The notes below the pieces were generated by a model, which was given only the letters and a program-made list of their open reading frames with translations, made no database searches and had not been told where the DNA came from. Source: an uncultured Bacilli bacterium (GTDB taxonomy: Bacteria > Bacillota_I > Bacilli_A > RF39 > UBA660). Taken from it: DNA of 64,000 bases. Location: the NCBI GenBank assembly GCA_947626595.1, contig CANQST010000002.1, positions 9,885-73,884 of the forward strand, in the 5' to 3' direction. Below are positions 1 through 64,000 of this stretch, piece by piece (the stretch's first letter is position 1; each line of letters begins with the position of its first letter). Made by a program: the position numbers and the translations under genes.

Positions 1-1224
1 AGAACTTGTTTTTATGCTGAATCTGGTGGTCAAGTTAGTGATACAGGTATGATTATTGGTAAAAACTTTAAGGCTCGAGTTGTTGATGTATTTAAAGGTC
101 CTAATGGACAACATATTCATAAAGTAAGACTTTTAGATGGAGTAATTAGAGAAAATGATGATTGTGAGTTAGTGGTTGATAAGGATCGACGTGTTAGGAT
201 AGAAGCTAATCACTCAACAGTCCATATTTTACAATATTCTCTTCAACAAGTTGTTTCTAATACTATTAAACAGGCTGGTAGTTATGTCGATAGTGAAAAG
301 TTGCGTTTTGATTTTACTTATTCTGGTAAAATGACAGAGGATTTAATTGTTGAAGTTGAGAAGTTTGCTAATGATATGATAAGTAAAAATTTAATTGTAT
401 CAACAGAAATTATGCCTCTTGATAAAGCAAAGGCTCTAGGGGCCATGGCACTATTTAGTGAGAAGTATGGCGAGAAGGTAAGAGTTGTTAAGATAGGAAA
501 GTCTATTGAATTATGTGGTGGAACGCACGCTAGTAATACAAAAGATATTAAGAGAATGGCTATTATTAATTGTGAGTCTAAAGGAAGTAACGTTTATAGA
601 ATAGAAGCTGTTACTAATGAAAAAATAGAAAAAGCTTTGTTTGATGCGATTAAACCTTATAATGACGAGATGGTTAAAAATCTTCTTAAGGCTAGAGAAA
701 TAATTGACAGTGCTAAAAGAGAAGGAATAAAGCTTACTTTTGATGTTGATATTAATAATGATAAACCTCTTTCTTATAAAGATATAATCTTTAATAGAAA
801 TGAAGCTTCTTATGTTGCTTCAGAATTAAAGGATTTAGAAAAGAAGTATTTTGAAGAAAGAGAAAAGAAAACTTTAGAGAATTTGGATTTTTATAGAGAA
901 AAGATAAAAGATTATAATGGTACTCTTGGCTTAATAGTAGAAGTTAAGAATAAAGATGTTAATTTATTAAAGAGTGTTGCGGATAATATGATTAATGAAA
1001 TGAAAGAGGGAGTTGTTTTCATAGCCAATACTAAAGATAATTCTGTTAACTTTATATGTCGTAGTAATACTTTTGCTAATGCTGGTTTACTTGTTAAGGA
1101 TGCATCTATTTCTTCTAATGGTAATGGAGGAGGAAGTCCTACTTTTGCACAAGGTGGAGGTAAGGATATTAGTATGCTTCCAGAAATATTTAAACATGTA
1201 GAGAAAGTTTTAAGAAATGAATAA
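1..1224 (+). CDS. alaS: alanine--tRNA ligase, C-terminal part (5' end lies outside the window)
   Basis: Frame 1 is open from base 1 and reads ...FYAESGGQVSDTGMI... (AlaRS core motif). It continues through the editing-domain HxxxH...CGGTH motif and the C-terminal DHHA1-like GGGSPTFAQGGG motif. Stop at 1224. Confidence 0.9.
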   Translation, partial: RTCFYAESGGQVSDTGMIIGKNFKARVVDVFKGPNGQHIHKVRLLDGVIRENDDCELVVDKDRRVRIEANHSTVHILQYSLQQVVSNTIKQAGSYVDSEKLRFDFTYSGKMTEDLIVEVEKFANDMISKNLIVSTEIMPLDKAKALGAMALFSEKYGEKVRVVKIGKSIELCGGTHASNTKDIKRMAIINCESKGSNVYRIEAVTNEKIEKALFDAIKPYNDEMVKNLLKAREIIDSAKREGIKLTFDVDINNDKPLSYKDIIFNRNEASYVASELKDLEKKYFEEREKKTLENLDFYREKIKDYNGTLGLIVEVKNKDVNLLKSVADNMINEMKEGVVFIANTKDNSVNFICRSNTFANAGLLVKDASISSNGNGGGSPTFAQGGGKDISMLPEIFKHVEKVLRNE

Positions 1225-2140
1225 TTATTTATTAGAGTTAGCTGATAGTAAAGCTTTAGAAGAAAATATAAATAGATTAATAAAAGAAAATAATTTTGCT
1301 AGTGCAACTGTTAGTACTTATGATTTAGAAGAGACATTATTAGATAAGGCTATAGAAGATTTAAATACTTATAGTTTTCTTAGTTCCAAGAAAGTAATTA
1401 TTATTAAAAAAATAGAAGTAATTAAAGATGAAAAAGAAATAGATAAATTACTAAAGTATTTAGATAATCCAAGTAGTGATAATTTAGTTATTGTTACTAG
1501 TGGTAAGCTTAATAATACTTTAAAGGTTACAAAGGAACTTAAGAAGAGATTAACTTGTATAGATGGAAAAATTGATGTAGATAAGTTTATTAAAGATACT
1601 TTTAAAGATTATACTTTAGAACCTGGAGTAGTTAGAATGCTTGAAGATTATTGTAAGGATGACTTTACGAAGTTAAGTAATGAGTGTAGTAAGTTAAAAG
1701 ACTATGCTTATGATACAAGGAAGATTACTAAGATGGATGTAGAGGATTTAGTGGTAGAAAAGTTGGGTGATTCTAGGGATTTAACTTTTTCTTTTGTTAG
1801 AAGTTTAGCTGAAAAAAATAAGAAAGAGGCTTTAAGAAAATATAAAGAGTTACTTGATTATAATATTGAACCTATTATGATTATTGGGTTGGTGGCAAGT
1901 CAAATTAGAATTATGTATCAAGTTAAGGTTTTAGAAGATAGAAAACTTTCTACTAGAGAAATTGCTGATACTTTAAAGGAGAAGGAATTTAGAATAACTA
2001 AGACAAAAGAGTTAACTAGGTTTTATAGTAAGGATGAGTTGTTAAGATTAATGATAGAACTTGAAGGAATTGATTTAAGGGCTAAAAGCCAAGATGTGGA
2101 TGCTAATTTTTTGATAGATATGTTTATTATAAATATGTAG
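1217..2140 (+). CDS. holA: DNA polymerase III delta subunit-like protein
   Basis: 307 aa. The start overlaps the alaS stop (translational coupling). N-terminal region has the usual HolA length and pattern (LVIVTSGKL..., helical C-terminal domain). Assignment is from recollected family features only. Confidence 0.5.
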   Translation: MNNYLLELADSKALEENINRLIKENNFASATVSTYDLEETLLDKAIEDLNTYSFLSSKKVIIIKKIEVIKDEKEIDKLLKYLDNPSSDNLVIVTSGKLNNTLKVTKELKKRLTCIDGKIDVDKFIKDTFKDYTLEPGVVRMLEDYCKDDFTKLSNECSKLKDYAYDTRKITKMDVEDLVVEKLGDSRDLTFSFVRSLAEKNKKEALRKYKELLDYNIEPIMIIGLVASQIRIMYQVKVLEDRKLSTREIADTLKEKEFRITKTKELTRFYSKDELLRLMIELEGIDLRAKSQDVDANFLIDMFIINM

Positions 2141-2293
2141 TTAATGTAAAGAGACTTCTAAGAAGATGGTTGAGTGAAAAGCAAATGTCTGTTTAAATTC
2201 TAAAGTAGTCAAATGAAATAGAAGATAAAAATATATTATGTTTTATTTCAACTAGTTCTAAGGCTGATAAATATAATTTTTTTGTAAATACAC

Positions 2294-2325
2294 GCAACTT
2301 TTAAGTACTTAGAAGTTGCTTTTTC
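2294..2325 (+). terminator. intrinsic terminator after holA
   Basis: GCAACTT-N12-AAGTTGC hairpin followed by TTTTT. Confidence 0.6.
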
Positions 2326-2367
2326 AAAATTACTATACTATAATTTAAATATAAGGTAGGTTTTTTT

Positions 2368-3156
2368 ATGAAAAGTATTAATTATTTAAAGGAAAATAAG
2401 GTTAATATTGATAAGAGCTTGGAAATTTTTGGGGATATTGAAACTTATAATGATACAATAGGAGAATTTTTACTTAGTATTGAAGAAAAGTTGGCTAAGT
2501 TAAGGAATTATTTAAATTTAAAGGATATGGCTAATTACGCTATATATGTACATTCACTAAAAAGTGATGCGAGAAACTTTGGGTTTGAGGAATTAGAAAG
2601 TATAGCTTTTGATCAAGAACAAAAAAGTAAAATAAATGATTATTACTATATAATTGAAAACTTTGATAAACTATCTGATATGGTAGAAAAAGCTAAAGGT
2701 ATTGTTAGGACTTATATGAATGAAAATGATACTGTAGAAGATAGCAAAACTGATACTTTGGAGTATAGTAAGAAAACAATATTAGTAGTTGATGACTCTA
2801 ATATTATAAGAAATTTTGTTAAGAGAATTTTTAGTGATACTTATGATGTGGGATGTGCATCTGATGGGAAAGAAGCTATTGATATAATTGATAGGAATAA
2901 GAATAATGGAAAGATTGTCGCAATACTACTTGATTTAAATATGCCTAAAGTAGATGGTTTTAAGGTATTAGATTATATGAAAGAAAATGATTTATTAGAA
3001 AAAATTCCAGTATCTATTATTACAGGAGATAGTTCAAAGGAAACAATAGATAGAGCTTTTACTTATGATATAGTTGATATGTTAGGAAAGCCTTTTAATA
3101 ATAATGATGTTAAAAGAGTAGTAGAAAAAACGATTATGTATCAAGAGATAATTTAA
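2368..3156 (+). CDS. Hpt (histidine phosphotransfer) domain - response-regulator receiver fusion protein
   Basis: N-terminal HSLKSDARNFGFEELESIA matches the Hpt phosphorylatable-His motif HxLKGSxxxxG. C-terminal ILVVDDS...ILLDLNMPKVDGF...IITGD is a CheY-like receiver with the conserved DD, D and K positions. RBS AAGGTAGG lies upstream. Confidence 0.6.
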   Translation: MKSINYLKENKVNIDKSLEIFGDIETYNDTIGEFLLSIEEKLAKLRNYLNLKDMANYAIYVHSLKSDARNFGFEELESIAFDQEQKSKINDYYYIIENFDKLSDMVEKAKGIVRTYMNENDTVEDSKTDTLEYSKKTILVVDDSNIIRNFVKRIFSDTYDVGCASDGKEAIDIIDRNKNNGKIVAILLDLNMPKVDGFKVLDYMKENDLLEKIPVSIITGDSSKETIDRAFTYDIVDMLGKPFNNNDVKRVVEKTIMYQEII

Positions 3157-3194
3157 AATACCAATAGCTATAATACTATTGGTATTTTTTTTCC
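3157..3194. terminator. bidirectional terminator between convergent genes
   Basis: ATACCAATAG-ctataat-ACTATTGGTAT hairpin followed by a T8 run. Confidence 0.6.
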
Positions 3195-3488
3195 TATTGT
3201 TAAGTATTTAGAAGTTCCTAGAGGTAGGAAGTAAATATTTTTAGTTTTAAATTTAAAGATATATTTTTCAGATTTAACGTTTTCCATGATAGAGATGATT
3301 ATGTTATCTTTATCAGTTAAAACGATATCTATATTTTGACATAGGAAGTTAGTACTAATCCATCTTTTATTAGGAAAGTATAGACCATAATCAATTGGCT
3401 CTAAAATAAATTTAAGTCCTTTAAAGCGTTCAGTAAATTTAGTTAGTTTATAAATTTCTATTTTTTTATTTTTAATTTTCAAATACAT
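3168..3488 (-). CDS. hypothetical protein, possibly DUF192-like
   Basis: 106-aa ORF. The NIDIVLTDKDNIII segment resembles the DUF192 'LDIiFiDkdGkVv' core. Weak assignment. Confidence 0.4.
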   Translation of the reverse strand: MYLKIKNKKIEIYKLTKFTERFKGLKFILEPIDYGLYFPNKRWISTNFLCQNIDIVLTDKDNIIISIMENVKSEKYIFKFKTKNIYFLPLGTSKYLTIGKKIPIVL

Positions 3489-3591
3489 ATAATCACCAAA
3501 TATATTTTAATTTTAACATATTTAAAAGAAAAAAGAAACTTTATAATATTGAAAAAGTATGGTATTATATAGAGAAAGAGGAGGAATATTT

Positions 3592-4314
3592 ATGAGTGGA
3601 CATTCTAAATGGGCAACGATACATCGTAAGAAAGGTTTATTAGATGCCGCAAGGGGTAAAGTTTTTCAAAAGCTTGCGAAGGAAATAATGGTTGCGGCTA
3701 GAGGAGGTAGTCCTGACCCTAGTCAAAATGCAGCACTTAGATTAGTAATTGATAAAGCTAAGGCACAGAATATGCCAAAAGATAATATTCAAAAAGCTAT
3801 TGATAAGGCAACTGGTACAACAGAAGGGGCTAATTATGAGAATGTAAGATATGAGGGCTATGGTCATGGTGGAGTTGCTTTTATGGTTGACTGTTTAACT
3901 GATAATAGAAATAGAACAGCTTCACAAGTAAGAAGTGCTTTTACAAAAGCAGGTGGTAATCTAGGAACTGATGGGTCAGTAAGTTATATGTTTACTAGAA
4001 AAGGTTCTATTGTAATACCAGCTGATTATGACGAAGATACTATTATGATGTGTGTCTTGGATGCGGGAGCCGAAGATTTTGAGAAAGTAGAAAATACTTA
4101 TATAATTACAACACCCCAAGAGGCTTTTGTAGATGTAAAAGATGCTTTAGAAAAGGAAAATGTAAAAGAGTTTTTAGAGTGTGAGTTAACATATGTACCT
4201 ACAATGGAAGTAAGTCTTGACGAAGAAGGTTGTGAAAAAGTTCAGAAATTGGTTGACACTTTGGAAGACTTAGATGATGTTCAAGATGTTTATTATAATT
4301 TAAAAGAAGATTAA
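3592..4314 (+). CDS. yebC: YebC/PmpR family DNA-binding transcriptional regulator
   Basis: MSGHSKWATIHRKKG... is the canonical YebC N-terminus, and the protein is about 240 aa. RBS AGAGGAGGA precedes the ATG at 3592. The track ORF starts 33 nt earlier. Confidence 0.85.
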   Translation: MSGHSKWATIHRKKGLLDAARGKVFQKLAKEIMVAARGGSPDPSQNAALRLVIDKAKAQNMPKDNIQKAIDKATGTTEGANYENVRYEGYGHGGVAFMVDCLTDNRNRTASQVRSAFTKAGGNLGTDGSVSYMFTRKGSIVIPADYDEDTIMMCVLDAGAEDFEKVENTYIITTPQEAFVDVKDALEKENVKEFLECELTYVPTMEVSLDEEGCEKVQKLVDTLEDLDDVQDVYYNLKED

Positions 4315-4336
4315 GGAAAACTAATCTTCTTTTTTG
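4303..4336 (+). terminator. intrinsic terminator after yebC
   Basis: AAGAAGATTA-N8-TAATCTTCTT hairpin followed by TTTTT. Confidence 0.6.
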
Positions 4337-4361
4337 CATAATGAGATTAAATATAGATAGA

Positions 4362-4595
4362 TTAAATTTTTCTTTCTATATTTTTTGTGTTGATTTCTTC
4401 ATTAGTGTTATCATTTTTAAAAATTATTTTAAAGTCGTAAGCATTTGCCAATTTTTCTATTATTTCAAAAGTAGGCTGTATTTTTCCTGTTTCGTATTGT
4501 GATATTGTGTTTTGTGGGATATTAGTTATCTTTGATACATCGCTTTGTTTTAACTGTTTACTTTCTCTCATTACTTTTAATATTTGTCCAATCAT
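4362..4595 (-). CDS. XRE-family helix-turn-helix transcriptional regulator
   Basis: 77 aa. LKQSDVSKITNIPQNTISQYETGKIQP is a Cro/C1-type HTH signature. It is divergent from the surface-protein paralog at 4717. Confidence 0.7.
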   Translation of the reverse strand: MIGQILKVMRESKQLKQSDVSKITNIPQNTISQYETGKIQPTFEIIEKLANAYDFKIIFKNDNTNEEINTKNIERKI

Positions 4596-4639
4596 TTTAC
4601 ATCACCGAAAAAATTATCTCATTTTTAGATTGAAAATAC

Positions 4640-4696
4640 TTGATATATCTGTAATGCAGATATATAATAGAATTGAAATATCTGTAATAAAGATAT
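4640..4696 (+). promoter_or_regulatory. sigma-A-type promoter with two palindromic operator sites upstream of the paralog at 4717
   Basis: TTGATA (4640-45), a 17-bp spacer, TATAAT (4663-68). Palindrome ATATCTG-taatg-CAGATAT (4645-4663) occupies the spacer. A second copy ATATCT-gtaataa-AGATAT is at 4678-4696. Confidence 0.55.
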
Positions 4697-4716
4697 AAAA
4701 ATGATAGGTGATTGAA

Positions 4717-6723
4717 ATGATTAATAAGTTTAACAAGTGTATTCCAATTATAATTGTTTTTATAATTACTATTATGACTATAGGTTATTCTGTTTTAAAT
4801 AAGGAATTAAATATAAGTGGTGAAGTTAATTATAGACCACAAGGTGATATGAGAATTACTAATGTCAAGCAAGAAGATATTAATAATGCAACTATAGAGT
4901 ATTTTGATTTTTCTAGGAAAGAAATTAAATTAGCTTATAGTAGTAGTGGGAGTGCTTTTCTAAAGTTTACAGTAGAAGTAACTAATTATAGTAATACTGA
5001 AATGGGTATTTTAAACATTGATGGATTAGATGGAGGTATAGTAGAAGGTTATACTTTAGGAACGAAACTAGTAGGAGAAGATAATAATAGTAAAGCTGGT
5101 ATGACGAAAGAGTTTACCATTACTTATAATTCAAGTGAAGTTGAAACAAAAAGTTTATTATTAAAGTTTGACTTTGAAGAAGTTTTTACTATTACATATA
5201 AAAATATAGTAGGTAATTATCAAAAAGAAATATTAAATAGTGATAATTTAAATATAACACTATTAAATCCGCCTAAAGATTTAGTAATAACTATGAATGG
5301 TGTTAATATTGATACTTATATTTATGATTATGTAACTGGCAAATTATCAATAAATAATGTAACTGGTAATTTAGTTATAGAACCATCTATACCAAATGAA
5401 CCAGTATTAAGTGATGGAATGATACCAGTATATTATGACGAAAATAATAAAGTATGGAAGAAAGCAGATGCGAAAAATGAAAATAATAACTGGTATAACT
5501 ATGATAATCAAATGTGGGCTAATGCTGTTACAGTAACTGCTACTAATAGATCAACTTATGTAAATGGCAATGTAGGAATTACAATACCAATGGAAGATAT
5601 AAATACAATGTGGGTATGGATACCAAGATATAGTTATACTATTAAAAGTGAAGATGGTAAAGATTATTTTGGAAAAAAAGAAACGGGTAGAATTGATATG
5701 CCAACTAAACAATTGCCAGGAGAAATAGATGTTAAATTTATTAGAGTAAATGATAAAGATACGGGAAATGCTCAGTATACAGGAGATATAGTAAATGAGT
5801 ATTTTACACCACCAGGCTTTACATTTGGGACAAAAGAGTTAAGTGGAGTATGGTTTGGTAAATTTGAAGCAGGGAGTATTAATGGGACAATTCCTGGAGA
5901 TGTAGAAACTGATAACTTGTTGGCAATTAGACCAGATATAAAATGTTGGAGAGGTATAAGAGTATCAACACTTGAATTAATCTCAACTGGAATTACTAAG
6001 CCATCGAATATTTATGGCTTTGGTAATAATATTTTTGATGCACATGCCACTAAAGATAGTGAATATGCTTTAGCAAGCTATATTACTCAAAGTAAATATG
6101 GAAAGTATGGTAATTCCCTATATACTGGAGAAAATAAAGAAGTTTATATCAATAGTTATAATGGCTATGTAACTGGTTGCTCAAGTGGTACTCCATTTGC
6201 CCCAACGAGTACTACCTGTAATTATAAGTATAATGATTTAACAAATAAGGGTCCTGGTACAGGATATGCTGGAGCAGGTGCTTCTACAACTGGTAATGTG
6301 TATGGTATATATGATATTAATGGAGGAGCATTTGAATATGCAATGGGAGTTCTTACTTTAAATGGTATAAGATATTCTGGTAATAGTTTGAGTTATAATT
6401 CGGGCTATACAGGGCAGACAATGTTAGATAATAGTATTTTTAACGGTAGAAATTGGCTTGATGACAAGTACTATGATTTTTATATTTCAAGTGACCCTAT
6501 GACTGCCTGTGGTGGAAAACCTTGCAAAGGCTATTCTATGGGAGAAACTGCAGCTTGGTATGATGACCACACTGGATTACCAAGAGACACTTATAGTACT
6601 TGGAGTTTAAGGTCATGTTATTTTGCTAGAGAGAAAAATGGTGGTATTTTTTCCTATGACGAAAATGGTGGTGCAGCTGGAGAATATCTTACAACTTTTA
6701 GAGTTATTTTAACCCCACAATAA
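4717..6723 (+). CDS. secreted/surface paralog-family protein: signal peptide, beta-rich N-domain, C-terminal FGE-sulfatase / C-type-lectin-fold-like domain (N-type III, C-type A)
   Basis: N-terminal K-rich region, then a hydrophobic stretch, then GYSVL. TMWVWIPRYSYTIK resembles the FGE 'MVxIPxGxFxMG' start. The C-terminus ends ...FRVILTPQ, matching the FGE-like terminal GFR motif. Shares the conserved HAxKxxEYALASYITQSKYGKYGN and GAGASTTGNVYGIYD blocks with the six other paralogs. RBS AGGTGA precedes ATG 4717. Confidence 0.8.
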   Translation: MINKFNKCIPIIIVFIITIMTIGYSVLNKELNISGEVNYRPQGDMRITNVKQEDINNATIEYFDFSRKEIKLAYSSSGSAFLKFTVEVTNYSNTEMGILNIDGLDGGIVEGYTLGTKLVGEDNNSKAGMTKEFTITYNSSEVETKSLLLKFDFEEVFTITYKNIVGNYQKEILNSDNLNITLLNPPKDLVITMNGVNIDTYIYDYVTGKLSINNVTGNLVIEPSIPNEPVLSDGMIPVYYDENNKVWKKADAKNENNNWYNYDNQMWANAVTVTATNRSTYVNGNVGITIPMEDINTMWVWIPRYSYTIKSEDGKDYFGKKETGRIDMPTKQLPGEIDVKFIRVNDKDTGNAQYTGDIVNEYFTPPGFTFGTKELSGVWFGKFEAGSINGTIPGDVETDNLLAIRPDIKCWRGIRVSTLELISTGITKPSNIYGFGNNIFDAHATKDSEYALASYITQSKYGKYGNSLYTGENKEVYINSYNGYVTGCSSGTPFAPTSTTCNYKYNDLTNKGPGTGYAGAGASTTGNVYGIYDINGGAFEYAMGVLTLNGIRYSGNSLSYNSGYTGQTMLDNSIFNGRNWLDDKYYDFYISSDPMTACGGKPCKGYSMGETAAWYDDHTGLPRDTYSTWSLRSCYFAREKNGGIFSYDENGGAAGEYLTTFRVILTPQ

Positions 6724-6895
6724 AAAATAAATGAAAACTCTAATTTTTCGCAAATAATAAATATGAGGAACTAATTTTATGTAAAATTGATGTAAATGGT
6801 TGAGAAGATATTTATTATAATTTGCATAAATTGTTAAGAATATGTTATTATTAGTAAGTAGTGAGACATAAAATATTTACGTGAGGAAGATTTTT

Positions 6896-7393
6896 ATGAA
6901 ATATGATAATGAAGAGTTTTTTGATATTATAAAGCCTATCATTGGAAATAGCGAATTTCAAAAATTAAAGAATATAAAACATCATGGTATAACAAGATAT
7001 GATCATTGTTTGAGAGTTGCTTATTTTTCTTATAAGGTTACTAAGGCTTTAAAGTTAGATTATATAGAAGTAACTGAGGCTGCTTTATTACATGACTTTT
7101 TCTTTGATGAAGCAGATAGTGAAGATAGTTTAAAGATTTTAAAGAACCATCCAAATATTGCGGTAGAAAATGCTAAGAAGTATTTCTTCTTAACTGATAA
7201 GCAACAAGATATAATAGAAAAGCATATGTTTCCAATTGGCTTAAAACCACCACTTTATTTGGAAAGTTGGGTTGTTGATATAGTAGACGATGTTGCGGCT
7301 ATTTATGAGAAGACTAAATCAACAAAAAAAGAAATACAGGCTGCGATTACATTTTTAATGCTTATTGTTATTAATTTTATCAAGTATCGTTAA
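6896..7393 (+). CDS. HD-domain phosphohydrolase-like protein
   Basis: HHGITRYDHCLRVA....LLHDFF is an H...HD...D metal-binding pattern. RBS GAGGAAG precedes ATG 6896. Confidence 0.55.
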   Translation: MKYDNEEFFDIIKPIIGNSEFQKLKNIKHHGITRYDHCLRVAYFSYKVTKALKLDYIEVTEAALLHDFFFDEADSEDSLKILKNHPNIAVENAKKYFFLTDKQQDIIEKHMFPIGLKPPLYLESWVVDIVDDVAAIYEKTKSTKKEIQAAITFLMLIVINFIKYR

Positions 7394-7401
7394 AAACAAA
7401 A

Positions 7402-7431
7402 AATGTTGTAATATTTCATTACAACATTTTT
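7402..7431. terminator. bidirectional terminator
   Basis: ATGTTGTAAT-atttc-ATTACAACAT hairpin followed by TTTT. Confidence 0.55.
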
Positions 7432-8701
7432 ATACTTTTAGAGAACCTATTGGTACAACGTATATTCCATCTTCTCTTTGATATGCATATTCGCCTTTTG
7501 CTGTTAGTATCATTAGAAAAGTTGGATTATTCATTTTTTTAGTATCTATTTTGTCTTTTAATTTTAATAAGTTTTCAGCAGCTTCATTTATTAATTTATC
7601 GCCACCTAGTTTAATTTCAATTAAACCATATTTTCCATCTCTTAAGTGAATAACGGCATCACATTCTAAATCCAAAGCATCTTTGTAGTGATAGACATTA
7701 CCATTTATGGCTTCAGCATAAACTCTTAAATCTCTTATACATAGTGTTTCAAAGATTAGACCAAAAGTGTTTAAATCATTTATTAAATCGTTAGGTCCAA
7801 TTCCTAGTGTTGCCGTTGCGATGGATGGATCAACGAAGTATCTTGTTTCTGATGTTCTTATTGCGGTTTTACTTCTTAGGTTAGGGTTCCAAGCTGGGGC
7901 ATCTTCAATGACAAATAATTTTTTAAGGGCATTTATGTAGGACAATACTGTATCAGCATCTAAAGAAAATAAGTCGTTATTTATCATATCTTTTCTTATT
8001 GTTTCAGTAGAGGCTTGAGTTCCGGTATTTCTGGCATAACTTTTCATTAAATTTTTAACTCGTTCAGGGTTTCTTGTTGTATTATCTACATTTGATGCAT
8101 CTGATTTTATAATACCATAACAATAATCGAATGGTTCTTCTAAAGCAATATCTTTTTCTAGAAAAATACTTCTTGGCCAACCACCTCTACAACAAAGATA
8201 TGCAATATCTTCTAGTGATAGGTTGCTGGTACCTTTTATTTTTGCTTTGTTTTCAAATAAATCAGTAAGACTTACTGTACCAGTTGACTCACCAGACTCA
8301 TATAAACTCATTGGTCTCATAGTTAACCAAGCAAAACGGCCAGTTCCGGTATGTGTCACTTCGTCCATATTGCCTGGAACTGAAGAACCTGTTAATATGA
8401 ATTGCCCTTCTTTTCCACGGTGGTCTACTTCAAATCTTACGGCATCCCATAATTTGGTTGCGATTTGCCACTCGTCAATAAGTCTTGGTGTTTCTCCCTC
8501 TAATAAAATAGAAGGATTTAAATCAGCTAGTATCAGGTTTTGCTCTTTATCTTCAGGCTTACTCATATAAAGAATACTTTTAGAAATTTGTTCAGCTGTT
8601 GTTGTTTTGCCACACCATTTTGGTCCTTGGATTAAAACAGCTCCTTTTCCTTTTAATTTTTTTTCTAATAAACTATCGATAATTCTCTTTCTATATTCCA
8701 T
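7430..8701 (-). CDS. AAA+ ATPase, DUF4143-type (ATP-binding protein)
   Basis: Walker A GPKWCGKTT. PMSLYESGESTG and FVDPSIA are motifs shared with the paralog at 37200. RBS AAGGAGG precedes ATG (complement of 8699-8701). The track ORF begins 51 nt further upstream. Confidence 0.7.
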   Translation of the reverse strand: MEYRKRIIDSLLEKKLKGKGAVLIQGPKWCGKTTTAEQISKSILYMSKPEDKEQNLILADLNPSILLEGETPRLIDEWQIATKLWDAVRFEVDHRGKEGQFILTGSSVPGNMDEVTHTGTGRFAWLTMRPMSLYESGESTGTVSLTDLFENKAKIKGTSNLSLEDIAYLCCRGGWPRSIFLEKDIALEEPFDYCYGIIKSDASNVDNTTRNPERVKNLMKSYARNTGTQASTETIRKDMINNDLFSLDADTVLSYINALKKLFVIEDAPAWNPNLRSKTAIRTSETRYFVDPSIATATLGIGPNDLINDLNTFGLIFETLCIRDLRVYAEAINGNVYHYKDALDLECDAVIHLRDGKYGLIEIKLGGDKLINEAAENLLKLKDKIDTKKMNNPTFLMILTAKGEYAYQREDGIYVVPIGSLKV

Positions 8702-8758
8702 ATAAATGCCTCCTTTTGTTAGAATTATACCATTAATATACATATAAATCAATATATT

Positions 8759-8850
8759 TTCGGTTATTTGTGGAAAAATCGTTCGGTTATTTGTAGAAAT
8801 TTCATTCGGTGATTTGTAGAAAAATTATTCGGTTATTTGTAAATTTTCTA
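8759..8850. repeat. four direct repeats with exact 23-bp phasing (TTCGGTTATTTGTAGAAA core) in the divergent intergenic region
   Basis: Copies start at 8759, 8782, 8805 and 8828. Confidence 0.8.
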
Positions 8851-8930
8851 TACTTGTAATCTTGTAGATAATTAAGTCTTTTTTTCATTTGAAATTTATG
8901 TTATACTTTTATAAGAAAGAAGGATTAAAT

Positions 8931-10547
8931 ATGGGTAAGACTTATATATTTGGACATAAAAAGCCTGATACTGACTCTGTATTATCCGCTATTTCTCTTT
9001 CATATTTAAAGAATGAATTAGGGGAAGAAACTGAAGCTAGAATACTAGGAGATATTAATAAAGAGACAGCTTTTGCACTAAATTATTTTAATCTTGATAC
9101 ACCTAGATATTTAAATGATGTTAAATTACAGTTAAAAGATATTTCATATCATAAAGGTTTTTTTATTAAAGATACAGCTTCTATTTATGAAGGTTATCAG
9201 TTAATGCTTAAAGAGGGTTTAACAGGACTTCCTGTTGTAGATAAAGATAATATTTTTACTGGGTTAATTACAATTAAAGATTTATCACATACTATTATTA
9301 ATGAAAATATAGAAGACTTATGTACTTCATATGATAATTTAATGCTTGTTTTAAAGGGAGAAGAAGTATTAAGATTTGATAATGATATAATTGGTAAATT
9401 ACTAGTCGCAGCTTATCGTAGTACTACTTTTATTGAAAATATTGCTTTAGATAAAGATATGATACTGATAGTAGGAGATAGGCATAGTGTTATTGAATAT
9501 GCTGTTCAAAGAGGAGTTAAATTAATTATTTTATCAGGAGATGCTGATATAAAAGAAAGGCATATTGAAATAGCTCGTAAAAATAAAGTTAATATAATAA
9601 GAACACCTTATGATACATATCATGTTACTAGATTAGTTTGTTTAACTAATTATATAAAGACAATGCTTAGAAGTTTTAATCCAATAAAATTTGAAAATAC
9701 AGAATTTGTTGATACAGTTGTTGATATAAATAATAAACTAAAACATACTAATTATCCTATTGTTGATAAGAAAAATAAATGTTTAGGCTTATTAAAAATA
9801 ACAGATCTTTCCGAGAAAAGTCCTAAGAAAGTTATCTTGGTTGATCATAATGAAAAGGCTCAAAGTGTTGAGGGAATTGAAGAAGCAGAAATATTAGAGA
9901 TAATAGACCATCATAATTTAGGTAGTATTACAACTAATAATCCTATTAATTTTAGAAATATGGCAGTTGGCTCTACTTGTACGATTGTTTATACAATGTT
10001 TATGGAAAGAAGTGTTACTATTCCTTATAAGATAGCAGGAGCTTTAATTTCAGGAATAATTTCTGATACTTTGATTTTAAAAAGTCCAACTACAACAAAA
10101 AAGGATATTGAAGCAGTGGAATATCTAAGTAATATTATTAATTTTAATTATAAAGATTATGGAATGGAACTTTTAAAAGCTGGTACTTCTTTAGAGGGTA
10201 TGAGTAAAGAAGATGTTTTATATAATGACTATAAGCTTTATACTGTTAATAATAAGACTTTTGCGATAGGGCAATTCTTTACTATGAATTTTGCTGATAT
10301 AGAAGCTGAAATGGAAGAATATATTCATGTTTTAGACGAAGTAGCACTTGCGAATAATTATGTTTTAGTAGCTTTGTATGTTACAGATATTATTAAGAAT
10401 GGTAGTTATGTTTTATATAATAGAAAAGCTAAAGATATAATGGATGTTATCTATGAAATAGATTGTTATGAGGGATATTTCGTAGAGGGATGTTTATCTC
10501 GTAAAAAGCATATTGTACCTGAAGTAATGAGTATATTAGAAAGTTAG
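8931..10547 (+). CDS. ppaC: CBS-domain-containing family II (DHH/DHHA2) inorganic pyrophosphatase
   Basis: N-terminus YIFGHKKPDTDS (DHH motif I), DHNE, tandem CBS pair, C-terminal DHHA2. RBS AAGAAAGAAGGA precedes ATG 8931. Confidence 0.7.
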   Translation: MGKTYIFGHKKPDTDSVLSAISLSYLKNELGEETEARILGDINKETAFALNYFNLDTPRYLNDVKLQLKDISYHKGFFIKDTASIYEGYQLMLKEGLTGLPVVDKDNIFTGLITIKDLSHTIINENIEDLCTSYDNLMLVLKGEEVLRFDNDIIGKLLVAAYRSTTFIENIALDKDMILIVGDRHSVIEYAVQRGVKLIILSGDADIKERHIEIARKNKVNIIRTPYDTYHVTRLVCLTNYIKTMLRSFNPIKFENTEFVDTVVDINNKLKHTNYPIVDKKNKCLGLLKITDLSEKSPKKVILVDHNEKAQSVEGIEEAEILEIIDHHNLGSITTNNPINFRNMAVGSTCTIVYTMFMERSVTIPYKIAGALISGIISDTLILKSPTTTKKDIEAVEYLSNIINFNYKDYGMELLKAGTSLEGMSKEDVLYNDYKLYTVNNKTFAIGQFFTMNFADIEAEMEEYIHVLDEVALANNYVLVALYVTDIIKNGSYVLYNRKAKDIMDVIYEIDCYEGYFVEGCLSRKKHIVPEVMSILES

Positions 10548-10555
10548 GTGTTAAA

Positions 10556-11422
10556 ATGAAAGATACAATTTTTTTGGTTATAAAAGGCTTTATCATGGGA
10601 ATTGCTAATATTATTCCAGGAGTAAGTGGTGGTACTTTGGCTTTAACACTCGGTATTTATGAAAAGTTTATTGAAGCGATAAGTCATTTCTTTAAAAAAT
10701 TAAAAGAAAATATAAAATTTTTAATACCAGTATTTATTGGTATGGGATTATCTATTCTTACTATGAGTAGTGTTATAGATAGCAGTTTTAAACATTTTCC
10801 AGTACCAACAACTTTGTTTTTTATGGGATTAGTTATAGGAGGGGTACCTCTTTTATATAGGAAAGTTTCTAAGAGTAAAGAAAAAAAGCAAGTATCTAGT
10901 TATATAATAATGTTAATTACTTTTTTGATAGTTATTTCGATGGCAATTATTCCTATTATCTTTGATAATGTGGGAGATGCTAATTTTAGTAATTTAAGTA
11001 TATCTGGATATGTAATATTATTTTTGGTAGGTGTCATAGCGGCGGCAACGATGGTTATACCGGGTGTTAGTGGTTCTTTAGTTTTGATGCTTTTAGGTTA
11101 TTATTTTCCAGTAGTTTCAACGATTAAGAATTTAACACATTTTAAAAATGTCTTTTCTAATTTGGTTATTTTAGGAGTATTTGGATTAGGTATTTTGCTT
11201 GGCATTGTTGTTATTGCGAAGGTAATAGAGTTCTTGCTTAAGAAGTATGAAGCTAAAACTTACTTTGGAGTACTTGGGTTTATCCTCGCAAGTATTATTG
11301 CGATACCAATATCTGTTTATAATGAAGTAGGTAGTTTAAGTATTACTGTACTAGAGATACCTGTTAGTGTGATTTTACTATTATTAGGAATAATAATTGG
11401 TTATAAGTTAGGAGATGTTTAA
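10556..11422 (+). CDS. DUF368 family membrane protein (candidate undecaprenyl-phosphate translocase)
   Basis: Polytopic membrane protein with internally duplicated PGVSGGTLAL / PGVSGSLVLML motifs, which are diagnostic of DUF368. Confidence 0.6.
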   Translation: MKDTIFLVIKGFIMGIANIIPGVSGGTLALTLGIYEKFIEAISHFFKKLKENIKFLIPVFIGMGLSILTMSSVIDSSFKHFPVPTTLFFMGLVIGGVPLLYRKVSKSKEKKQVSSYIIMLITFLIVISMAIIPIIFDNVGDANFSNLSISGYVILFLVGVIAAATMVIPGVSGSLVLMLLGYYFPVVSTIKNLTHFKNVFSNLVILGVFGLGILLGIVVIAKVIEFLLKKYEAKTYFGVLGFILASIIAIPISVYNEVGSLSITVLEIPVSVILLLLGIIIGYKLGDV

Positions 11423-11424
11423 TT

Positions 11425-12243
11425 ATGAAATTTTTATCAATATTTATTTTATCATTAATTCAAGGAATTGCTGAATTTTTACCTATTTCTTCTTCAGCAC
11501 ATTTAATTATTTTTAGAGACCTTTTTGGTATTGGAAAAGGAATGAGTGCCAATATGGAACTTACTTTTGATATAGCACTTCATTTAGGAACTTTACTAGC
11601 AATAGGAGTATTTTTCTTCAAGGACTTTATTAATATGATTGCGAAGGGATTTACTAAGGGAGTTAAGGATAAAGATGGAAAAATTCTTTGGTATTTAGTT
11701 GCGGCTACTATTCCAGCGGCAATAGTAGGAGTATTATTTGAAGACCCTATTGAAAATATTGTTAGAAAGAATTACTTAGTTATTGCTTTAGCACTTCTTA
11801 TTATGGGTGTTATTATCTATTTAGCTGATAAGTATGGTAAAAATAAGAAAGAAATAAAAGATATTTCTTTAAAGGATGCTATTTTAATAGGATGTAGTCA
11901 AGTGTTTGCTTTAATACCTGGATTTTCTAGGAGTGGTACAACTATTGCGACAGGAAGAATTCTTGGTATTGAAAGAGAAAACGCGGCAAAATTTTCTTTC
12001 TATTTAAGTGCTCCTGTTGTTTGTGGGGCAGTTATTTTAAAACTTCTTGATAAAGAAACATGGGCTATTATATTAGGGGCACCTTTTACTTTCTTACTTG
12101 GTATTTTCTTATCATTTGTAGTTGGATTAATTTGTATTAAGTGTTTATTAAAATACTTAGATAATCATAACTTTAAGATATTTATGATATATCGTGTAAT
12201 ACTTGCCTTAGTTGTAATTGGTTATCTATTAATAGGAGCTTAG
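11425..12243 (+). CDS. uppP: undecaprenyl-diphosphate phosphatase
   Basis: LPISSSAHLII and SRSGTTI motifs of BacA/UppP. 272-aa polytopic protein. Confidence 0.8.
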   Translation: MKFLSIFILSLIQGIAEFLPISSSAHLIIFRDLFGIGKGMSANMELTFDIALHLGTLLAIGVFFFKDFINMIAKGFTKGVKDKDGKILWYLVAATIPAAIVGVLFEDPIENIVRKNYLVIALALLIMGVIIYLADKYGKNKKEIKDISLKDAILIGCSQVFALIPGFSRSGTTIATGRILGIERENAAKFSFYLSAPVVCGAVILKLLDKETWAIILGAPFTFLLGIFLSFVVGLICIKCLLKYLDNHNFKIFMIYRVILALVVIGYLLIGA

Positions 12244-12244
12244 T

Positions 12245-12997
12245 ATGCAGAAGGTTCAGTTAGGTTTAATTACGACATTATTATTAGGAGTATTTATTGT
12301 AATAGGGGCATTAATTGCCTTTTTAGTAAAGAAGAAACAAAAGGTAGTTGATTTTTCAATAGGACTAGCTTTTGGAGTAATAGTTTTTCTAATTATTATG
12401 GATTTATTACCTGAGATAATAGAGAATTTATCTATTCGTTATCTTCATATATTTATAATTTGTACAGTTTTAGGGTACTTTATTTTGAAACTTTTAGATA
12501 ATTTTATACCAGACCATGAGGAAGATAATATGACTAAAAAAGAGCTTAAAAATAATTTAGCTCATATTGGAATAGTTACTTCTTTGGCAATTGTTTTGCA
12601 TAATATTATAGAAGGTATGGCAATATATTCTAGTATTTTATCTAATACTTCATTAGGTATGGCAGTAACTCTTGGAGTAGGATGTCATAATATTCCATTA
12701 GGTATTGTTATTGCGGGAAGTTTTTATCAAAGTAATCAAAATATGAGTAAGACAATCCTTTCTATTTTATTAGTTTCTCTTTCTACTTTTGTAGGAGGAA
12801 TAATTATGTTTTTCCTAAATATTAATACTATTAATTCATTGGTTTTAGGAATATTACTTTCTATTACTTTAGGTATGTTGCTTTTCTTGGTTATATCAGA
12901 ATTATTCCCTAGAATTAGACAAACTAAAGATAAGAAGACTTCTTTTATAGGGGTAGTAATTGGTGTTATATTAATACTTTTAGCTAGTTTATTTTAA
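12245..12997 (+). CDS. ZIP-family divalent metal transporter
   Basis: HNIIEGMAIY....GCHNIPLGI are ZupT-like metal-binding helices. Confidence 0.55.
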   Translation: MQKVQLGLITTLLLGVFIVIGALIAFLVKKKQKVVDFSIGLAFGVIVFLIIMDLLPEIIENLSIRYLHIFIICTVLGYFILKLLDNFIPDHEEDNMTKKELKNNLAHIGIVTSLAIVLHNIIEGMAIYSSILSNTSLGMAVTLGVGCHNIPLGIVIAGSFYQSNQNMSKTILSILLVSLSTFVGGIIMFFLNINTINSLVLGILLSITLGMLLFLVISELFPRIRQTKDKKTSFIGVVIGVILILLASLF

Positions 12998-13018
12998 ATT
13001 ATTATAAAGGGTGATTTA

Positions 13019-13810
13019 ATGTATAATTTAAGTTATTTGTTTTTACAATTTATGTTTTTTTCTATAGTTGGTTATTTAGCTGAAGTAATTTATGTAAGTA
13101 TAATAAATAAAAAGATAAATTTTTCAAGAGGCTTTTTAATTGGACCTTACTTACCTATATATGGAGTATCTTCTGTTTTAATGATTATTTTTCTTTCTAG
13201 ATATAAAAATGATTTATTTGCTTTATTTGTAATGAGTGCTTTTGTATGTAGTTTATTAGAGTATTTAACCAGTTTAGTACTGGAGAAGATATTTAAACTT
13301 AGATGGTGGGATTATTCAGATAAGAAATTTAATATAGAAGGAAGAATATGTTTACGTAATTCACTTTTATTTGGAATAGGTGGAGTATTGGTAGTAAAAA
13401 TAGTTAATCCTTTTTTAGTAAAATATTTAAATATGTTAAGTGTTTTTGCCTTAGAGGTGTTGGCGTTAGTTCTTTTAATTGCCTTTGTTGTTGATTTGAC
13501 TTTATCAGTGTTTATTCTAGTAAGATTAGAAATAAATGTTAATAAGTTTAATAGAATGGATGCGACTAAAGAGATAAAGAAAGAAGTAAAACAGTCTTTA
13601 GAAAAGTATACAGCTTTAACTATTAGATTACTTAACTCTTTCCCAAGTTTGAAGTATCCTAATGTTAAGAATTTTGAAAATTTTAAGGCTTCTCTTCTTA
13701 AGACTAAAGAGGAGTTAAAGAAGTTAAAACAAAAAGTAGATAGGAAAATTGATGATGAGGTAAAAGCGGTTGAAGATAAGATTAAAGAAGTAGAAAGGGA
13801 AAAGCAATGA
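13019..13810 (+). CDS. membrane protein (ABC_trans_CmpB/DUF1113-like) with a charged coiled-coil tail
   Basis: Four TM helices and a WWDYS motif. Lys/Glu-rich C-terminus. Confidence 0.4.
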   Translation: MYNLSYLFLQFMFFSIVGYLAEVIYVSIINKKINFSRGFLIGPYLPIYGVSSVLMIIFLSRYKNDLFALFVMSAFVCSLLEYLTSLVLEKIFKLRWWDYSDKKFNIEGRICLRNSLLFGIGGVLVVKIVNPFLVKYLNMLSVFALEVLALVLLIAFVVDLTLSVFILVRLEINVNKFNRMDATKEIKKEVKQSLEKYTALTIRLLNSFPSLKYPNVKNFENFKASLLKTKEELKKLKQKVDRKIDDEVKAVEDKIKEVEREKQ

Positions 13811-15177
13811 AAATAAAAGAAAATATTAATAAGTTTATTTTTAGGGGGTATGATATAAGAGGTAAGGTGCCTGAAGAGTTAGACGAAGATACGGCTTATA
13901 CTATTGGTCTTGGATTTGGTTCTTATATAAAAAGATTAAATAAAAAAGTATGTATAGTGGGACATGATAATAGAGTAAGTAGTCCTATGCTTTATAATGC
14001 TTTAGTTAAAGGAATAATTGAGACGGGGATTGATGTTTATTCTTTAGGACTTTGTACAACACCAATGTATTATTATGCTTGTATAAAGTTAAATATTTTT
14101 AGTGGAGTAATGGTTACAGCCTCACATAATCCTAAAGATGATAATGGTTTTAAATTTGCTTTTAATGAAAGTGGTAATTGTAAAGGAAAAGAAATTACTG
14201 ATTTTTTAGATTTTATTTTAAAAGGAGATTTTGAAAAGGGACAAGGTTTCATTGAAGAAGTTGATATAAAGGAAGATTATTTTAATTTATTTAGAAATAA
14301 TTTCTCTTTTGGTAAGAGATTAAAAGTAGTAATAGACCCAGGTAACGGAACGACTAGTATTATTGCGAAAGATTTATATAGTATGTTTCCAATAGATTTG
14401 ATTAGTATTAATGATGTTAGTGATGGAACTTTTCCTAATCACCATCCTGATCCTTGTGTTGAAGAAAACTTGGAGCAATTAAAAAAGAAAGTTTTAGAAG
14501 AGAAGGCTGATATTGGTTTGGCTTTTGATGGTGATGGTGATAGATGTGGAGTTGTTTCTAATAAGGGGAAGTTTATTCCTACTGATAAAGTAATGATAAT
14601 TATTATTAGAGATATTATTAATAAGGTTGAGAGAAAAGAATTTTTATATGATGTAAAGTGTTCTAAAAGTTTAAGTGATGAAATAGAAAAATTAGGTGGT
14701 AAAGGTGTTTGTTACAGGACAGGAAATTCTTATACTAAAGCTAAGGTAAGGGATGCTGATTTACCTTTTGGAGGAGAACTTTCTGGACATGTTTATTTTA
14801 GAGATAAGTGGCCTGGATTTGATAGTGGACTTTATGCTGGGCTTAGAATTTTAGAGATATTATCTAATACTGATAAGAGTTTAGAGGAGTTATTAGATGG
14901 AATAAATGAGTATTATTCAACAGACGAGATAAAAATAGAAAGTCCTGATAGTAAGAAGTTCCAAGTAATAGAAAAAGTAAAGGAATATGCTTTAAGCAAA
15001 AATTATAAATTACTGGATATTGATGGAGTTAAGGTGTTGTTTGAAGATGGCTGGGCTTTAGTTAGAGCAAGTAATACAGGACCAAATATAACGGTAAGAT
15101 TTGAAGCTAGGACGAAAGAAAGATTGAAAGAAATACAGGAAGAATTTAGTAATATAGTTAATCAATATAATGCTTGA
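13807..15177 (+). CDS. phosphomannomutase/phosphoglucomutase-family phosphohexomutase
   Basis: GVMVTASHNPKDDNGFK active-site loop (TASHNP type, not the SASHNP of GlmM). GDGDR metal loop. 456 aa. Confidence 0.8.
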   Translation: MKIKENINKFIFRGYDIRGKVPEELDEDTAYTIGLGFGSYIKRLNKKVCIVGHDNRVSSPMLYNALVKGIIETGIDVYSLGLCTTPMYYYACIKLNIFSGVMVTASHNPKDDNGFKFAFNESGNCKGKEITDFLDFILKGDFEKGQGFIEEVDIKEDYFNLFRNNFSFGKRLKVVIDPGNGTTSIIAKDLYSMFPIDLISINDVSDGTFPNHHPDPCVEENLEQLKKKVLEEKADIGLAFDGDGDRCGVVSNKGKFIPTDKVMIIIIRDIINKVERKEFLYDVKCSKSLSDEIEKLGGKGVCYRTGNSYTKAKVRDADLPFGGELSGHVYFRDKWPGFDSGLYAGLRILEILSNTDKSLEELLDGINEYYSTDEIKIESPDSKKFQVIEKVKEYALSKNYKLLDIDGVKVLFEDGWALVRASNTGPNITVRFEARTKERLKEIQEEFSNIVNQYNA

Positions 15178-15226
15178 CTTTAGGGTTTCTACTCTTTATA
15201 ATAAAAGGCTAGAAAAGAGGGAAATT

Positions 15227-15937
15227 ATGTATTGTTTAAGAGATGTCATTTTTGGCTTAAGAAATGAATATTTAGAAAATGAAAAGAGGTTACAAGCATT
15301 AAAAAAATTTTTAGTAGTAGATAGGAGCAAGGTAAAAGATTTTGATGTTAGAACTGTTTTGAATGAAGATGTTATAAGAGTAATTGTCGCTATTGAAGAA
15401 AAACAGAGTTTTATTAGAAGATTTTTAAAGGAGCAAGATACTTCTTTAGAAGTAAGGAAGGGTGCCGATAATAGATATGGTATTCAACCTAATAAGTATT
15501 TACTACAAGTGATTGAGGCTTATCAGAGAGTGTTTGATAGGAAGGTTAGGGAAATAAAGAGTAGTGATACAGTTTATAATATCGGATTGTATAGGAAAGC
15601 TTATTTAGAAAATTCTCTTTCTAAGAGTTTAGAGATTAATCCTAACTTTACTTCTTTTACAGTAATGGATGATAGTACTTATACTACTTGTATGTACTTG
15701 CCAAAGGAAGATAGTATTTCTTTAAAGACTAATCGTGGGGTTATTGATAAGGATTTTTGTTTAGAGTTTTTGGATGAGAAAATTTCTGAGGAGGAAATAC
15801 CTTTATATAATAGGATTATAATTGATAAGTGTGAGAAGAAAGATGTATGTGTTCATATGGATGGTGTTAAGGAGAAGGTAAAACTTTTAGTAAGAGAAGA
15901 CGATGAGGGGTATTATTTAAGAAAGAAGAGAAAATAG
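15227..15937 (+). CDS. hypothetical protein
   Basis: 236-aa ORF. RBS AGAGGGAAAT precedes ATG 15227. Translationally coupled to the next gene. Confidence 0.5.
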   Translation: MYCLRDVIFGLRNEYLENEKRLQALKKFLVVDRSKVKDFDVRTVLNEDVIRVIVAIEEKQSFIRRFLKEQDTSLEVRKGADNRYGIQPNKYLLQVIEAYQRVFDRKVREIKSSDTVYNIGLYRKAYLENSLSKSLEINPNFTSFTVMDDSTYTTCMYLPKEDSISLKTNRGVIDKDFCLEFLDEKISEEEIPLYNRIIIDKCEKKDVCVHMDGVKEKVKLLVREDDEGYYLRKKRK

Positions 15938-15938
15938 T

Positions 15939-16382
15939 ATGGATAAGTTGTCAATAAGTTATAGTGTAGGAAAAGATAAGCCCCATTTAGCGAAATATGC
16001 GAATTGTGATGTAGGAAAGCTAAGTGATTTAAAGATACCTAATGAAGTTAAGGTGGCTTATCTATCGGTTACGCATTATAATGGGCATACTATTAGGAAT
16101 ATTGATACTTATATTTATATAGTTGGTAAAGTAGAGGATTGTCGTAATGTTTTAGGAGATAAGGGTAATTATAGATTGCTGAATACTAAGGAGTTTATCG
16201 ATATCTGTTTAGAAAATAATGGCAAAATGGTAGTCTGTGATGGAGAAGATAGTAAGAACGATGTCTTTCCTATGACAGAGTTTACTAGATGCTTTTCAAC
16301 TAGTGAGGAATTAAGTAATGGAGTAGTAGAATTTACTAAGAAGTTTTTAGAAGATAAGGGAAAGGTATATTTAAAGAGTTAA
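15939..16382 (+). CDS. hypothetical protein
   Basis: 147-aa ORF. Its start lies 2 nt after the preceding stop. Confidence 0.5.
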   Translation: MDKLSISYSVGKDKPHLAKYANCDVGKLSDLKIPNEVKVAYLSVTHYNGHTIRNIDTYIYIVGKVEDCRNVLGDKGNYRLLNTKEFIDICLENNGKMVVCDGEDSKNDVFPMTEFTRCFSTSEELSNGVVEFTKKFLEDKGKVYLKS

Positions 16383-18115
16383 ATGCTTTTCCTTTTTTTA
16401 TAATCTCTGTAGAATTCTCTGCAGGAATGTAGGTGATTGATGTATCTTTATTTTCAGCAACAGATACCATTTTCCCCAAGTGGGGAAAATGGTCTAATAC
16501 GTTGATATTACTACAAATGACAAGAATGCTTTTGACTTTATATCTTTATAAATTAAGGATTTTATTTAAAAATTTTTTAGTTGTTTTATAGATTTGTTTT
16601 ATGATCTCTGCAGAGATATTGTAGAGTTTTGTGCAGTATTTATGAGCATTTGATACAGCCTATCAAATACCATTTTCCCCACTTGGGGAAAATGGTCTAA
16701 TACGTTGGTATTATTACAAATGATAAGAGTGTTTTTGACTTTATGACTTTATAAATTAAGGATTTTATTTAGAAATTTTTTAGTTGTTTTATCAATCTGT
16801 TTTATAATCTCTGCAGAGATGCTGCAGAGTTTTGTGCAGGAATGTAAGCAGTTGATGTATCTTTATTTTCAGCACCAAATACCATTTTTCCGACGTCGGA
16901 AAAATGGTCTAATACGTTGATATTACTACAAATAATAAGAATGCTTTTAACTTTATATCTTTATAAATTAAGAACTATATTTAAGTCCTTTTACTGATTT
17001 AATTTATAGTCTCTGCAGAATTTTCTACAGAAAAATGGAAAACTCTGCAGAGATATTGTAGAGTTTTGAACAGTATTTATGAGCATTTGATGCAGCCTAT
17101 CAAATACCATTTTTCCCAAGTGGGAAAAATGGTCTAATACGTTGATATTACTACAAATTCAGAAATATTCTTGACTTTATATTTTTATGAATTATAAAGC
17201 CTTATTTAAGTTCTTTTATCAATTTGATTTATAGTCTCTACAGAATTCTCTGCAGAGATGCTGCAGAATTTTGTGCAGGAATGTAGGTATTTGATGTATT
17301 TTTATTTTTAGCAACAGATACCATTTTGCCGACGTCGGAAAAATGGTCTAATGCGTTGATATTACTACAAATTCAGAAATATTCTTGATTTTATATTTTT
17401 ATAAATTATAAAGCCTTATTTAAGTTTTTTTATCAATTTTATTTATAATTTCTGCAGAATTCTCTGCAAAGATGCTGCAGAATTTTGTGCAGGAATGTAG
17501 GTATTTGATGTATCTTTATTTTTAGAAGCAAATACCATTTTCCCCACTTGGGGAAAATGGTCTAATATGTTGATATTACTAAAAATAATAAGAATGCTTT
17601 TTACTTTATATCTTTATGAATTAAGAACCATATTTAAGGTCTTTTACTACTTTAATTTATAGTTTCTGCAGAAGAACTGTTAAACTCTGTAGAGATACTG
17701 CAAAGTTTTGTGCGGTAATATAAGTATTTGATGTATCTTTATTTTTAGAAGTAAATACCATTTTTCCGACGTCGGAAAAATGGTCTAATACATTGATATT
17801 ACTACAAATAATAAGAATGCTTTTGACTTTATATCTTTATAAATTAAGGATTTTTATTTATAAATTTTTTAATTGTTTTATAGAGTTGTTTTATGATTTT
17901 TGCATAATTCTCTGCAAAAAATGGAAAACTCTGCAGAGATACTGCAGAGCTTTGTGCAGTAATGTAGGTATTTGATGTATCTTTATTTTAGAAATAAATA
18001 CCATTTTTCCGACGTCGGCAAAATGGTCTAATACGTTGATATTACTATAAATTCAAGAATATTATTTGGTTTATACTTTTATAAATTATGAAAATTTCTT
18101 TAAGACTTTTTTAGT
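16383..18115. repeat. tandem array of 8 repeat units of roughly 203-233 bp, each containing a 26-bp perfect palindrome
   Basis: Palindromes start at 16466, 16669, 16881, 17106, 17320, 17534, 17767 and 18000. Every unit also contains TCTAATACGTTGATATTACTACAAAT, TTGACTTTATATCTTTATAAATTA-like and CTCTGCAGAG....CTGCAGAG segments. Confidence 0.9.
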
Positions 18116-18943
18116 TTAATTTTTAATCATAACATTTTTTTCTTTTTCTAATTCTTTAAGACTTTTTTTAGGTGTAGGTAAATTTTCAGGCATTGTTCCA
18201 CCATTTTTATTAATAACTTCTCTAATGTTTTTTCCGATATTGTAATGTGCCGCATTTGCTTTACTTTCTGTTTTAATATTTTCTCTTTTTAATTTTGACT
18301 CTGTTTGTGTAATTCGAAATAAATTTGCAGCTAGTTCTTCACTACCCATATTATCTAAAATATCTTCTCTATATCTTAGTTCTTTTCTTTTAGCAATATC
18401 GTCTGCTGTTTCGCCATTATATAAACCTTTATAACCGAAATTATGAAATTTATCAAAATTTTTAACACCTGAGTTTTTTGCTGTTTGATTTAATGAATAA
18501 TTACCTTTTTTAGTTAATTTTCTTTGATAAAGTCTCTTTTCATCTTCAGAAAGTTCACTATATTCTTTTTCGATTATTTCTTGTTTCCTAGTTTGTACTG
18601 CAAAATATGTTTGAGCTAAAGCAATGACTTGTTTTCTATTATCTCCATTTTGAGCAATTAAATAGCAAGCATATCTTGATAATTTGTAATCTTTTTGTTT
18701 TCTTTTGGAATTTGAACCTATAGATACTATTTTGTCAACGTCGATAAAATGGTCATCAATGTTATTATTGCTTAAATTACAAGTGTTTTTTGCTTTATCG
18801 ATAACACCTATAAAGTTTTTCCATTTTGAGTACTCAAGCGCTATCATTAACTCACGTGCAAGCCAGTATTCTTGATTATATTCATCAAGATGTTTGATAT
18901 TTTCAAAATTTGTTTTGCTGTATTCTTTTAGCGTATCTTCCAT
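18116..18943 (-). CDS. dinD: DNA-damage-inducible protein D homolog
   Basis: Strong recollected similarity to E. coli DinD along the whole length: EYWLAREL, LSRYACYLIAQNGD, QTYFAVQTRKQE, DEKRLYQRKL, HNFGYKGLYNGE, MGSEELAANLFRITQTESKLKRE, GGTMPENLPTP. RBS AAGGAG precedes ATG (complement of 18941-43), giving 275 aa against 274 aa for E. coli DinD. Confidence 0.85.
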   Translation of the reverse strand: MEDTLKEYSKTNFENIKHLDEYNQEYWLARELMIALEYSKWKNFIGVIDKAKNTCNLSNNNIDDHFIDVDKIVSIGSNSKRKQKDYKLSRYACYLIAQNGDNRKQVIALAQTYFAVQTRKQEIIEKEYSELSEDEKRLYQRKLTKKGNYSLNQTAKNSGVKNFDKFHNFGYKGLYNGETADDIAKRKELRYREDILDNMGSEELAANLFRITQTESKLKRENIKTESKANAAHYNIGKNIREVINKNGGTMPENLPTPKKSLKELEKEKNVMIKN

Positions 18944-19420
18944 TTTTACATCTCCTTTTTTTGTTTTTTTCTTTCTTATTAATATTGTACCAAATAATTC
19001 TTGATTATGCAAATGACTTTAGTTACTCATTTGTTCCTGTTGCTTTTTCTTTATTTATTACATTATTTTGTAATTTATGTAGAATTATCTATAGAAAAAC
19101 TGAAAAAAACTCTGCAGAGATACTGTAGAGTTTTGTGCAATAATATAAGTATTTGATGTATCTTTATTTTTAAAAGCAAATACCATTTTTCCGACGTCGG
19201 AAAAATGGTCCAATGCATTGATATTACTACAAATAGTAAGAATGCTTTTGACTTTATATCTTTATAAGTTTATAGTCTCTGAAGAAAAACTGTTAAACTT
19301 TGCAGAGATACTGCAAAGTTCTGTGCAGGAATGTAAGTACTTGATGTAGCCTATCAAATACCATTTTTCCCACTTGGGAAAAATGGTCTAATACGTTGAT
19401 ATTATTAGATATAATTAATT
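18944..19420. repeat. continuation of the tandem array (2 more units) on the far side of dinD
   Basis: Palindromes at 19182 and 19370. 19060-19180 aligns with the CTCTGCAGAG....TTTGATGTATCTTTATTTT part of the unit. Confidence 0.85.
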
Positions 19421-19582
19421 ATTGAAACTTGTTATTTCTGTTAGAGTGCTATAGCTAATTAACTGTAAAACATTATGTAAAATAAATTTAGCTTTATTGA
19501 AAAATAATGAAAATTTTGTTATATTCTAGATAGAAGAAAAACTACACATGGTTGTAGTTTTTCAAGTGTCTTGGAGGAGTAT

Positions 19583-21613
19583 ATGGCTATTAGTGAAGTA
19601 GAATTTAAAAAGGAAGAAAAAATATTAAATAAAGTAGGTAAATTACTTAATGAAACGCTAGATAGTTTAGGCTTTGATGTTAATAAGGAAGAAGAAGAGC
19701 TAAAGGAATTTAAAAAACTAGTTTGGGAAGACGCTAGTAATTTTGATAGTGGAGAAGAAGCTCAAGCAATTATGCTTACTAATGAAGAAGAAAATAAAGC
19801 AATAATGAAAAGAAATTATTTTAGAAGACTTTTACAAATAAAGAAAAAACCTTATTTTGCTTCTATTGTTTTTAAAGATGATGATGGGGATATTTTTAAT
19901 ATTTATATGTCTTTAACTTACTTAAAAGATAAAGACGCTAATAATATTTTATATGATTGGCGTAGTCCAATATGTAGTTTATTTTATGATTATGAAACAG
20001 GTCCATGTGAATATAGTGCTCCTGGAGGTACTTTTCATGGTGAATTAAAAAGAAAAAGACAATATAAAATAGATAATAATAAGTTAGTAGGAGTTTTTGA
20101 TAACTCATTAAATATAGATGATGAGGTTTTACAAGAAGTATTGGCAAATGGTTCTGATGAGAGAATGAAAAATGTTGTTAATACAATTCAACAAGAACAG
20201 AATAAAGTAATTAGAAATTTGGAAGATAATAATTTAATTGTTCAAGGAATTGCTGGTAGTGGTAAAACAACAGTTGCTTTACATAGAATAGCTTTTTTAC
20301 TATATCGTTTGGAAAGATTGTCTAGTAATAATATTTTGATTTTTTCACCTAATAATATTTTTACAGAATATATATCAGAAGTTTTACCATCTCTAGGTGA
20401 AGCTAATACCTTACAAACAACTTTTAATGATTATTTAGCAAGTTTTATTAATGAATATAAAGATGTTGAAGAGTTTACAGAATTTATTTCAAGGTATTAT
20501 TCTTATAAAGAAGAATATCCAGAGCTAGTTAAGTATAAACAGAGTGATGAAATTATAGAAGATTTTAAAGCTTACTTAGATCAATATGTAAGTAAGGCTT
20601 GTTTTGTAAATGATATAGTTGAAAATGAAAAGAATATTGTTACTAAGGAAGAATTAAATGAACTTCTTCATAATAAATATGATAGATTACCTTTATTTGA
20701 AAGATTAGACGAAATGGCTTTAAAGTTATCTAATAACTTTTATAAGGGCTCTTCTAAAAAGAAAGCTACTTTCTTAAAATTATTGGGAAAAGCGGCGAAT
20801 TTTAAGAAAGATTATAAAGAAATATATAAGAATTTCTATTTAAGTTCTTTTTGTAAGATAAAATTAACTGAAGGTATTGTTAATTCTTTTGTTAAGAAAG
20901 ATATTATTAATTATGAAGATGCTTTGCTTTTTGCTTATATGAAAGGAATACTAGAAGGATTTATTTATGAAGCTACTATTAAGCAAGTTATTATTGATGA
21001 AGCACAAGATTATAATAGACTTCAATATATTATTATAAATAATATATTTAAAAAAGCTGATTTTACTATTTTAGGAGATATTAATCAAAATATAAATCCA
21101 TATTATTCTTATAATTCTTTGGAAGATCTAAAAGATTTATTTAGAGGAGATACTAAGTATTTAGAATTATTAAAGACTTATAGGTCTTCTCCTGAAATAA
21201 TTGATTATACTAATAAGATACTTAATTTGAAACATGTTAATGCTATTAGAAAAGATAATAATAAACCAGTAATAATAAGAAAGAATTTAGAGGATTTAAA
21301 GACTAGTTTAGTTAATGATATTAAGACTTTACAGGAAAGATATAAGAGTACTGCTATTATTACTAAAGATGGGGTGGAAGCTAATAAGCTTTATGAGTTG
21401 ATTAAAGATAATGTTGATATATCTTTGTTGGATGCTAATACAAAAAGTTTTAGAAAAGATTTAGTTATTATTCCGGCATATACAGCTAAGGGGTTAGAGT
21501 TTGATAGTGTTATTATATATAATGATAGAGAGAATTCTTATAAGAATAATGAGCGTAATTTATTATATGTTGCTTGTACTAGAAGTCAGCATGAATTATA
21601 TATTTATAATTAG
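19583..21613 (+). CDS. helD: HelD-like UvrD-family DNA helicase
   Basis: IVQGIAGSGKTTVALHRIAFLLY is the Walker A region typical of HelD/helicase IV. QIIIDEAQD is motif II. RBS GGAGGAG precedes ATG 19583. Confidence 0.7.
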   Translation: MAISEVEFKKEEKILNKVGKLLNETLDSLGFDVNKEEEELKEFKKLVWEDASNFDSGEEAQAIMLTNEEENKAIMKRNYFRRLLQIKKKPYFASIVFKDDDGDIFNIYMSLTYLKDKDANNILYDWRSPICSLFYDYETGPCEYSAPGGTFHGELKRKRQYKIDNNKLVGVFDNSLNIDDEVLQEVLANGSDERMKNVVNTIQQEQNKVIRNLEDNNLIVQGIAGSGKTTVALHRIAFLLYRLERLSSNNILIFSPNNIFTEYISEVLPSLGEANTLQTTFNDYLASFINEYKDVEEFTEFISRYYSYKEEYPELVKYKQSDEIIEDFKAYLDQYVSKACFVNDIVENEKNIVTKEELNELLHNKYDRLPLFERLDEMALKLSNNFYKGSSKKKATFLKLLGKAANFKKDYKEIYKNFYLSSFCKIKLTEGIVNSFVKKDIINYEDALLFAYMKGILEGFIYEATIKQVIIDEAQDYNRLQYIIINNIFKKADFTILGDINQNINPYYSYNSLEDLKDLFRGDTKYLELLKTYRSSPEIIDYTNKILNLKHVNAIRKDNNKPVIIRKNLEDLKTSLVNDIKTLQERYKSTAIITKDGVEANKLYELIKDNVDISLLDANTKSFRKDLVIIPAYTAKGLEFDSVIIYNDRENSYKNNERNLLYVACTRSQHELYIYN

Positions 21614-21666
21614 TATTGCATTATAAATTAAAAAGTAGTAAGATAATCATTAATCGAGGTGAAAGT

Positions 21667-22149
21667 ATGGTAGAATATAATAAACTTTCTGATATGGTTA
21701 TAGGTAAGTCTAGTATTGATGGGGCTATTTCTCCGATTAGTGATTTTGCTTTTACTAATAGAAGTCAAATAAATGATTATGTTAGATTTACTAATGAGAT
21801 AGATACAGTAGAGGCATTTTTACCTGTAGATGGAAGTTTTACTGTTGATAAGAAGAATAATCTTATTATTGGTGAAGATGGGGCAGTGTTTGATGCTTTT
21901 GATTTAAATGGTTATACTATTAAACAAGTAAATAATATTCTTATGACTATTTTAGTTACTAGGAAGTATAAATATCCTTTATATGAGTTTAGTATTAAAG
22001 AAGGAAGTATTCCTATTAATATAAGTGGAAGTCATACAGTAAATGGAGAGGTAAAGATAGGTATTACTTCTAATATGTCTACTCATATATTGTATTTAAC
22101 TAATTATAAAGATTTTTTACCAAAAAAGAAGAAAGTATATAGAAAATAG
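21667..22149 (+). CDS. hypothetical protein
   Basis: 161-aa ORF. RBS GAGGTGAAAGT precedes ATG 21667. Confidence 0.45.
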   Translation: MVEYNKLSDMVIGKSSIDGAISPISDFAFTNRSQINDYVRFTNEIDTVEAFLPVDGSFTVDKKNNLIIGEDGAVFDAFDLNGYTIKQVNNILMTILVTRKYKYPLYEFSIKEGSIPINISGSHTVNGEVKIGITSNMSTHILYLTNYKDFLPKKKKVYRK

Positions 22150-22195
22150 TTTAAGGTTCCTTAGGGGACTTTTTCATTTTTAAGTGGTGAATTGT

Positions 22196-22603
22196 ATGTT
22201 TAATTTAGATTTATATGATATTGGATATTGTTCAGAGAAAGAATATACAAGAGTTGTATGTGTATCTAGATATAAAGGAAAATATTTGTTTTCTTATAAT
22301 AAGGTGAGAAAAGGGTGGGAAATACCAGGTGGTCATATTGAAGAAGGGGAAACATGGATGGAAGCTGCTAGAAGAGAAATGTATGAAGAGACAGGGGCGA
22401 CTAAGATAAAGATTGAGCCAATTTGTGTATATAAGATAACTACTTTTGGATTGCTTTGTTATTGTGAAATTGAAAGATTGGAAAAATTACCTGATGAATA
22501 TGAAATGTCTAAAATAATGTTATCAGATAAATTGCCTCATAATATGACTTTTCCTAGTTCCTCTCGAATTTATTTTAATAAGGTTATTAAAGTAAAGGGT
22601 TAG
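22196..22603 (+). CDS. NUDIX hydrolase
   Basis: Nudix box GGHIEEGETWMEAARREMYEETG (Gx5Ex7REUxEExGU). Confidence 0.75.
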   Translation: MFNLDLYDIGYCSEKEYTRVVCVSRYKGKYLFSYNKVRKGWEIPGGHIEEGETWMEAARREMYEETGATKIKIEPICVYKITTFGLLCYCEIERLEKLPDEYEMSKIMLSDKLPHNMTFPSSSRIYFNKVIKVKG

Positions 22604-22638
22604 ATAATTAATCAAAATAAAAAGTAGAACTTAGTGCT

Positions 22639-22812
22639 CTACTTCTTTTCTTCTGGATTTTTCATGTTGTTTTCTTGACGACTTTTGTCTAGGAATTTTA
22701 GAACTATGGTTTCTATTAGATTAGACAAAGTTCTATTTTCTTCTAGAGCTATGTTGTCAAGGGCTTTTTTGACTTCTTCAGTTGTTCTGAAAGTTATAGT
22801 CGTTGTTTCCAT
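22639..22812 (-). CDS. ribbon-helix-helix (CopG-like) small DNA-binding protein
   Basis: Absent from the ORF track. Minus strand encodes METTTITFRTTEEVKKALDNIALEENRTLSNLIETIVLKFLDKSRQENNMKNPEEKK (57 aa). Strong RBS GAGGTGG precedes the ATG. The beta-strand then two helices with an 'RTLSNLIE' pattern is typical of RHH proteins. Confidence 0.55.
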   Translation of the reverse strand: METTTITFRTTEEVKKALDNIALEENRTLSNLIETIVLKFLDKSRQENNMKNPEEKK

Positions 22813-22931
22813 AATTTACCACCTCACGTTTACAAATATTATAAATTGTTTATATTTTACTTGCAATGTATACATGTGTATGTTATTATTGTATTGTACA
22901 CAAAATATAATGAATGTGTATACAAAAGTAG

Positions 22932-25559
22932 GTGGGAAATTTGAAAAGACTAAATTTAATTTTACCGATGGTTATAATTGGGATAATTTTTTCTATGAGT
23001 ATTGGATTTTCCGCATTAAATAAGGGTTTGAGCATATCTGGAGAAGTAAATTATAGACCAGAAAATGACATTAGAATTACAAAAATCACTCCAGAAAAAG
23101 TGGAAAATACGACGTTAGAATACTTCGATTTTTCTAAAAAAGAGGTAAAATTGGCCTTTAAAAAAAATTTAAATTTATGTGTAAAGTTTACACTCGAAAT
23201 CACTAATTTTAGCAATTCTGAGATGGGAATTTTAAAAATTAAGGGGTTAGATGGGGGTGTAATTGATGGTTATACCCTTGGTGAAAAGTTAGTTGGAGAG
23301 GATGGAAATAGTAAAGCTGGGATGATTAAGAAATTTAGTATTACTTATAATTCTAGTGAAGAAGATGTTAAAAGTTTACTATTAAAGTTTGATTTTGAGC
23401 CTGTATATAAGATTAATTATGAAGGGTTTGATGATACTAGTAGTTTTAAAAAAGAGATATTAAGAAATGATAAGTTAGTTCAAAACTTTGGAGATAATCC
23501 TCCTAAGAAAGTAGAAGTTACTATGAATGATGAAGTAATAACACCTAATTATAGTAATGGAGTACTTACAATAGATAATGTAACTGGTGATATAAAGATA
23601 AAGCCTGTGTTCTATGATGAAAGTGGAGCAAATGAACCAGTACTTAGTGATAACATGATACCAGTATATTATGATGAGAATAATAAAGTATGGAAGAAAG
23701 CTGATAAATATAATAGAAATAATAATTGGTGTGATTATAATAATCAAAAGTGGTGTAATGCAGTTACGGTAAAGAATGTTGTAAGAGATTTATCAGGAAA
23801 TGGTAATGATGGAGAAATACATGGAGCAGTTATAGAAAATGGTGAGGCATATTTTGATGGTAAAGATGATTATATAGATACAGGTATAAAAGGCCATGAA
23901 TTCAATCAAATTACTTACATAGCTAAGTTTACTTTGCTTTCATATCAAAATATAAATCAAAGTATTATAGCAAATACTGATGGTAGTGGGAGTGCAATTT
24001 ATATTCCTGGGAAAAATAATAAACTTTTTTTTACATTATATGATGGTAGTAAAAATGGTTATAATTACATTTATGGTGATACTATAATTGAGTTAAATAA
24101 AGAATATTTAGTAGTTGCGGTGTATGATGGTAAAAATATGAAAATATTTATTGATGGAGAGCAAGTTGCAGAAGGTGCAGGCCCAGTCAACTTTAAGCAA
24201 TCTCTTTCTAAAACACTATTAGGAGGTGATCCATTAGGTGAGTCTGATGCTATTGGCGAGCCTTCAAATATTAAAATAAATGATGTATTAATATTTGATA
24301 AAGCATTAACTTTAGAAGAAATAAAAACTCATTATAGTAATAAAGTTACTTTAGGAGAAACTAAACCATTGATTTATTATGATTTTGAAGAGACAAATAG
24401 AGAAATATATAGAAATGGTAATATCGGTACAACAATACCAATGGAAGAAATAAATACCATGTGGGTATGGATTCCAAGATATTCATATACAATAAAACAA
24501 CCATATGGTAAAGCAAGCGCTGATAATCAAAGCCCCTCACAAGAATTACCTGGAGAAATAGACGTTAAGTTTATTCCAGCAAGTCAAAATGATAGTGAAG
24601 GATTGGCACAATATACAGGTAGTGATACAAGTGGATGGTTTACCCCACCTGGATTTAAATTTGGAGATAAAGATTTATCAGGAATATGGATAGGAAAGTT
24701 TGAAACCGGTTATTTGGGTGCAAGTACAGAAAATGAAGCCCAACATGATACACAAGAGTCAAATAAGGTTATTATTAAGCCAGATGTGATAAGTTGGCTT
24801 GGAATAAGAGTTTCAACAATAGAATTGGTTTCTATGGGAATTATAAAAGAAAAAAATCCTTTTGGATTTAATCAAAGCATATATGATAGTCATGCAATAA
24901 AAAATAGTGAATGGGCTTTGATGTCATATTTAACTCAAAGTAGATATGGAAAATATGGAAATACTTTATATGTGGGAGATAACAAACAAACTTACATGAA
25001 TAATTATATTGGAAATCTCTGTGGATGTTCAGCTGGGATACCACATACTAATGAGGCTTCGTTATGTGCTTATAGATATAATGATTTAACAAATATTAGT
25101 TCTGGAGCTGGGTATGTTGGAGCAGGAGCGTCAACAACGGGCAATATTTATGGGATTTACGATGTCAATGGCGGATCTTTAGAAAGTGTAATGGGTGTTT
25201 ATGATAATCCTGAAAGAAGAAGTGGTTATTCAACATCAGATAATTCGGGTTATACAGGATTACTAGACGATGGTAAAATATTTGAAGGTAGAGAATGGCA
25301 AGATGATAAATACTATGATTTTTATAGCACAGATAATTGGATGACTGCATGTGATGGAAACCCATGTAAAGGTCATGCTTTGAATGAAACGAATGCATGG
25401 TACAATAATCCAGTGAATATATTATGGGGTAGATATCCATGGAATTGGAGAAGCGGTTATTGGAAGGATAAAAATGGTGGAGTTTTCATGCATAATAATT
25501 GGGATGGCAGTGCTAATGCTGAAGCTTCATTTCGCATCGTCTTAACTCCAAATAATTAA
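22932..25559 (+). CDS. surface paralog-family protein with inserted LamG/ConA-like lectin domain and C-terminal FGE/C-type-lectin-fold-like domain (N-type III, C-type A)
   Basis: LSGNGNDGEIHGAV...YFDGKDDYID...VVAVYDGKNMKIFIDGEQV...INDVLIFDKALTLEEI is a Laminin_G_3 pattern. The C-domain has the MWVWIPRYSYTIK ... FRIVLTPNN blocks. Start is GTG 22932 or TTG 22941, the latter following RBS AGGTGG. Confidence 0.8.
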   Translation: MGNLKRLNLILPMVIIGIIFSMSIGFSALNKGLSISGEVNYRPENDIRITKITPEKVENTTLEYFDFSKKEVKLAFKKNLNLCVKFTLEITNFSNSEMGILKIKGLDGGVIDGYTLGEKLVGEDGNSKAGMIKKFSITYNSSEEDVKSLLLKFDFEPVYKINYEGFDDTSSFKKEILRNDKLVQNFGDNPPKKVEVTMNDEVITPNYSNGVLTIDNVTGDIKIKPVFYDESGANEPVLSDNMIPVYYDENNKVWKKADKYNRNNNWCDYNNQKWCNAVTVKNVVRDLSGNGNDGEIHGAVIENGEAYFDGKDDYIDTGIKGHEFNQITYIAKFTLLSYQNINQSIIANTDGSGSAIYIPGKNNKLFFTLYDGSKNGYNYIYGDTIIELNKEYLVVAVYDGKNMKIFIDGEQVAEGAGPVNFKQSLSKTLLGGDPLGESDAIGEPSNIKINDVLIFDKALTLEEIKTHYSNKVTLGETKPLIYYDFEETNREIYRNGNIGTTIPMEEINTMWVWIPRYSYTIKQPYGKASADNQSPSQELPGEIDVKFIPASQNDSEGLAQYTGSDTSGWFTPPGFKFGDKDLSGIWIGKFETGYLGASTENEAQHDTQESNKVIIKPDVISWLGIRVSTIELVSMGIIKEKNPFGFNQSIYDSHAIKNSEWALMSYLTQSRYGKYGNTLYVGDNKQTYMNNYIGNLCGCSAGIPHTNEASLCAYRYNDLTNISSGAGYVGAGASTTGNIYGIYDVNGGSLESVMGVYDNPERRSGYSTSDNSGYTGLLDDGKIFEGREWQDDKYYDFYSTDNWMTACDGNPCKGHALNETNAWYNNPVNILWGRYPWNWRSGYWKDKNGGVFMHNNWDGSANAEASFRIVLTPNN

Positions 25560-25627
25560 TTATTTAAACAATTAAGATGGTATTAATAAAATTTATATGT
25601 AAATAATAATTGTAGGTGAAGTGTATT

Positions 25628-28228
25628 ATGAATAGTAGAAAAACTAAATTAATTATAATAGTTGCCTTGTGTTTGGTAGTAATATGTTTAACAGTGGGTT
25701 ATGCAATTCTTTCTGCTAACCTTAATATAAGTGGTCAGGCCTCAGTTAATGGTGGTAGATGGGATGTTGTGTTCTTAAAGAATGATGCTAAAGTAGTAGG
25801 AGAAGGTAGAGCTAAGTGTAACCTTGGTACTATAGAAAATTCTTCTATTAAGGATTTAACTGTTTCTTTAGAAGAAGCAGGTGATAGTTGTACTTTTACT
25901 ATTCCAATACAAAATACGGGTACTGTAGAAGCTTATTTAACAGATGTTGTTGGTAAAGATAATTCTTTAACTTTTAATTCTACATCAGTATCAGATATAG
26001 AAAAAATAAAACCTTTAGTTACATATGAAGTAAAGTATGGAGATATGCAGATAAATAGTCAAACAGATTTTAGTAAGATACCAGTATTAAAAGCAGATGC
26101 TAAGGAGACAGTAACATTAAAAGCTATGATAAATGCAGATGATAGTATTGGAAAAACTAATCCTATAACTATAGGAGGATTTGATAGAACTTTTGTGTTT
26201 AATTCTAATTCATTAGAAGAAGGTTCAACAGATAGTGTAGTACCATTAGGAAGTCCAAATAAGCCAGTATTAAATGGAGATATGATACCAGTATATTATG
26301 AGAAAACAAGTGATACAACAGGAAATTGGGTTAAAGCTGATACAACGAATAGTGATAATAACTGGTATGATTATGATAGTCAAAAGTGGGCTAATGCTGT
26401 AACAGTAAAGAATACTGTAAAAGATTTGTCAGGTAACAATAATGATGGAGTAGTTCATGGAGCAGTAGTAGGAAATGGTGAAGCTAGTTTTGATGGAGAA
26501 GACGATTATATAGATGTTGGGTTAGCTGGTCATGATTTTAGGCAAATTACGTATGTGGTGAAATTTACTTTACATCATTATATTTCCGATCATCATCAGA
26601 TTATTATTGGTAATACTGAAAATGCTGGCGCTTCAATTCAGTTGAGTTCAGATGATAACAAAAGGCTTCTATTTATGGTGCTTGATAATAATACAGGCAC
26701 TTATCTCAAAGTTAGCAGCGATGCCAGTTTAATTGATTTAGAAAAAGAGTATATTGTTGTTGGCACTTGTGATGGTGGTTCAATGAAATTATATCTTAAT
26801 GGTACTTTGGTGGCTGAAAATAAAAAATCTATTAATATAAGAAATTCGATTTCTAGAGTATTGATAGGAGCAGATCCTTCTGATAATTTTGGCTTTGATT
26901 CACCATCAAATATTTCAGTAAATGATGGCTTAGTATTTGATAAGTCATTAACAGAAGAAGAAATAAAGCAACACTATAGTAATGAAGTTACTTTAGGAGA
27001 AACAAAGCCATTAGTCTATTACAATTTTGAAGATGCTAATAGAGAATATTATAAAGAAGCAAAAGCTGGAACAACAATATCAATGGATGATATAAACACA
27101 ATGTGGGTATGGATACCAAGATACTCATATACAATTAAACAACCTTATGGTAAAGCAAGTTCTGAGAATGAAAATCCAACTCAAGCTTTACCAGGAGAAA
27201 TAGATGTTAAGTTTATACCATCAACTATAACAGAAACTGGTTCAGCTCAGTATACAGAAGCTAGTCCTAGAAATTGGAGAACGAACGCTGCCTTTGATTT
27301 TGATAATAAAAAGCGAGCAGGAATATGGGTGGCAAAGTTTGAGCCTACAGGTACTTTGGGTTCTGCTTGTGTAAATGATACTTGTGATATAAATACTGTA
27401 ACGATAAAACCAAGTACTGCTTCAATAAGATTTCAAAAGGTAAGTAGTTTCTTCTATATGGCAAGAAGTATGCAAAAAGTTGATAATCCATATGGTTTTA
27501 GTTCTACAAGTGGTGATTTACACATGATTAAAAATGACGAATGGGGAGCAGTAGCTTATCTATCTCAAAGTAAGTATGGAAAATATGGTAATTCAGCTTA
27601 TACTGGAGCTAATAAAGAAATTTATCAAAATAAATCAAGTGATTATATAACTGGAAATAGTAATGGTACACCAAGCATTAGTACAATAAATACACAGTAT
27701 ACATATAATAATCTAACAAATTTAGGAACTGGTGCTGGTCAAGCAGGACCGGGAGCAAGTACAACAGGAACAATATATGGAGTATACGATATGTCGGGTG
27801 GTGCTTATGAATATGTAATGGCAGCAATAGCATATGATAATGATGATTTAGTTCCAATGTCAGGTAATAATAGCACAGGTACTAGTAATTCTGGATTTAA
27901 TGGAAAGTTTAATGATGGTACTGATTATAATGCTGGCATACCTTTTCCGAATATTAAGTATTATACTATGTATAAAACGCAAAATCCAAATTCTAGTGAT
28001 TTTACTAATTCTTTATCAGCGTGTGGTAATAGCGTTTGCTATGGATGTGCTTTGTCAGAAACAAAATCATGGTATGATGATGTTGCCCTTTTTGTATCTA
28101 GTTACTATCCATGGGTTCAGCGTGGTGGTTATTATGGTGATAAACTAGATGCTGGTATATTCGATGCTGGTTATGGTCATGGAGGTTCTTATAATTCTTA
28201 TTCCTGTCGATTAGCGTTAGTATCATAA
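25628..28228 (+). CDS. surface paralog-family protein with LamG-like insert and C-terminal FGE/C-type-lectin-fold-like domain (N-type IV, C-type B)
   Basis: LSGNNNDGVVHGAV...SFDGEDDYIDVG...YIVVGTCDGGSMKLYLNGTLV...VNDGLVFDKSLTEEEI. The C-domain is of type B (KPSTASIRFQKVSSFFYMARSMQKVDNPYGF..., end ...CRLALVS). RBS AGGTGA precedes ATG 25628. Confidence 0.8.
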   Translation: MNSRKTKLIIIVALCLVVICLTVGYAILSANLNISGQASVNGGRWDVVFLKNDAKVVGEGRAKCNLGTIENSSIKDLTVSLEEAGDSCTFTIPIQNTGTVEAYLTDVVGKDNSLTFNSTSVSDIEKIKPLVTYEVKYGDMQINSQTDFSKIPVLKADAKETVTLKAMINADDSIGKTNPITIGGFDRTFVFNSNSLEEGSTDSVVPLGSPNKPVLNGDMIPVYYEKTSDTTGNWVKADTTNSDNNWYDYDSQKWANAVTVKNTVKDLSGNNNDGVVHGAVVGNGEASFDGEDDYIDVGLAGHDFRQITYVVKFTLHHYISDHHQIIIGNTENAGASIQLSSDDNKRLLFMVLDNNTGTYLKVSSDASLIDLEKEYIVVGTCDGGSMKLYLNGTLVAENKKSINIRNSISRVLIGADPSDNFGFDSPSNISVNDGLVFDKSLTEEEIKQHYSNEVTLGETKPLVYYNFEDANREYYKEAKAGTTISMDDINTMWVWIPRYSYTIKQPYGKASSENENPTQALPGEIDVKFIPSTITETGSAQYTEASPRNWRTNAAFDFDNKKRAGIWVAKFEPTGTLGSACVNDTCDINTVTIKPSTASIRFQKVSSFFYMARSMQKVDNPYGFSSTSGDLHMIKNDEWGAVAYLSQSKYGKYGNSAYTGANKEIYQNKSSDYITGNSNGTPSISTINTQYTYNNLTNLGTGAGQAGPGASTTGTIYGVYDMSGGAYEYVMAAIAYDNDDLVPMSGNNSTGTSNSGFNGKFNDGTDYNAGIPFPNIKYYTMYKTQNPNSSDFTNSLSACGNSVCYGCALSETKSWYDDVALFVSSYYPWVQRGGYYGDKLDAGIFDAGYGHGGSYNSYSCRLALVS

Positions 28229-28266
28229 TGAAATTTTTAATTTTGATAAATGTAGGTGATATATAA

Positions 28267-30255
28267 ATGAATAATAGAAAACAAAAATATATTATAATTG
28301 GTGCATTATGTTTAGTGGTAACTTTACTATCTATAGGTTATGCTGTTTTGTCAGCTAACTTAAGAATTGATGGAACTGCTAAAGTATCAGGTGAGAAATG
28401 GAGTGTTGAGTTTGTAGAAAAACAAGCTAAAACTATTCCAAAAGGAAAAGCTACTTGTGATATAGGTACAATTCAAAATACTTCAGTAACAAACTTATCA
28501 GCTAAAGTAAAAGTACCAGGAGATAGTTGTACATTTACTATACCAGTAGAAAATACTGGAACTTTAGATGCCAGTTTAGTTGATGTAACTAATAGAGGTT
28601 TATCTTTATCATATGATGGTAATCCTGGTGATATAGATATAATAAGTAGTTATATAACTTACGATGTTAGATATGGTAGTACACAAATAAATAATGAAAC
28701 TAATTTTGAAGAAATTGATATTTTAGAACCAGGAGAAAGAGAGACAATAACTTTAAAAGTAGAGTTTAAAGAAGAAGCTACACAAATATCAAATGCAGTT
28801 GTAACAATAACAGGCTTAGATAGAACATTTAATTTTGAAAATAAGTTAGGTTCAAGTAGTACTAGTCCAACACCAGAAACTGTACCAGTTTACCATGATA
28901 CTAGTGGAGCTAATCAACCTGTTTTGAGTGATAATATGATACCAGTAGTATATGACGAAACAAGAAAAGAATGGGTAAAGCAAGATTTAGATAAAAGTTA
29001 TGATTATTCACAACAAGTATGGGCAAATGCTGTAACTGTAGTTGAAGATGGAACACAAACAAGAAGTTATTATAAGAAAGCAAAGGCTGGAACAGTAATA
29101 TCAATGAATGATATAAATACGATGTGGGTATGGATACCAAGATACTCATATACTATTAAGAGTGAAGATGGTGGAGATAACTACTTCGGAAAGGCAAGTT
29201 CTGATAATCTAAATCCATCACAGGCTCTACCAGGAGAGATAGATGTTAAATTTATTCCAGTAAGTGAAAATGATAGTGAAGGCTCAGCTCAATATACAGA
29301 AGGGGAAGCAAGTGGATGGTTTACGCCACCAGGATTTAAGTTTGGAGAGAAAGATTTATCGGGAGTGTGGATGGGAAAGTTTGAAACGGGTAATATAGGG
29401 GATTGCCAAGCGACAACTGGAGATGTAAATAATGGATGTGATTTAGAAACGTTAGTTCCACAAATTAAGCCAAATTTAACAAGTTTGAGGGGTATAAGAG
29501 TATCAACATTGGAATTAGTTTCTATAGGTTTAACTAAAGGTGGAAATATCTATGGTTTTGATAATACATATGATAGTCATGCTTCCAAAAATACAGAATG
29601 GGCATTAATTAGTTATTTAACTCAAAGTAAATATGGAAAGTATGGAAATTATTTATACAAAGGAGAAAATAAACAAGTGTATATGAATAATTATAGTGAA
29701 TATATGACAGGATGTTCTTCTGGAATACCAACAGCTGAAAGTTCAGATAAATGTACTTACGAGTATGACAATTTAACTTCTAATGGAGAAGGTACCGGCT
29801 ATTTGGGAGCGGGTGCTTCAACAACAGGAACAATATATGGGATATATGATGCAAATGGTGGAAGTTGGGAATATGTAATGTCTGTTTTTGCAAATCCAAG
29901 CAAATATTCTGGAAATACGCTAGAGTTAAATTCTGGATATAAAGGACTATTAACAGATGAAATTGAGTTTAGCGATAATGCTCGTTCTTGGTTAAGTGAT
30001 AAGTATTATGATTTTTATGCATCAGATGATGTAAAGACAGCGTGTAATGATACTTTATGCAAAGGTTATGCATTAAATGAGACGTCTGGATGGTATGGTG
30101 ATAGAAAGAATATGGTTCACAATATTTATCCTTGGATGGATCGTGGTGGATACCAACGAAAAAATGATGGGACATCTGGGGTGTTTGCATATATTAATGG
30201 AGAAGGAAGCTCTTCAAATTACCGTTCTTTCCGTATCGTCCTAACCCCACAATAA
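28267..30255 (+). CDS. surface paralog-family protein (N-type I, C-type A)
   Basis: The first ~300 aa are ~95% identical to the 52049 paralog. The C-domain carries the conserved blocks and ends ...FRIVLTPQ. Confidence 0.8.
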   Translation: MNNRKQKYIIIGALCLVVTLLSIGYAVLSANLRIDGTAKVSGEKWSVEFVEKQAKTIPKGKATCDIGTIQNTSVTNLSAKVKVPGDSCTFTIPVENTGTLDASLVDVTNRGLSLSYDGNPGDIDIISSYITYDVRYGSTQINNETNFEEIDILEPGERETITLKVEFKEEATQISNAVVTITGLDRTFNFENKLGSSSTSPTPETVPVYHDTSGANQPVLSDNMIPVVYDETRKEWVKQDLDKSYDYSQQVWANAVTVVEDGTQTRSYYKKAKAGTVISMNDINTMWVWIPRYSYTIKSEDGGDNYFGKASSDNLNPSQALPGEIDVKFIPVSENDSEGSAQYTEGEASGWFTPPGFKFGEKDLSGVWMGKFETGNIGDCQATTGDVNNGCDLETLVPQIKPNLTSLRGIRVSTLELVSIGLTKGGNIYGFDNTYDSHASKNTEWALISYLTQSKYGKYGNYLYKGENKQVYMNNYSEYMTGCSSGIPTAESSDKCTYEYDNLTSNGEGTGYLGAGASTTGTIYGIYDANGGSWEYVMSVFANPSKYSGNTLELNSGYKGLLTDEIEFSDNARSWLSDKYYDFYASDDVKTACNDTLCKGYALNETSGWYGDRKNMVHNIYPWMDRGGYQRKNDGTSGVFAYINGEGSSSNYRSFRIVLTPQ

Positions 30256-30330
30256 AAAAATAAAAAAAGTTATAAAAAAAAGATTAAAACCTCTTAATTT
30301 TTTCTAATAATAAAGTAGGAGGTATTTTTT

Positions 30331-31029
30331 ATGACATTTAAGTATCGGTATAGGAAACAAATTATTATTGGAGTTATTTTACTTCTTATTGTTTCTTTAG
30401 GAGGCTTTTTTACTTATAAAGAGTTATCTAAAAAGAAAGATAAGGAAGATGATAAGGCTATTGCGAAGTTTATTAAGAAAGAGGATAAGGATAATTCTAA
30501 GGGAAAAGATAAATCTAAAGAAGAAAAGATAATGTATAAAGTGGATATTAAAGGACAAATAAATAATCCTGGTATTTATTCACTAGAGGCTGGTTCTAGG
30601 GTAATTGATGTTATTAATATGGCGGGTGGTCTTACTGAAAATGCTAATACGACAGTAATTAACTTAAGTAAAAAGATAATTGATGAGATGGTTATTATAA
30701 TTTATTCTAATTATGAAGTAGAAAATTTTGAAGCAACTAAGGAAATAGAAAAACAAGTTCAAGAGAAATGTTTAGGTGATACGATTAAGAATGATGCTTG
30801 TATTGAGGATAATACTGATACTTCTAGTGATATTTCTACTTTAATATCTATTAATACGGCAACTAAAGAAGACTTAACTAAATTACCAGGAATAGGTGAA
30901 GCTAAAGCTCTAGATATTATTAAATATAGAGAAGAAAATGGTGATTTTAAAGATATTGAGGAGATTAAAAATGTATCAGGAATAGGAGATAGTTTGTTTG
31001 CTAAAATTAAGGATTACATTACTATCTAA
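30331..31029 (+). CDS. comEA: competence protein ComEA (SLBB + helix-hairpin-helix DNA-binding)
   Basis: C-terminal INTATKEDLTKLPGIGEAKALDIIKYREENGDFKDIEEIKNVSGIG is a tandem HhH. N-terminal TM segment. Confidence 0.8.
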   Translation: MTFKYRYRKQIIIGVILLLIVSLGGFFTYKELSKKKDKEDDKAIAKFIKKEDKDNSKGKDKSKEEKIMYKVDIKGQINNPGIYSLEAGSRVIDVINMAGGLTENANTTVINLSKKIIDEMVIIIYSNYEVENFEATKEIEKQVQEKCLGDTIKNDACIEDNTDTSSDISTLISINTATKEDLTKLPGIGEAKALDIIKYREENGDFKDIEEIKNVSGIGDSLFAKIKDYITI

Positions 31030-32998
31030 TTATTTATATGTAATACTTTTATGTTTAGTAGGAATTATTTCTATAGTTAGAATATCATTACCTAAGAAAA
31101 CAAATTATAGTGTTAATGATACTTACTTAACAGGAACTCTTATAAAAAAAGAAATAACTCCTGATAAAGTAACACTTTATATTAAAAATAAAGAAACAGT
31201 AATAGGATATTTTTATATTGATAATAAGCAATTTAAGGAAGTTTCTTTAGGAGATAAATTAATTATTAAAGGAAAATTCAGTAGAGTAAGTAAAAGTAGA
31301 ACTAAAAATACTTTTAATTATAGAAAATATTTAGAAAGAAAAAATATTTTTTATATAGTGGAAATAGATAAATATAAAGTTATTTCTAAAAATAAGAATA
31401 TTTATTATAAAATTAAAGATTTAATATATAAAAGAGTTGGTAGGGATGCTTATTTAAATACTTTTCTTTTAGGAAATAAAACTTATTTAGATAAAGAAGT
31501 AAAGAATTCCTATCAAGAGATAGGAATATCACATTTATTTGCGATAAGTGGTATGCATATAAGTATTTTGTCTATGTTATTACTTAAAATTTTAAAGAAG
31601 AAAGATAGAAGCTATTTTATTGTAAGTATCTTTTTACTCTTATATTTGTTTTTAATTGAAACATCAGCATCTTCTATTAGAGGAGTATTATTCTTTATAT
31701 TATTTTCTATTAATAAAATATTTTATTTTTATATTCCTCCTATAAAGATATTTATTTTAACTTTAGTAATTGTTTTATTAATTAATCCTTTTTATATTTT
31801 TGATATAGGTTTTTTATATTCTTTTAGTATTTCTTTTTCTTTATTATTTTTAAGTGAAGAATTAAAAGGAGGTAATTACTTTAAAGGTTTATTAAAGGTG
31901 TCATTTCTTTCATTTTTAATAAGTATACCTATTAGTTTATATAGCTTTTGTCAAATTAATTTATTAAGTATACTTTATAATCTTTTTTATGTACCATTTA
32001 TTTCTTTGATACTATTTCCTCTTACTTTAATTAGGTTTATTGTTCCTTTAAAAATAGATTTTTTAATAAATATATTGGAAAAAAGTAGTTTATTTTTAAG
32101 TAAAATAAATACTTTTAAATTTATTTTTTATAAGGGTAATATAATTATTTATATTTTATACTTTTTGTTTATAATAGTCTTTTTAATAGATTATAAGAAA
32201 AGAAGAAAGAAAAGGTTCTTTTTAGTAATAATTGTTTTGTTAGTAGTTCATTATTTTTATAGAGATAATGGAAGTTTTATTAAAATGTTAGATGTAGGAC
32301 AGGGGGATAGTATTTTGGTTTATTCTAAAGGATGTAGTATGTTAGTTGATACTGGTGGAGTATATGGTAATGAAGGAGGGGTTGTGAAGAATGTAACAAT
32401 ACCTGTTTTAAAGAGTTTAGGGATAAAGAAAGTGGACAAATTACTTATCAGTCACGGGGATTTTGATCATGTTGGGGATGCGTTATATTTAGTTAATCAT
32501 TTTAAAGTAGGAGGCATTTTAATTAATAATAATGAAGCTAATTATTTTGAAAAAGAACTTTTGAAAAAGAAGGCTCATAAAGCTAAAGAAGGTTTAGTTA
32601 TTAAGTGTGGTGATGTTAGTTTAATAGAGATTAATAAAAATATGGTTTTGGAAAATGATAGTTCAAGTGTTTATTTAGGTATTTATAAAGATAGAAGGTT
32701 CTTATTGATGGGAGATGCATCTAGTAAAACAGAAGAATATTTAATTAAAAATTATAATTTAGAAGATGTTGATATTTTAAAAGTAGGTCATCATGGCTCT
32801 AATAGTAGTAGTTCAAAGAAATTTATTGATATAGTTAATCCCAAGATAAGTTTAATATCAGCGGGTATTGATAATAAGTTTGGACATCCTCATAAAGAAA
32901 TAATACAAAGATTAGATAATTCTTATGTTTTTGTTACTAAAGATGTGGGAAGTATTACAGTTAATTTAGATAGTTTAAAGGTAGAAGTAGGGCTATAA
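30998..32998 (+). CDS. comEC: DNA internalization-related competence protein ComEC/Rec2
   Basis: Polytopic membrane domain plus C-terminal metallo-beta-lactamase fold (MLDVGQGDSILV...HGDFDHVGD...KVGHHGS). The track start overlaps the comEA end, and the true start is uncertain. Confidence 0.7.
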   Translation: MLKLRITLLSNYLYVILLCLVGIISIVRISLPKKTNYSVNDTYLTGTLIKKEITPDKVTLYIKNKETVIGYFYIDNKQFKEVSLGDKLIIKGKFSRVSKSRTKNTFNYRKYLERKNIFYIVEIDKYKVISKNKNIYYKIKDLIYKRVGRDAYLNTFLLGNKTYLDKEVKNSYQEIGISHLFAISGMHISILSMLLLKILKKKDRSYFIVSIFLLLYLFLIETSASSIRGVLFFILFSINKIFYFYIPPIKIFILTLVIVLLINPFYIFDIGFLYSFSISFSLLFLSEELKGGNYFKGLLKVSFLSFLISIPISLYSFCQINLLSILYNLFYVPFISLILFPLTLIRFIVPLKIDFLINILEKSSLFLSKINTFKFIFYKGNIIIYILYFLFIIVFLIDYKKRRKKRFFLVIIVLLVVHYFYRDNGSFIKMLDVGQGDSILVYSKGCSMLVDTGGVYGNEGGVVKNVTIPVLKSLGIKKVDKLLISHGDFDHVGDALYLVNHFKVGGILINNNEANYFEKELLKKKAHKAKEGLVIKCGDVSLIEINKNMVLENDSSSVYLGIYKDRRFLLMGDASSKTEEYLIKNYNLEDVDILKVGHHGSNSSSSKKFIDIVNPKISLISAGIDNKFGHPHKEIIQRLDNSYVFVTKDVGSITVNLDSLKVEVGL

Positions 32999-33067
32999 AA
33001 AGTACTTTAAGCGTTGACTTTTAATATTGATTATAGTATACTAGTAGTGTACTTGAAGTAGTGCAAT

Positions 33068-33170
33068 ATTTAGAAAATGCTCTCGCTCCCAGATGGTGCG
33101 AGTAATAAATTATTCTGGGTGACAATGTTTCTCGCTCTCGGGTGGTGCGAGCAATAAATTATCCCGAGTG
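33068..33170. repeat. tandem pair of ~50-bp hairpin-bearing repeat units (same family as 61893-61990, opposite orientation)
   Basis: TCTCGCTCCCAGATGGTGCGAGTAATAAATTATTCTGGGTGA followed by CTCGCTCTCGGGTGGTGCGAGCAATAAATTATCCCGAGTGA. Each has a CTCGC..GCGAG stem and a CCCAGA..TCTGGG stem. Confidence 0.75.
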
Positions 33171-33245
33171 AAAATATTTTGAAAACTTCTATCTAGTGAT
33201 AGAGTTTTCTTTTTCAAAAAGTATAAAAAATATCACTTTGTTCTA

Positions 33246-33280
33246 TTGACAAAATAAAAACATTTGTTTTATAATAAAAT
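33246..33280 (+). promoter_or_regulatory. sigma-A-type promoter upstream of the mtaB-like gene
   Basis: TTGACA, 17 bp, then TTATAA(T). Confidence 0.5.
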
Positions 33281-33356
33281 TGTTAGAGAAAATACTTTAA
33301 TAGCTTTAAAAAAAGTCTTATTTTTGGTATAATATGTTTGTTAGGAGCGTGCCTAT

Positions 33357-34634
33357 ATGCGAAGCGTTGGAATTTTAACTTTAGGGTGTAAGGTAAATAC
33401 TTATGAAAGTGAGTATGTAATTAATTTATTAAAAGATGCTGGTTATGTAATAAAAGATTTTCAAGATGTTTGTGATGTTTATATAATTAATACTTGTACA
33501 GTTACTAATACTAGTGATATAAAGTCTAAAAAAATGATTAGAAAAGCAATAAAAATGAACCCACATGCTTGTGTAGTAGCGATGGGATGTTTTATTGAAG
33601 CTAATAAAGATATTGAAATAGAAGGATTAGATATTATTATTGGTAATAAGGATAAATCTTCTATTGTTTCAATATTGGATGAGTATTTTGAAAAGAAGGA
33701 AGCAATAAAGAGATTGTATGACAAGGAATTAAACGAGTTTGAAGATATGTATATTACTGATTTTCCTGGTAGGACAAGGGCTTTTGTAAAAATACAAGAT
33801 GGATGTGAAAACTTTTGCAGTTATTGTATAATTCCTTATGTTAGAGGGAAATGTCGTAGTAAAGATTTTAATAAAGTAATAGAAGAAATAAAGACATTAG
33901 TAAATAATTCTTATCAAGAAATAGTTTTGACTGGTATTCATACAGGTAATTATGGAATTGATTTAGATTGTAGTTTTGCTGATTTATTAAGAGAAATTGT
34001 TAAGATAAAAGGACTTAAAAGATTAAGAATATCTTCTATTGAAATAACTGAATTGACGGATGAGGTTTTAGATATAATAAAAGAAAATAATGTAATTGTA
34101 AATCATTTACATATACCTTTACAATCTGGCAGTGACGAGATATTAAAAGCAATGAATAGAAAATATGATTTAGCTTATTTCTTTGATAAAATTAAAAAGA
34201 TTAGAGAAATTAGAAAAGATATAGCTATTTCAACAGATGTAATTGTAGGATTCCCTGGTGAAAATGAAGAATTATTTCAAAAAAGCCTTGATACATGTAG
34301 AAAATTAGCTTTTAGTAAAATACATGTTTTTCCTTTTAGTGAAAGAAAAAATACTAAGGCTTGTATGTTACCTAATAAGATAGATAATAATACAAAGAAG
34401 GAAAATGCTAGGAGACTTATTTTATTATCAAAAGAGTTGGAAATTGATTATATGAAGAAGTTTTTAAATAAAGAAGTAGAGGTTTTAATTGAAGAAGTAA
34501 AAGATAATGTAAGTATGGGACATACAGGAGAATTTCTTCATGTTAAAATAAATGCTCGGTTAGAAAGAAATACTTTTGTTAAAGTAAAAGTTGTAGATAT
34601 AGAATACCCATATTGTATTGGAGAATTATTATGA
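33357..34634 (+). CDS. mtaB: MiaB-like tRNA methylthiotransferase (MtaB/YqeV family)
   Basis: MTTase N-domain, radical-SAM CENFCSYCIIP, C-terminal TRAM. 425 aa. Confidence 0.65.
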   Translation: MRSVGILTLGCKVNTYESEYVINLLKDAGYVIKDFQDVCDVYIINTCTVTNTSDIKSKKMIRKAIKMNPHACVVAMGCFIEANKDIEIEGLDIIIGNKDKSSIVSILDEYFEKKEAIKRLYDKELNEFEDMYITDFPGRTRAFVKIQDGCENFCSYCIIPYVRGKCRSKDFNKVIEEIKTLVNNSYQEIVLTGIHTGNYGIDLDCSFADLLREIVKIKGLKRLRISSIEITELTDEVLDIIKENNVIVNHLHIPLQSGSDEILKAMNRKYDLAYFFDKIKKIREIRKDIAISTDVIVGFPGENEELFQKSLDTCRKLAFSKIHVFPFSERKNTKACMLPNKIDNNTKKENARRLILLSKELEIDYMKKFLNKEVEVLIEEVKDNVSMGHTGEFLHVKINARLERNTFVKVKVVDIEYPYCIGELL

Positions 34635-36829
34635 AAAAGTATATAAAGGGAAATTATCGTAAGAGTATTTTTAAAAGCGAAGCCGGTTATCATATCGGCA
34701 TTTTTAAAGTTGTAGAAACAAATAGTGATGACTTATTAGATTATGTTGGTAAGGCCATTACTTTTACGGGGTACTTTCATGAACTAAATATGGATGATAC
34801 CTATATTTTCTATGGTAAATGTGTTTTACATGATAAGTATGGAGAGCAATTTCAAGTAGAAAGTTATGAAAGATGTAAGCCTGAAGAGAAAGATAGTATA
34901 ATTGAGTTTTTAACTAGTGGTCTATTTAATGGTATTGGTAAGAAGAAAGCTAAAGCTATTTTTGATGTATTAGGAAAAGATACTTTAAAAATAATTGCCG
35001 AAAATCCAGAAAATTTAATTTTGATACCAGGTATAACTAAAGGTAATATTGAAGAACTACATAATAAATTAATGGAATATGAAGAAAGTTATGAGACTAT
35101 TATTTATCTAAGTAATTTAGGATTTTCTACCAAAGATGCAATGATTATTTATAATTTTTATAAAGCAAAGACAAGAGGTACTTTAGAAGGTGATATTTAT
35201 CAATTAATTAGGGATATTAATGATATTAATTTTAGAAAAATAGATAGTATTGCGCTTAGAATGGGAATAGAAAGAAGTGCTTTAATTAGAGTAAAAGCAG
35301 CTATTTTATATATTATGAGTGAAGTAAGTAATGCTTATGGTCATAGTTATTACTATGAAGAAGAACTAAAGGGATATTTGCCGAGAGTATTAGGATTAGA
35401 TATTACAGAAGAAGAGTTTAATATTGCTATTAATGAGTTAATTAAAGATATGGCTATTGTTAGGAATGCTGATAGATATTATTTAAAGGAGATGTATGAG
35501 GCTGAAAAGCTTATTGTTAATAGATTTAGTTTTTTAATGAAACAAAAAGATGAAGAATTTAAAGATTTTGACAAAGTAGTTAAAGAGATAGAAAGTTTAT
35601 TTCAAATAACATATAATGAAGACCAATTAGAGGCAATAAAGAAAAGTTATTTAAAGAAATTTTTAATTATAACTGGTGGTCCAGGTACTGGAAAAACAAC
35701 TATTATGAAAGCTATTGTAGAATTACTTAGTAGAATGCATAGATTATCTTATTCTGATTTGGCTTCTAAAGTAGCACTTTTAGCGCCTACTGGAAGAGCA
35801 GCAAAACGAATGAGTGAAGCAACTAATTTAAAGGCATCAACTATTCATAGATTTTTAAAGTGGCAAAAAGAAACAAATAAATTTATGGTTAATGAGTATA
35901 ATAAAAGTGATGCTTCTGTTCTTATTATAGATGAGGCAAGTATGATAGATACTTATTTGATGGCTAATTTGTTGAGGGGAATATCGACTAATTGTAAGAT
36001 AATAATGGTAGGTGATGATCATCAATTACCATCAGTTGGACCAGGGCAAGTATTACATGATTTAATAGAAAGTAAAAAAATAGAAGTGGTAGAACTAAAA
36101 AAATTATATCGTCAAGGGTGTGACTCTAATATAATTAGTTTAGCTTATGGAATAAGAGATGGAAAAGTAGATAGAAGTATTTTTAATAAAGAAGATGATT
36201 TGACTTTTATAAGTTGTCAAAATAATGAAGTGTTAGAACATATAAAAGATGTTTGTAGTACTTATAAAGATTTATCTTATAAAAATTTCCAAGTATTGGC
36301 ACCTATGTATAAAGGATTAAATGGAATAGACGCTATAAATAAAGAGGTTCAACAAATATATAACAAAAAAGATAAAAGAAAAAATGATATGATTATTGGG
36401 GAATTTACTTTTAGAGAAGAAGACAAGGTTATTCAACTTACTAATATGCCTGATGAAAATGTTTATAATGGAGATATTGGTTTGGTTGAAGAAGTTTCAA
36501 CTTCTCCTAGAGAAATATGTATTGATTTTGACGATAATTTTGTTAGATATACGCCGTCTAATTTTTCTAATTTTAGATTGGCTTATGCTATATCTATACA
36601 TAAAGCTCAAGGTAGTGAGTTTAATGTAGTTGTTTTACCTTTAGTAAAGGCTTATAAAAAGATGCTTTATCGAAAATTAGTTTATACGGCTGTTACTAGA
36701 GCTAAGAAAAAACTATATTTAATAGGTGATATAGATGCTTTAGATATGGCTGTTGATAATATAGATACGGATATTAGAAGAACGACTATAAAAGATTTAC
36801 TAATTAGTAGTATAAAAACTTCTAAATAG
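34631..36829 (+). CDS. recD2: ATP-dependent RecD-like DNA helicase
   Basis: ITGGPGTGKTT Walker A and DEASM motif II. N-terminal HhH region. About 733 aa, typical for RecD2. RBS GGAGAA precedes ATG 34631. Confidence 0.8.
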   Translation: MKKYIKGNYRKSIFKSEAGYHIGIFKVVETNSDDLLDYVGKAITFTGYFHELNMDDTYIFYGKCVLHDKYGEQFQVESYERCKPEEKDSIIEFLTSGLFNGIGKKKAKAIFDVLGKDTLKIIAENPENLILIPGITKGNIEELHNKLMEYEESYETIIYLSNLGFSTKDAMIIYNFYKAKTRGTLEGDIYQLIRDINDINFRKIDSIALRMGIERSALIRVKAAILYIMSEVSNAYGHSYYYEEELKGYLPRVLGLDITEEEFNIAINELIKDMAIVRNADRYYLKEMYEAEKLIVNRFSFLMKQKDEEFKDFDKVVKEIESLFQITYNEDQLEAIKKSYLKKFLIITGGPGTGKTTIMKAIVELLSRMHRLSYSDLASKVALLAPTGRAAKRMSEATNLKASTIHRFLKWQKETNKFMVNEYNKSDASVLIIDEASMIDTYLMANLLRGISTNCKIIMVGDDHQLPSVGPGQVLHDLIESKKIEVVELKKLYRQGCDSNIISLAYGIRDGKVDRSIFNKEDDLTFISCQNNEVLEHIKDVCSTYKDLSYKNFQVLAPMYKGLNGIDAINKEVQQIYNKKDKRKNDMIIGEFTFREEDKVIQLTNMPDENVYNGDIGLVEEVSTSPREICIDFDDNFVRYTPSNFSNFRLAYAISIHKAQGSEFNVVVLPLVKAYKKMLYRKLVYTAVTRAKKKLYLIGDIDALDMAVDNIDTDIRRTTIKDLLISSIKTSK

Positions 36830-36856
36830 TAAATAATATAGTTAGAGGTGAAGAAT

Positions 36857-37018
36857 ATGAAGAAAGGTACAATGATGGCCATGTTATTAGGGGGATTAGG
36901 AGTTATCGGTTATATGTATATGCAGAAAAATCCAGAAGCAAAGCAAAATGTGCGTAATATGGCTAAAAGTGCTGTGAAGAAGGCTTATAATAAACTAGAT
37001 GATATGGAAGAGGCTTAG
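36857..37018 (+). CDS. small membrane protein (53 aa), hypothetical
   Basis: Absent from the ORF track. RBS GAGGTGA, ATG 36857, MKKGTMMAMLLGGLGVIGYMYMQK... (one TM helix followed by a basic tail). Confidence 0.3.
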   Translation: MKKGTMMAMLLGGLGVIGYMYMQKNPEAKQNVRNMAKSAVKKAYNKLDDMEEA

Positions 37019-37040
37019 GCCTTTTTCTTTTCTCATAAAT

Positions 37041-37132
37041 TTAAAATTTGTATATTAAAAAGCTTAAAAATTGTATATCAAAAGTCTTAAAAAATGTATA
37101 TTAAAATCCTTAAAATTTGTATATTGATATTG
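37041..37132. repeat. four direct repeats with exact 23-bp phasing (TTAAAATTTGTATAT core) upstream of the second DUF4143 ATPase
   Basis: Copies start at 37041, 37064, 37087 and 37110. Confidence 0.8.
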
Positions 37133-37199
37133 AAAAATTACTATAAATATGGTATTATTTTATTGGTGATGATTAGTGAATTTTAATGAAAAGGAATAT

Positions 37200-38450
37200 A
37201 TGCCTAGGTTAATTGATAAAAACATAGATAGATATTTAGAAGTTTTTGGAGCTGTTTCTGTTGAGGGACCAAAATGGTGTGGTAAGACTTGGGCATCTTT
37301 GAGGCACGCTAAAAGTGTTGCTTATTTGGATGATGAAAGTACTAAACAAAGAGCTTTATTAGATTTGGAATTGATTTTAAATGATCAACAACCAGAACTT
37401 ATTGATGAGTGGCATTTAATTCCGGAAATTTGGGATAGAGTTAGAAGAAAGTGTGATTTAGATAGTAAAAAAGGAAAATATATTTTGACTTGTTCTACGC
37501 AACTTGATGATGAAAGAAGAAAACACATTTATCATTCTGGTGCTGGTAGAATTGGTAAACTTAAAATGTATCCTATGAGTTTGTATGAGTCTGGTGAGTC
37601 TACAGGAGATGCATCTTTGATGGATATGTTTAATGGTAAACAAAAAAATAAAAATGTTAAAATTCCTAGTTTAGAAGAAATAGCTAATTTAATAGTAAGA
37701 GGTGGATGGCCTGATAATATTAAAGTTTCTAAAGATAAAATCAATATAATTCCCAAGAGTTATATTGCCTCAGTCCTTGATAAAGATATTGATGATGGTA
37801 AAAAACGTGATAAAGAAAAAATGAATATGCTTATTAAATCACTCGCACGTAATGAGTCTACCATTGTTAGTAATCAGACGTTATTAACTGATATAGGTAC
37901 TTATAATAATAACGAAGAATTAATAGAAAGCAGAGTAACACTAAGTGATTATTTAGATGTTTTAGATAGACTTCACTTTACTGAAAATCAAAGTGCTTAT
38001 AGTGAGAATTATCGTTCAAGAGAAAGACTTGGCAAAACACCTAAAAGACATTTAATAGACCCATCTTTAGCTTGTGCCGCTTTAAATTTAACTAGTGATA
38101 AATTACTTAGTGATTTGAGAACTTTTGGTTTCTTGTTTGAGTCTTTAGTAGAAAGAGATTTAAGAATTTATATAGAATATTTAGATGGAAATATTTATCA
38201 TTTTAGAGATAATGTAAGTGGATTAGAAGTTGATAGTATACTGGAATTTCCGGGAGGAGATTATGCCGCAGTTGAAATAAAGTTAGGTTTTAACGCTATT
38301 GAAGAAGCTAAGGCTAATTTAGTAAAGTTTGCGAGTAATATGACTAAAAAACCTAAATTTATGTGTATTATTACTGGTAATTTTGATGCTGTAGCAAAAG
38401 ATCCAGATACGGGAATATATATTGTTCCTATAACAGCTTTAAAACCATAG
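37200..38450 (+). CDS. AAA+ ATPase, DUF4143-type (paralog of 7430-8701)
   Basis: GPKWCGKTW Walker A. PMSLYESGESTG and IDPSLA are shared with the other copy. Confidence 0.7.
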   Translation: MPRLIDKNIDRYLEVFGAVSVEGPKWCGKTWASLRHAKSVAYLDDESTKQRALLDLELILNDQQPELIDEWHLIPEIWDRVRRKCDLDSKKGKYILTCSTQLDDERRKHIYHSGAGRIGKLKMYPMSLYESGESTGDASLMDMFNGKQKNKNVKIPSLEEIANLIVRGGWPDNIKVSKDKINIIPKSYIASVLDKDIDDGKKRDKEKMNMLIKSLARNESTIVSNQTLLTDIGTYNNNEELIESRVTLSDYLDVLDRLHFTENQSAYSENYRSRERLGKTPKRHLIDPSLACAALNLTSDKLLSDLRTFGFLFESLVERDLRIYIEYLDGNIYHFRDNVSGLEVDSILEFPGGDYAAVEIKLGFNAIEEAKANLVKFASNMTKKPKFMCIITGNFDAVAKDPDTGIYIVPITALKP

Positions 38451-38577
38451 ATTAAGCCAAAAGGCTTTTTTTTCATGTTTATGTGGCTTTTTGCTTGTCA
38501 AATTAAGTCAAGCAAAGTTGAAAAATAAAAATATTTCCCTTATAATAAGTAGTAGTGAGATTAGGAGTGAAGTTAAT

Positions 38578-40479
38578 ATGGCTTTAAAATATGATGAGTC
38601 AACAATTAAAATATTAGAGGGCTTAGAGGCTGTTCGTAAAAGACCTGGTATGTATATTGGTTCTACTGATAAAAGAGGCTTACATCATTTAGTATGGGAA
38701 ATTGTCGATAATTCTATTGATGAAGCTATTAATGGTTTTGGAGATTATATTAAAATAATTCTTCATAAAGATAAATCAGTTAGTGTTGAAGACCATGGAA
38801 GAGGTTTACCTACAGGTATGCATGCCTCTGGAAGAACAACACCGGAAGTTATTTTTACGGTTTTACATGCTGGTGGTAAGTTTGAACAAGATGGTTATAA
38901 AGTTTCTGGTGGTTTGCATGGTGTTGGTTCAAGTGTTGTTAATGCTTTATCTAAGTGGTTAGAAGTAACTATTAAACATGATAGGGAAGAATATTATATT
39001 CGTTTTGAAAATGGTGGAGAAGTTAGTGTACCTTTAAAGAAAGTTGGAACGACTAATAAAACAGGTACAACAGTACGTTTTCTACCAGACGAAGAAATAT
39101 TTTCAACAACTAATTTTTCTTATACGACAATATGTGAGAGAATGCAAGAGTCAGCTTTTTTACTTAAAGGTATTACTATTGAAGTAATAGATGAAGAGGA
39201 TGAAAGACAAGCTAAATTCCATTATGAAAGGGGAATTGAAGAGTTTGTTGAAGAATTAAATAAAGGTAAAAATACTCTTCATAAGGTTTTACCTATTACT
39301 GGCTCTAAAGATAAAATAGAAGTAGAAATTGCTTTACAATATACTGATACTTATAATGAAAATATTGTTAGTTTTGTTAATAATGTAAAGACTATTGATG
39401 GTGGTTCACATGAGGTTGGTTTTAAAACAGCTTTAACGAGAGTTTTTAATGATTATGCTAAAAGCAATGGCTTTGTTAAAGAAAAAGATAAAGCTTTAGA
39501 AGGCAGTGATGTTCGTGAAGGTTTAACGGCAGTTATTAGTTTGAAAATACCAGAGAACATTTTACAGTTTGAAGGACAAACAAAGGGTAAACTCGGAACA
39601 CCAGCTGCTAAGAATGTTGTTGAAGCTATTACAACAGAGCAATTAAGGGTTTACTTAGAAGAAAATAAAACTATCGCAACAGAGATAATTAATAAAAGTT
39701 TACGCAGCAAAGTTGCGAGAGAAGCAGCTAGGAAGGCTCGTGAAGAGGCTCGTAAAGGAACGAAAAAGAATGCTAAAGAAAGGTCTCTTTCTGGTAAGTT
39801 AGCACCAGCTCAAACAAAAGATAAAACAAGAAATGAATTGTTCTTAGTTGAGGGAGATTCTGCAGGTGGTTCTGCTAAACAGGGAAGAGATAGAAAATAT
39901 CAAGCTATCTTGCCATTACGTGGTAAAGTTTTAAATACTGAAAAAACAAAAGAAGAAGATATTTTAAAAAATGAAGAGATTAATACAATGATTTATACTA
40001 TAGGAGCAGGATATGGTTCTAATTTTGATATCAAAGACTGCGAGTATAATAAGGTAATTATCATGAGCGATGCTGATGAAGATGGTGGTCATATTCAATG
40101 CTTATTACTTACTTTCTTTTATCGTTACATGAGACCTTTAATCGAAGATGGAAGACTTTTTGTAGCGTTACCACCACTTTTTAAAATTCAATGTGGTAAG
40201 GAAATAGAGTATGCTTATACTATTGAAGAAATGCAAGAAAAATCAAAAGGTAGAAAATGCGAAATTCAAAGATATAAAGGTCTTGGTGAAATGAATGCTG
40301 ATCAGTTATGTGAGACAACTATGAAACCAGGCAGTAGAACTTTAATTAGAGTTAATATTGAAGATGCTCAATTAGCAGAAAAAAGGGTGTCTATTCTTAT
40401 GGGAGATGATGTTCCACCTCGTAAGGAATGGATAGAAGAAAATGTTGAATTTTCTTTAGAAGATAGTTATGAAATATAG
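38578..40479 (+). CDS. parE: DNA topoisomerase IV subunit B
   Basis: GHKL ATPase and Toprim domains. N-terminus ...ILEGLEAVRKRPGMYIGSTD. Called parE rather than gyrB because the downstream partner has the ParC-type signature. RBS AGGAGTGA precedes ATG 38578. Confidence 0.75.
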   Translation: MALKYDESTIKILEGLEAVRKRPGMYIGSTDKRGLHHLVWEIVDNSIDEAINGFGDYIKIILHKDKSVSVEDHGRGLPTGMHASGRTTPEVIFTVLHAGGKFEQDGYKVSGGLHGVGSSVVNALSKWLEVTIKHDREEYYIRFENGGEVSVPLKKVGTTNKTGTTVRFLPDEEIFSTTNFSYTTICERMQESAFLLKGITIEVIDEEDERQAKFHYERGIEEFVEELNKGKNTLHKVLPITGSKDKIEVEIALQYTDTYNENIVSFVNNVKTIDGGSHEVGFKTALTRVFNDYAKSNGFVKEKDKALEGSDVREGLTAVISLKIPENILQFEGQTKGKLGTPAAKNVVEAITTEQLRVYLEENKTIATEIINKSLRSKVAREAARKAREEARKGTKKNAKERSLSGKLAPAQTKDKTRNELFLVEGDSAGGSAKQGRDRKYQAILPLRGKVLNTEKTKEEDILKNEEINTMIYTIGAGYGSNFDIKDCEYNKVIIMSDADEDGGHIQCLLLTFFYRYMRPLIEDGRLFVALPPLFKIQCGKEIEYAYTIEEMQEKSKGRKCEIQRYKGLGEMNADQLCETTMKPGSRTLIRVNIEDAQLAEKRVSILMGDDVPPRKEWIEENVEFSLEDSYEI

Positions 40480-40491
40480 GAGGCTGTAGTT

Positions 40492-43050
40492 ATGCCAAGA
40501 AAGAAGACAGAAACACAAGAAGTAATTGAGAAAATATTTGATTATACTCTAGAAGATATCATGGGTGAGCGTTTTGGAAGTTATTCTAAGTATATTATTC
40601 AAGATAGAGCTATTCCAGATGCTAGAGATGGTTTAAAACCGGTTCAAAGAAGAATACTTTATTCTATGCATAAGGAAAAAAATACGTATGATAAACCTTA
40701 TAGGAAGAGTGCTAAAACAGTAGGAGATGTCATAGGTAATTACCATCCTCATGGAGATACTTCTATATATGATGCGATGGTTAGAATGAGCCAACCATGG
40801 AAAACGAGACTTCCTTATATTGATATGCACGGAAATAATGGTTCTATTGATGGTGATAGTCCAGCGGCTTATCGTTATACTGAGGCAAGACTTTCAAAGA
40901 TTTCTAATGAAATGCTTAGGGATATTGATAAAGATACGGTTCTTTTTGCGCCTAACTTTGATGACTCCACGGTTGAGCCAACTGTTTTACCGGCAAGATT
41001 TCCAGCTCTTTTAGTTTATGGTGCTCAAGGAATTTCGGCTGGGTATGCAACTAATATTCCTCCTCATAATTTATCTGAAGTAATAGATGCGACTATTTAT
41101 CGTATTGATAATCCTAATTGTGAGTTAGATACTTTAATGAAATATGTTAAGGGACCAGACTTTCCAACAGGAGGAATTGTTGAAGGTATTAGTGGTATAA
41201 AAGAAGCTTATGAAACAGGTAAAGGTCGTATTATTATTAAAAGTAAATATACGATAGAAGAAAGTAAAAATAATAAATCAATTGTTATTACAGAAATACC
41301 TTTTGAAGTAAATAAAGCTTTAATGGTTAAAAAAATAGATGATATAAGAATAGATAAAAAAATAGATGGTATTATTGAAGTAAGAGATGAGTCAGCTAGC
41401 GATATAAGAGTAGTAATAGATATTAAGAAAAGCGCTAATAGTGATTTAATAATTAATTATTTACTTAAAAATACGGATATGCAGATTAGTTATAACTTTA
41501 ATGTTGTATCTATCGTTAATAGAAGACCAAAGCTATTAGGATTAAAAGCTGCTATAGATGCCTTTATTGCTCATCAAAAAGAAGTTGTTAGAAAAAGAAC
41601 TGAGTTTGATTTAAAACATGCTAAAGCAAGATATCATATTGTTGAAGGTCTAATTAAATGTATTTCTATATTAGACGAAGTAATTAAAGTAATAAGAGCT
41701 TCTAAAAATAAGACTGATGCGAAAGAAAATTTAGTAAAAGAGTTTGCTTTTTCAGAAGAACAGGCGGAAGCTATTGTTACTTTACAATTATATCGTTTAA
41801 CTAATACTGATGTTGTAGCTTTAGAAAATGAATTAGCTGCTTTAGAAAAAATTATTAATGGATTAAGTGCTATTCTAGGTAGTGAAGATGTTTTGAAAAG
41901 TGTTATGAAAAAAGATTTAAGAGATGTAAAGAAAGAGTATGATACGCCTCGTCTTACAGAAATAAAAGAAGAAATTACGGAAATAAAAATAGAAGCTAAA
42001 GAATTAATTCCTAAAGAGGATGTTGTTGTTATGTTTACTAAAGATGGTTATGTAAAAAGAACATCTCTTAGAAGTTATAGTGCTACTAAGGATGAGGATG
42101 TTGTTATTAAAGAGAATGACTACATTTTAGGTATGTATGAAATGAGTACTCTTGATACTTTATTAATCTTTACATCAGGTGGTAATTATTTACATATTCC
42201 AGTTCATATAATACCTGATTTGAAATGGAAAGATATGCCTAAACATGTAAGTAATATTATAGAACTTCCTAAGGAAGAAGAGATTGTTGCGGCTATACCG
42301 GCATATGATTTTTCTTCTGATAAAAATGTTATTATAACTACTAAGAATAGTATAATTAAGCGTTCTAAGTTAAAGGATTTTAAATTACAAAGATATAATA
42401 AAGCTACTTCTTGTATGAAATTAAAAGAAGATGATCAAGTAATAGATGTATTCTTAGAGGAAAAGCCTTATCTTTTCTTAACTACTAATACTGGTTATGG
42501 ATTAAGTTTTAATGTTAAAGAGGTACCACTTATTGGAGTTAAGGCTGCTGGTGTTAAGGGAATGAAATTAAAGGACGATTATGTTGTTAGTGTAAATAAT
42601 TTCTCTTATAATGATGATGAGTTTATTTCTATTGTTACTAATAAAGGTACTGGTAAAAGAGTAAGGTTAAATGAGTTTGAAGTATCTTCTAGAACAAGGA
42701 GAGGTTTACTAGTAATTAGAGAGGTTAAGACTAATCCTTATAGAGTAGTTAAGACTTTTGTTACGGATAGTAGAAACCACATTGGTATTAAGAATGGAGA
42801 TATTAGTTACTTGAAGTTGACAGAGTTAGGTATAGCTGATAGATATTCTACAGGAAATCAAATATCTAAGCATAAGATAGATACGGCTTTTGTTGAAGCT
42901 ACTTTAACTAAGAGGAATGTAAGTAGTGAAGAAAGTAGGGAAGAAGGGCAAGAAGTTGTAGAAGAAGATAAGGTTATTCCTAAAAAAGATAAGATATCTT
43001 TAAAAGAGATAGACGATAGATTAATGACAATAGACGATTTTTTAAAGTAA
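40492..43050 (+). CDS. parC: DNA topoisomerase IV subunit A
   Basis: EDIMGERFGSYSKYIIQDRAIPDARDGLKPVQRRILYSM closely matches streptococcal ParC (VQRRILY), not GyrA (VHRRVLY). HPHGD is present and there is no GyrA box. Confidence 0.75.
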   Translation: MPRKKTETQEVIEKIFDYTLEDIMGERFGSYSKYIIQDRAIPDARDGLKPVQRRILYSMHKEKNTYDKPYRKSAKTVGDVIGNYHPHGDTSIYDAMVRMSQPWKTRLPYIDMHGNNGSIDGDSPAAYRYTEARLSKISNEMLRDIDKDTVLFAPNFDDSTVEPTVLPARFPALLVYGAQGISAGYATNIPPHNLSEVIDATIYRIDNPNCELDTLMKYVKGPDFPTGGIVEGISGIKEAYETGKGRIIIKSKYTIEESKNNKSIVITEIPFEVNKALMVKKIDDIRIDKKIDGIIEVRDESASDIRVVIDIKKSANSDLIINYLLKNTDMQISYNFNVVSIVNRRPKLLGLKAAIDAFIAHQKEVVRKRTEFDLKHAKARYHIVEGLIKCISILDEVIKVIRASKNKTDAKENLVKEFAFSEEQAEAIVTLQLYRLTNTDVVALENELAALEKIINGLSAILGSEDVLKSVMKKDLRDVKKEYDTPRLTEIKEEITEIKIEAKELIPKEDVVVMFTKDGYVKRTSLRSYSATKDEDVVIKENDYILGMYEMSTLDTLLIFTSGGNYLHIPVHIIPDLKWKDMPKHVSNIIELPKEEEIVAAIPAYDFSSDKNVIITTKNSIIKRSKLKDFKLQRYNKATSCMKLKEDDQVIDVFLEEKPYLFLTTNTGYGLSFNVKEVPLIGVKAAGVKGMKLKDDYVVSVNNFSYNDDEFISIVTNKGTGKRVRLNEFEVSSRTRRGLLVIREVKTNPYRVVKTFVTDSRNHIGIKNGDISYLKLTELGIADRYSTGNQISKHKIDTAFVEATLTKRNVSSEESREEGQEVVEEDKVIPKKDKISLKEIDDRLMTIDDFLK

Positions 43051-43091
43051 GTGTAAATTGACAGGTTGTTTAGATTGTTGATATGAAAGAG

Positions 43092-43130
43092 AAAAAGAAA
43101 TGTTGATAAAAAAATATTTCTTTTCTTTTT
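43092..43130 (+). terminator. intrinsic terminator after parC
   Basis: AAAGAAAT-N14-ATTTCTTT hairpin followed by a T-run. Confidence 0.55.
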
Positions 43131-43150
43131 GCAATTTTCTTGACACCGTA

Positions 43151-43161
43151 GGGGGGGGGGG
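43151..43161. repeat. G11 homopolymeric tract in the promoter region of the paralog at 43274
   Basis: TTGACACCGTAGGGGGGGGGGGTAGTAAGATATTATTATAAAT. Eleven consecutive G in a ~28% GC genome. Confidence 0.9.
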
Positions 43162-43273
43162 TAGTAAGATATTATTATAAATAATTTTATTGTGGAAAAG
43201 TACTAGCCTGTTGCTGGTTTTATTTACAATTTCGGTAGCAACAAAATGGTACTGATTTAGGAATGGTGAGATA

Positions 43274-45238
43274 ATGGACGGTCGAAAACAAAAATTAATA
43301 ATTATAGGTGCTTTATGTTTAGTCGTAGTTTGTTTATCAATTGGATATGCAACTTTATCTTCAATGTTAAAGATAGATGGAACAGCTAATGTAGGAGGAG
43401 AGAAATGGAGTGTTGAGTTTGTAGAAAAACAAGTTAAAACTATTCCAAAAGGTAAAGCAACTTGTGAAATAGGAGATATCACTGGTACAGGTATTACTAA
43501 TATGTCTGCAGTATTTCAATTACCAGGTGACTCTTGTACATTTACAATACCAGTAGAAAATACAGGAACATTAGATGCTAGTCTAGTTGATGTAGAAGGA
43601 AAAGCTACACCTTTAAATTTAGTTGGAAGTCAAGAAGATATATCTAAATTAAATAATCAAATAACATATGATGTATCATATGGAGATACTAAAATAGATA
43701 ACCTAACTAGTTTCGATAATATTGACACTCTAGAACCAGGGGAAAGAGAAACAATAACATTAAAAGTAGAATTTAAATTAGAAGCAACTCAGATACCAAG
43801 TGAAGCAGTAACAATAACAGGATTAGATAGAACATTTAACTTCCAAAATAAAGTTGGTTCAAGTAGTGTTAGTCCAACACCTGATACAACTCCAGTGTTC
43901 AATGATACAAGTGGAGCGAATGCTCCAGTATTAAGTGGAGATATGATACCTGTTGTGTATGACGAAACAAAAAAGCAATGGGTAAAACAAGACTTAAATA
44001 AAAGTTATGATTATTCTCAACAAGTATGGGCAAATGCAGTAACTGTAGTTGAAGATGGAATTCAAACAAGAAGTTATTATAAAAAGGCTAAGGCGGGAAC
44101 AGTAATATCAATGAGTGATATAAACACAATGTGGGTATGGATACCAAGGTATAGTTATACTATCCAAGGTACATATGGAAAAGATGGAACAGGTGCTGCT
44201 ACTCCTGGAGAAATAGAAGTTAAGTTTGTTGGAGCAGGTACAACTGATACAGGAAGTGCAACATATACTGAAGGAGAAGCAACAGGATGGAGAACTAGTG
44301 GAGCTTTCAATTTTGGAGGAGAAGATAAAGCTGGTATATGGGTTTCAAAGTTTGAACCAACTGGTTCAGCTCCAGTTTGTACTACTGCAGATTGTGATAT
44401 AAGTAAAGTAACAGTAAAACCAGGTATTGCCTCAATTAGAAGTAAAACGGTAAGTGACTTCTTCTATATGGCAAGAAGTATGCAAAAAGTAAACAATCCA
44501 TATGGGTTCAATTCAATAAGTGCAGACTTGAATATGTTGAAGAATGATGAATGGGGAGCAGTGGCTTATCTATCACAAAGTAAATATGGAAAGTATGGAA
44601 ATAGTAATTATAGTGGGGCAAATAAAGAAGTTTACATGAATAATAATAGTAGTTATATAACTGGAACTAGTAGTGGCTTACCAAGTGCCAGTAGTTCTGC
44701 AGCTGTTGCCTATGCATATGATAATATGAAAGACTTAGGTGATGGAAAAGGATTAGCTGGACCAGGTGCTTCAACAACAGGAACGATATATGGAGCATAT
44801 GACATGAATGGTGGAGCGTGGGAATATGTAATGGGTGTGCTTGAGTATGATAGTCAAACAGAAAGTGCATACCCAGGAAGATTAACTACGTTTTCTTCTG
44901 GATTTAAAGGATTAAGCAATACTGGTGTAGAAATAGGAACAATTGATTTACCTGATTATAAGTATTATAATACTTATAAAAGTGCTAATCCGACATCAAG
45001 TACATGGTCTTCAGCATTAGCAGAAAAGGCATGTGATGGTGAAATATGTTATGGGCATGCTTTATCAGAAACAGCTGGTTGGTACGGGGATTACGCGAAC
45101 TTTGTGCCACGTTCTTCTCCTTGGGTTCTTCGCGGTGGCTACTATACTGATGGCTTGGGTGCTGGAGTGTTCGACGTAGGTAGTGCCTATGGCGGATCAC
45201 ACAACTATGTATCTTGCCGTCTCACTTTAGTCCCATAA
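43274..45238 (+). CDS. surface paralog-family protein (N-type II, C-type B)
   Basis: The N-terminal ~290 aa are ~90% identical to the 50056 paralog. The C-domain is of type B and ends ...CRLTLVP. The last ~170 bp are markedly GC-rich. Confidence 0.8.
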   Translation: MDGRKQKLIIIGALCLVVVCLSIGYATLSSMLKIDGTANVGGEKWSVEFVEKQVKTIPKGKATCEIGDITGTGITNMSAVFQLPGDSCTFTIPVENTGTLDASLVDVEGKATPLNLVGSQEDISKLNNQITYDVSYGDTKIDNLTSFDNIDTLEPGERETITLKVEFKLEATQIPSEAVTITGLDRTFNFQNKVGSSSVSPTPDTTPVFNDTSGANAPVLSGDMIPVVYDETKKQWVKQDLNKSYDYSQQVWANAVTVVEDGIQTRSYYKKAKAGTVISMSDINTMWVWIPRYSYTIQGTYGKDGTGAATPGEIEVKFVGAGTTDTGSATYTEGEATGWRTSGAFNFGGEDKAGIWVSKFEPTGSAPVCTTADCDISKVTVKPGIASIRSKTVSDFFYMARSMQKVNNPYGFNSISADLNMLKNDEWGAVAYLSQSKYGKYGNSNYSGANKEVYMNNNSSYITGTSSGLPSASSSAAVAYAYDNMKDLGDGKGLAGPGASTTGTIYGAYDMNGGAWEYVMGVLEYDSQTESAYPGRLTTFSSGFKGLSNTGVEIGTIDLPDYKYYNTYKSANPTSSTWSSALAEKACDGEICYGHALSETAGWYGDYANFVPRSSPWVLRGGYYTDGLGAGVFDVGSAYGGSHNYVSCRLTLVP

Positions 45239-45242
45239 CAAA

Positions 45243-45280
45243 AAAATAACTTTAGTTTTAATTCACTAGAGTTATTTTTC
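45243..45280. terminator. bidirectional terminator
   Basis: AAAATAACT-N18-AGTTATTTT hairpin followed by T-runs. Confidence 0.5.
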
Positions 45281-46183
45281 TTTTTCTAATAAACTTATAA
45301 TAGGTTTTAATGTTTTTTCTTTACCTTTTTCTTTTAATATAAAATTGTAAGTATTATCTATATCTTCACTAGTTATTTTAGTTTTATTATTTTCAAAACG
45401 ATTACTTAGATTTAATAATTCTTTATCTAATATTTTATCATTAATAATATTTTTTAATAAATACTTAGTAAAGTTAACAGCAAATTCATTGGCATACATT
45501 TCACTATAGAAATTATTATGATTTTCATTATAAAAATACTCATTAAAATATGAAACAACTATTTCTCTAAAAAGATTATTTTTTTCATTTTTATCTTTTT
45601 CTATGTAACGATAAATAGCGGTATGAGCGAATTCATGGCATAAAGAGAAAACTTCTTTAATAGCTAAAGTATAAAATAATTCTTTAGAAATTTTTTTACT
45701 AGAAGCATTAGTTATAATATCTCTTGGTACTTCTAAATACATTTTTTGATGGAAATAGTACACTTTATATATAAAGCTTTTCTTTTGTATTTCTATACTT
45801 TCAAAGGGTTTATTAAAACAATTCATTAGATAAATATATGATGCTTGAAATAATATATTTAAATCATCATAAGTAAATGTTTCTTTCTTTAGAAAATAAT
45901 TATTAAAATAAGTATTAAAGGCATCTATATCAATATATAATTCATTTATAAATCTTAATCTATTAATTAAAGTAAAACTTTCTATTTCATTTTTACTTAG
46001 ATTATTATTTTTAGCTTTTATATCTAAGTAGTCCATTAAATTTTCGAAGTTTTGTAATGTTTTCTTTTCTGTTAAAAATCTTCTAGTTTTATTAATTTTT
46101 AATATATTAGAAATTTTTTTAAGTATTTTTTCTTTATCTTTTATAGGTAAATTACAAAATTTATTAAAGTCTTTTATGTACAT
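45272..46183 (-). CDS. hypothetical protein with HExxH motif (putative metallopeptidase-like)
   Basis: 303 aa. LCHEFAHTAIY is a zincin HExxH motif. Confidence 0.45.
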   Translation of the reverse strand: MYIKDFNKFCNLPIKDKEKILKKISNILKINKTRRFLTEKKTLQNFENLMDYLDIKAKNNNLSKNEIESFTLINRLRFINELYIDIDAFNTYFNNYFLKKETFTYDDLNILFQASYIYLMNCFNKPFESIEIQKKSFIYKVYYFHQKMYLEVPRDIITNASSKKISKELFYTLAIKEVFSLCHEFAHTAIYRYIEKDKNEKNNLFREIVVSYFNEYFYNENHNNFYSEMYANEFAVNFTKYLLKNIINDKILDKELLNLSNRFENNKTKITSEDIDNTYNFILKEKGKEKTLKPIISLLEKEK

Positions 46184-46262
46184 AGTCCTTTCCCCCTTTA
46201 AAATTTCTACATATTATAACATATTTTTCTACTTAATTCAATAAAATTTAATGGTGATATAG

Positions 46263-46574
46263 ATGTCTAAAGAAACATTTAAGTTATTTGCAAGGAAGCA
46301 TCCAGAGTTAGCTAGTAGAGTTACGAGAAATGAAGTTAGTTGGCAGAAATTATATGAAATATATGATATATATGGAGAAGATAGTTCGGTATGGGATAGT
46401 TATTTTGCAAATGATAATTTATTTTCTTTTATTAAAAATATTGATGTTAAATCAGTTCAAAAGGGTATTTCTAATATAGAAAGAGTTATTAATTTACTTC
46501 AAGAGTTAGGCTTTTCTAATAAGAAAGAAGATTATTATGAACCAAGACCAATATATAAAAGATTTGAGGATTAA
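46263..46574 (+). CDS. hypothetical protein
   Basis: 103-aa ORF. Confidence 0.45.
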   Translation: MSKETFKLFARKHPELASRVTRNEVSWQKLYEIYDIYGEDSSVWDSYFANDNLFSFIKNIDVKSVQKGISNIERVINLLQELGFSNKKEDYYEPRPIYKRFED

Positions 46575-46576
46575 TT

Positions 46577-46792
46577 ATGGAGTTATATACAATTAATTAT
46601 ATAAAGAGTAATCCTTACATATATAATTATTTAAGAGAAAATTCTTTTCATTATAAGGAATTAAATAGAGATGGTAGTTATATTAGTAAGATAGAAGAGC
46701 TTGCGAAGGAAAAGTATAAGTTGAGATTTACTGATAAGTTAGATAGAGTTAGTAGTTATATTAATTTGATATTTTCATTAATAGATAAGTGA
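46577..46792 (+). CDS. hypothetical protein
   Basis: 71-aa ORF beginning 3 nt after the previous stop. Confidence 0.4.
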   Translation: MELYTINYIKSNPYIYNYLRENSFHYKELNRDGSYISKIEELAKEKYKLRFTDKLDRVSSYINLIFSLIDK

Positions 46793-46836
46793 TAAAAACT
46801 AATGACTTTTCTAAAGAAAATTGATACAATAAATAC

Positions 46837-47115
46837 ATGGAAGAGTTATATGAAAAGATTGACAATTTAATAGAAGTTTTGGAAGAAGAAAATATTGTTA
46901 AGGAGATAAAGGCTCTTAATAGTAAAGTATTAAAAGATAAAGAGTTACTTGCTTTAATAGATAATTATAAGATTTATAAAAATAATTTAAAAGAAATAGA
47001 GGAAAATAAGTTATTTCAAGAATATAAAGAGAAAGAGACTGATTTAAATATTTTGATATTACAAATAAATAATAAATTAAAAGAAATAACTAAAAAGGAT
47101 AAGTGTCATTTATGA
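46837..47115 (+). CDS. hypothetical coiled-coil protein (possibly YlbF/YmcA-like, given synteny with rsmD)
   Basis: 92-aa helical Lys/Glu-rich ORF immediately upstream of rsmD. Confidence 0.35.
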   Translation: MEELYEKIDNLIEVLEEENIVKEIKALNSKVLKDKELLALIDNYKIYKNNLKEIEENKLFQEYKEKETDLNILILQINNKLKEITKKDKCHL

Positions 47116-47642
47116 AAGTAATTAGTGGTATATATAAAGGGAGAAATTTAGAAGGATTTGATATTATAGGGACTAGGCCTACTATGGATAGGGTAAAGGA
47201 GAGTTTATTTGCTACTATTCAAGATTATATTAGAGATAGTGTAGTATTAGATTTGTTTGCTGGTAGTGGTAATTTAGGGATAGAAGCTTTAAGTAATGGA
47301 GCTAGTTATGTATACTTTGTAGATAATAATAAGAAAGCAATTAATACTATAAAAATTAATTTAAGTAATTTAAATATTGATAAAGCTTTAGTAATTAAAA
47401 GTGATTTTAGAGAGGTACTTAGGAAGAAAGAAAAGTTTGATATTATATTTTTAGATCCTCCTTATAAGAGTGATTATATAGAAGAAAGTATTAATTTAAT
47501 AGAAGAAAATGATTTAGTAAATAAAAATGGTATTGTTGTATGTGAAAGTAGTGATATAGATAAAATTAATAGTAATAAGTATAAAATTATTAAAGAAAAA
47601 AAATATGGTGATAAATGGGTAGTTATTCTTAAAAATATATGA
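47112..47642 (+). CDS. rsmD: 16S rRNA (guanine966-N2)-methyltransferase
   Basis: LDLFAGSGNLGIEALS and FLDPPY are class I MTase motifs typical of RsmD. About 177 aa. Confidence 0.75.
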   Translation: MKVISGIYKGRNLEGFDIIGTRPTMDRVKESLFATIQDYIRDSVVLDLFAGSGNLGIEALSNGASYVYFVDNNKKAINTIKINLSNLNIDKALVIKSDFREVLRKKEKFDIIFLDPPYKSDYIEESINLIEENDLVNKNGIVVCESSDIDKINSNKYKIIKEKKYGDKWVVILKNI

Positions 47643-47673
47643 TACAATTTATATAGAATTGGTGGTTAGAAAT

Positions 47674-49530
47674 ATGAAGGTAAAGAATAGTAAAGGGTTT
47701 GCTGTTTCAACATTATTGTATGGTTTATCAATAATGGGTTTTTTAATTGTCATTTTACTTATGAGTATTGTTTCTTCTAATAGAGTAAATACTAAGAATT
47801 TTGTTAATCAAATAGAGGATGATTTAAATAGATATAGTTTAACTGAGGTTAGTTTTTCTTCTAAAGATAGTGGTGATTTGGCTCAAGAATATTTTGTTCC
47901 TTATGGGCAAGAGGGTTGGTATAAAATAGAATTATGGGGTGCTGGTGGTGGAGGTGCTACTGGTGGTAAGGGCGCTTATACATCTGGTTTGATATATTTG
48001 GATGCTAATACACATTTATATTTCTATATAGGTAAAAAGGGTGGAACATCGGCAGCTGGTGTTAATAATGGTGGTCCAGCTAGTGGTGGCTACTATGGTG
48101 GTGGTGGAGAGACTGATGTAAGGTTGGAATCAGGAAATAGCAATGACGATAGATCCATGAAAACTAGAATAATGGTTGCGGCCGGAGGCGGAGGCGCTAA
48201 GGGTAGTACGAAAGGTGGCAATGGTGGAGATTTGCAAGGTTACAAAGGTGATGGCACGGCTGGTAGTGCAACACAAAATGCTGGCAATCTGCCAACGGTT
48301 TTATCGAGTGGCGGAGGTGGTGGCTTTCGTAATGGAGGTGCAGGTGAAGGTGGCAGTTCTTATATATCGGGTTATGCTGGGGGTAGCTCTTATGTTTTAA
48401 ATCCTCAAAAGGATCAACTTGGTGAATGGGATTGGGATTATAAAGGAGAAGATTTTCAACTTGTTCCTGGTAAATTAACAATTCATTATTTGTATCCGGT
48501 TTATAAAGAGGTAGGAGAGGAAGCTGTTCTTGATAGATATGACCCTCCACAACATGCTTTTAGGTTTGTTAATGGTTTAATGATACCGGGAGTTAATGAT
48601 GGAGATGGTAAAGCTAATATAGAAAGAGTTGATTTAAAAGGCGCAACAGAATTAGCTAAGAAAGATAATATAAAGCTTAGTAGAATTACGAGAATTGTTG
48701 ATTGTGTTGATGGTAATAGTGGAACTTGGAAAGAAATACAAGCTGTTTCTAATGGAGAGAATGTTATTAAAAGTAGTGGTACTGTAACGGGCTCTGGTTT
48801 GGCTAACGGCAATAATCTTAAGGATGGTTTATTAAATACAGAAGCTAGTATTGCTGGTAGTGTGGCTGAGAAATGTATAACAGTAACTTTCTCTACGCCA
48901 CAAGATTTAGACGAGATAGCTGTTTGGCATAAAGTAGGAAATATCGCTAAACATAATTTAGAAGTTTGTGACCAAAGTGGTGGGTGTTACAGTTTGAGTA
49001 ATAGAACGGCAGTTGATAATTCACCAGTTGTAGAGACAAGTAATGGACTTCATTATTCGGCATATCGAGGAAATGAAACGCAAAATATTGCGAATGGTAC
49101 TTATTTAATTATTCCAGTAAGCAATGCTTCAATGGTATTTACAACGGGAAATGCAGCTTTGTCTGACCATGACATGATGCTTAAACTTGCTAAGTATGAA
49201 GCTAATAGATATCAGATGTGGGATATTCAAAATGTAGGTGATAACAAATATACAATAGTTGAAACACAAAATCATTATTCTTTACAAGTTGATACAGTTG
49301 TTGGAAATTCAGAGGGAGATGTAATTAATGCTCGAGCGAGATTAGTTGATAGTGATAGAGAAAGATGGCATATTACACCGACTGGTAATGGAACATATAT
49401 TATATCGTCGTTCTTGGATCCAGAAAATAAATGTTGTAGATTAGCTTATTCAGCTGGTAATATACGAACAGCTATGAATAGTAATACTACTTTAAATACT
49501 AAATTTTATCTTATAAATGTTGATTATTAG
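47674..49530 (+). CDS. secreted multi-domain protein: prepilin-like N-terminus, glycine-rich domain, ricin-B (beta-trefoil) lectin C-terminus
   Basis: MKVKNSKGFAVSTLLYGLSIMGFLIVILL (KGF + hydrophobic helix, no Glu5). Then ~230 aa of GGxGG repeats (GAGGGGATGGKGAY...GGGGGFRNGGAGEGG). The C-terminus has QxW-type repeats (RYQMWDIQ, RERWHI). RBS GGTGG precedes ATG 47674. Confidence 0.6.
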   Translation: MKVKNSKGFAVSTLLYGLSIMGFLIVILLMSIVSSNRVNTKNFVNQIEDDLNRYSLTEVSFSSKDSGDLAQEYFVPYGQEGWYKIELWGAGGGGATGGKGAYTSGLIYLDANTHLYFYIGKKGGTSAAGVNNGGPASGGYYGGGGETDVRLESGNSNDDRSMKTRIMVAAGGGGAKGSTKGGNGGDLQGYKGDGTAGSATQNAGNLPTVLSSGGGGGFRNGGAGEGGSSYISGYAGGSSYVLNPQKDQLGEWDWDYKGEDFQLVPGKLTIHYLYPVYKEVGEEAVLDRYDPPQHAFRFVNGLMIPGVNDGDGKANIERVDLKGATELAKKDNIKLSRITRIVDCVDGNSGTWKEIQAVSNGENVIKSSGTVTGSGLANGNNLKDGLLNTEASIAGSVAEKCITVTFSTPQDLDEIAVWHKVGNIAKHNLEVCDQSGGCYSLSNRTAVDNSPVVETSNGLHYSAYRGNETQNIANGTYLIIPVSNASMVFTTGNAALSDHDMMLKLAKYEANRYQMWDIQNVGDNKYTIVETQNHYSLQVDTVVGNSEGDVINARARLVDSDRERWHITPTGNGTYIISSFLDPENKCCRLAYSAGNIRTAMNSNTTLNTKFYLINVDY

Positions 49531-49550
49531 AAAAAGAAAAATTCGGCTAG

Positions 49551-49799
49551 TTATTGTCGAATTTTTTCTTCTTCAGTAATTCCTTTTGGATATGGACTTT
49601 TACAATCAGTTCGCTCTAGTATGTAATCTACAGAAACATTATAGATATCAGCTATCTTATCTAGTAGATCTATTGGTATAGTTCTTTTACCGTTTTCATA
49701 TAATCCGTACACTTGTCTTCTTATATGTAATTCTTCAGCAATCTGCTTTTGTAATAAGTCATTATCTTCTCTTAAATTTCTTAATCTCTTTAGGTACAT
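49551..49799 (-). CDS. XRE-family HTH transcriptional regulator
   Basis: 82 aa. LLQKQIAEELHIRRQVYGLYENGKRTIPIDLL is a Cro/C1 HTH. Divergent from the paralog at 50056. Confidence 0.7.
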   Translation of the reverse strand: MYLKRLRNLREDNDLLQKQIAEELHIRRQVYGLYENGKRTIPIDLLDKIADIYNVSVDYILERTDCKSPYPKGITEEEKIRQ

Positions 49800-49827
49800 T
49801 TTACACCTCTTTAACTTATTTTCTCAC

Positions 49828-49900
49828 GCAATTAATAAATTGCATTGACAAGCAACCATTTGCTTGCTAAAATGTTTATCGAAGAAACTAAATGGTTGCA
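49828..49900 (+). promoter_or_regulatory. promoter plus nested inverted repeats in the XRE / paralog-50056 intergenic region
   Basis: TTGACA (49845-50), 17 bp, TAAAAT. Palindrome GCAATTAATAAATTGC (49828-43). CAAGCAA-acca-TTTGCTTG lies in the spacer. 10-bp inverted repeat GCAACCATTT (49852-61) / AAATGGTTGC (49890-99). Confidence 0.5.
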
Positions 49901-50055
49901 TTTTTTCTTCAATAACACTAAAAAAGGTTAAAAAATATCAAAAATATGAGTGCTAACAGAGTTTAGCTTAGTTTTTTAACCTTTGCAGCAGCAAATCACT
50001 ACTAATGTAGTATTAAAATAAATAATATGTAAACAATAATTGTAGGTGGAGTATT

Positions 50056-52017
50056 ATGGATAGTAGAAAGCAGAAACTAATTTTAATTGGTGTTTTATGT
50101 TTAGTTGTAGTTTGTTTATCAATTGGATATGCGATGCTATCTTCAATGTTAAGGATAGATGGAACAGCTAATGTTGGAGGAGAAAAGTGGAGTGTTGAGT
50201 TTGTAGAGAAACAGGCAAAGACTATTCCTAAGGGAAAGGCAACTTGTGAAATAGGAAATATCACTGGTACAAGTATTACTAATATGTCAGCAGTATTTCA
50301 ATTACCAGGAGACTCTTGTACATTTACTATACCAGTAGAAAATACTGGAACATTAGATGCCAGTTTAGTTGATGTAGATGGTAAAGCTACACCTTTAAAT
50401 TTAGTTGGTAGTCAAGAAGATATAGCTAAATTAAATAGCCAAATAACATATGATGTTCAATATGGAAATACAAAAATAGATAACTTAACTACTTTTGATA
50501 ATATTGATACTTTAGAACCAGGTGAAAGGGAGACTATAACTTTAAAAGTAGAGTTTAGGGAAGAAGCAACACAAATACCAGCAGCCGCTGTTACAATAGA
50601 AGGATTAGATAGAACATTTAACTTTCAAAATAAAACTAATTCAAGTAGTACTAATCCATCTCCAACTACAACACCAGTTTACCACGATAATAGTGGTGCA
50701 AACAAGCCAATTTTGAGTGAAAATATGATACCTGTAGTTTATGACGAGACAAAAAGAGAGTGGGTAAAGCAAGATTTAGATAAAAGTTATGATTATTCAC
50801 AACAAGTATGGGCAAATGCAGTAACTGTAGTTGAAGAGTATCAAAATAAGACTAGAAATTATTATAAACTAGCAAAACCAGGTACAGTAATACCGATGGA
50901 TGCTATAAACACAATGTGGGTATGGATACCAAGATATAGCTATACTATAAAGAGTGAAGATGGAAATAACTATTATGGCAAAGCAAGTTCTGATAATGAA
51001 AATCCAACCCAAGCTTTACCAGGAGAAATAGATGTTAAGTTTATACCAGTAAGTGAAAATGATACTGAAGGTAGTGCACAATATACAGGAGAAGAAGCAA
51101 GTGGATGGTTTACCCCACCAGGTTTTACTTTTGGAGATAAAGATTTATCAGGAGTTTGGATAGGAAAGTTTGAAACAGGTTCAATTGATGGAACAAGTCC
51201 AGGAGATGTAGAAACTGATAACTTAGTGGCAATAAAACCAAATATAACATCTTGGAGAAATATTAGAGTATCTACATTAGAACTTGTGTCTATGGGATTA
51301 ACTAAAGATGGAAATATTTATGGTTTTGATCAAAATACTTATGATGCACATGCTTCGAAAAATAGTGAATGGGCGTTAATGTCATATTTAACACAAAGTA
51401 AATATGGTAAATATGGCAATTCTTTATATACAGGTGAAAACAAACAAGTATATATGAATAACTATGGTGGATATATGACAGGATGTTCTTCAGGTAAGGC
51501 GACAGCAGGTAATGAAACAACTTGTGAAAATACTTATGATGTAATGGTAAATCGTCAAAATGGTCAAGGATATGCTGGAGCAGGTGCTTCAAGTACTGGA
51601 AATATTTATGGTATATATGATGCTTCAGGAGGAGCATGGGAATATACAATGGGTGTACTAAACAAGATGTCAGGAAATACACAAAGTTGGAATTCAGGTT
51701 ATCCTGGCTTACTTACTGATGGGACTAGTTTTACAGGAAATCGAGAATGGCCAGCTGATAAATATGTAGATGTTTATATGTCAGAAGATACCAAAATTGC
51801 CTGTAAAGGAACTTCATGTAATGGCCATGCTTTAAATGAAACATCAGGATATTATGGTGATTATTATGTTATGGTAGACACTGCAAAAATGTGGCTAGTT
51901 AGAGGAGGCGGTAGCCGTTATAGTAATTCTGGTGTAGGAATCTTCTCATTTGGAAATAATTATGGTAATGCGTATTCTGATAACTCATTTCGTATTGTTT
52001 TAGCACCAAATAATTAA
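50056..52017 (+). CDS. surface paralog-family protein (N-type II, C-type A)
   Basis: RBS AGGTGGAG. The N-terminal half matches 43274. The C-domain has the conserved type-A blocks and ends ...FRIVLAPNN. Confidence 0.8.
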   Translation: MDSRKQKLILIGVLCLVVVCLSIGYAMLSSMLRIDGTANVGGEKWSVEFVEKQAKTIPKGKATCEIGNITGTSITNMSAVFQLPGDSCTFTIPVENTGTLDASLVDVDGKATPLNLVGSQEDIAKLNSQITYDVQYGNTKIDNLTTFDNIDTLEPGERETITLKVEFREEATQIPAAAVTIEGLDRTFNFQNKTNSSSTNPSPTTTPVYHDNSGANKPILSENMIPVVYDETKREWVKQDLDKSYDYSQQVWANAVTVVEEYQNKTRNYYKLAKPGTVIPMDAINTMWVWIPRYSYTIKSEDGNNYYGKASSDNENPTQALPGEIDVKFIPVSENDTEGSAQYTGEEASGWFTPPGFTFGDKDLSGVWIGKFETGSIDGTSPGDVETDNLVAIKPNITSWRNIRVSTLELVSMGLTKDGNIYGFDQNTYDAHASKNSEWALMSYLTQSKYGKYGNSLYTGENKQVYMNNYGGYMTGCSSGKATAGNETTCENTYDVMVNRQNGQGYAGAGASSTGNIYGIYDASGGAWEYTMGVLNKMSGNTQSWNSGYPGLLTDGTSFTGNREWPADKYVDVYMSEDTKIACKGTSCNGHALNETSGYYGDYYVMVDTAKMWLVRGGGSRYSNSGVGIFSFGNNYGNAYSDNSFRIVLAPNN

Positions 52018-52048
52018 TTTAGTAGATAATTAAGGAGGTAATGCGATT

Positions 52049-54034
52049 ATGAATAATAGAAAACAAAAGTTAATAATTATAGGTGCATTATGCTTAGTGG
52101 TAACACTTTTATCAATAGGTTACGCTATTTTGTCATCTAACTTAAGGATTAATGGAACTGCAAAAGTATCAGGAGAAAAATGGAGTGTTGAGTTTGTAGA
52201 AAAACAAGCTAAAACTATTCCAAAAGGAAAAGCTAATTGTGATATAGGTACAATTCAAAATACTTCAGTAACAAACTTATCAGCTAAAGTAAAAGTACCA
52301 GGAGATAGTTGTACATTTACTATACCAGTAGAAAATACTGGAACATTAGATGCAAGTTTAGTTGATGTAACTAATAGAGGTTTATCTTTATCGTATGATG
52401 GTGATCCGGGTGATATAGACATCATAAGTAGTTATATAACTTATGATGTAAGATATGGTAATACAGAAATAAATAATGAAACTTCTTTTGATACTATTGA
52501 TATTCTAGAACCAGGAGAAAGAGAGACAATAACATTAAGAGTTGAGTTTAAAGAAGAAGCAACTCAAATACCAAATGATGTAGTAACAATAACAGGATTA
52601 GATAGGACATTTAACTTTGAAAATAAAGTTGGTTCAAGTAGTGAAACTTCACCTACACCAGAAACTGTACCAGTTTACCACGATACTAGTGGAGCTAATC
52701 AACCTGTTTTAAGTGATAATATGATACCAGTAGTATATGACGAAACAAGAAAAGAATGGGTAAAACAAGACTTAGATAAAAGTTATGATTATAGTAGTCA
52801 AGTTTGGGCCAATGCAGTAACTGTAGTTGAAGACGGAACCCAAACTAGAAGTTATTATAAGAAAGCCAAAGCTGGAACAGTAATATCAATGAGTGATATA
52901 AATACAATGTGGGTATGGATACCAAGATATTCATATACAATAAAACAACCATATGGAAAAGAAAGTTCTGATAATCTAAGTCCTTCGCAAGAATTACCAG
53001 GAGAAATAGATGTTAAGTTTATTCCAGCAAGTGAAAATGATAGTGAAGGTTCAGCTCAATATACTGAGGGAGAGGCAAGTGGATGGTTTACCCCACCAGG
53101 ATTTAAGTTTGGTGACAAAGATTTATCAGGAATATGGATAGGAAAATTTGAAAGCAGTAATATTGAGAACTGTTCTGCTACTAATAATGATGTAGATAAT
53201 GGCTGTGATTTAGAAAATTTAACCGTTCAAATTAAACCTAATGTAACAAGTTGGAGGGGAATAAGAGTATCAACATTAGAATTAGTTTCTATGGGACTAA
53301 CAAAAGATGAAAATATTTATGGCTTTGATAATACATATGATAGTCATGCAATTAAGAATACCGAGTGGGCACTTATGGCATATTTAACTCAAAGTAAATA
53401 TGGTAAGTATGGAAATGTTTTATACACTGGAAATAATAAGCAAGTGTATATGAATAATTATAGTGGCTTTGTAACAGGATGTTCTTCAGGACTTCCAATT
53501 GCTGATACTTCTGATACGTGTACTTATCGCTATGATAATCTGACTAAGCAGGATAATATAGGATATTTAGGTGCAGGCTCTTCCGTGACAGGAAATATTT
53601 ATGGTATATATGATACTAATGGAGGTGCTTGGGAATATGTAATGGGAATATATCAAAATCAAGACGTAAGGTATACGGGATATTCTACCACAAGTAATTC
53701 CGGTTATACTGGGCGTACTGGTATTAATGATGAACAGTTTACTGGAAGAGAGTGGCAGAATGATAAATATTATGATTTTTATTCAACAACAAATGTATTA
53801 ACAGCTTGTATGCTATCAGGAAATGGAAATGCACCTTGCAAGGGACACGCTCTTAATGAATTAGCAGGATGGTATGGAGATTATTCAAGTATGGTTCAGA
53901 AGACTGATCCTACAATAGTACGAAGTGGTAATTATAATTATGGTAGTAATGCAGGTAGTTTTAATTTTAATCACTCACGTAGTTACGCAATTTGGGATGT
54001 TTCATTTCGTCAAGTTTTAACTCCCAATAATTGA
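52049..54034 (+). CDS. surface paralog-family protein (N-type I, C-type A)
   Basis: RBS AAGGAGG. The N-terminal half matches 28267. The MWVWIPRYSYTIKQPYGK segment is ~90% identical to 22932. Ends ...FRQVLTPNN. Confidence 0.8.
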   Translation: MNNRKQKLIIIGALCLVVTLLSIGYAILSSNLRINGTAKVSGEKWSVEFVEKQAKTIPKGKANCDIGTIQNTSVTNLSAKVKVPGDSCTFTIPVENTGTLDASLVDVTNRGLSLSYDGDPGDIDIISSYITYDVRYGNTEINNETSFDTIDILEPGERETITLRVEFKEEATQIPNDVVTITGLDRTFNFENKVGSSSETSPTPETVPVYHDTSGANQPVLSDNMIPVVYDETRKEWVKQDLDKSYDYSSQVWANAVTVVEDGTQTRSYYKKAKAGTVISMSDINTMWVWIPRYSYTIKQPYGKESSDNLSPSQELPGEIDVKFIPASENDSEGSAQYTEGEASGWFTPPGFKFGDKDLSGIWIGKFESSNIENCSATNNDVDNGCDLENLTVQIKPNVTSWRGIRVSTLELVSMGLTKDENIYGFDNTYDSHAIKNTEWALMAYLTQSKYGKYGNVLYTGNNKQVYMNNYSGFVTGCSSGLPIADTSDTCTYRYDNLTKQDNIGYLGAGSSVTGNIYGIYDTNGGAWEYVMGIYQNQDVRYTGYSTTSNSGYTGRTGINDEQFTGREWQNDKYYDFYSTTNVLTACMLSGNGNAPCKGHALNELAGWYGDYSSMVQKTDPTIVRSGNYNYGSNAGSFNFNHSRSYAIWDVSFRQVLTPNN

Positions 54035-54205
54035 TAATAGATTTATCCTTAGGGGTAGATCTATTTTTATATTTAAAAGTATAATAAATTTGTTATAATA
54101 GGTAAAAAGCAAATATTCTTTGCTTTAAAAATGCTTTATGTAAAGATAATTTGATAGAAAAAAATATAAATAAATATAAAATGGTAAGTGAAAGGAGGAA
54201 TATTT

Positions 54206-54934
54206 ATGAATTTGGGTAAACAAATATTAAAATTAAGAAAGGATAATGAAATGTCTCAAGAAGATTTTGCAGAAATTTTCAATGTAACTAGACAAACTAT
54301 ATCTAGTTGGGAAAATTCTAAGAGTTACCCAGATATCGAAACACTTGTAAAGATAAGTGATAAATTTAATATTTCTTTAGACATTTTATTAAAAGGTGAT
54401 AAAGAAATGATTAAGAATATGGATAAGAATTTAAGAAATACTTCTAAGTATAAGAAAATATTAATAAGTATTGGTATTTTTCTAGGTAGTATTATCTTAG
54501 TATTTGGAATTTATACAGTGAAGTATAGTATTACTAAAAGTAAATTAGAAAGTAATTTTAAAGATGCTTTAGAAGAAAATAATTTTAAAAAGAATAGAGA
54601 TGGTTATTATTCTTATAAGTTTAATGAAGAAATTACTTTTAGTGTTCCTAATCAAAAAATGCCTAATTTATTAGATTTTACTTTACATTTTCATAATAGT
54701 AATATTTATTGTGATGGTGTTTTAGAAAATGGAAAAGTTCTTAGTGGTACTTGGTATTCTTATAATAATTATAACTTTTCAGTAGAAGATAACGGTACTA
54801 TAGTAGGTTCTTCTAGTAGTATTAAGGATAAGAGAGATATTCATTTACTAAGTAAGGAATTAGGTATAGAAGAGGAAGAGTTAAAAAAGATAATAGATAA
54901 GGGTAATTATTTATATAAAGATTTTTATATTTAG
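54206..54934 (+). CDS. membrane-anchored XRE-family HTH regulator
   Basis: N-terminal LRKDNEMSQEDFAEIFNVTRQTISSWEN (HTH), one TM helix (ILISIGIFLGSIILVFGIY), extracytoplasmic C-domain. RBS AAAGGAGGAA precedes ATG 54206. Confidence 0.6.
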   Translation: MNLGKQILKLRKDNEMSQEDFAEIFNVTRQTISSWENSKSYPDIETLVKISDKFNISLDILLKGDKEMIKNMDKNLRNTSKYKKILISIGIFLGSIILVFGIYTVKYSITKSKLESNFKDALEENNFKKNRDGYYSYKFNEEITFSVPNQKMPNLLDFTLHFHNSNIYCDGVLENGKVLSGTWYSYNNYNFSVEDNGTIVGSSSSIKDKRDIHLLSKELGIEEEELKKIIDKGNYLYKDFYI

Positions 54935-55012
54935 ATTAAGCTGTAGTTGTTACAGCTTTTTCAAATATTTTACTTGTTATTATGGAAAAGGTAATTTATA
55001 ATATTAAGTAGG

Positions 55013-55819
55013 GTGGTTAAATTGTTGAGTGTAGAGAAATTAGAAGAATTAAAGAAAAGTATTTTAGAACTAAAACAAGATACTAGTAAGATTATTTTAC
55101 CTGGTAATAAGAAAATAGTTATAAGTACTAGTATATTTGATCAAGATAATTCTAAAGTAAGTGAAGATATTAAAAATTATAGTGGTATTAAAGAAAATGA
55201 AAAGAATAATTCATACTTAGATGCCTTAATTAAATATTATAATTTAGAGTATGGTATTAATGGAGTTATTAATTATTTCCCTTTACAAGATAAAATTTAT
55301 CATAATTTAAGTAAGGCTTATATTGGGAGTTATTATTTGGATAAAGATTTTAGAAAGTATTTAAAAGATGTAGATGCTTTATTATATATACATTTGAAGT
55401 ATGCAGGATATAATTTTTCAAATGATGTATCTGTAAGAGAGGGTATGAGTACTTTTAGTTTTCTAGGTTGTAGTGGAATATCTAGGGAGTTATATAAAGA
55501 TTATCTTTTACATGATTATGATGCATCTATTTGTTATGGTGGAACTATTACTAAGAATGAATTTTTAGAGGAATATGAGTTTACTGATGATGTTATTACT
55601 TGTTGCTCTGAACATGATTTAGGTCAGTCAAAGTATGCAAGAGTAGAAAAAGATAAGATGTGGCCTAGGACTTTAGAAGTTAGTTTCAAAAGTAAGAAAG
55701 ATATGGAAGAGTTATGTGATATTTTTCAAATATTAGGTGATTTTTTAGAAAAAGCTAATAAAAAATTTGAAGAGGAAGATGTATATGAAGTATTTTCTCC
55801 TATGAAAGTAAAAAAATGA
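55013..55819 (+). CDS. hypothetical protein
   Basis: 268-aa ORF. Start codon uncertain (GTG 55013 or TTG 55022). Confidence 0.45.
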   Translation: MVKLLSVEKLEELKKSILELKQDTSKIILPGNKKIVISTSIFDQDNSKVSEDIKNYSGIKENEKNNSYLDALIKYYNLEYGINGVINYFPLQDKIYHNLSKAYIGSYYLDKDFRKYLKDVDALLYIHLKYAGYNFSNDVSVREGMSTFSFLGCSGISRELYKDYLLHDYDASICYGGTITKNEFLEEYEFTDDVITCCSEHDLGQSKYARVEKDKMWPRTLEVSFKSKKDMEELCDIFQILGDFLEKANKKFEEEDVYEVFSPMKVKK

Positions 55820-55864
55820 CTTTAAAAATTACTATTTATGGTGTAAAATATTAATAAATTACAT

Positions 55865-55939
55865 TGCCCTATAGCCAAGTGGTAAGGCAGTGCGCTCTGA
55901 CCGCATTACGCGTTAGTTCGAATCTAACTAGGGCAACCA
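55865..55939 (+). tRNA. tRNA-Gln (anticodon CUG)
   Basis: Hand-folded cloverleaf. Acceptor TGCCCTA/TAGGGCA (U1-A72), D-stem GCC/GGC, anticodon stem GTGCG/CGCAT, loop CT-CTG-AC, variable loop TACGC, T-arm GTTAG-TTCGAAT-CTAAC, discriminator A, CCA encoded. Confidence 0.8.
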
Positions 55940-56005
55940 ATTTGTATTATAGGAAAAATTAGAGATAATTATTTCTATTTTTTGTCCTTTTAAGAGGTGA
56001 TATAT

Positions 56006-64000: not shown

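Follow-up and report, generated by a model that had tools for sequence, protein, structure and literature searches.

The paralogous genes and their products

Seven open reading frames, all on the forward strand, were confirmed at their expected starts within the window, i.e. the whole 64-kb stretch of metagenome-assembled contig that was analysed: g4717 (4717..6723), g22932 (22932..25559), g25628 (25628..28228), g28267 (28267..30255), g43274 (43274..45238), g50056 (50056..52017) and g52049 (52049..54034). Each is full length, with a Shine-Dalgarno sequence and a start codon. The copies share one orientation on a single replichore, with g22932, g25628 and g28267 arranged as a tandem trio, g50056 and g52049 as a tandem pair, and the essential genes parE, parC and gltX lying between dispersed copies. 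The window also contains comEA-like and comEC-like competence genes. The seven are members of a large multigene family, specific to a lineage of uncultured rabbit-gut Bacilli, of putative surface or secreted binding proteins, with more than 1986 homologues and dozens of copies per genome; a single MAG (CANQIL01) accounts for at least 31 family loci among the 75 loci listed.

The family architecture consists of an N-terminal hydrophobic helix, a beta-sandwich 'stalk' of one of two unrelated types and a C-type-lectin/FGE-like domain of type A or B, within which a LamG domain sits in some members, and it ends in a hypervariable extreme C-terminus. Type-I N modules are present in g4717 and g22932, a divergent type-II module in g25628, type IIa in g28267 and g52049, and type IIb in g43274 and g50056. 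The C domain is of type B, the type of the DGR target described below, in g25628 and g43274 and of type A in the other five. Among the seven paralogues, the LamG insert (Pfam Laminin_G_3) is common only to g22932 (approximately 23856-24326) and g25628 (approximately 26492-26968). The g4717 product is identical to database protein P0079.

An AlphaFold2 model of the g28267 protein (pLDDT 90.7; hydrophobic helix at residues 4-31) gave Foldseek matches to TaqVP (5vf4, E 1.2e-10, probability 1.00), TvpA (2y3c, E 8e-3), PvdO and PorK, which identifies the fold of the C-terminal domain as the C-type-lectin type seen in DGR variable proteins. The family thus resembles Bordetella phage Mtd, Treponema denticola TvpA and Thermus aquaticus TaqVP both in fold, by structure search, and in having its hypervariable stretch at the extreme C-terminus. 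At the sequence level, neither Pfam FGE-sulfatase nor any PDB chain was matched. A surface location of the family products is presumed.

Mosaic structure and recombination breakpoints

A preliminary description had proposed that the paralogues are block mosaics produced by recombination or gene conversion, and the identity steps on which this was based were largely recovered in pairwise amino acid identities taken from a MAFFT alignment. The genes g28267 and g52049, described as approximately 95% identical over their first 300 or so residues, were 94.3% identical over 298 residues (to YSYTIK) and 65.0% identical thereafter. The N module shared by g43274 and g50056, put at approximately 90%, measured 86.6% over 217 residues, with 44% past YSYTIK. 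As described, g43274 carried a type-B C domain like that of g25628 and g50056 one of type A; from GWRT onwards g43274 was 58% identical to g25628 versus 43% to g50056, and the N modules of g43274 and g25628 were only 42% identical. Both the N module that g22932 was said to share with g4717 (56%, versus 16% between g22932 and g25628) and the match between the LamG inserts of g22932 and g25628 (55%) were borne out. The MWVW...GKFE segment of g22932, given as approximately 90% identical to g52049, measured 89%, versus 62% to g25628 and g4717; its reported dissimilarity to its own neighbours holds for g25628 only, because trio member g28267 is approximately 80% identical in this segment, as is g50056. 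Nearest neighbours change region by region for each window gene, with the C1 segment of g22932 nearest to g52049, and the last 115 residues of the window proteins have at most 62% identity to any homologue.

Segment trees, recombination tests and synonymous divergence all supported a mosaic origin. N-terminal trees recovered the pairs {28267,52049}, {43274,50056} and {4717,22932}, each with 100% bootstrap, and C-terminal trees recovered {25628,43274} with 99.5-100% (C2 100%, C4 99.5%), which is incompatible with the N-terminal splits. The PHI test gave z = -28, with none of 1000 permutations as extreme, and triplet MaxChi gave chi2 values of 39-200 in eight of nine triplets (0/2000 permutations, p<0.0005) and of 17 in the remaining one (p = 0.002). 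Synonymous divergence between g28267 and g52049 was 0.28 in N1 and reached 1.1-2.4 across the C-terminal segments. Uniform divergence along the pairs, which the preliminary description had taken to speak against exchange, was looked for as uniform dS and not found, and neither were congruent segment trees.

Breakpoints located with MaxChi fell in the best-conserved blocks, chiefly INTMWVWIPRYSYTIK, in keeping with the suggestion that conserved DNA motifs might mark them. The inferred breakpoint in g52049 (52921..52930, forward strand) lies inside this block, with equivalents at 24446-24483 in g22932 and 50888-50893 in g50056, and that in g43274 (44287..44291, forward strand) lies at GWRT, where a g50056-like 5' part gives way to a g25628-like, type-B 3' part. 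The INTMWVWIPRYSYTIK block has a mean pairwise nucleotide identity of 94%, the maximum of the alignment, and is one of several short DNA blocks that are 80-94% identical across all types, the others encoding PVLSDNMIPV, QVWANAVTV, PGEIDVKFI and SQSKYGKYGN. Across 120 homologues the breakpoint blocks were also those of lowest entropy, and column entropy was highest at residues 641-660.

Variability among these 120 homologues is greatest in the C-terminal tail, and constraint is strong in the hinge blocks; rate heterogeneity is therefore real, as would be expected if the genes had arisen by duplication only, with a constrained N-terminal part and fast, positively selected C-terminal divergence. 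Such a history without recombination is nevertheless barely credible: differences in rate leave topology unaffected, and yet g43274 joins g50056 in N1 (100%) and g25628 in C2 (100%) and C4 (99.5%). Further, the LamG insert occurs in genes that differ in both N type and C type, and the shifts in dS along the genes and the PHI result stand equally against it.

Age of the exchanges and reproducibility across assemblies

The longest exact match among the window paralogues is 58 nt and their minimum dS is 0.28, and there is no truly recent conversion tract among the window paralogues themselves. Longer tracts are shared with paralogues at other loci: g43274 and P0013, the DGR target, share 248 nt exactly, within approximately 600 nt at 94-100%; g50056 and P0008 share an exact tract of 129 nt; and g52049 and P0009 are identical at 295 of the first 299 residues (98.7%) and then at approximately 45%, P0009 continuing with a type-B core. 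The exchanges are spread over a long time, the type-level reassortment being old (dS 0.3 to >1) and some tracts recent.

The loci of P0013, P0008 and P0009 derive from the same three samples and have similar coverage (7-9.5x), which suggests that these paralogues share the window's genome. A possible alternative is that blocks were exchanged chiefly between genomes, through incoming DNA from strains or species carrying the family, as might be expected from the presence of the family in many related MAGs of the same habitat, from nearest neighbours that for several regions are not tied to the window's samples (P0031, P0048, P0026) and from the competence genes in the window. This route is compatible with recombination among paralogues but is somewhat unlikely to have been the principal one, given that the newest tracts point to paralogues from the same samples with matching coverage and that tandem neighbours share segments, e.g. 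g22932 and g25628 with 83-85% nucleotide identity near the LamG insert end.

All data are short-read metagenome assemblies in which contigs break within shared modules. Two independent assemblies (L078 and L079) cover window positions 40056-52191 at 99.98% identity, with g43274 and g50056 complete; both end at 52191, and L079 starts at 44289, within the inferred g43274 breakpoint. It is thus conceivable that an assembler fused paralogues or strains across shared repeats into chimeric genes, and full-length g52049 is found on a single contig, so that its N-to-C module joining rests on one assembly. However, an artefact of this kind is highly improbable as the source of the mosaics: g43274 (100%) and g50056 (99.9%) were reproduced in independent assembly, three or four contigs are on record for each of the g28267, g25628, g22932 and g4717 products, and exact repeats among the window paralogues do not exceed 58 nt. 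A misjoin, moreover, only exchanges the tails of two real genes, leaving similar N modules joined to dissimilar C modules unexplained, and gives no blocks at 75-90% rather than 100% identity.

A comparison of strains had been suggested as a way to find different module combinations, but L078 and L079, which derive from other samples, show the same mosaics, and ongoing exchange is therefore supported solely by the comparison with paralogues on other contigs. Just two strain-distinguishing SNPs were present in these 12 kb, both in g50056, at 50344 and 50361 (17 nt apart), where the variant has the same state as paralogue P0008; this patch may be an assembly bubble artefact, because the region is nearly identical between the paralogues. 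Given the 99.98% identity of 40056-52191 in two assemblies and a within-window dS that never falls below 0.28, strains do not diverge by frequent switching.

Promoters and poly-G tracts

The seven paralogues are predicted to be organised into four transcription units, associated with promoter-like elements or with divergent regulators. The promoter-like element of g43274 (43140..43170, forward strand), defined by consensus matches only, comprises TTGACA (43140-43145), a 19-nt spacer containing a G11 tract (43151-43161) and TAAGAT (43165-43170). This is the one poly-G tract among the four units, and the other three have divergent HTH or RHH regulators: an XRE/HTH_3 gene (4362..4595, reverse strand) opposite g4717, a small ribbon-helix-helix-like ORF with a weak Pfam match (22639..22812, reverse strand) opposite g22932, and, for the g50056-g52049 pair, a promoter-like site (49845..49873, forward strand; TTGACA-17-TAAAAT with TG) that diverges from a further XRE/HTH_3 gene (49551..49799, reverse strand).

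Across 1.05 Mb of related loci there were 49 poly-G tracts, all on the gene strand, and a family ORF follows 40 of them, with the same promoter-like architecture as at g43274; tract length ranges from G8 to G11 among paralogues and lineages. The promoters of g43274 and of the DGR target P0013 are nearly identical, the spacer being 18 nt at G10 in P0013 versus 19 nt at G11 in g43274. Phase variation through promoter-spacer homopolymers is known from the poly-G of Neisseria meningitidis porA, the poly-C of opc and the poly-A of Mycoplasma hyorhinis vlp. As in these promoters, the spacer that separates the -35 box (TTGACA) from a -10-like hexamer includes a homopolymer, 8-11 nt long; here the arrangement recurs before many members of one family. 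A tract in this position probably confers on/off or graded expression through strand slippage, and the g43274 G11 is a candidate slipped-strand phase-variation switch. The tract is G11 in both assemblies covering it. A difference from the porA, opc and vlp cases is that one of the four units in the window bears a tract, the others having divergent regulators.

The preliminary description had likened the mosaics to cassette-based antigenic variation, in which one expressed copy is rewritten unidirectionally from silent donors, as in Neisseria pilE/pilS, Borrelia vlsE, Mycoplasma genitalium mgpB/MgPar and Anaplasma msp2. The resemblance extends to mosaic surface-protein genes, sharp breakpoints and segmental gene conversion, and the two-SNP patch in g50056 that matches P0008 could be read as a short conversion patch. 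A programmed cassette system is, however, very unlikely. Each of the seven genes is intact, has a start codon and a ribosome-binding site, and belongs to one of the four transcription units; no truncated or promoterless copies were found in the 64-kb window when 3' ends were searched against it, leaving no silent donors there; dS is nowhere below 0.28 in the blocks exchanged within the window; and g43274 and g50056 are essentially unchanged (100% and 99.9%) in independent assembly. Unlike the cassette systems, the family is without a single expression site, silent truncated donors or signs of frequent switching. A dedicated variation system in a broader sense is made more plausible by two features missing from the preliminary description, the poly-G tracts in family promoters and the DGR on one paralogue.

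Association with a DGR

At locus L083, the family gene P0013 is followed by a TR, bAvd and RVT_1. Within the 106-nt repeat, all 18 mismatches between TR and VR fall at TR adenines, and P0013 differs from its between-sample counterpart P0121 at 10 residues, every one within the VR. P0013 therefore has the canonical features of DGR systems, with TR/VR, Avd, RT, adenine-only mismatches and sample-to-sample VR differences. Further DGR-linked family members occur at L010 and L049, with adjoining RT/Avd, and L015 contains RT fragments. Type-B C domains are thus the substrate of a DGR located elsewhere in the same population.

Within the window, the last 35 codons of g43274 (45131..45235, forward strand) form a VR-equivalent tail that is poor in A (18%, versus 36% in the whole gene), has 53% G+C and is homologous to the P0013 VR in length and position. 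The tail has no match to the P0013 TR and is invariant across three assemblies. The L083 RT and Avd gave zero tblastn matches to the window, no RVT or Avd domains were present in ten further window ORFs that were scanned, and a search of the window for a second copy of any paralogue 3' end, i.e. a TR, found none. When compared with the L083 TR, the seven window tails had 22-41 non-adenine mismatches or gaps each, with no cognate match. DGR targets can belong to larger paralogue families whose remaining members are without a VR (PMC3521204). Targeting of the window genes in trans, by a DGR on another contig of the same genome, is conceivable.

With a DGR variable-protein fold, one paralogue an active-looking target and a VR-like, A-poor and G+C-rich tail on g43274, the differences among the paralogues might be ascribed to adenine-directed hypermutation rather than recombination. 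There is very little chance of this, as DGR changes are limited to approximately 106-139 nt at the 3' end and the mosaic blocks cover the whole gene; the constancy of the g43274 tail, the lack of RT, Avd or TR in the window and the non-adenine differences from the known TR also argue against it. Unlike known DGR variable proteins, then, the seven genes lie away from any RT, Avd or TR and leave the known TR unmatched, and the diversity of the family is mostly whole-gene modular reassortment rather than adenine mutagenesis.

Evolutionary interpretation

These observations are best explained, with a probability of roughly 80%, by a family of mosaic binding proteins shaped by inter-paralogue homologous recombination or gene conversion, onto which DGR and poly-G layers have been added. 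Recombination between paralogues would begin in the short blocks that are kept 80-94% identical across types. Between distant copies, non-reciprocal gene conversion would be the only survivable form of exchange, because a reciprocal crossover deletes the intervening parE, parC and gltX, and unequal crossing-over would be possible among the tandemly arranged copies of the trio and of the pair. The DGR at another locus would diversify type-B C domains, and the poly-G promoters would modulate expression.

Families of surface proteins that recombine between paralogues include Neisseria opa, Helicobacter pylori babA/babB and other hop genes, and Treponema pallidum tpr. The present family is similar in having several intact copies, predicted to be separately expressed, that are dispersed in the chromosome; in the reassortment of segments among copies, giving incongruent segment trees; and in simple-sequence repeats with a predicted tie to the expression of single copies. 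It differs in protein fold, in belonging to a Gram-positive-type organism, in that the repeat is a promoter-spacer poly-G rather than a coding repeat, and in that a retroelement is linked to one branch of the family.

A more integrated reading, offered tentatively and unlikely as a whole, is that the three layers act together: poly-G slippage would select the expressed paralogues, an RT-linked type-B copy would make new tips and gene conversion would spread them, carrying stalks, lectin cores and once-DGR-diversified tips between RT-linked and unlinked copies. Retroelement-made diversity would therefore be archived and recombined across the gene array. A candidate example is g43274, which is of type B and combines a VR-like tail without an RT nearby, a poly-G promoter and the 248-nt tract.

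Recombination within paralogue families, hypermutation by DGRs and promoter switching through homopolymers are each already known singly; here, signatures of all three mechanisms coincide on one unannotated family, which makes up a visible share of genomes in an uncultured lineage of gut Bacilli. If confirmed, the family would provide a natural case for studying the interplay of retroelement-generated diversity and inter-paralogue recombination, as well as DGR-type lectin-fold binding proteins that constitute a new sequence family overlooked by Pfam and NCBIfam, and it would carry the practical warning that such loci break short-read assemblies. Variation in ligands or antigens may be the selective reason for this diversity. 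The family would also point to strong, shifting selection on the partners that these commensals bind or that recognise them, e.g. host IgA, glycans or phages.

Mosaic structure of the paralogs

The seven paralogs in the window (g4717, g22932, g25628, g28267, g43274, g50056 and g52049, named by start position) are co-oriented and interspersed with housekeeping genes, namely parE/parC-like topoisomerase genes, comEA/comEC-like genes, a recD2-like helicase gene and gltX, in an AT-rich sequence (G+C ~28%) with strongly positive GC skew. g4717 and g43274 are singletons, and the others stand in tandem, as a trio (g22932, g25628 and g28267) and a pair (g50056 and g52049); all seven have intact ORFs of 653-875 aa, each with a Shine-Dalgarno sequence. 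Other genes near the family include repeated AAA_14/DUF4143 ATPase genes (7430-8752, minus strand; 37176-38450, plus strand; and 10319-11596 of L082, another contig), a BRO-N domain gene (18116-19012, minus strand) and, between two family loci, a gene encoding a glycine-rich ALK/LTK-type domain and a ricin-B-like lectin domain (47659-49530), the product of which has a prepilin-resembling N-terminus (MKVKNSKGFAVSTLLYGL...) and which is kept in both independent assemblies overlapping the window (L078 and L079).

A preliminary description of these genes as mosaics of exchanged N-terminal and C-terminal modules was borne out by amino acid identities measured on a MAFFT alignment. From the start to YSYTIK (298 residues) g28267 and g52049 were 94.3% identical, and beyond it 65%; g43274 and g50056 shared an N module at 86.6% and were 44% identical after it; and g43274 and g25628 were 58% identical in the type-B C part (one of two kinds of C domain) and 42% in the N module. 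g22932 has the same N type as g4717 (56%) and a Laminin_G_3 insert in common with g25628 (55%). The MWVW...GKFE segment of g22932 was, as described, close to g52049 (89%) and less so to g25628 and g4717 (62% each), but its supposed dissimilarity to its own neighbours does not extend to g28267, a fellow member of the trio (~80%).

Sliding nucleotide windows reproduced the same identity steps. Neighbour-joining of the first 140 columns grouped {g43274, g50056}, {g28267, g52049} and {g4717, g22932} with 100% bootstrap each, and two C-terminal segments grouped {g25628, g43274} with 100% and 99.5%; these splits are incompatible with any one tree. The PHI statistic lay 28 SD under the permutation mean, and MaxChi gave chi2 values of 39-200 in eight of nine triplets (0/2000 permutations) and of 17 in the ninth (p = 0.002), so that the pattern is far beyond chance. 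Pure rate heterogeneity was considered as a source of the identity steps and rejected: synonymous divergence also shifts along the genes, from 0.28 in segment N1 to 1.1-2.4 in the last two segments for g28267 and g52049, and protein constraint alone does not explain the steps.

Breakpoints and predicted protein fold

The breakpoints inferred by MaxChi fell into four clusters, at alignment columns 524-541 (window 52921-52930, 24446-24483 and 50888-50893, in the INTMWVWIPRYSYTIK block), 598-600 (window 44287-44291), 271-275 and 161-163. In the alignment, mean pairwise nucleotide identity peaks in the INTMWVWIPRYSYTIK block (94% over 30 nt), and further strongly conserved DNA blocks encode PGEIDVKFI, SQSKYGKYGN, PVLSDNMIPV and QVWANAVTV, the last adjoining the point where LamG is inserted. 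In a set of 120 homologs, entropy was lowest in the blocks around INTMWVWIPRYSYTIK, SQSKYGKYGN and IYGIYD, and highest in the last 20 residues.

In an AlphaFold2 model of g28267 (pLDDT 90.7), a helix at the N-terminus (residues 4-31) is followed by a beta-sandwich (~47-191) and then by a large domain at the C-terminus. Among solved structures the model was closest to two variable proteins of DGRs, TaqVP (E 1e-10) and TvpA, and to PvdO and PorK, which are FGE-like. In the model the C-terminal domain has the C-type-lectin/FGE fold. Searches by sequence did not identify it in Pfam or NCBIfam with whole proteins, in Pfam with isolated C domains, or in a PDB profile search, where the sole match was a pilin (6w8x) at a non-significant E of 0.95. 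In the model, the YSYTIK break falls within the lectin-like part and does not coincide with a border between domains, and crossover points seem to be set by DNA similarity rather than protein architecture. The helix and sandwich (residues 4-191; window 28267-28360 and equivalents) gave weak, non-significant matches, by structure or by sequence, to filament subunits (the Sulfolobus AAP pilin 8q30, the TasA fibre 8aur and pilin 6w8x), and this region may be a stalk, either pilin-like or fibre-forming.

Timing of the exchanges and assembly reliability

Exact matches between paralogs of the window reach 58 nt at most, so that exchanges among these copies are not recent. Window positions 40056-52191 were 99.98% identical to L078 and L079, which derive from other samples; g43274 was identical in both and g50056 differed at 2 sites, which makes the mosaics both reproducible and stable from sample to sample. 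Those two SNPs, at 50344 and 50361, 17 nt apart, were the sole differences over 12 kb, and the variant allele corresponds to the state of the paralog P0008, whose identity to g50056 there is 96-100%; the pair is due to a short patch of conversion or else to a bubble in the assembly.

Both L078 and L079 end at window 52191 and L079 starts at 44289, breaks that lie inside shared modules, and the ends of two other contigs, L080 and L081, likewise lie within shared N modules or the identical tract of g43274 and the DGR-linked paralog P0013. Such breaks are expected for repeats, and the paralog family systematically fragments short-read metagenome assemblies. It follows that the full N-to-C join of g52049 rests on one assembly. 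Assembly chimerism was rejected as the origin of the mosaics, as a wrong join would only swap the tails of real genes and would not create the pattern.

A wider family with recent exchange

More than 1986 database homologs were found, none of them named, and the sole precomputed Pfam domain listed for them was the LamG insert family PF13385. All 75 listed loci, from species-representative genomes, were in uncultured Bacilli MAGs (one labelled Clostridia); most came from rabbit gut, and MAG CANQIL01 alone accounted for 31. A limited literature search returned no description of this paralog family.

For every window gene the nearest relative switches region by region, and the last 115 residues of the window paralogs have at most 62% identity to any homolog. 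Paralogs at other loci co-occur, with comparable coverage, in the same three samples, and show signs of having recently exchanged sequence with those of the window. An exact tract of 248 nt is common to g43274 and P0013, within ~600 nt at 94-100% identity, flanked by 61-76% on the 5' side and by ~46-69% toward the 3' end, except for a second stretch at 89-94%. g50056 and P0008 have 129 exact nt in common, and g52049 and the paralog P0009, compared at the protein level, are identical at 295 of 299 residues and then ~45% identical, P0009 continuing after the shared N part with a type-B core and then a type-A tail again.

Retroelement-linked members and poly-G promoters

A complete DGR cassette lies beside P0013 (L083 10001-14359), in which the last 106 nt of the gene form the variable repeat (VR; 11856-11961), repeated downstream as the template repeat (TR; 12124-12229) and followed by genes for a MutS_I+bAvd fusion (12606-13319) and an RVT_1 reverse transcriptase (13304-14359). 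A G+C-rich hairpin is located between VR and TR (~12005-12040). All 18 mismatches between the two 106-nt copies are at adenines of the downstream copy, which is the DGR signature. P0121, a second version of this protein in the database, equals P0013 but for 10 residues, every one inside the VR, and the DGR has therefore been active in the population. Further cassettes lie beside family members in other MAGs, at L010 (6968-11338) and L049 (629-4323), where 15/15 and 21/22 mismatches, respectively, are adenine-specific, and at L015 (8488-9823), where the reverse transcriptase matches in two fragments and may be frameshifted and no TR was found. P0013 and the DGR targets at L010 and L049 all have a type-B C domain. 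For DGR targets, paralogs that are not themselves diversified are already known (PMC3521204).

For the window genes themselves, action of a DGR through the known TR was rejected: the 64 kb window has no reverse transcriptase, no Avd and no template-repeat-like second copy of any paralog 3' end, and all seven tails show many non-adenine differences from that TR. The g43274 tail has 18% A and 53% G+C, against 28% G+C for the genome, and is invariant across three assemblies and in its cluster variant; it looks like a former VR, or a VR served by a template elsewhere.

The sole G or C run of at least 7 in the window is a G11 tract (43151-43161), identical in L078, which lies in the 19-nt spacer of a promoter-like element upstream of g43274 (TTGACA, 43140-43145; TAAGAT, 43165-43170). 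No simple-sequence repeats, coding or 5', were found in the seven paralogs, and this tract is the one long homopolymer of the window. The P0013 promoter is near-identical, its spacer being 18 nt long and its tract G10. Related loci totalling 1.05 Mb contained 49 runs of G8-11, each of them on the strand of the gene, against a chance expectation, by our own estimate, of ~0.006 G10 runs; 40 of the 49 are followed within ~120 nt by a family ORF, usually in the context TTGACA-N9-G10-TATGAT or TATAAT (e.g. L008 9943 and L083 9938). Poly-G tracts occur in MAG CANQIL01 at L008, L009, L011-L013, L015, L016, L018, L022-L025, L027, L037, L068 and L071, and at numerous loci besides. A poly-G tract between promoter elements is the same architecture as in promoter-spacer phase variation, making it a candidate family-wide phase-variation switch. 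The remaining three transcription units of the window have no poly-G tract and instead carry small divergent regulator genes, of HTH_3 type (4362-4595 and 49551-49799, both minus strand) or ribbon-helix-helix-like (22639-22812, minus strand), with the g50056 unit having a near-consensus promoter in addition.

Proposed origin and role of the mosaics

Homologous recombination among the paralogs, initiated in the conserved blocks, is the best explanation of the mosaics. All copies point the same way and the dispersed ones have essential genes between them; we infer that between distant copies gene conversion of the non-reciprocal kind is what survives, with unequal crossing-over possible within the tandem trio and pair. 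The preliminary attribution to recombination or gene conversion is supported, but its likening of the genes to cassette-based antigenic variation is not: the window genes differ from such systems in having neither silent donors nor a unique site of expression, and nothing pointed to frequent switching.

The family nevertheless bears the marks of two further means of variation: a DGR, acting on one paralog, and poly-G promoter tracts as candidate switches. Each mechanism is already known singly, and a limited literature search found neither DGR targets with poly-G promoters nor the combination of mechanisms. A speculative reading, which we consider unlikely, is that diversity made by the DGR is spread or archived through gene conversion across an array of genes that would be phase-variable. 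The paralog products are presumably located at the surface, and these features would fit variable surface proteins that serve in binding or as antigens.

Follow-up and report, generated by a model that had tools for sequence, protein, structure and literature searches.

A G11 run in the promoter spacer of a surface-protein gene: a candidate slipped-strand switch in a paralog family of uncultured gut Bacilli-like bacteria

An 11-G homopolymer lies upstream of a surface-protein gene in a 64,000-nucleotide stretch of DNA from an uncultured Bacilli bacterium (hereafter "the window," 28.9% GC), and we consider it moderately probable that this run is a slipped-strand promoter-spacer switch of the type described for the Treponema pallidum tpr/tp0126 and Neisseria meningitidis porA genes. 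Slipped-strand mispairing during replication adds units to long G runs and removes them, and simple-repeat contingency loci of this general kind are best known from Neisseria, Haemophilus, Campylobacter, Helicobacter, Treponema, and the mycoplasmas. In the mechanism that we propose, the G11 run would form the variable-length spacer of a sigma-70-type promoter (TTGACA-N5-G11-TAG-TAAGAT) driving a membrane-anchored protein whose C-terminal tip would adopt the variable-protein fold of a diversity-generating retroelement (DGR). Each slippage step would change the -35/-10 distance by 1 bp, such that, by analogy with the characterized systems, G11 (19-bp spacer) is predicted to be weak or OFF and G9–G10 (17–18 bp) to be ON; we infer the ON length, as we do the rate of switching and its occurrence on a physiological time-scale. 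With many paralogs carrying the same device, each cell would display a stochastic subset of surface proteins, and some of the expressed paralogs would additionally be diversified at the tip by a DGR.

The run sits in the sequence TTGACACCGTA-G11-TAGTAAGATATTATTATAAAT (43140–43180 reading TTGACA-CCGTA-G11-TAGTAAGATATTATTATAAAT), 5 bp after the TTGACA hexamer at 43140–43145 and 112 nt before the ATG at 43274 (Table 1), in agreement with the original prediction of an 11-G tract about 110 bp upstream of this start. Counts of G runs in the window fall from 7417 of length 1 through 1737, 256, and 56 (lengths 2, 3, and 4) to eight of length 5, and beyond length 5 the 64 kb hold one G run, the 11-G one; C runs reach at most 5 and A/T runs at most 8. 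Dinucleotide-preserving shuffles give 0.06 expected G9 matches against the three overlapping ones observed, and simple base-frequency arithmetic puts the expected number of runs of ≥11 G in 64 kb at ~5e-4. Chance alone would hardly produce the run, which has no counterpart elsewhere in the window—both its improbability and its status as the only long homopolymer had been claimed at the outset, and both claims are borne out—and it is long enough to slip (i.e., about 8 or more G/C).

Table 1. Features of the run-bearing locus in the window, with the promoter geometry of related loci.
Feature	Locus	Position or length	Strand	Basis or remarks
Start of conserved paralog cassette (GTGTAAATTGACA), holding an upstream TTGACA (43058–43063)	Window	43051–43063	+	Invariant in three cassettes (window, L100, L082)
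Terminator-like AT-rich imperfect inverted repeat, then T run	Window	43088–43130	+	Sequence inspection; position kept in L100 and L082
-35 hexamer TTGACA	Window	43140–43145	+	Perfect consensus; invariant in three cassettes
G11 homopolymer, proposed slippage-prone spacer element	Window	43151–43161	+	Run counts; shuffles; paralogs G10/G11; wider family G9–G11
Best -10 candidate, TAAGAT	Window	43165–43170	+	19-bp spacer with G11; TAGTAA[GT]AT kept in three cassettes
Predicted 5' UTR, with Shine-Dalgarno-like GGAATGGTGAG at 43260–43270	Window	43178–43273	+	
654-aa surface-protein gene	Window	43274–45238	+	N-terminal membrane helix (residues 4–31), beta-sandwich region, predicted C-terminal C-type-lectin fold of DGR variable-protein type
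3' tip rich in GC and poor in A, similar to a DGR variable region (VR)	Window	45070–45235	+	51–52% GC; AT skew -0.31
-35-to-run distance	bin48	0 bp		
-35-to-run distance	bin56, bin119	1 bp		
-35-to-run distance	Window species	5 bp		
-35-to-run distance	L052	8 bp		
-35-to-run distance	bin30, L038	9 bp		
-35-to-run distance	BRZ	9 bp (L058/L061); 5 bp (L056)		After TTGCAA in L058/L061
Spacer to nearest -10-like hexamer	bin56, bin119	16 bp		
Spacer to nearest -10-like hexamer	bin30, window, L082, L038, L052	18–20 bp		
Spacer to nearest -10-like hexamer	bin48	20–21 bp		
Spacer to nearest -10-like hexamer	L056 (single outlier)	14 bp		
Spacer to nearest -10-like hexamer	L057 (single outlier)	15 bp		

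Since the same G11 with the same flanks occurs in an independent assembly (contig L001; ERZ27249395), we take the run to be real and not the artefact of a single assembly. Over 8.6 kb, L001 and the window differ only at 44195 and 44197, both positions falling in a single codon (308) of the surface-protein gene. A further contig (L002; ERZ27249386) equals the window over 5.7 kb, and this 53-kb contig ends one base before the first G, a break that could be compatible with length heterogeneity and equally with problems in sequencing or trimming poly-G. An artefact of sequencing or assembly, such as the poly-G of two-colour chemistry, would find some support in that contig end and in a related contig (L026) that begins with G9, but two independent assemblies contain the run in a contig interior with the same flanks, and the same promoter position recurs in about 50 loci from many samples and assemblers. 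Given these comparative data we regard the artefact reading as refuted, with a probability that is practically negligible.

Within the promoter, TAAGAT starts 3 bp 3' of the G11 run in a layout that is kept in the paralogs, and it would serve as the -10 of the TTGACA promoter. The two -10 candidates named in the original prediction, TATTAT and TATAAA, are too distant from this -35 (spacers of 24 and 30 bp), leaving TAAGAT as the nearest acceptable hexamer at 19 bp; a generic promoter scanner made no call of the G-run promoter (spacer >18 bp). The inverted repeat further upstream is probably, from its sequence, the transcription terminator of parC, insulating the promoter downstream of it. Transcription could alternatively come from the TTGACA at 43058, in which case the run would act at the RNA level (i.e., through polymerase slippage, 5'-UTR structure, or a G-rich element). 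This second TTGACA, 82 bp further upstream, belongs to the conserved cassette sequence, but its -10 is poor, the terminator-like hairpin intervenes before the run, the 5' UTR folds no better than shuffled sequences and matches no Rfam family, and most family copies have the run about 50 nt ahead of the ATG, set right between a -35-like and a -10-like hexamer; we consider such an RNA-level role highly improbable. The 5' UTR does contain a weak hairpin at about 43199–43250, a segment that is missing from the L082 cassette, and a riboswitch or attenuator reading was dropped on the folding result (z = -0.8), the Rfam search of the window having returned tRNA only. Two further ideas were likewise set aside: an intramolecular G-quadruplex, as a matter of reasoning rather than computation, because the lone G11 lacks four separated G-tracts, and reiterative transcription from within the run, because the variants with 9 bp between -35 and run offer no usable -10 before it.

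The promoter belongs to an upstream cassette of ~230 nt that is common to three paralogs, namely the window gene, P0002 on contig L082, and P0006 on contig L100 (same sample as L001). In the three-cassette alignment the -35/run/-10 core is the best-conserved stretch, and the neighbourhoods of the cassettes are all different (one follows parC, one an arylsulfotransferase gene, and one rbfA plus a further gene). Run lengths differ among these three cassettes of one population: G11 in the window, G11 in L100 (TTGACACCGTA-G11-TAGTAAGATTATATTATAAGG), and G10 in L082, where TTGACACAGTA-G10-TAGTAATATATTATTATAAAT lies 5' of the P0002 gene.

The product is a plausible contingency-gene product, as judged from its modelled architecture, which combines a membrane helix with a DGR variable-protein fold. 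An AlphaFold model built with 55 homologues (pLDDT 81) comprises the N-terminal helix (residues 4–31), beta-sandwich domains, and a large C-terminal domain, and a Foldseek search of the PDB returned TaqVP as the best and sole significant match (E = 3.8e-8, probability 1.00). TaqVP is the variable protein of the Thermus aquaticus DGR (PMC5758913). At the sequence level, the 654-aa protein has 3207 unnamed database relatives at E ≤ 1e-5, and a PDB sequence search with it found no match; exact-protein look-ups gave no record for the window protein, P0001, or P0004, and for P0049 and P0050 only a MAG already in the data set. Seven paralogs lie in the window, the 43274 gene among them, and together with the helix and the fold they bear out the earlier assignment of this gene to a variable surface-protein family. 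One of the seven, the paralog at 50056, has a run-less promoter (TTGACA-N17-TAAAAT; 49845–49873) that overlaps the palindrome AAGCAACCATTTGCTT and adjoins a divergent HTH_3 gene (49551–49799), so that family members use several different regulatory set-ups. Two other run-less paralogs, on L099 (about 840–865) and L101 (about 4860–4875), carry a (TA)n run of about 10 vs. about 5 units in a short leader ORF ~150 nt 5' of the start, which may represent a second type of simple-repeat element in the same family.

Poly-G runs in this position extend well beyond the window's species. A one-genome-per-species scan yielded 79 loci from MAGs labelled uncultured Bacilli (one labelled Clostridia), most of them with rabbit-sample ("Lapin") isolate names. 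We took a census of runs of G≥8 across these loci plus the window and L082 (~600 kb, non-redundant) and found that 46 of 48 belong to a family gene, either 32–174 nt ahead of it or within its 5' end; all of these have G on the sense strand, family lengths are G9–G11, and no C run of ≥7 occurs in the ~600 kb of related loci. A TTGAC[ACGT] hexamer precedes the run in 41 of the 48 tracts. The suggestion that other family members be checked for similar tracts was thus fruitful: at least 45 family promoters carry one in related gut MAGs, and such runs occur in 10 MAG species in addition to that of the window (nine with a Bacilli label, one with a Clostridia label). The most heavily equipped genome, bin30 (GCA_947624045.1), holds at least 27 family genes with the layout CTTGACA-N9-Gn-TATG[AC]TATAGT, with G10 in 24 of 27, G9 in two (L047 and L049), and G11 in one (L040), alongside an about equal number of family genes with unrelated, run-less promoters. 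A 28th bin30 copy (L032, about 2942–2951) has an interrupted run, GGGGGTGGGG, in an otherwise typical layout with the total length of 10 kept; it would be a locked or decayed copy of unchanged total spacer length. The comparative data taken together make a functional, mutable element very likely.

Two MAG species extend the pattern into coding sequence of the same gene family. In L059 (2497–2505) an in-frame G9 occupies codons 9–12 (MKSLPRSNGGGHKR...), just before the membrane helix. In L068 (2437–2445) a G9 follows a well-placed Shine-Dalgarno sequence and ATG; the ATG frame is lost exactly at the run and stops five codons later, the 580-aa family ORF resumes in the +1 frame, and a G10 would restore the frame. 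Runs in promoter spacers and in 5' coding ends, one of them in an out-of-frame allele, have the look of a contingency-gene family at the sequence level, a pattern that a protein-binding site would hardly explain.

These observations bear on whether the run is instead a static cis-element, i.e., a fixed-length spacer or the site of a family-specific regulator, held at ~10–11 G by purifying selection and serving ordinary regulation. The narrow length distribution in bin30 (24 of 27 exactly G10, and a total of 10 even in the interrupted L032 copy) fits selection for a fixed length as well, and the strict sense-strand orientation of G in all copies would suit a protein-binding site. However, the context of the run is not conserved between lineages, the -35 standing at 0 to 9 bp from it, and the G9 runs inside ORFs (one of them frameshifted) occur without any promoter site. 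That the run persists while its distance from the -35 varies (N0, N1, N5, N8, and N9) implies that the run itself is kept and not a fixed surrounding site. Length also differs among copies with identical or near-identical cores, which include G9, G10, and G11 (e.g., L030 with G10 vs. L047 with G9, and L040 with G11 vs. G10 in five copies with the same N9), and G10–11 is intrinsically unstable, such that a mixed sequence would serve a fixed length better. The comparison of the same locus across samples adds weight to the static reading: consensus lengths were identical in three of three comparisons (window vs. L001, G11/G11; L047 vs. L083, G9/G9; L010 vs. L084, G10/G10). This null result genuinely argues against a fast-changing majority allele and is silent on minority alleles; a search of JGI metagenomes for further strains of the window locus, using exact flanks and a variable gap, gave 0 hits. 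On balance we judge a static element unlikely.

The spacer geometry raises a different possibility, in which the run is phase-variable but sets the distance or phasing of an upstream activator or UP-like element relative to the -10, in the style of Bordetella fim or N. meningitidis opc. Predicted spacers to the nearest -10-like hexamer span 14–21 bp, are mostly 18–20 bp, and at consensus lengths are 17 bp in none. In the bin30 class, moreover, a textbook extended -10 (TATG-n-TATAGT) lies 5 bp further on, with TTGACA then 24 bp off, which renders the -10 assignment ambiguous. An activator would accord with the nearest-hexamer spacers of 18–21 bp in most copies and never 17, with the bin30 extended -10 abutting the run (it would need no -35), and with the T-rich stretches that precede TTGACA in many copies. 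Yet most copies keep a perfect TTGACA just ahead of the run, the lineages share no conserved candidate activator site, and the window shows no regulator gene linked to this locus; we think activator phasing quite improbable. For the promoter-spacer switch that we favor, the avoidance of 17 bp fits a population consensus that sits one to three steps off the optimum, as well as a default-OFF repertoire in which few members are ON per cell; it also weighs against this switch, the ON state being represented by no promoter at its consensus length.

A layout control was drawn from a JGI metagenome scan with the pattern TTGACA-N9-G7-N0-7-TATGMTATA, the hits being chosen by that very pattern. It returned 12 hits from unrelated organisms of 24–62% GC; in most of them the free positions are also G, and several have downstream ORFs with signal-peptide-like or membrane-helix N-termini. 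One locus, from an unrelated human-gut organism of 54–59% GC, places TTGACACCC-Gn-TATGCTATAAT ahead of a membrane-anchored protein (L086, 81–114; L088, 940–972 on the minus strand; L092; L095). At this orthologous locus the run is G16 and G15 in L086 and L088, whose flanks are 100% identical, and G13 and G12 in two further samples with diverged flanks. Because of the G16/G15 pair with identical flanks, promoter runs of this layout do vary in nature, in another organism. L085 (G8, 35% GC) and L091 (G10, 24% GC) carry promoters paralogous to each other, in contigs of the same metagenome project. The switch as first put forward for the window gene keeps its promoter context and its variable surface paralog and gains family-wide conservation, but it loses the -10 hexamers then named and comes with no cross-sample change in length.

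The GC-rich tip connects the run-bearing genes to DGRs. The window gene was correctly singled out as the one paralog with such a tip among the window's seven (0.51 vs. 0.33–0.40 GC). Its closest paralog, P0002, is 76% identical at the protein level and lies on L082, which comes from the same sample as L002 at similar coverage, and we infer that L082 and the window belong to the same genome. Downstream of P0002 on L082 are a template repeat (TR), then a bAvd gene, then a reverse transcriptase (RT), and the VR (5856–5961) differs from the TR (6124–6229) at 16 positions, 16/16 of them at TR adenines. Such adenine-only VR/TR differences are the defining signature of a DGR, and on this sequence evidence P0002 is an active DGR target. 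The complete DGR occupies 5856–8359 of L082 (Avd 6606–7319, RT 7304–8359), and its Avd protein has an N-terminal MutS domain I fused to Avd; MutS-like DGR accessory genes are known, as separate genes (PMC5758913).

The window tip aligns with the VR framework of L082, and the P0006 tip on L100 (4830–5010; 56% GC) shares that framework too. Against the L082 TR, however, the window tip has 59 mismatches, of which 17 are at TR adenines, and the 3' end differs; the L082 TR was rejected as the template of either the window or the L100 tip, the mismatches not being adenine-only. The window contains no repeat of the GC-rich tip that could be a DGR template (paralog matches only), and Pfam searches of its ORFs of ≥120 aa and of four shorter ORFs found no RT or Avd. 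With no adenine-only match to the L082 TR and no TR or RT in the window, the window gene would be a former DGR target or one served by a DGR outside the sequences analysed here; for the window and L100 tips alike, either further templates may lie elsewhere in the genome or both are former targets.

In the window's population, a VR-like GC-rich tip is present in 3/3 run-bearing paralogs vs. 0/8 run-less paralogs (Fisher exact p about 0.006, our own calculation). Because the poly-G cassette is found only on paralogs with VR-like tips in this species, we put forward, with somewhat less than even confidence, a linked module of promoter switching and DGR that would give uncultured gut Bacilli-like MAGs (mostly rabbit) a two-tier surface variation, with dozens of poly-G-switched, membrane-anchored lectin-fold paralogs per genome and a subset hypermutated by DGRs at the ligand-binding tip. 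An independent poly-G promoter or 5'-ORF switch for each paralog would then generate combinatorial ON/OFF states. A full-text literature search found no paper linking DGRs with homopolymer phase variation.

The closest precedent is T. pallidum, in which poly-G runs of 7–11 lie in the promoters of several tpr paralogs (tprE/G/J/F/I/L) and of tp0126 (PMC7864442 and work cited there). The tp0126 run separates -35 from -10, with the highest activity at a 17-bp spacer; transcription of tprE, G, and J requires ≤8 G; in tprL constructs G8 is active and G10 near background; and run length varies within isolates, with most tprL promoters at a non-permissive G9 (PMC7864442). The likeness thus extends from poly-G in the promoters of several surface-family paralogs to the presence of a second, sequence-level variation system, and to a majority of cells with a non-permissive length, much as spacers sit off the optimum here. 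The differences are that T. pallidum is a spirochaete, whereas ours is an uncultured low-GC gut bacterium with peptidoglycan genes; that many more loci are involved here (at least 27 in one genome); and that the second tier is tprK gene conversion there and a DGR here, the present case being known from sequence alone.

In N. meningitidis, as far as the account in PMC7864442 goes, porA has poly-G between -35 and -10 and opc has poly-C at the -35, with porA acting through the -35/-10 spacing and its common length giving the optimal 17-bp spacer. Both resemble the present case in having a G/C homopolymer in the promoter core that is thought to set the level of transcription by -35/-10 spacing, but they are single genes for Gram-negative outer-membrane proteins, in contrast to the large paralog family here, and the common porA length is optimal where our consensus lengths are off-optimum. 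Among gut bacteria, Campylobacter jejuni and Bifidobacterium breve use G runs of 9–11 as slippage switches of surface structures; those of C. jejuni and of the B. breve pilus genes (PMC9187656) are intragenic poly-G contingency loci, the mode to which the runs of L059 and L068 correspond, whereas the window run lies in a promoter, where it would grade or switch transcription and leave the reading frame unaffected. The DGR variable proteins TvpA and TaqVP have a C-type-lectin/FGE-like fold (PMC5758913); the predicted fold of the C-terminal half of the window protein matches TaqVP and its closest paralog comes with VR/TR, Avd, and RT, the difference being that no cognate TR was found for the window gene.

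Each vlp promoter of Mycoplasma hyorhinis contains a poly-A run, and the Vlp products are lipoproteins with size-variable repeats. The system (listed in PMC11868660) offers a parallel in a low-GC, Bacilli-related lineage, with a multigene surface family, a separate promoter-spacer homopolymer for each gene, and combinatorial ON/OFF expression, although its genes encode lipoproteins under poly-A, vs. poly-G and DGR-type lectin-fold proteins here.

In gene content the window is ordinary chromosomal DNA of a low-GC Firmicute, with genes for DNA polymerase III delta, YebC, ComEA/ComEC, RecD2, YlbD/E/F-like proteins, RsmD, GltX, and the capsule. The B and A subunits of a type IIA topoisomerase (here called ParE/ParC) are encoded just ahead of the run; the organism makes peptidoglycan, as a Mur ligase and FemAB are encoded on related contigs. 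A separate feature of the window is an array at 16389–19423 of at least 10 copies of an 88–214-nt unit with the palindromic core CCATTTT(C/T)CC..GG(G/A)AAAATGG, which lacks ORFs longer than about 60 aa, matches nothing in Rfam, flanks a gene with a BRO-N domain (18116–19012, minus strand), and may be a non-coding RNA or terminator array or the remnant of a mobile element.

The mechanism proposed here is a known one; new are its occurrence in uncultured gut Bacilli-like MAGs, its scale, with at least 27 promoters in one genome, and the association with DGR-type variable proteins. There is also a practical warning for metagenomics, in that assemblies break at such runs or fix one length. The device appears to control a very large surface-protein family of uncultured gut commensals. 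If the switching is real, poly-G promoter runs would be a simple, searchable marker of contingency genes in metagenomes, and these bacteria would combine a stochastic choice of adhesin-like proteins with targeted hypermutation of their binding tips—a combination that would be relevant to phage, immune, and niche interactions in the gut.

Follow-up and report, generated by a model that had tools for sequence, protein, structure and literature searches.

In a 64-kb window (the whole stretch of DNA that was analysed) from an uncultured gut Bacilli bacterium, the segment 45072-45234 at the 3' end of the gene 43274-45238 encodes the ligand-binding tip of a C-type-lectin-fold (CLec) domain, which forms the C-terminus of a secreted TasA-like protein. 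This protein belongs to a family that is diversified by diversity-generating retroelements (DGRs) in this lineage. We consider it somewhat probable that 45072-45234 is a DGR variable region (VR) by descent, now orphaned from its template repeat (TR) and frozen. In a DGR, the GC-rich non-coding TR is transcribed, a complex of reverse transcriptase (RT) and Avd reverse-transcribes it with misincorporation opposite adenines, and the cDNA replaces the final 100-160 nt of the targeted gene. Such rewriting would account for the foreign GC content and the C/T-ending codons of the 43274 tail, for its sharp end at the stop codon and its NNY-type residue set, and for the clustering of amino acid changes where related TRs have AAY codons. 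DGR biology, CLec targets, remote targets and non-targeted paralogs are already known. The present case indicates that a DGR-type VR can be recognised from the target gene alone in an AT-rich genome, its signs being a sharp rise in GC and GC3 across the final 100-160 nt of an ORF with a CLec fold. It also brings to light a DGR-target family with no previous annotation, which combines a TasA-like N-terminus with a CLec tip and occurs widely in uncultured Bacilli from the gut of rabbits, chickens, mice and humans.

Product and neighbourhood of the 43274 gene

The encoded protein begins with a signal/TM helix, followed by a TasA/camelysin-like beta domain and the C-terminal CLec domain. When its AF2 model (pLDDT 85, pTM 0.78) was searched with Foldseek, the best match was TaqVP (5vf4; E=4e-9, probability 1.0), with Mtd (1yu3) at rank 7 and TasA (8aur) also below TaqVP. 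Structure comparison alone succeeded here; a PDB profile search with the protein gave no sequence-level match, and hmmscan of five proteins (E<=0.1) gave no Pfam match for the CLec domain. The preliminary description had offered an FGE-fold target as a parallel. By domain family Pfam gives no such placement: FGE-sulfatase (PF03781) had 0 matches in the hmmscan of five proteins at E<=0.1, and the domain was absent from all of the best 120 of 3207 homologues. The resemblance to FGE-sulfatase is in fold and motif spacing only.

The gene is chromosomal and its neighbours are housekeeping genes, with parE/parC upstream and ylbD/ylbE downstream. Among the best 120 of 3207 matches, the closest homologue was P0002 (76% at the amino acid level), encoded on the ENA contig L002 (ERZ27249386, NODE_1001). 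The features of the gene and of its paralogs are listed in Table 1.

Table 1. Coordinates of features in the 64-kb window
Position	Strand	Feature	Basis
43274..45238	+	Gene for a 654-aa secreted/surface protein	ORF, AF2 model, Foldseek, P0002 homologue
44129..44310	+	Part of the 43274 gene 100% identical in DNA to the L002 DGR-target paralog	Sliding 90-nt windows
45072..45234	+	VR-like tail of 163 nt, GC-rich (53%), running to the last codon	Maximal-segment analysis
45092..45235	+	Stretch YANFVPRSSPWVLRGG...SCRLTLVP, in codon-by-codon alignment with the long type of TR found in related DGRs, e.g. L123 TR 9181-9322	
45129..45234	+	Positional equivalent of L002 VR 11856-11961; non-cognate to the L002 TR	In-register alignment
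45242..45279	.	Hairpin, AT-rich, with a 15-bp stem and an 8-nt loop; begins 4 nt past the stop codon	RNAfold of the downstream 80 nt
28082..28225	+	Tip of 25616 paralog (...RGGYYGDKLDAGIFDAGYGHGGSYNSYSCRLALVS), same tail type as 43274, fully AT-ameliorated, GC3 0.12	
30109..30252	+	Tip of 28267 paralog, GC3 mildly raised (0.30)	
25413..25556	+	Tip of 22932 paralog, GC3 mildly raised (0.30), with K/E/M/W residues	
51871..52014	+	Tip of 50056 paralog, background GC3 (0.15), NNY-like residues without K/E/Q/M/W	
53888..54031	+	Tip of 52049 paralog, background GC3 (0.10)	
6577..6720	+	Tip of 4708 paralog, background GC3 (0.15)	

Composition of the GC-rich tail

The GC spike that had been reported at the 3' end of the gene was reproduced. 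The GC content of 45070-45238 was 50.9%, about 4 SD above the mean of 169-nt windows (28.9%, SD 5.4%). In the maximal-segment analysis 45072-45234 ranked second among the GC-rich tracts of the window, and just one other region, within a Gly-rich gene at about 48.0-48.4 kb, was at the same GC level. The excess extended to third codon positions, where GC3 was 20/48 (0.42) in the last 48 codons as compared to 88/606 (0.15) elsewhere in the gene (Fisher p=1.4e-5). The residues that NNY codons cannot encode (K/E/Q/M/W) were missing from the 43274 tip (P=0.0075) and from the 50056 tip (P=0.003). An NNY-type residue set, ascribed earlier to the tips in general, fits these two but does not fit the 22932, 4708 and 28267 tips, in which K/E/Q/M/W are frequent.

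Loci from related gut Bacilli MAGs showed the same contrast, with VRs of 50-66% GC and TRs of 43-53% GC in loci of 25-34% GC; the GC spike is a lineage-wide mark of VR/TR sequence. The last 120 nt of the 43274 tail had a total GC of 0.52, the true VRs of relatives having 0.49-0.64, and its A content was 18% as compared to 9-19% in those VRs. A set of 17 VRs with a cognate TR had a mean GC3 of 0.59 and a mean A3 of 0.07, compared with 0.40 and 0.17 in the tail; only one of these 17 had a GC3 below that of the tail, the other 16 lying above it.

DGR cassettes in relatives

DGRs repeatedly target the 43274 protein family in related MAGs. The contig L002 carries a complete DGR cassette around P0002, in which the VR (11856-11961) and the TR (12124-12229) differ at 16 positions, all 16 of them TR adenines. 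Beyond this pair lie a MutS_I-bAvd gene and an RVT_1 RT with IGNYTSQ and YMDD motifs; TR, MutS_I-bAvd gene and RT fall within 2.4 kb. When P0002 was compared with P0122 from a second assembly, 644 of 654 residues were identical and all 10 differences lay inside the VR, each at a codon whose first or second base is an adenine in the L002 TR, as read from the TR sequence. The earlier proposal that the tip matches DGR variable regions was thus borne out, the nearest relative P0002 having VR, TR, Avd and RT, and the fold fitting TaqVP and Mtd.

We scanned 82 loci for VR/TR pairs (80 related RT loci, L001 and L002) and obtained clean pairs in 22. About 40 of the 82 had a homologue of the 43274 family, mostly just upstream of the RT. 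The DGR relatives in rabbit-gut Bacilli MAGs (L123-L125) and the L002 cassette share with the 43274 gene its protein family, tail architecture and GC-rich tail. Unlike the 43274 copy, L002 has a TR, MutS_I-bAvd, an RT and a VR that varies between assemblies.

The tail against known template repeats

When the tail was aligned with the L123 TR, amino acids differed at 19 of the 23 codons whose first or second base is a TR adenine and at 4 of the other 24 (Fisher p=7e-6). The DNA had 31 mismatches at non-adenine sites, 23 of them in third codon positions, and these non-adenine mismatches were mostly synonymous. The in-register alignment of 45129..45234 with the L002 TR gave 55 identical bases out of 106, with 35 mismatches at non-adenine TR positions. 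The VR or TR nearest to the 43274 tail across the 80 RT loci differed from it at 44 of 105 bases. A partial TR (L205, 1-57, ending SSRAVFAP), found with the closest RT (P0125) in a non-representative NCBI genome, was also considered as template and was non-cognate.

The preliminary description had seen neither an RT nor an avd gene or TR in the window. We confirmed this, and found no RT, Avd or TR for the 43274 tail in the 64 kb or in 4 kb past its 3' end; a cognate TR was absent from the window, L002, the 80 related RT loci and L205. A search pattern allowing the VR base or A at each position (IUPAC), anchored on GGAGTGTTCG and TGCCGTCTC, had 0 matches in genome contigs, JGI metagenomes and IMG/VR; as it missed even the VR itself, this genome is not in the searched collections. 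Similarly, the exact 36-mer directly upstream of the 43274 VR had 0 matches in JGI metagenomes. Without the anchors, the pattern matched only poly-A runs in viral contigs, and these were discarded.

Both L002 and a contig with this strain's identical ParC occur in sample ERZ27249386, at coverages of 7.8x and 9.2x, respectively, and from this co-occurrence we infer that L002 and the window are in the same genome. The runs ERR10663786 and ERR10663788 also contain this strain. The DNA of the 43274 tail was identical in the window and in L001, two assemblies only, and P0001 and P0121 differed in one residue, outside the tail. Since the window and L001 are merely 4 SNPs apart in 18.9 kb (99.98% identical), identity of the tail argues only weakly for stasis. 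Variation confined to the VR was not seen in this low-power comparison, the P0002/P0122 pair with its 10 of 10 differences in the VR serving as positive control.

Seven paralogs and their tips

The window holds seven paralogs (4708-6723, 22932-25559, 25616-28228, 28267-30255, 43274-45238, 50056-52017 and 52049-54034). The conserved block and conserved end described previously were verified as GHALNETxGWYGD and a final [FC]R..L..P, and the tip peptides had been quoted correctly. Between these, the tip shows the lowest conservation in the protein, with a mean pairwise identity of 0.29-0.31 as compared to 0.54 for residues 200-654. However, stretches outside the tip drop to 0.33-0.40, and the term hypervariable holds for the paralog tips only in a relative sense. 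It was too strong to call the tips unrelated or mutually non-homologous: they align in register on a scaffold of W617, R620, G621, G631, F633, G640, R649 and L652, and the 25616 and 43274 tips have 61% DNA identity. The deduction that one TR could not serve all seven tips was correct. We also considered the 43274 and 25616 tips as two VRs of one TR, and rejected this because 67 of 170 bases differ, and because GC3 values of 0.41 in the one and 0.14 in the other indicate differences at many third positions.

The tips form a series in GC3, from about 0.40 (43274) through 0.30 (28267 and 22932) to 0.10-0.15 (the remaining paralogs). A case analogous to the putatively orphaned tail of 43274 is P0035 from a sister MAG, which has a housekeeping context and a tail GC3 of 0.31 and is non-cognate to the L123 TR; its gene is identical in two contigs from different samples. 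P0035 belongs to a Lapin rabbit-gut MAG and occurs in two accessions of the ERZ272493xx series, and the MAG of the window is therefore probably from that rabbit-gut study as well.

Origin of the tail

As the window lacks an RT, an Avd and a TR, as the L002 TR does not match, and as GC3 lies between active VRs and background, the 43274 tail is read as recently orphaned. The suggested course of events is less certain. The 43274 copy may have lost its coupling to the TR when duplication or recombination into the parC-ylbD locus left its tail as an orphaned, frozen VR, which would now change by ordinary mutation and would be the youngest in a graded series of VR fossils among the seven paralogs. 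The DGR of the strain itself would act on a different paralog, P0002/P0122. The earlier suggestion of DGR involvement thus stands in so far as the tip is the homologue of a true VR in a DGR-targeted family; nothing shows a DGR acting on the 43274 copy now.

A second explanation, which we regard as possible but the less probable, is that the tail is an active remote VR, rewritten in trans by a second DGR elsewhere with an L123-like long TR cognate to 45092-45234. Several observations argue for it and against an orphan: the total GC of the tail falls within the range of active VRs and its boundaries are sharp, the tip has NNY-only residues, without K/E/Q/M/W, and relatives can have two DGRs per genome (L123 and L124, from one MAG) or a VR and TR 11.5 kb apart (L128). 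The AT-rich hairpin after the stop codon has a counterpart at L190, a true VR. On the other side, the cognate TR was absent from all of the sequences named above, GC3 and A3 are nearer to background than in 16 of the 17 active VRs, the tail is invariant between two assemblies whereas the P0002 VR varies, and the short GC-containing hairpin found after most true VRs is lacking.

Recent import of the tail is improbable. A VR-bearing 3' end would have come by gene conversion from the DGR target of another strain or from a paralog, and would never have been diversified at this locus. The 43274 gene is indeed a mosaic relative to the L002 paralog, being 100% identical over 44129-44310 and merely 46-51% identical in the tail, which indicates that paralogs exchange segments; the identical part is consistent with recent gene conversion between the two genes. 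However, no donor with a closely similar tail was present among the best 120 of 3207 homologues, and even the nearest VR or TR is far off, as given above. Import is a route to orphan status more than a true alternative to it, since a DGR would in any case have produced the imported piece.

An origin without any DGR, in which ordinary duplication, positive selection and drift acted on the binding face of a lectin and the GC spike is a chance or selected codon effect, was already disfavoured and is very unlikely: five of the seven tips are at background or near-background GC3, several contain K/E/Q/M/W, and other parts of the protein are nearly as variable as the tip, but the GC3 excess is significant, the composition and length of the tail fit real VRs of the same family, its nearest homologue P0002 is a proven DGR target, and its differences from the related L123 TR land on adenine-templated codons.

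Beyond the proposed orphaned VR, a wider reading, possible but less likely than not, is that the seven paralogs are a dated series of frozen DGR products, or else that 43274 is the live remote target of a second DGR. In such a series, a DGR would repeatedly diversify the lectin tip and the gene would then be duplicated or recombined away from the TR, each orphan tip retaining its chosen binding specificity as its GC3 decays toward the genomic 0.14. If true, DGRs would give rise to a lasting repertoire of paralogs as well as to transient variation, and GC3 decay would be a clock for the uncoupling of each copy. The graded GC3 of the paralog tips may offer a simple way to separate live from orphaned targets, and it makes it possible to test whether lasting sets of surface-lectin paralogs are seeded by DGRs.

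Comparison with known systems

TaqVP, the DGR variable protein of Thermus aquaticus (PDB 5VF4), shares with the 43274 model the C-type-lectin fold and has its variable residues at the C-terminus, but sequence identity is just 16-17%. Unlike TaqVP, the 43274 protein has an N-terminal TasA/camelysin-like domain with a signal/TM helix, and its gene is not in a DGR cassette. Mtd, the major tropism determinant of Bordetella phage BPP-1 (PDB 1YU3) and the prototype DGR target, likewise has a CLec fold with the VR at the extreme 3' end, and its diversification is adenine-specific, as demonstrated for the 43274 homologue on L002. In contrast, Mtd is a phage tail-fibre protein with TR and RT adjacent, whereas 43274 lies in a chromosomal housekeeping neighbourhood with no cognate TR in the searched sequences.

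In cyanobacteria, 'remote VPs' and 'VP homologs' have been described as multiple dispersed CLec paralogs of a DGR target within one genome, their VR/TR homology being graded; only some of them are still targets, and intragenomic duplication was inferred (Vallota-Eastman et al. 2020, BMC Genomics, PMC7517822). Like these sets, the 43274 family comprises multiple CLec paralogs of a DGR target. It differs from them in belonging to uncultured gut Bacilli and in having a secreted TasA-like N-terminus, not kinase/caspase domains; in its 29% GC genome the VR state also shows as a GC/GC3 spike, fading in older copies.

Sequences downstream of the tail

Rfam and tRNA scans of the 64-kb window gave nothing relevant. 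Among 20 true VRs checked for hairpins, most have a short one within about 10 nt on the 3' side, often with a GTAA or GAA loop, and where these have it the 43274 tail has the AT-rich, terminator-like 45242..45279. The hairpin at L190 is also long, and the downstream hairpin was for this reason dropped as a decisive discriminator. The hairpin 45242..45279 sits between convergent genes and is probably a bidirectional terminator.

The GC-rich tail of the 43274 gene

The window is AT-rich, with a mean GC content of 28.9% (SD 5.4%) over windows of 169 nt, and the tail of the 43274 gene reaches 50.9%, which bears out the GC spike claimed for it in the preliminary description. Maximal-segment analysis delimited a GC-rich tract of 163 nt (53% GC), ending one codon 5' of the stop. 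The excess resides in codon choice, GC at third codon positions (GC3) being found in 20 of 48 codons of the tail versus 88 of 606 in the remainder of the gene (Fisher p=1.4e-5). K, E, Q, M and W, which NNY codons cannot encode, are all absent from the tip (P=0.0075). Comparable GC occurs at a single other site of the window, a Gly-rich stretch at ~48.0-48.4 kb, which holds the strongest GC-rich segment and whose GC is from Gly codons; it is not a variable-region-like tail. In the 623 aa product of the gene concerned, the glycine-rich domain is of ALK/LTK type (Pfam E=3e-25), and a ricin-B-like lectin forms the C-terminus.

Diversity-generating retroelements with related target proteins

The nearest relative of the 43274 protein outside its own strain is P0002 (76% aa identity), target of a diversity-generating retroelement (DGR) on L002 (ENA contig ERZ27249386 NODE_1001). 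Downstream, a non-coding gap separates the P0002 gene from a MutS_I-bAvd gene, after which comes an RVT_1 reverse transcriptase (RT) with the DGR-type motif IGNYTSQ and with YMDD. All 16 mismatches between the variable region (VR) of the P0002 gene and the template repeat (TR) fall at adenines of the TR copy, and the two are a classic VR/TR pair. P0122, from the same NCBI cluster, matches P0002 at 644 of 654 residues; all 10 differences lie within the VR, at codons whose first or second base is an adenine in the TR, so the L002 DGR is active. GC content is 66% in the VR, 53% in the TR and 27% in the contig. The accessory gene fuses MutS_I (mismatch-binding) to bAvd in 237 aa; at L205, a related cassette, the two are separate neighbouring ORFs. 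The Avd-attached MutS_I may be relevant to handling of the mismatched cDNA/VR heteroduplex.

Features of the window and of related contigs
Feature	Sequence	Position	Remark
Tail of 43274 gene	window	45070-45238	
GC-rich tract	window	45072-45234	
Gly-rich core	window	48039-48389	within gene 47659-49530
Signal-peptide-like N-terminus	window	43274-43400	43274 gene
Long paralogs	window	22932-25559, 25616-28228	
Segment shared with P0002 gene	window	44129-44310	100% DNA identity
VR of P0002 gene	L002	11856-11961	last 106 nt of gene
TR	L002	12124-12229	repeat of the last 106 nt
MutS_I-bAvd gene	L002	12606-13319	
MutS_I and bAvd ORFs	L205	275-691, 719-1129	
Target 3' end/TR copies	L194	4808-4941/5129-5262, 8596-8729/8917-9050	
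Intergenic stretch	window; L002	33211-33286; 21575-21649	76 nt in window
AAA_14/DUF4143 genes	window; L206	37176-38450; 804-2081	

With the L002 RT as query and one genome per species, 80 loci were obtained, nearly all in MAGs of uncultured Bacilli, 'Tenericutes' or Clostridia from the gut of rabbit, chicken (Ca. Onthousia), mouse or human. In about 40 of them the 43274 protein has a homologue, mostly encoded directly upstream of the RT. Clean ungapped VR/TR pairs were present in 22 of 82 loci (the 80, L002, and L001, a second assembly of the window's strain), with mismatches almost all at adenines. GC content in the scanned loci is 50-66% for VRs, 43-53% for TRs and 25-34% for whole loci, and RT-adjacent family members have a tail GC of 0.49-0.64. 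Since VRs and tails are GC-rich within AT-rich loci, a GC spike across the last 100-160 nt is the normal VR signature in this lineage, and the 43274 tail (0.52, 163 nt) fits it. In L194, from a mouse-gut MAG, two identical copies of a target 3' end and TR lie ~3.8 kb apart; the target-TR unit may have been duplicated in tandem, or the assembly may be at fault.

The 43274 tail and the TR of L123, a DGR locus of a sister rabbit MAG, were compared in a codon alignment (translations: tail, YANFVPRSSPWVLRGGYYTDGLGAGVFDVGSAYGGSHNYVSCRL; TR, YANFVNRSNPWFKRGGNYNNTTNAGVFNVNNNNGNSNSNNSCRL). They differ at 19 of 23 codons whose first or second base is an adenine in the TR and at 4 of 24 others (Fisher p=7e-6); third positions account for 23 of the 31 DNA mismatches at non-adenine sites. 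By this mismatch pattern, the tail looks like the product of an L123-related TR that diverged at synonymous sites. It is very probably a DGR variable region by descent.

Fold and architecture

Pfam gave a weak DUF11-like N-terminal match in the family and a Laminin_G_3 insert in two long paralogs; FGE-sulfatase was not matched in the five proteins scanned, and a profile search of PDB sequences returned no match for the 43274 protein. The AlphaFold model from 66 homologues is confident (pLDDT 85, pTM 0.78) and has TaqVP, the DGR variable protein of Thermus aquaticus, as top structural match (E=4e-9, probability 1.0), with Mtd also among the matches and a TasA-like N-terminal portion. Since TaqVP is the best match and Mtd is also listed, the earlier analogy to C-type-lectin (CLec)/FGE-fold proteins is right for CLec at fold level. 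The N-termini of all paralogs resemble SipW/TasA-type signal peptides (...LSIGYAxLSxxLxIxGTAxV), the N-terminal domain of the model resembles TasA fibres (8aur), and homologue P0110 has a precomputed PF12389 match. Model and sequences suggest secreted, possibly fibre-forming, proteins bearing a lectin tip. The insert of the long paralogs, ~210 aa between the N-terminal and CLec domains, is a Laminin_G_3/ConA-like lectin domain (Pfam E=2e-11), an architecture also seen in relatives P0033, P0044, P0051 and P0064.

Present state of the tail

As previously described, no RT or Avd is encoded within the window (tblastn with 121 RTs), nor does it hold TR-like copies of any of the seven tips; the 4.2 kb past its 3' end also lack an RT. 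The tail and the L002 TR are not cognate (55 of 106 bases identical, 35 mismatches at non-adenine sites), and no cognate TR occurs among the 80 RT loci or at L205. The non-coding copy differing from the tail only at adenines, for which a search was proposed earlier, was found in none of these places. Pattern scans of three public collections matched neither a TR nor even the 43274 VR itself, so the window's genome is absent from them. The tail is identical in L001, the strain's only other assembly, which is weak evidence because only 4 SNPs over 18.9 kb separate the two.

The most likely reading, held with modest confidence, is that the tail is an orphan VR in which amelioration has begun. Over the last 40 codons, 17 VRs whose locus also contains the cognate TR have a mean GC3 of 0.59 (range 0.35-0.72) and a mean A at third positions (A3) of 0.07; the tail has 0.40 and 0.17, its GC3 lying below 16 of the 17. 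A parallel case is P0035, a paralog in a sister MAG with two DGRs: it lies among housekeeping genes, and its tail, with a GC3 of 0.31, has no cognate in the L123 TR. Two contigs from different samples carry the P0035 gene in identical form. Less probably, a second, unseen DGR still acts on the tail from a distance; relatives with two DGRs per genome occur, and at the RT locus L128 VR and TR are 11.5 kb apart. Within the orphan reading, import of the tail by recombination is one possible, if improbable, route. A conventional, wholly non-DGR origin is unlikely.

Most true VRs have a short hairpin within a few bases 3', in many cases with GTAA or GAA as its loop. The hairpin after the 43274 tail is AT-rich and resembles a terminator, which is not decisive because the true VR of L190 has a similar one.

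From cyanobacteria, scattered CLec paralogs of DGR targets have been described, some of them targeted ('remote VPs') and some not ('VP homologs') (PMC7517822), and therefore the kind of the 43274 tail is already known. The family to which it belongs is a previously unannotated one of DGR targets with a TasA-like N-terminus.

Paralogs and their tips

Re-reading of the seven paralogs (starts 4708, 22932, 25616, 28267, 43274, 50056 and 52049) confirmed the conserved blocks and tip peptides reported earlier. The tip is the least conserved region (pairwise identity 0.29-0.31 versus 0.54 at residues 200-654); stretches outside it drop to 0.33-0.40. The tips had been called unrelated in sequence and not mutually homologous at DNA level, which is too strong: they align in register on a fixed scaffold, W..RG(G)...G.F...G...[FC]R..L, and those of 25616 and 43274 share 61% DNA identity. 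GC3 is 0.30 in the 28267 and 22932 tips and 0.10-0.15, the genomic background, in the remaining four, and this graded fossil series is a testable feature.

L002 is probably from the same organism as the window. The window's ParC protein is unchanged in the L002 sample, the two contigs having coverages of 7.8x and 9.2x, and the 43274 and P0002 genes share a segment of 100% DNA identity. L204 (ERZ27249386 NODE_271), syntenic with the window, breaks 100 bp past parC, exactly at the expected start of the 43274 paralog, probably because this shared segment interrupted the assembly. An intergenic stretch upstream of a MiaB-like gene is 89% identical to one at the end of L002, and is unexplained by Rfam or tRNA scan. 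An AAA_14/DUF4143 ATPase gene lies between recD2 and parE, and a second with the same two domains just past the window's 3' end, on L206; this gene may be repeated or mobile.
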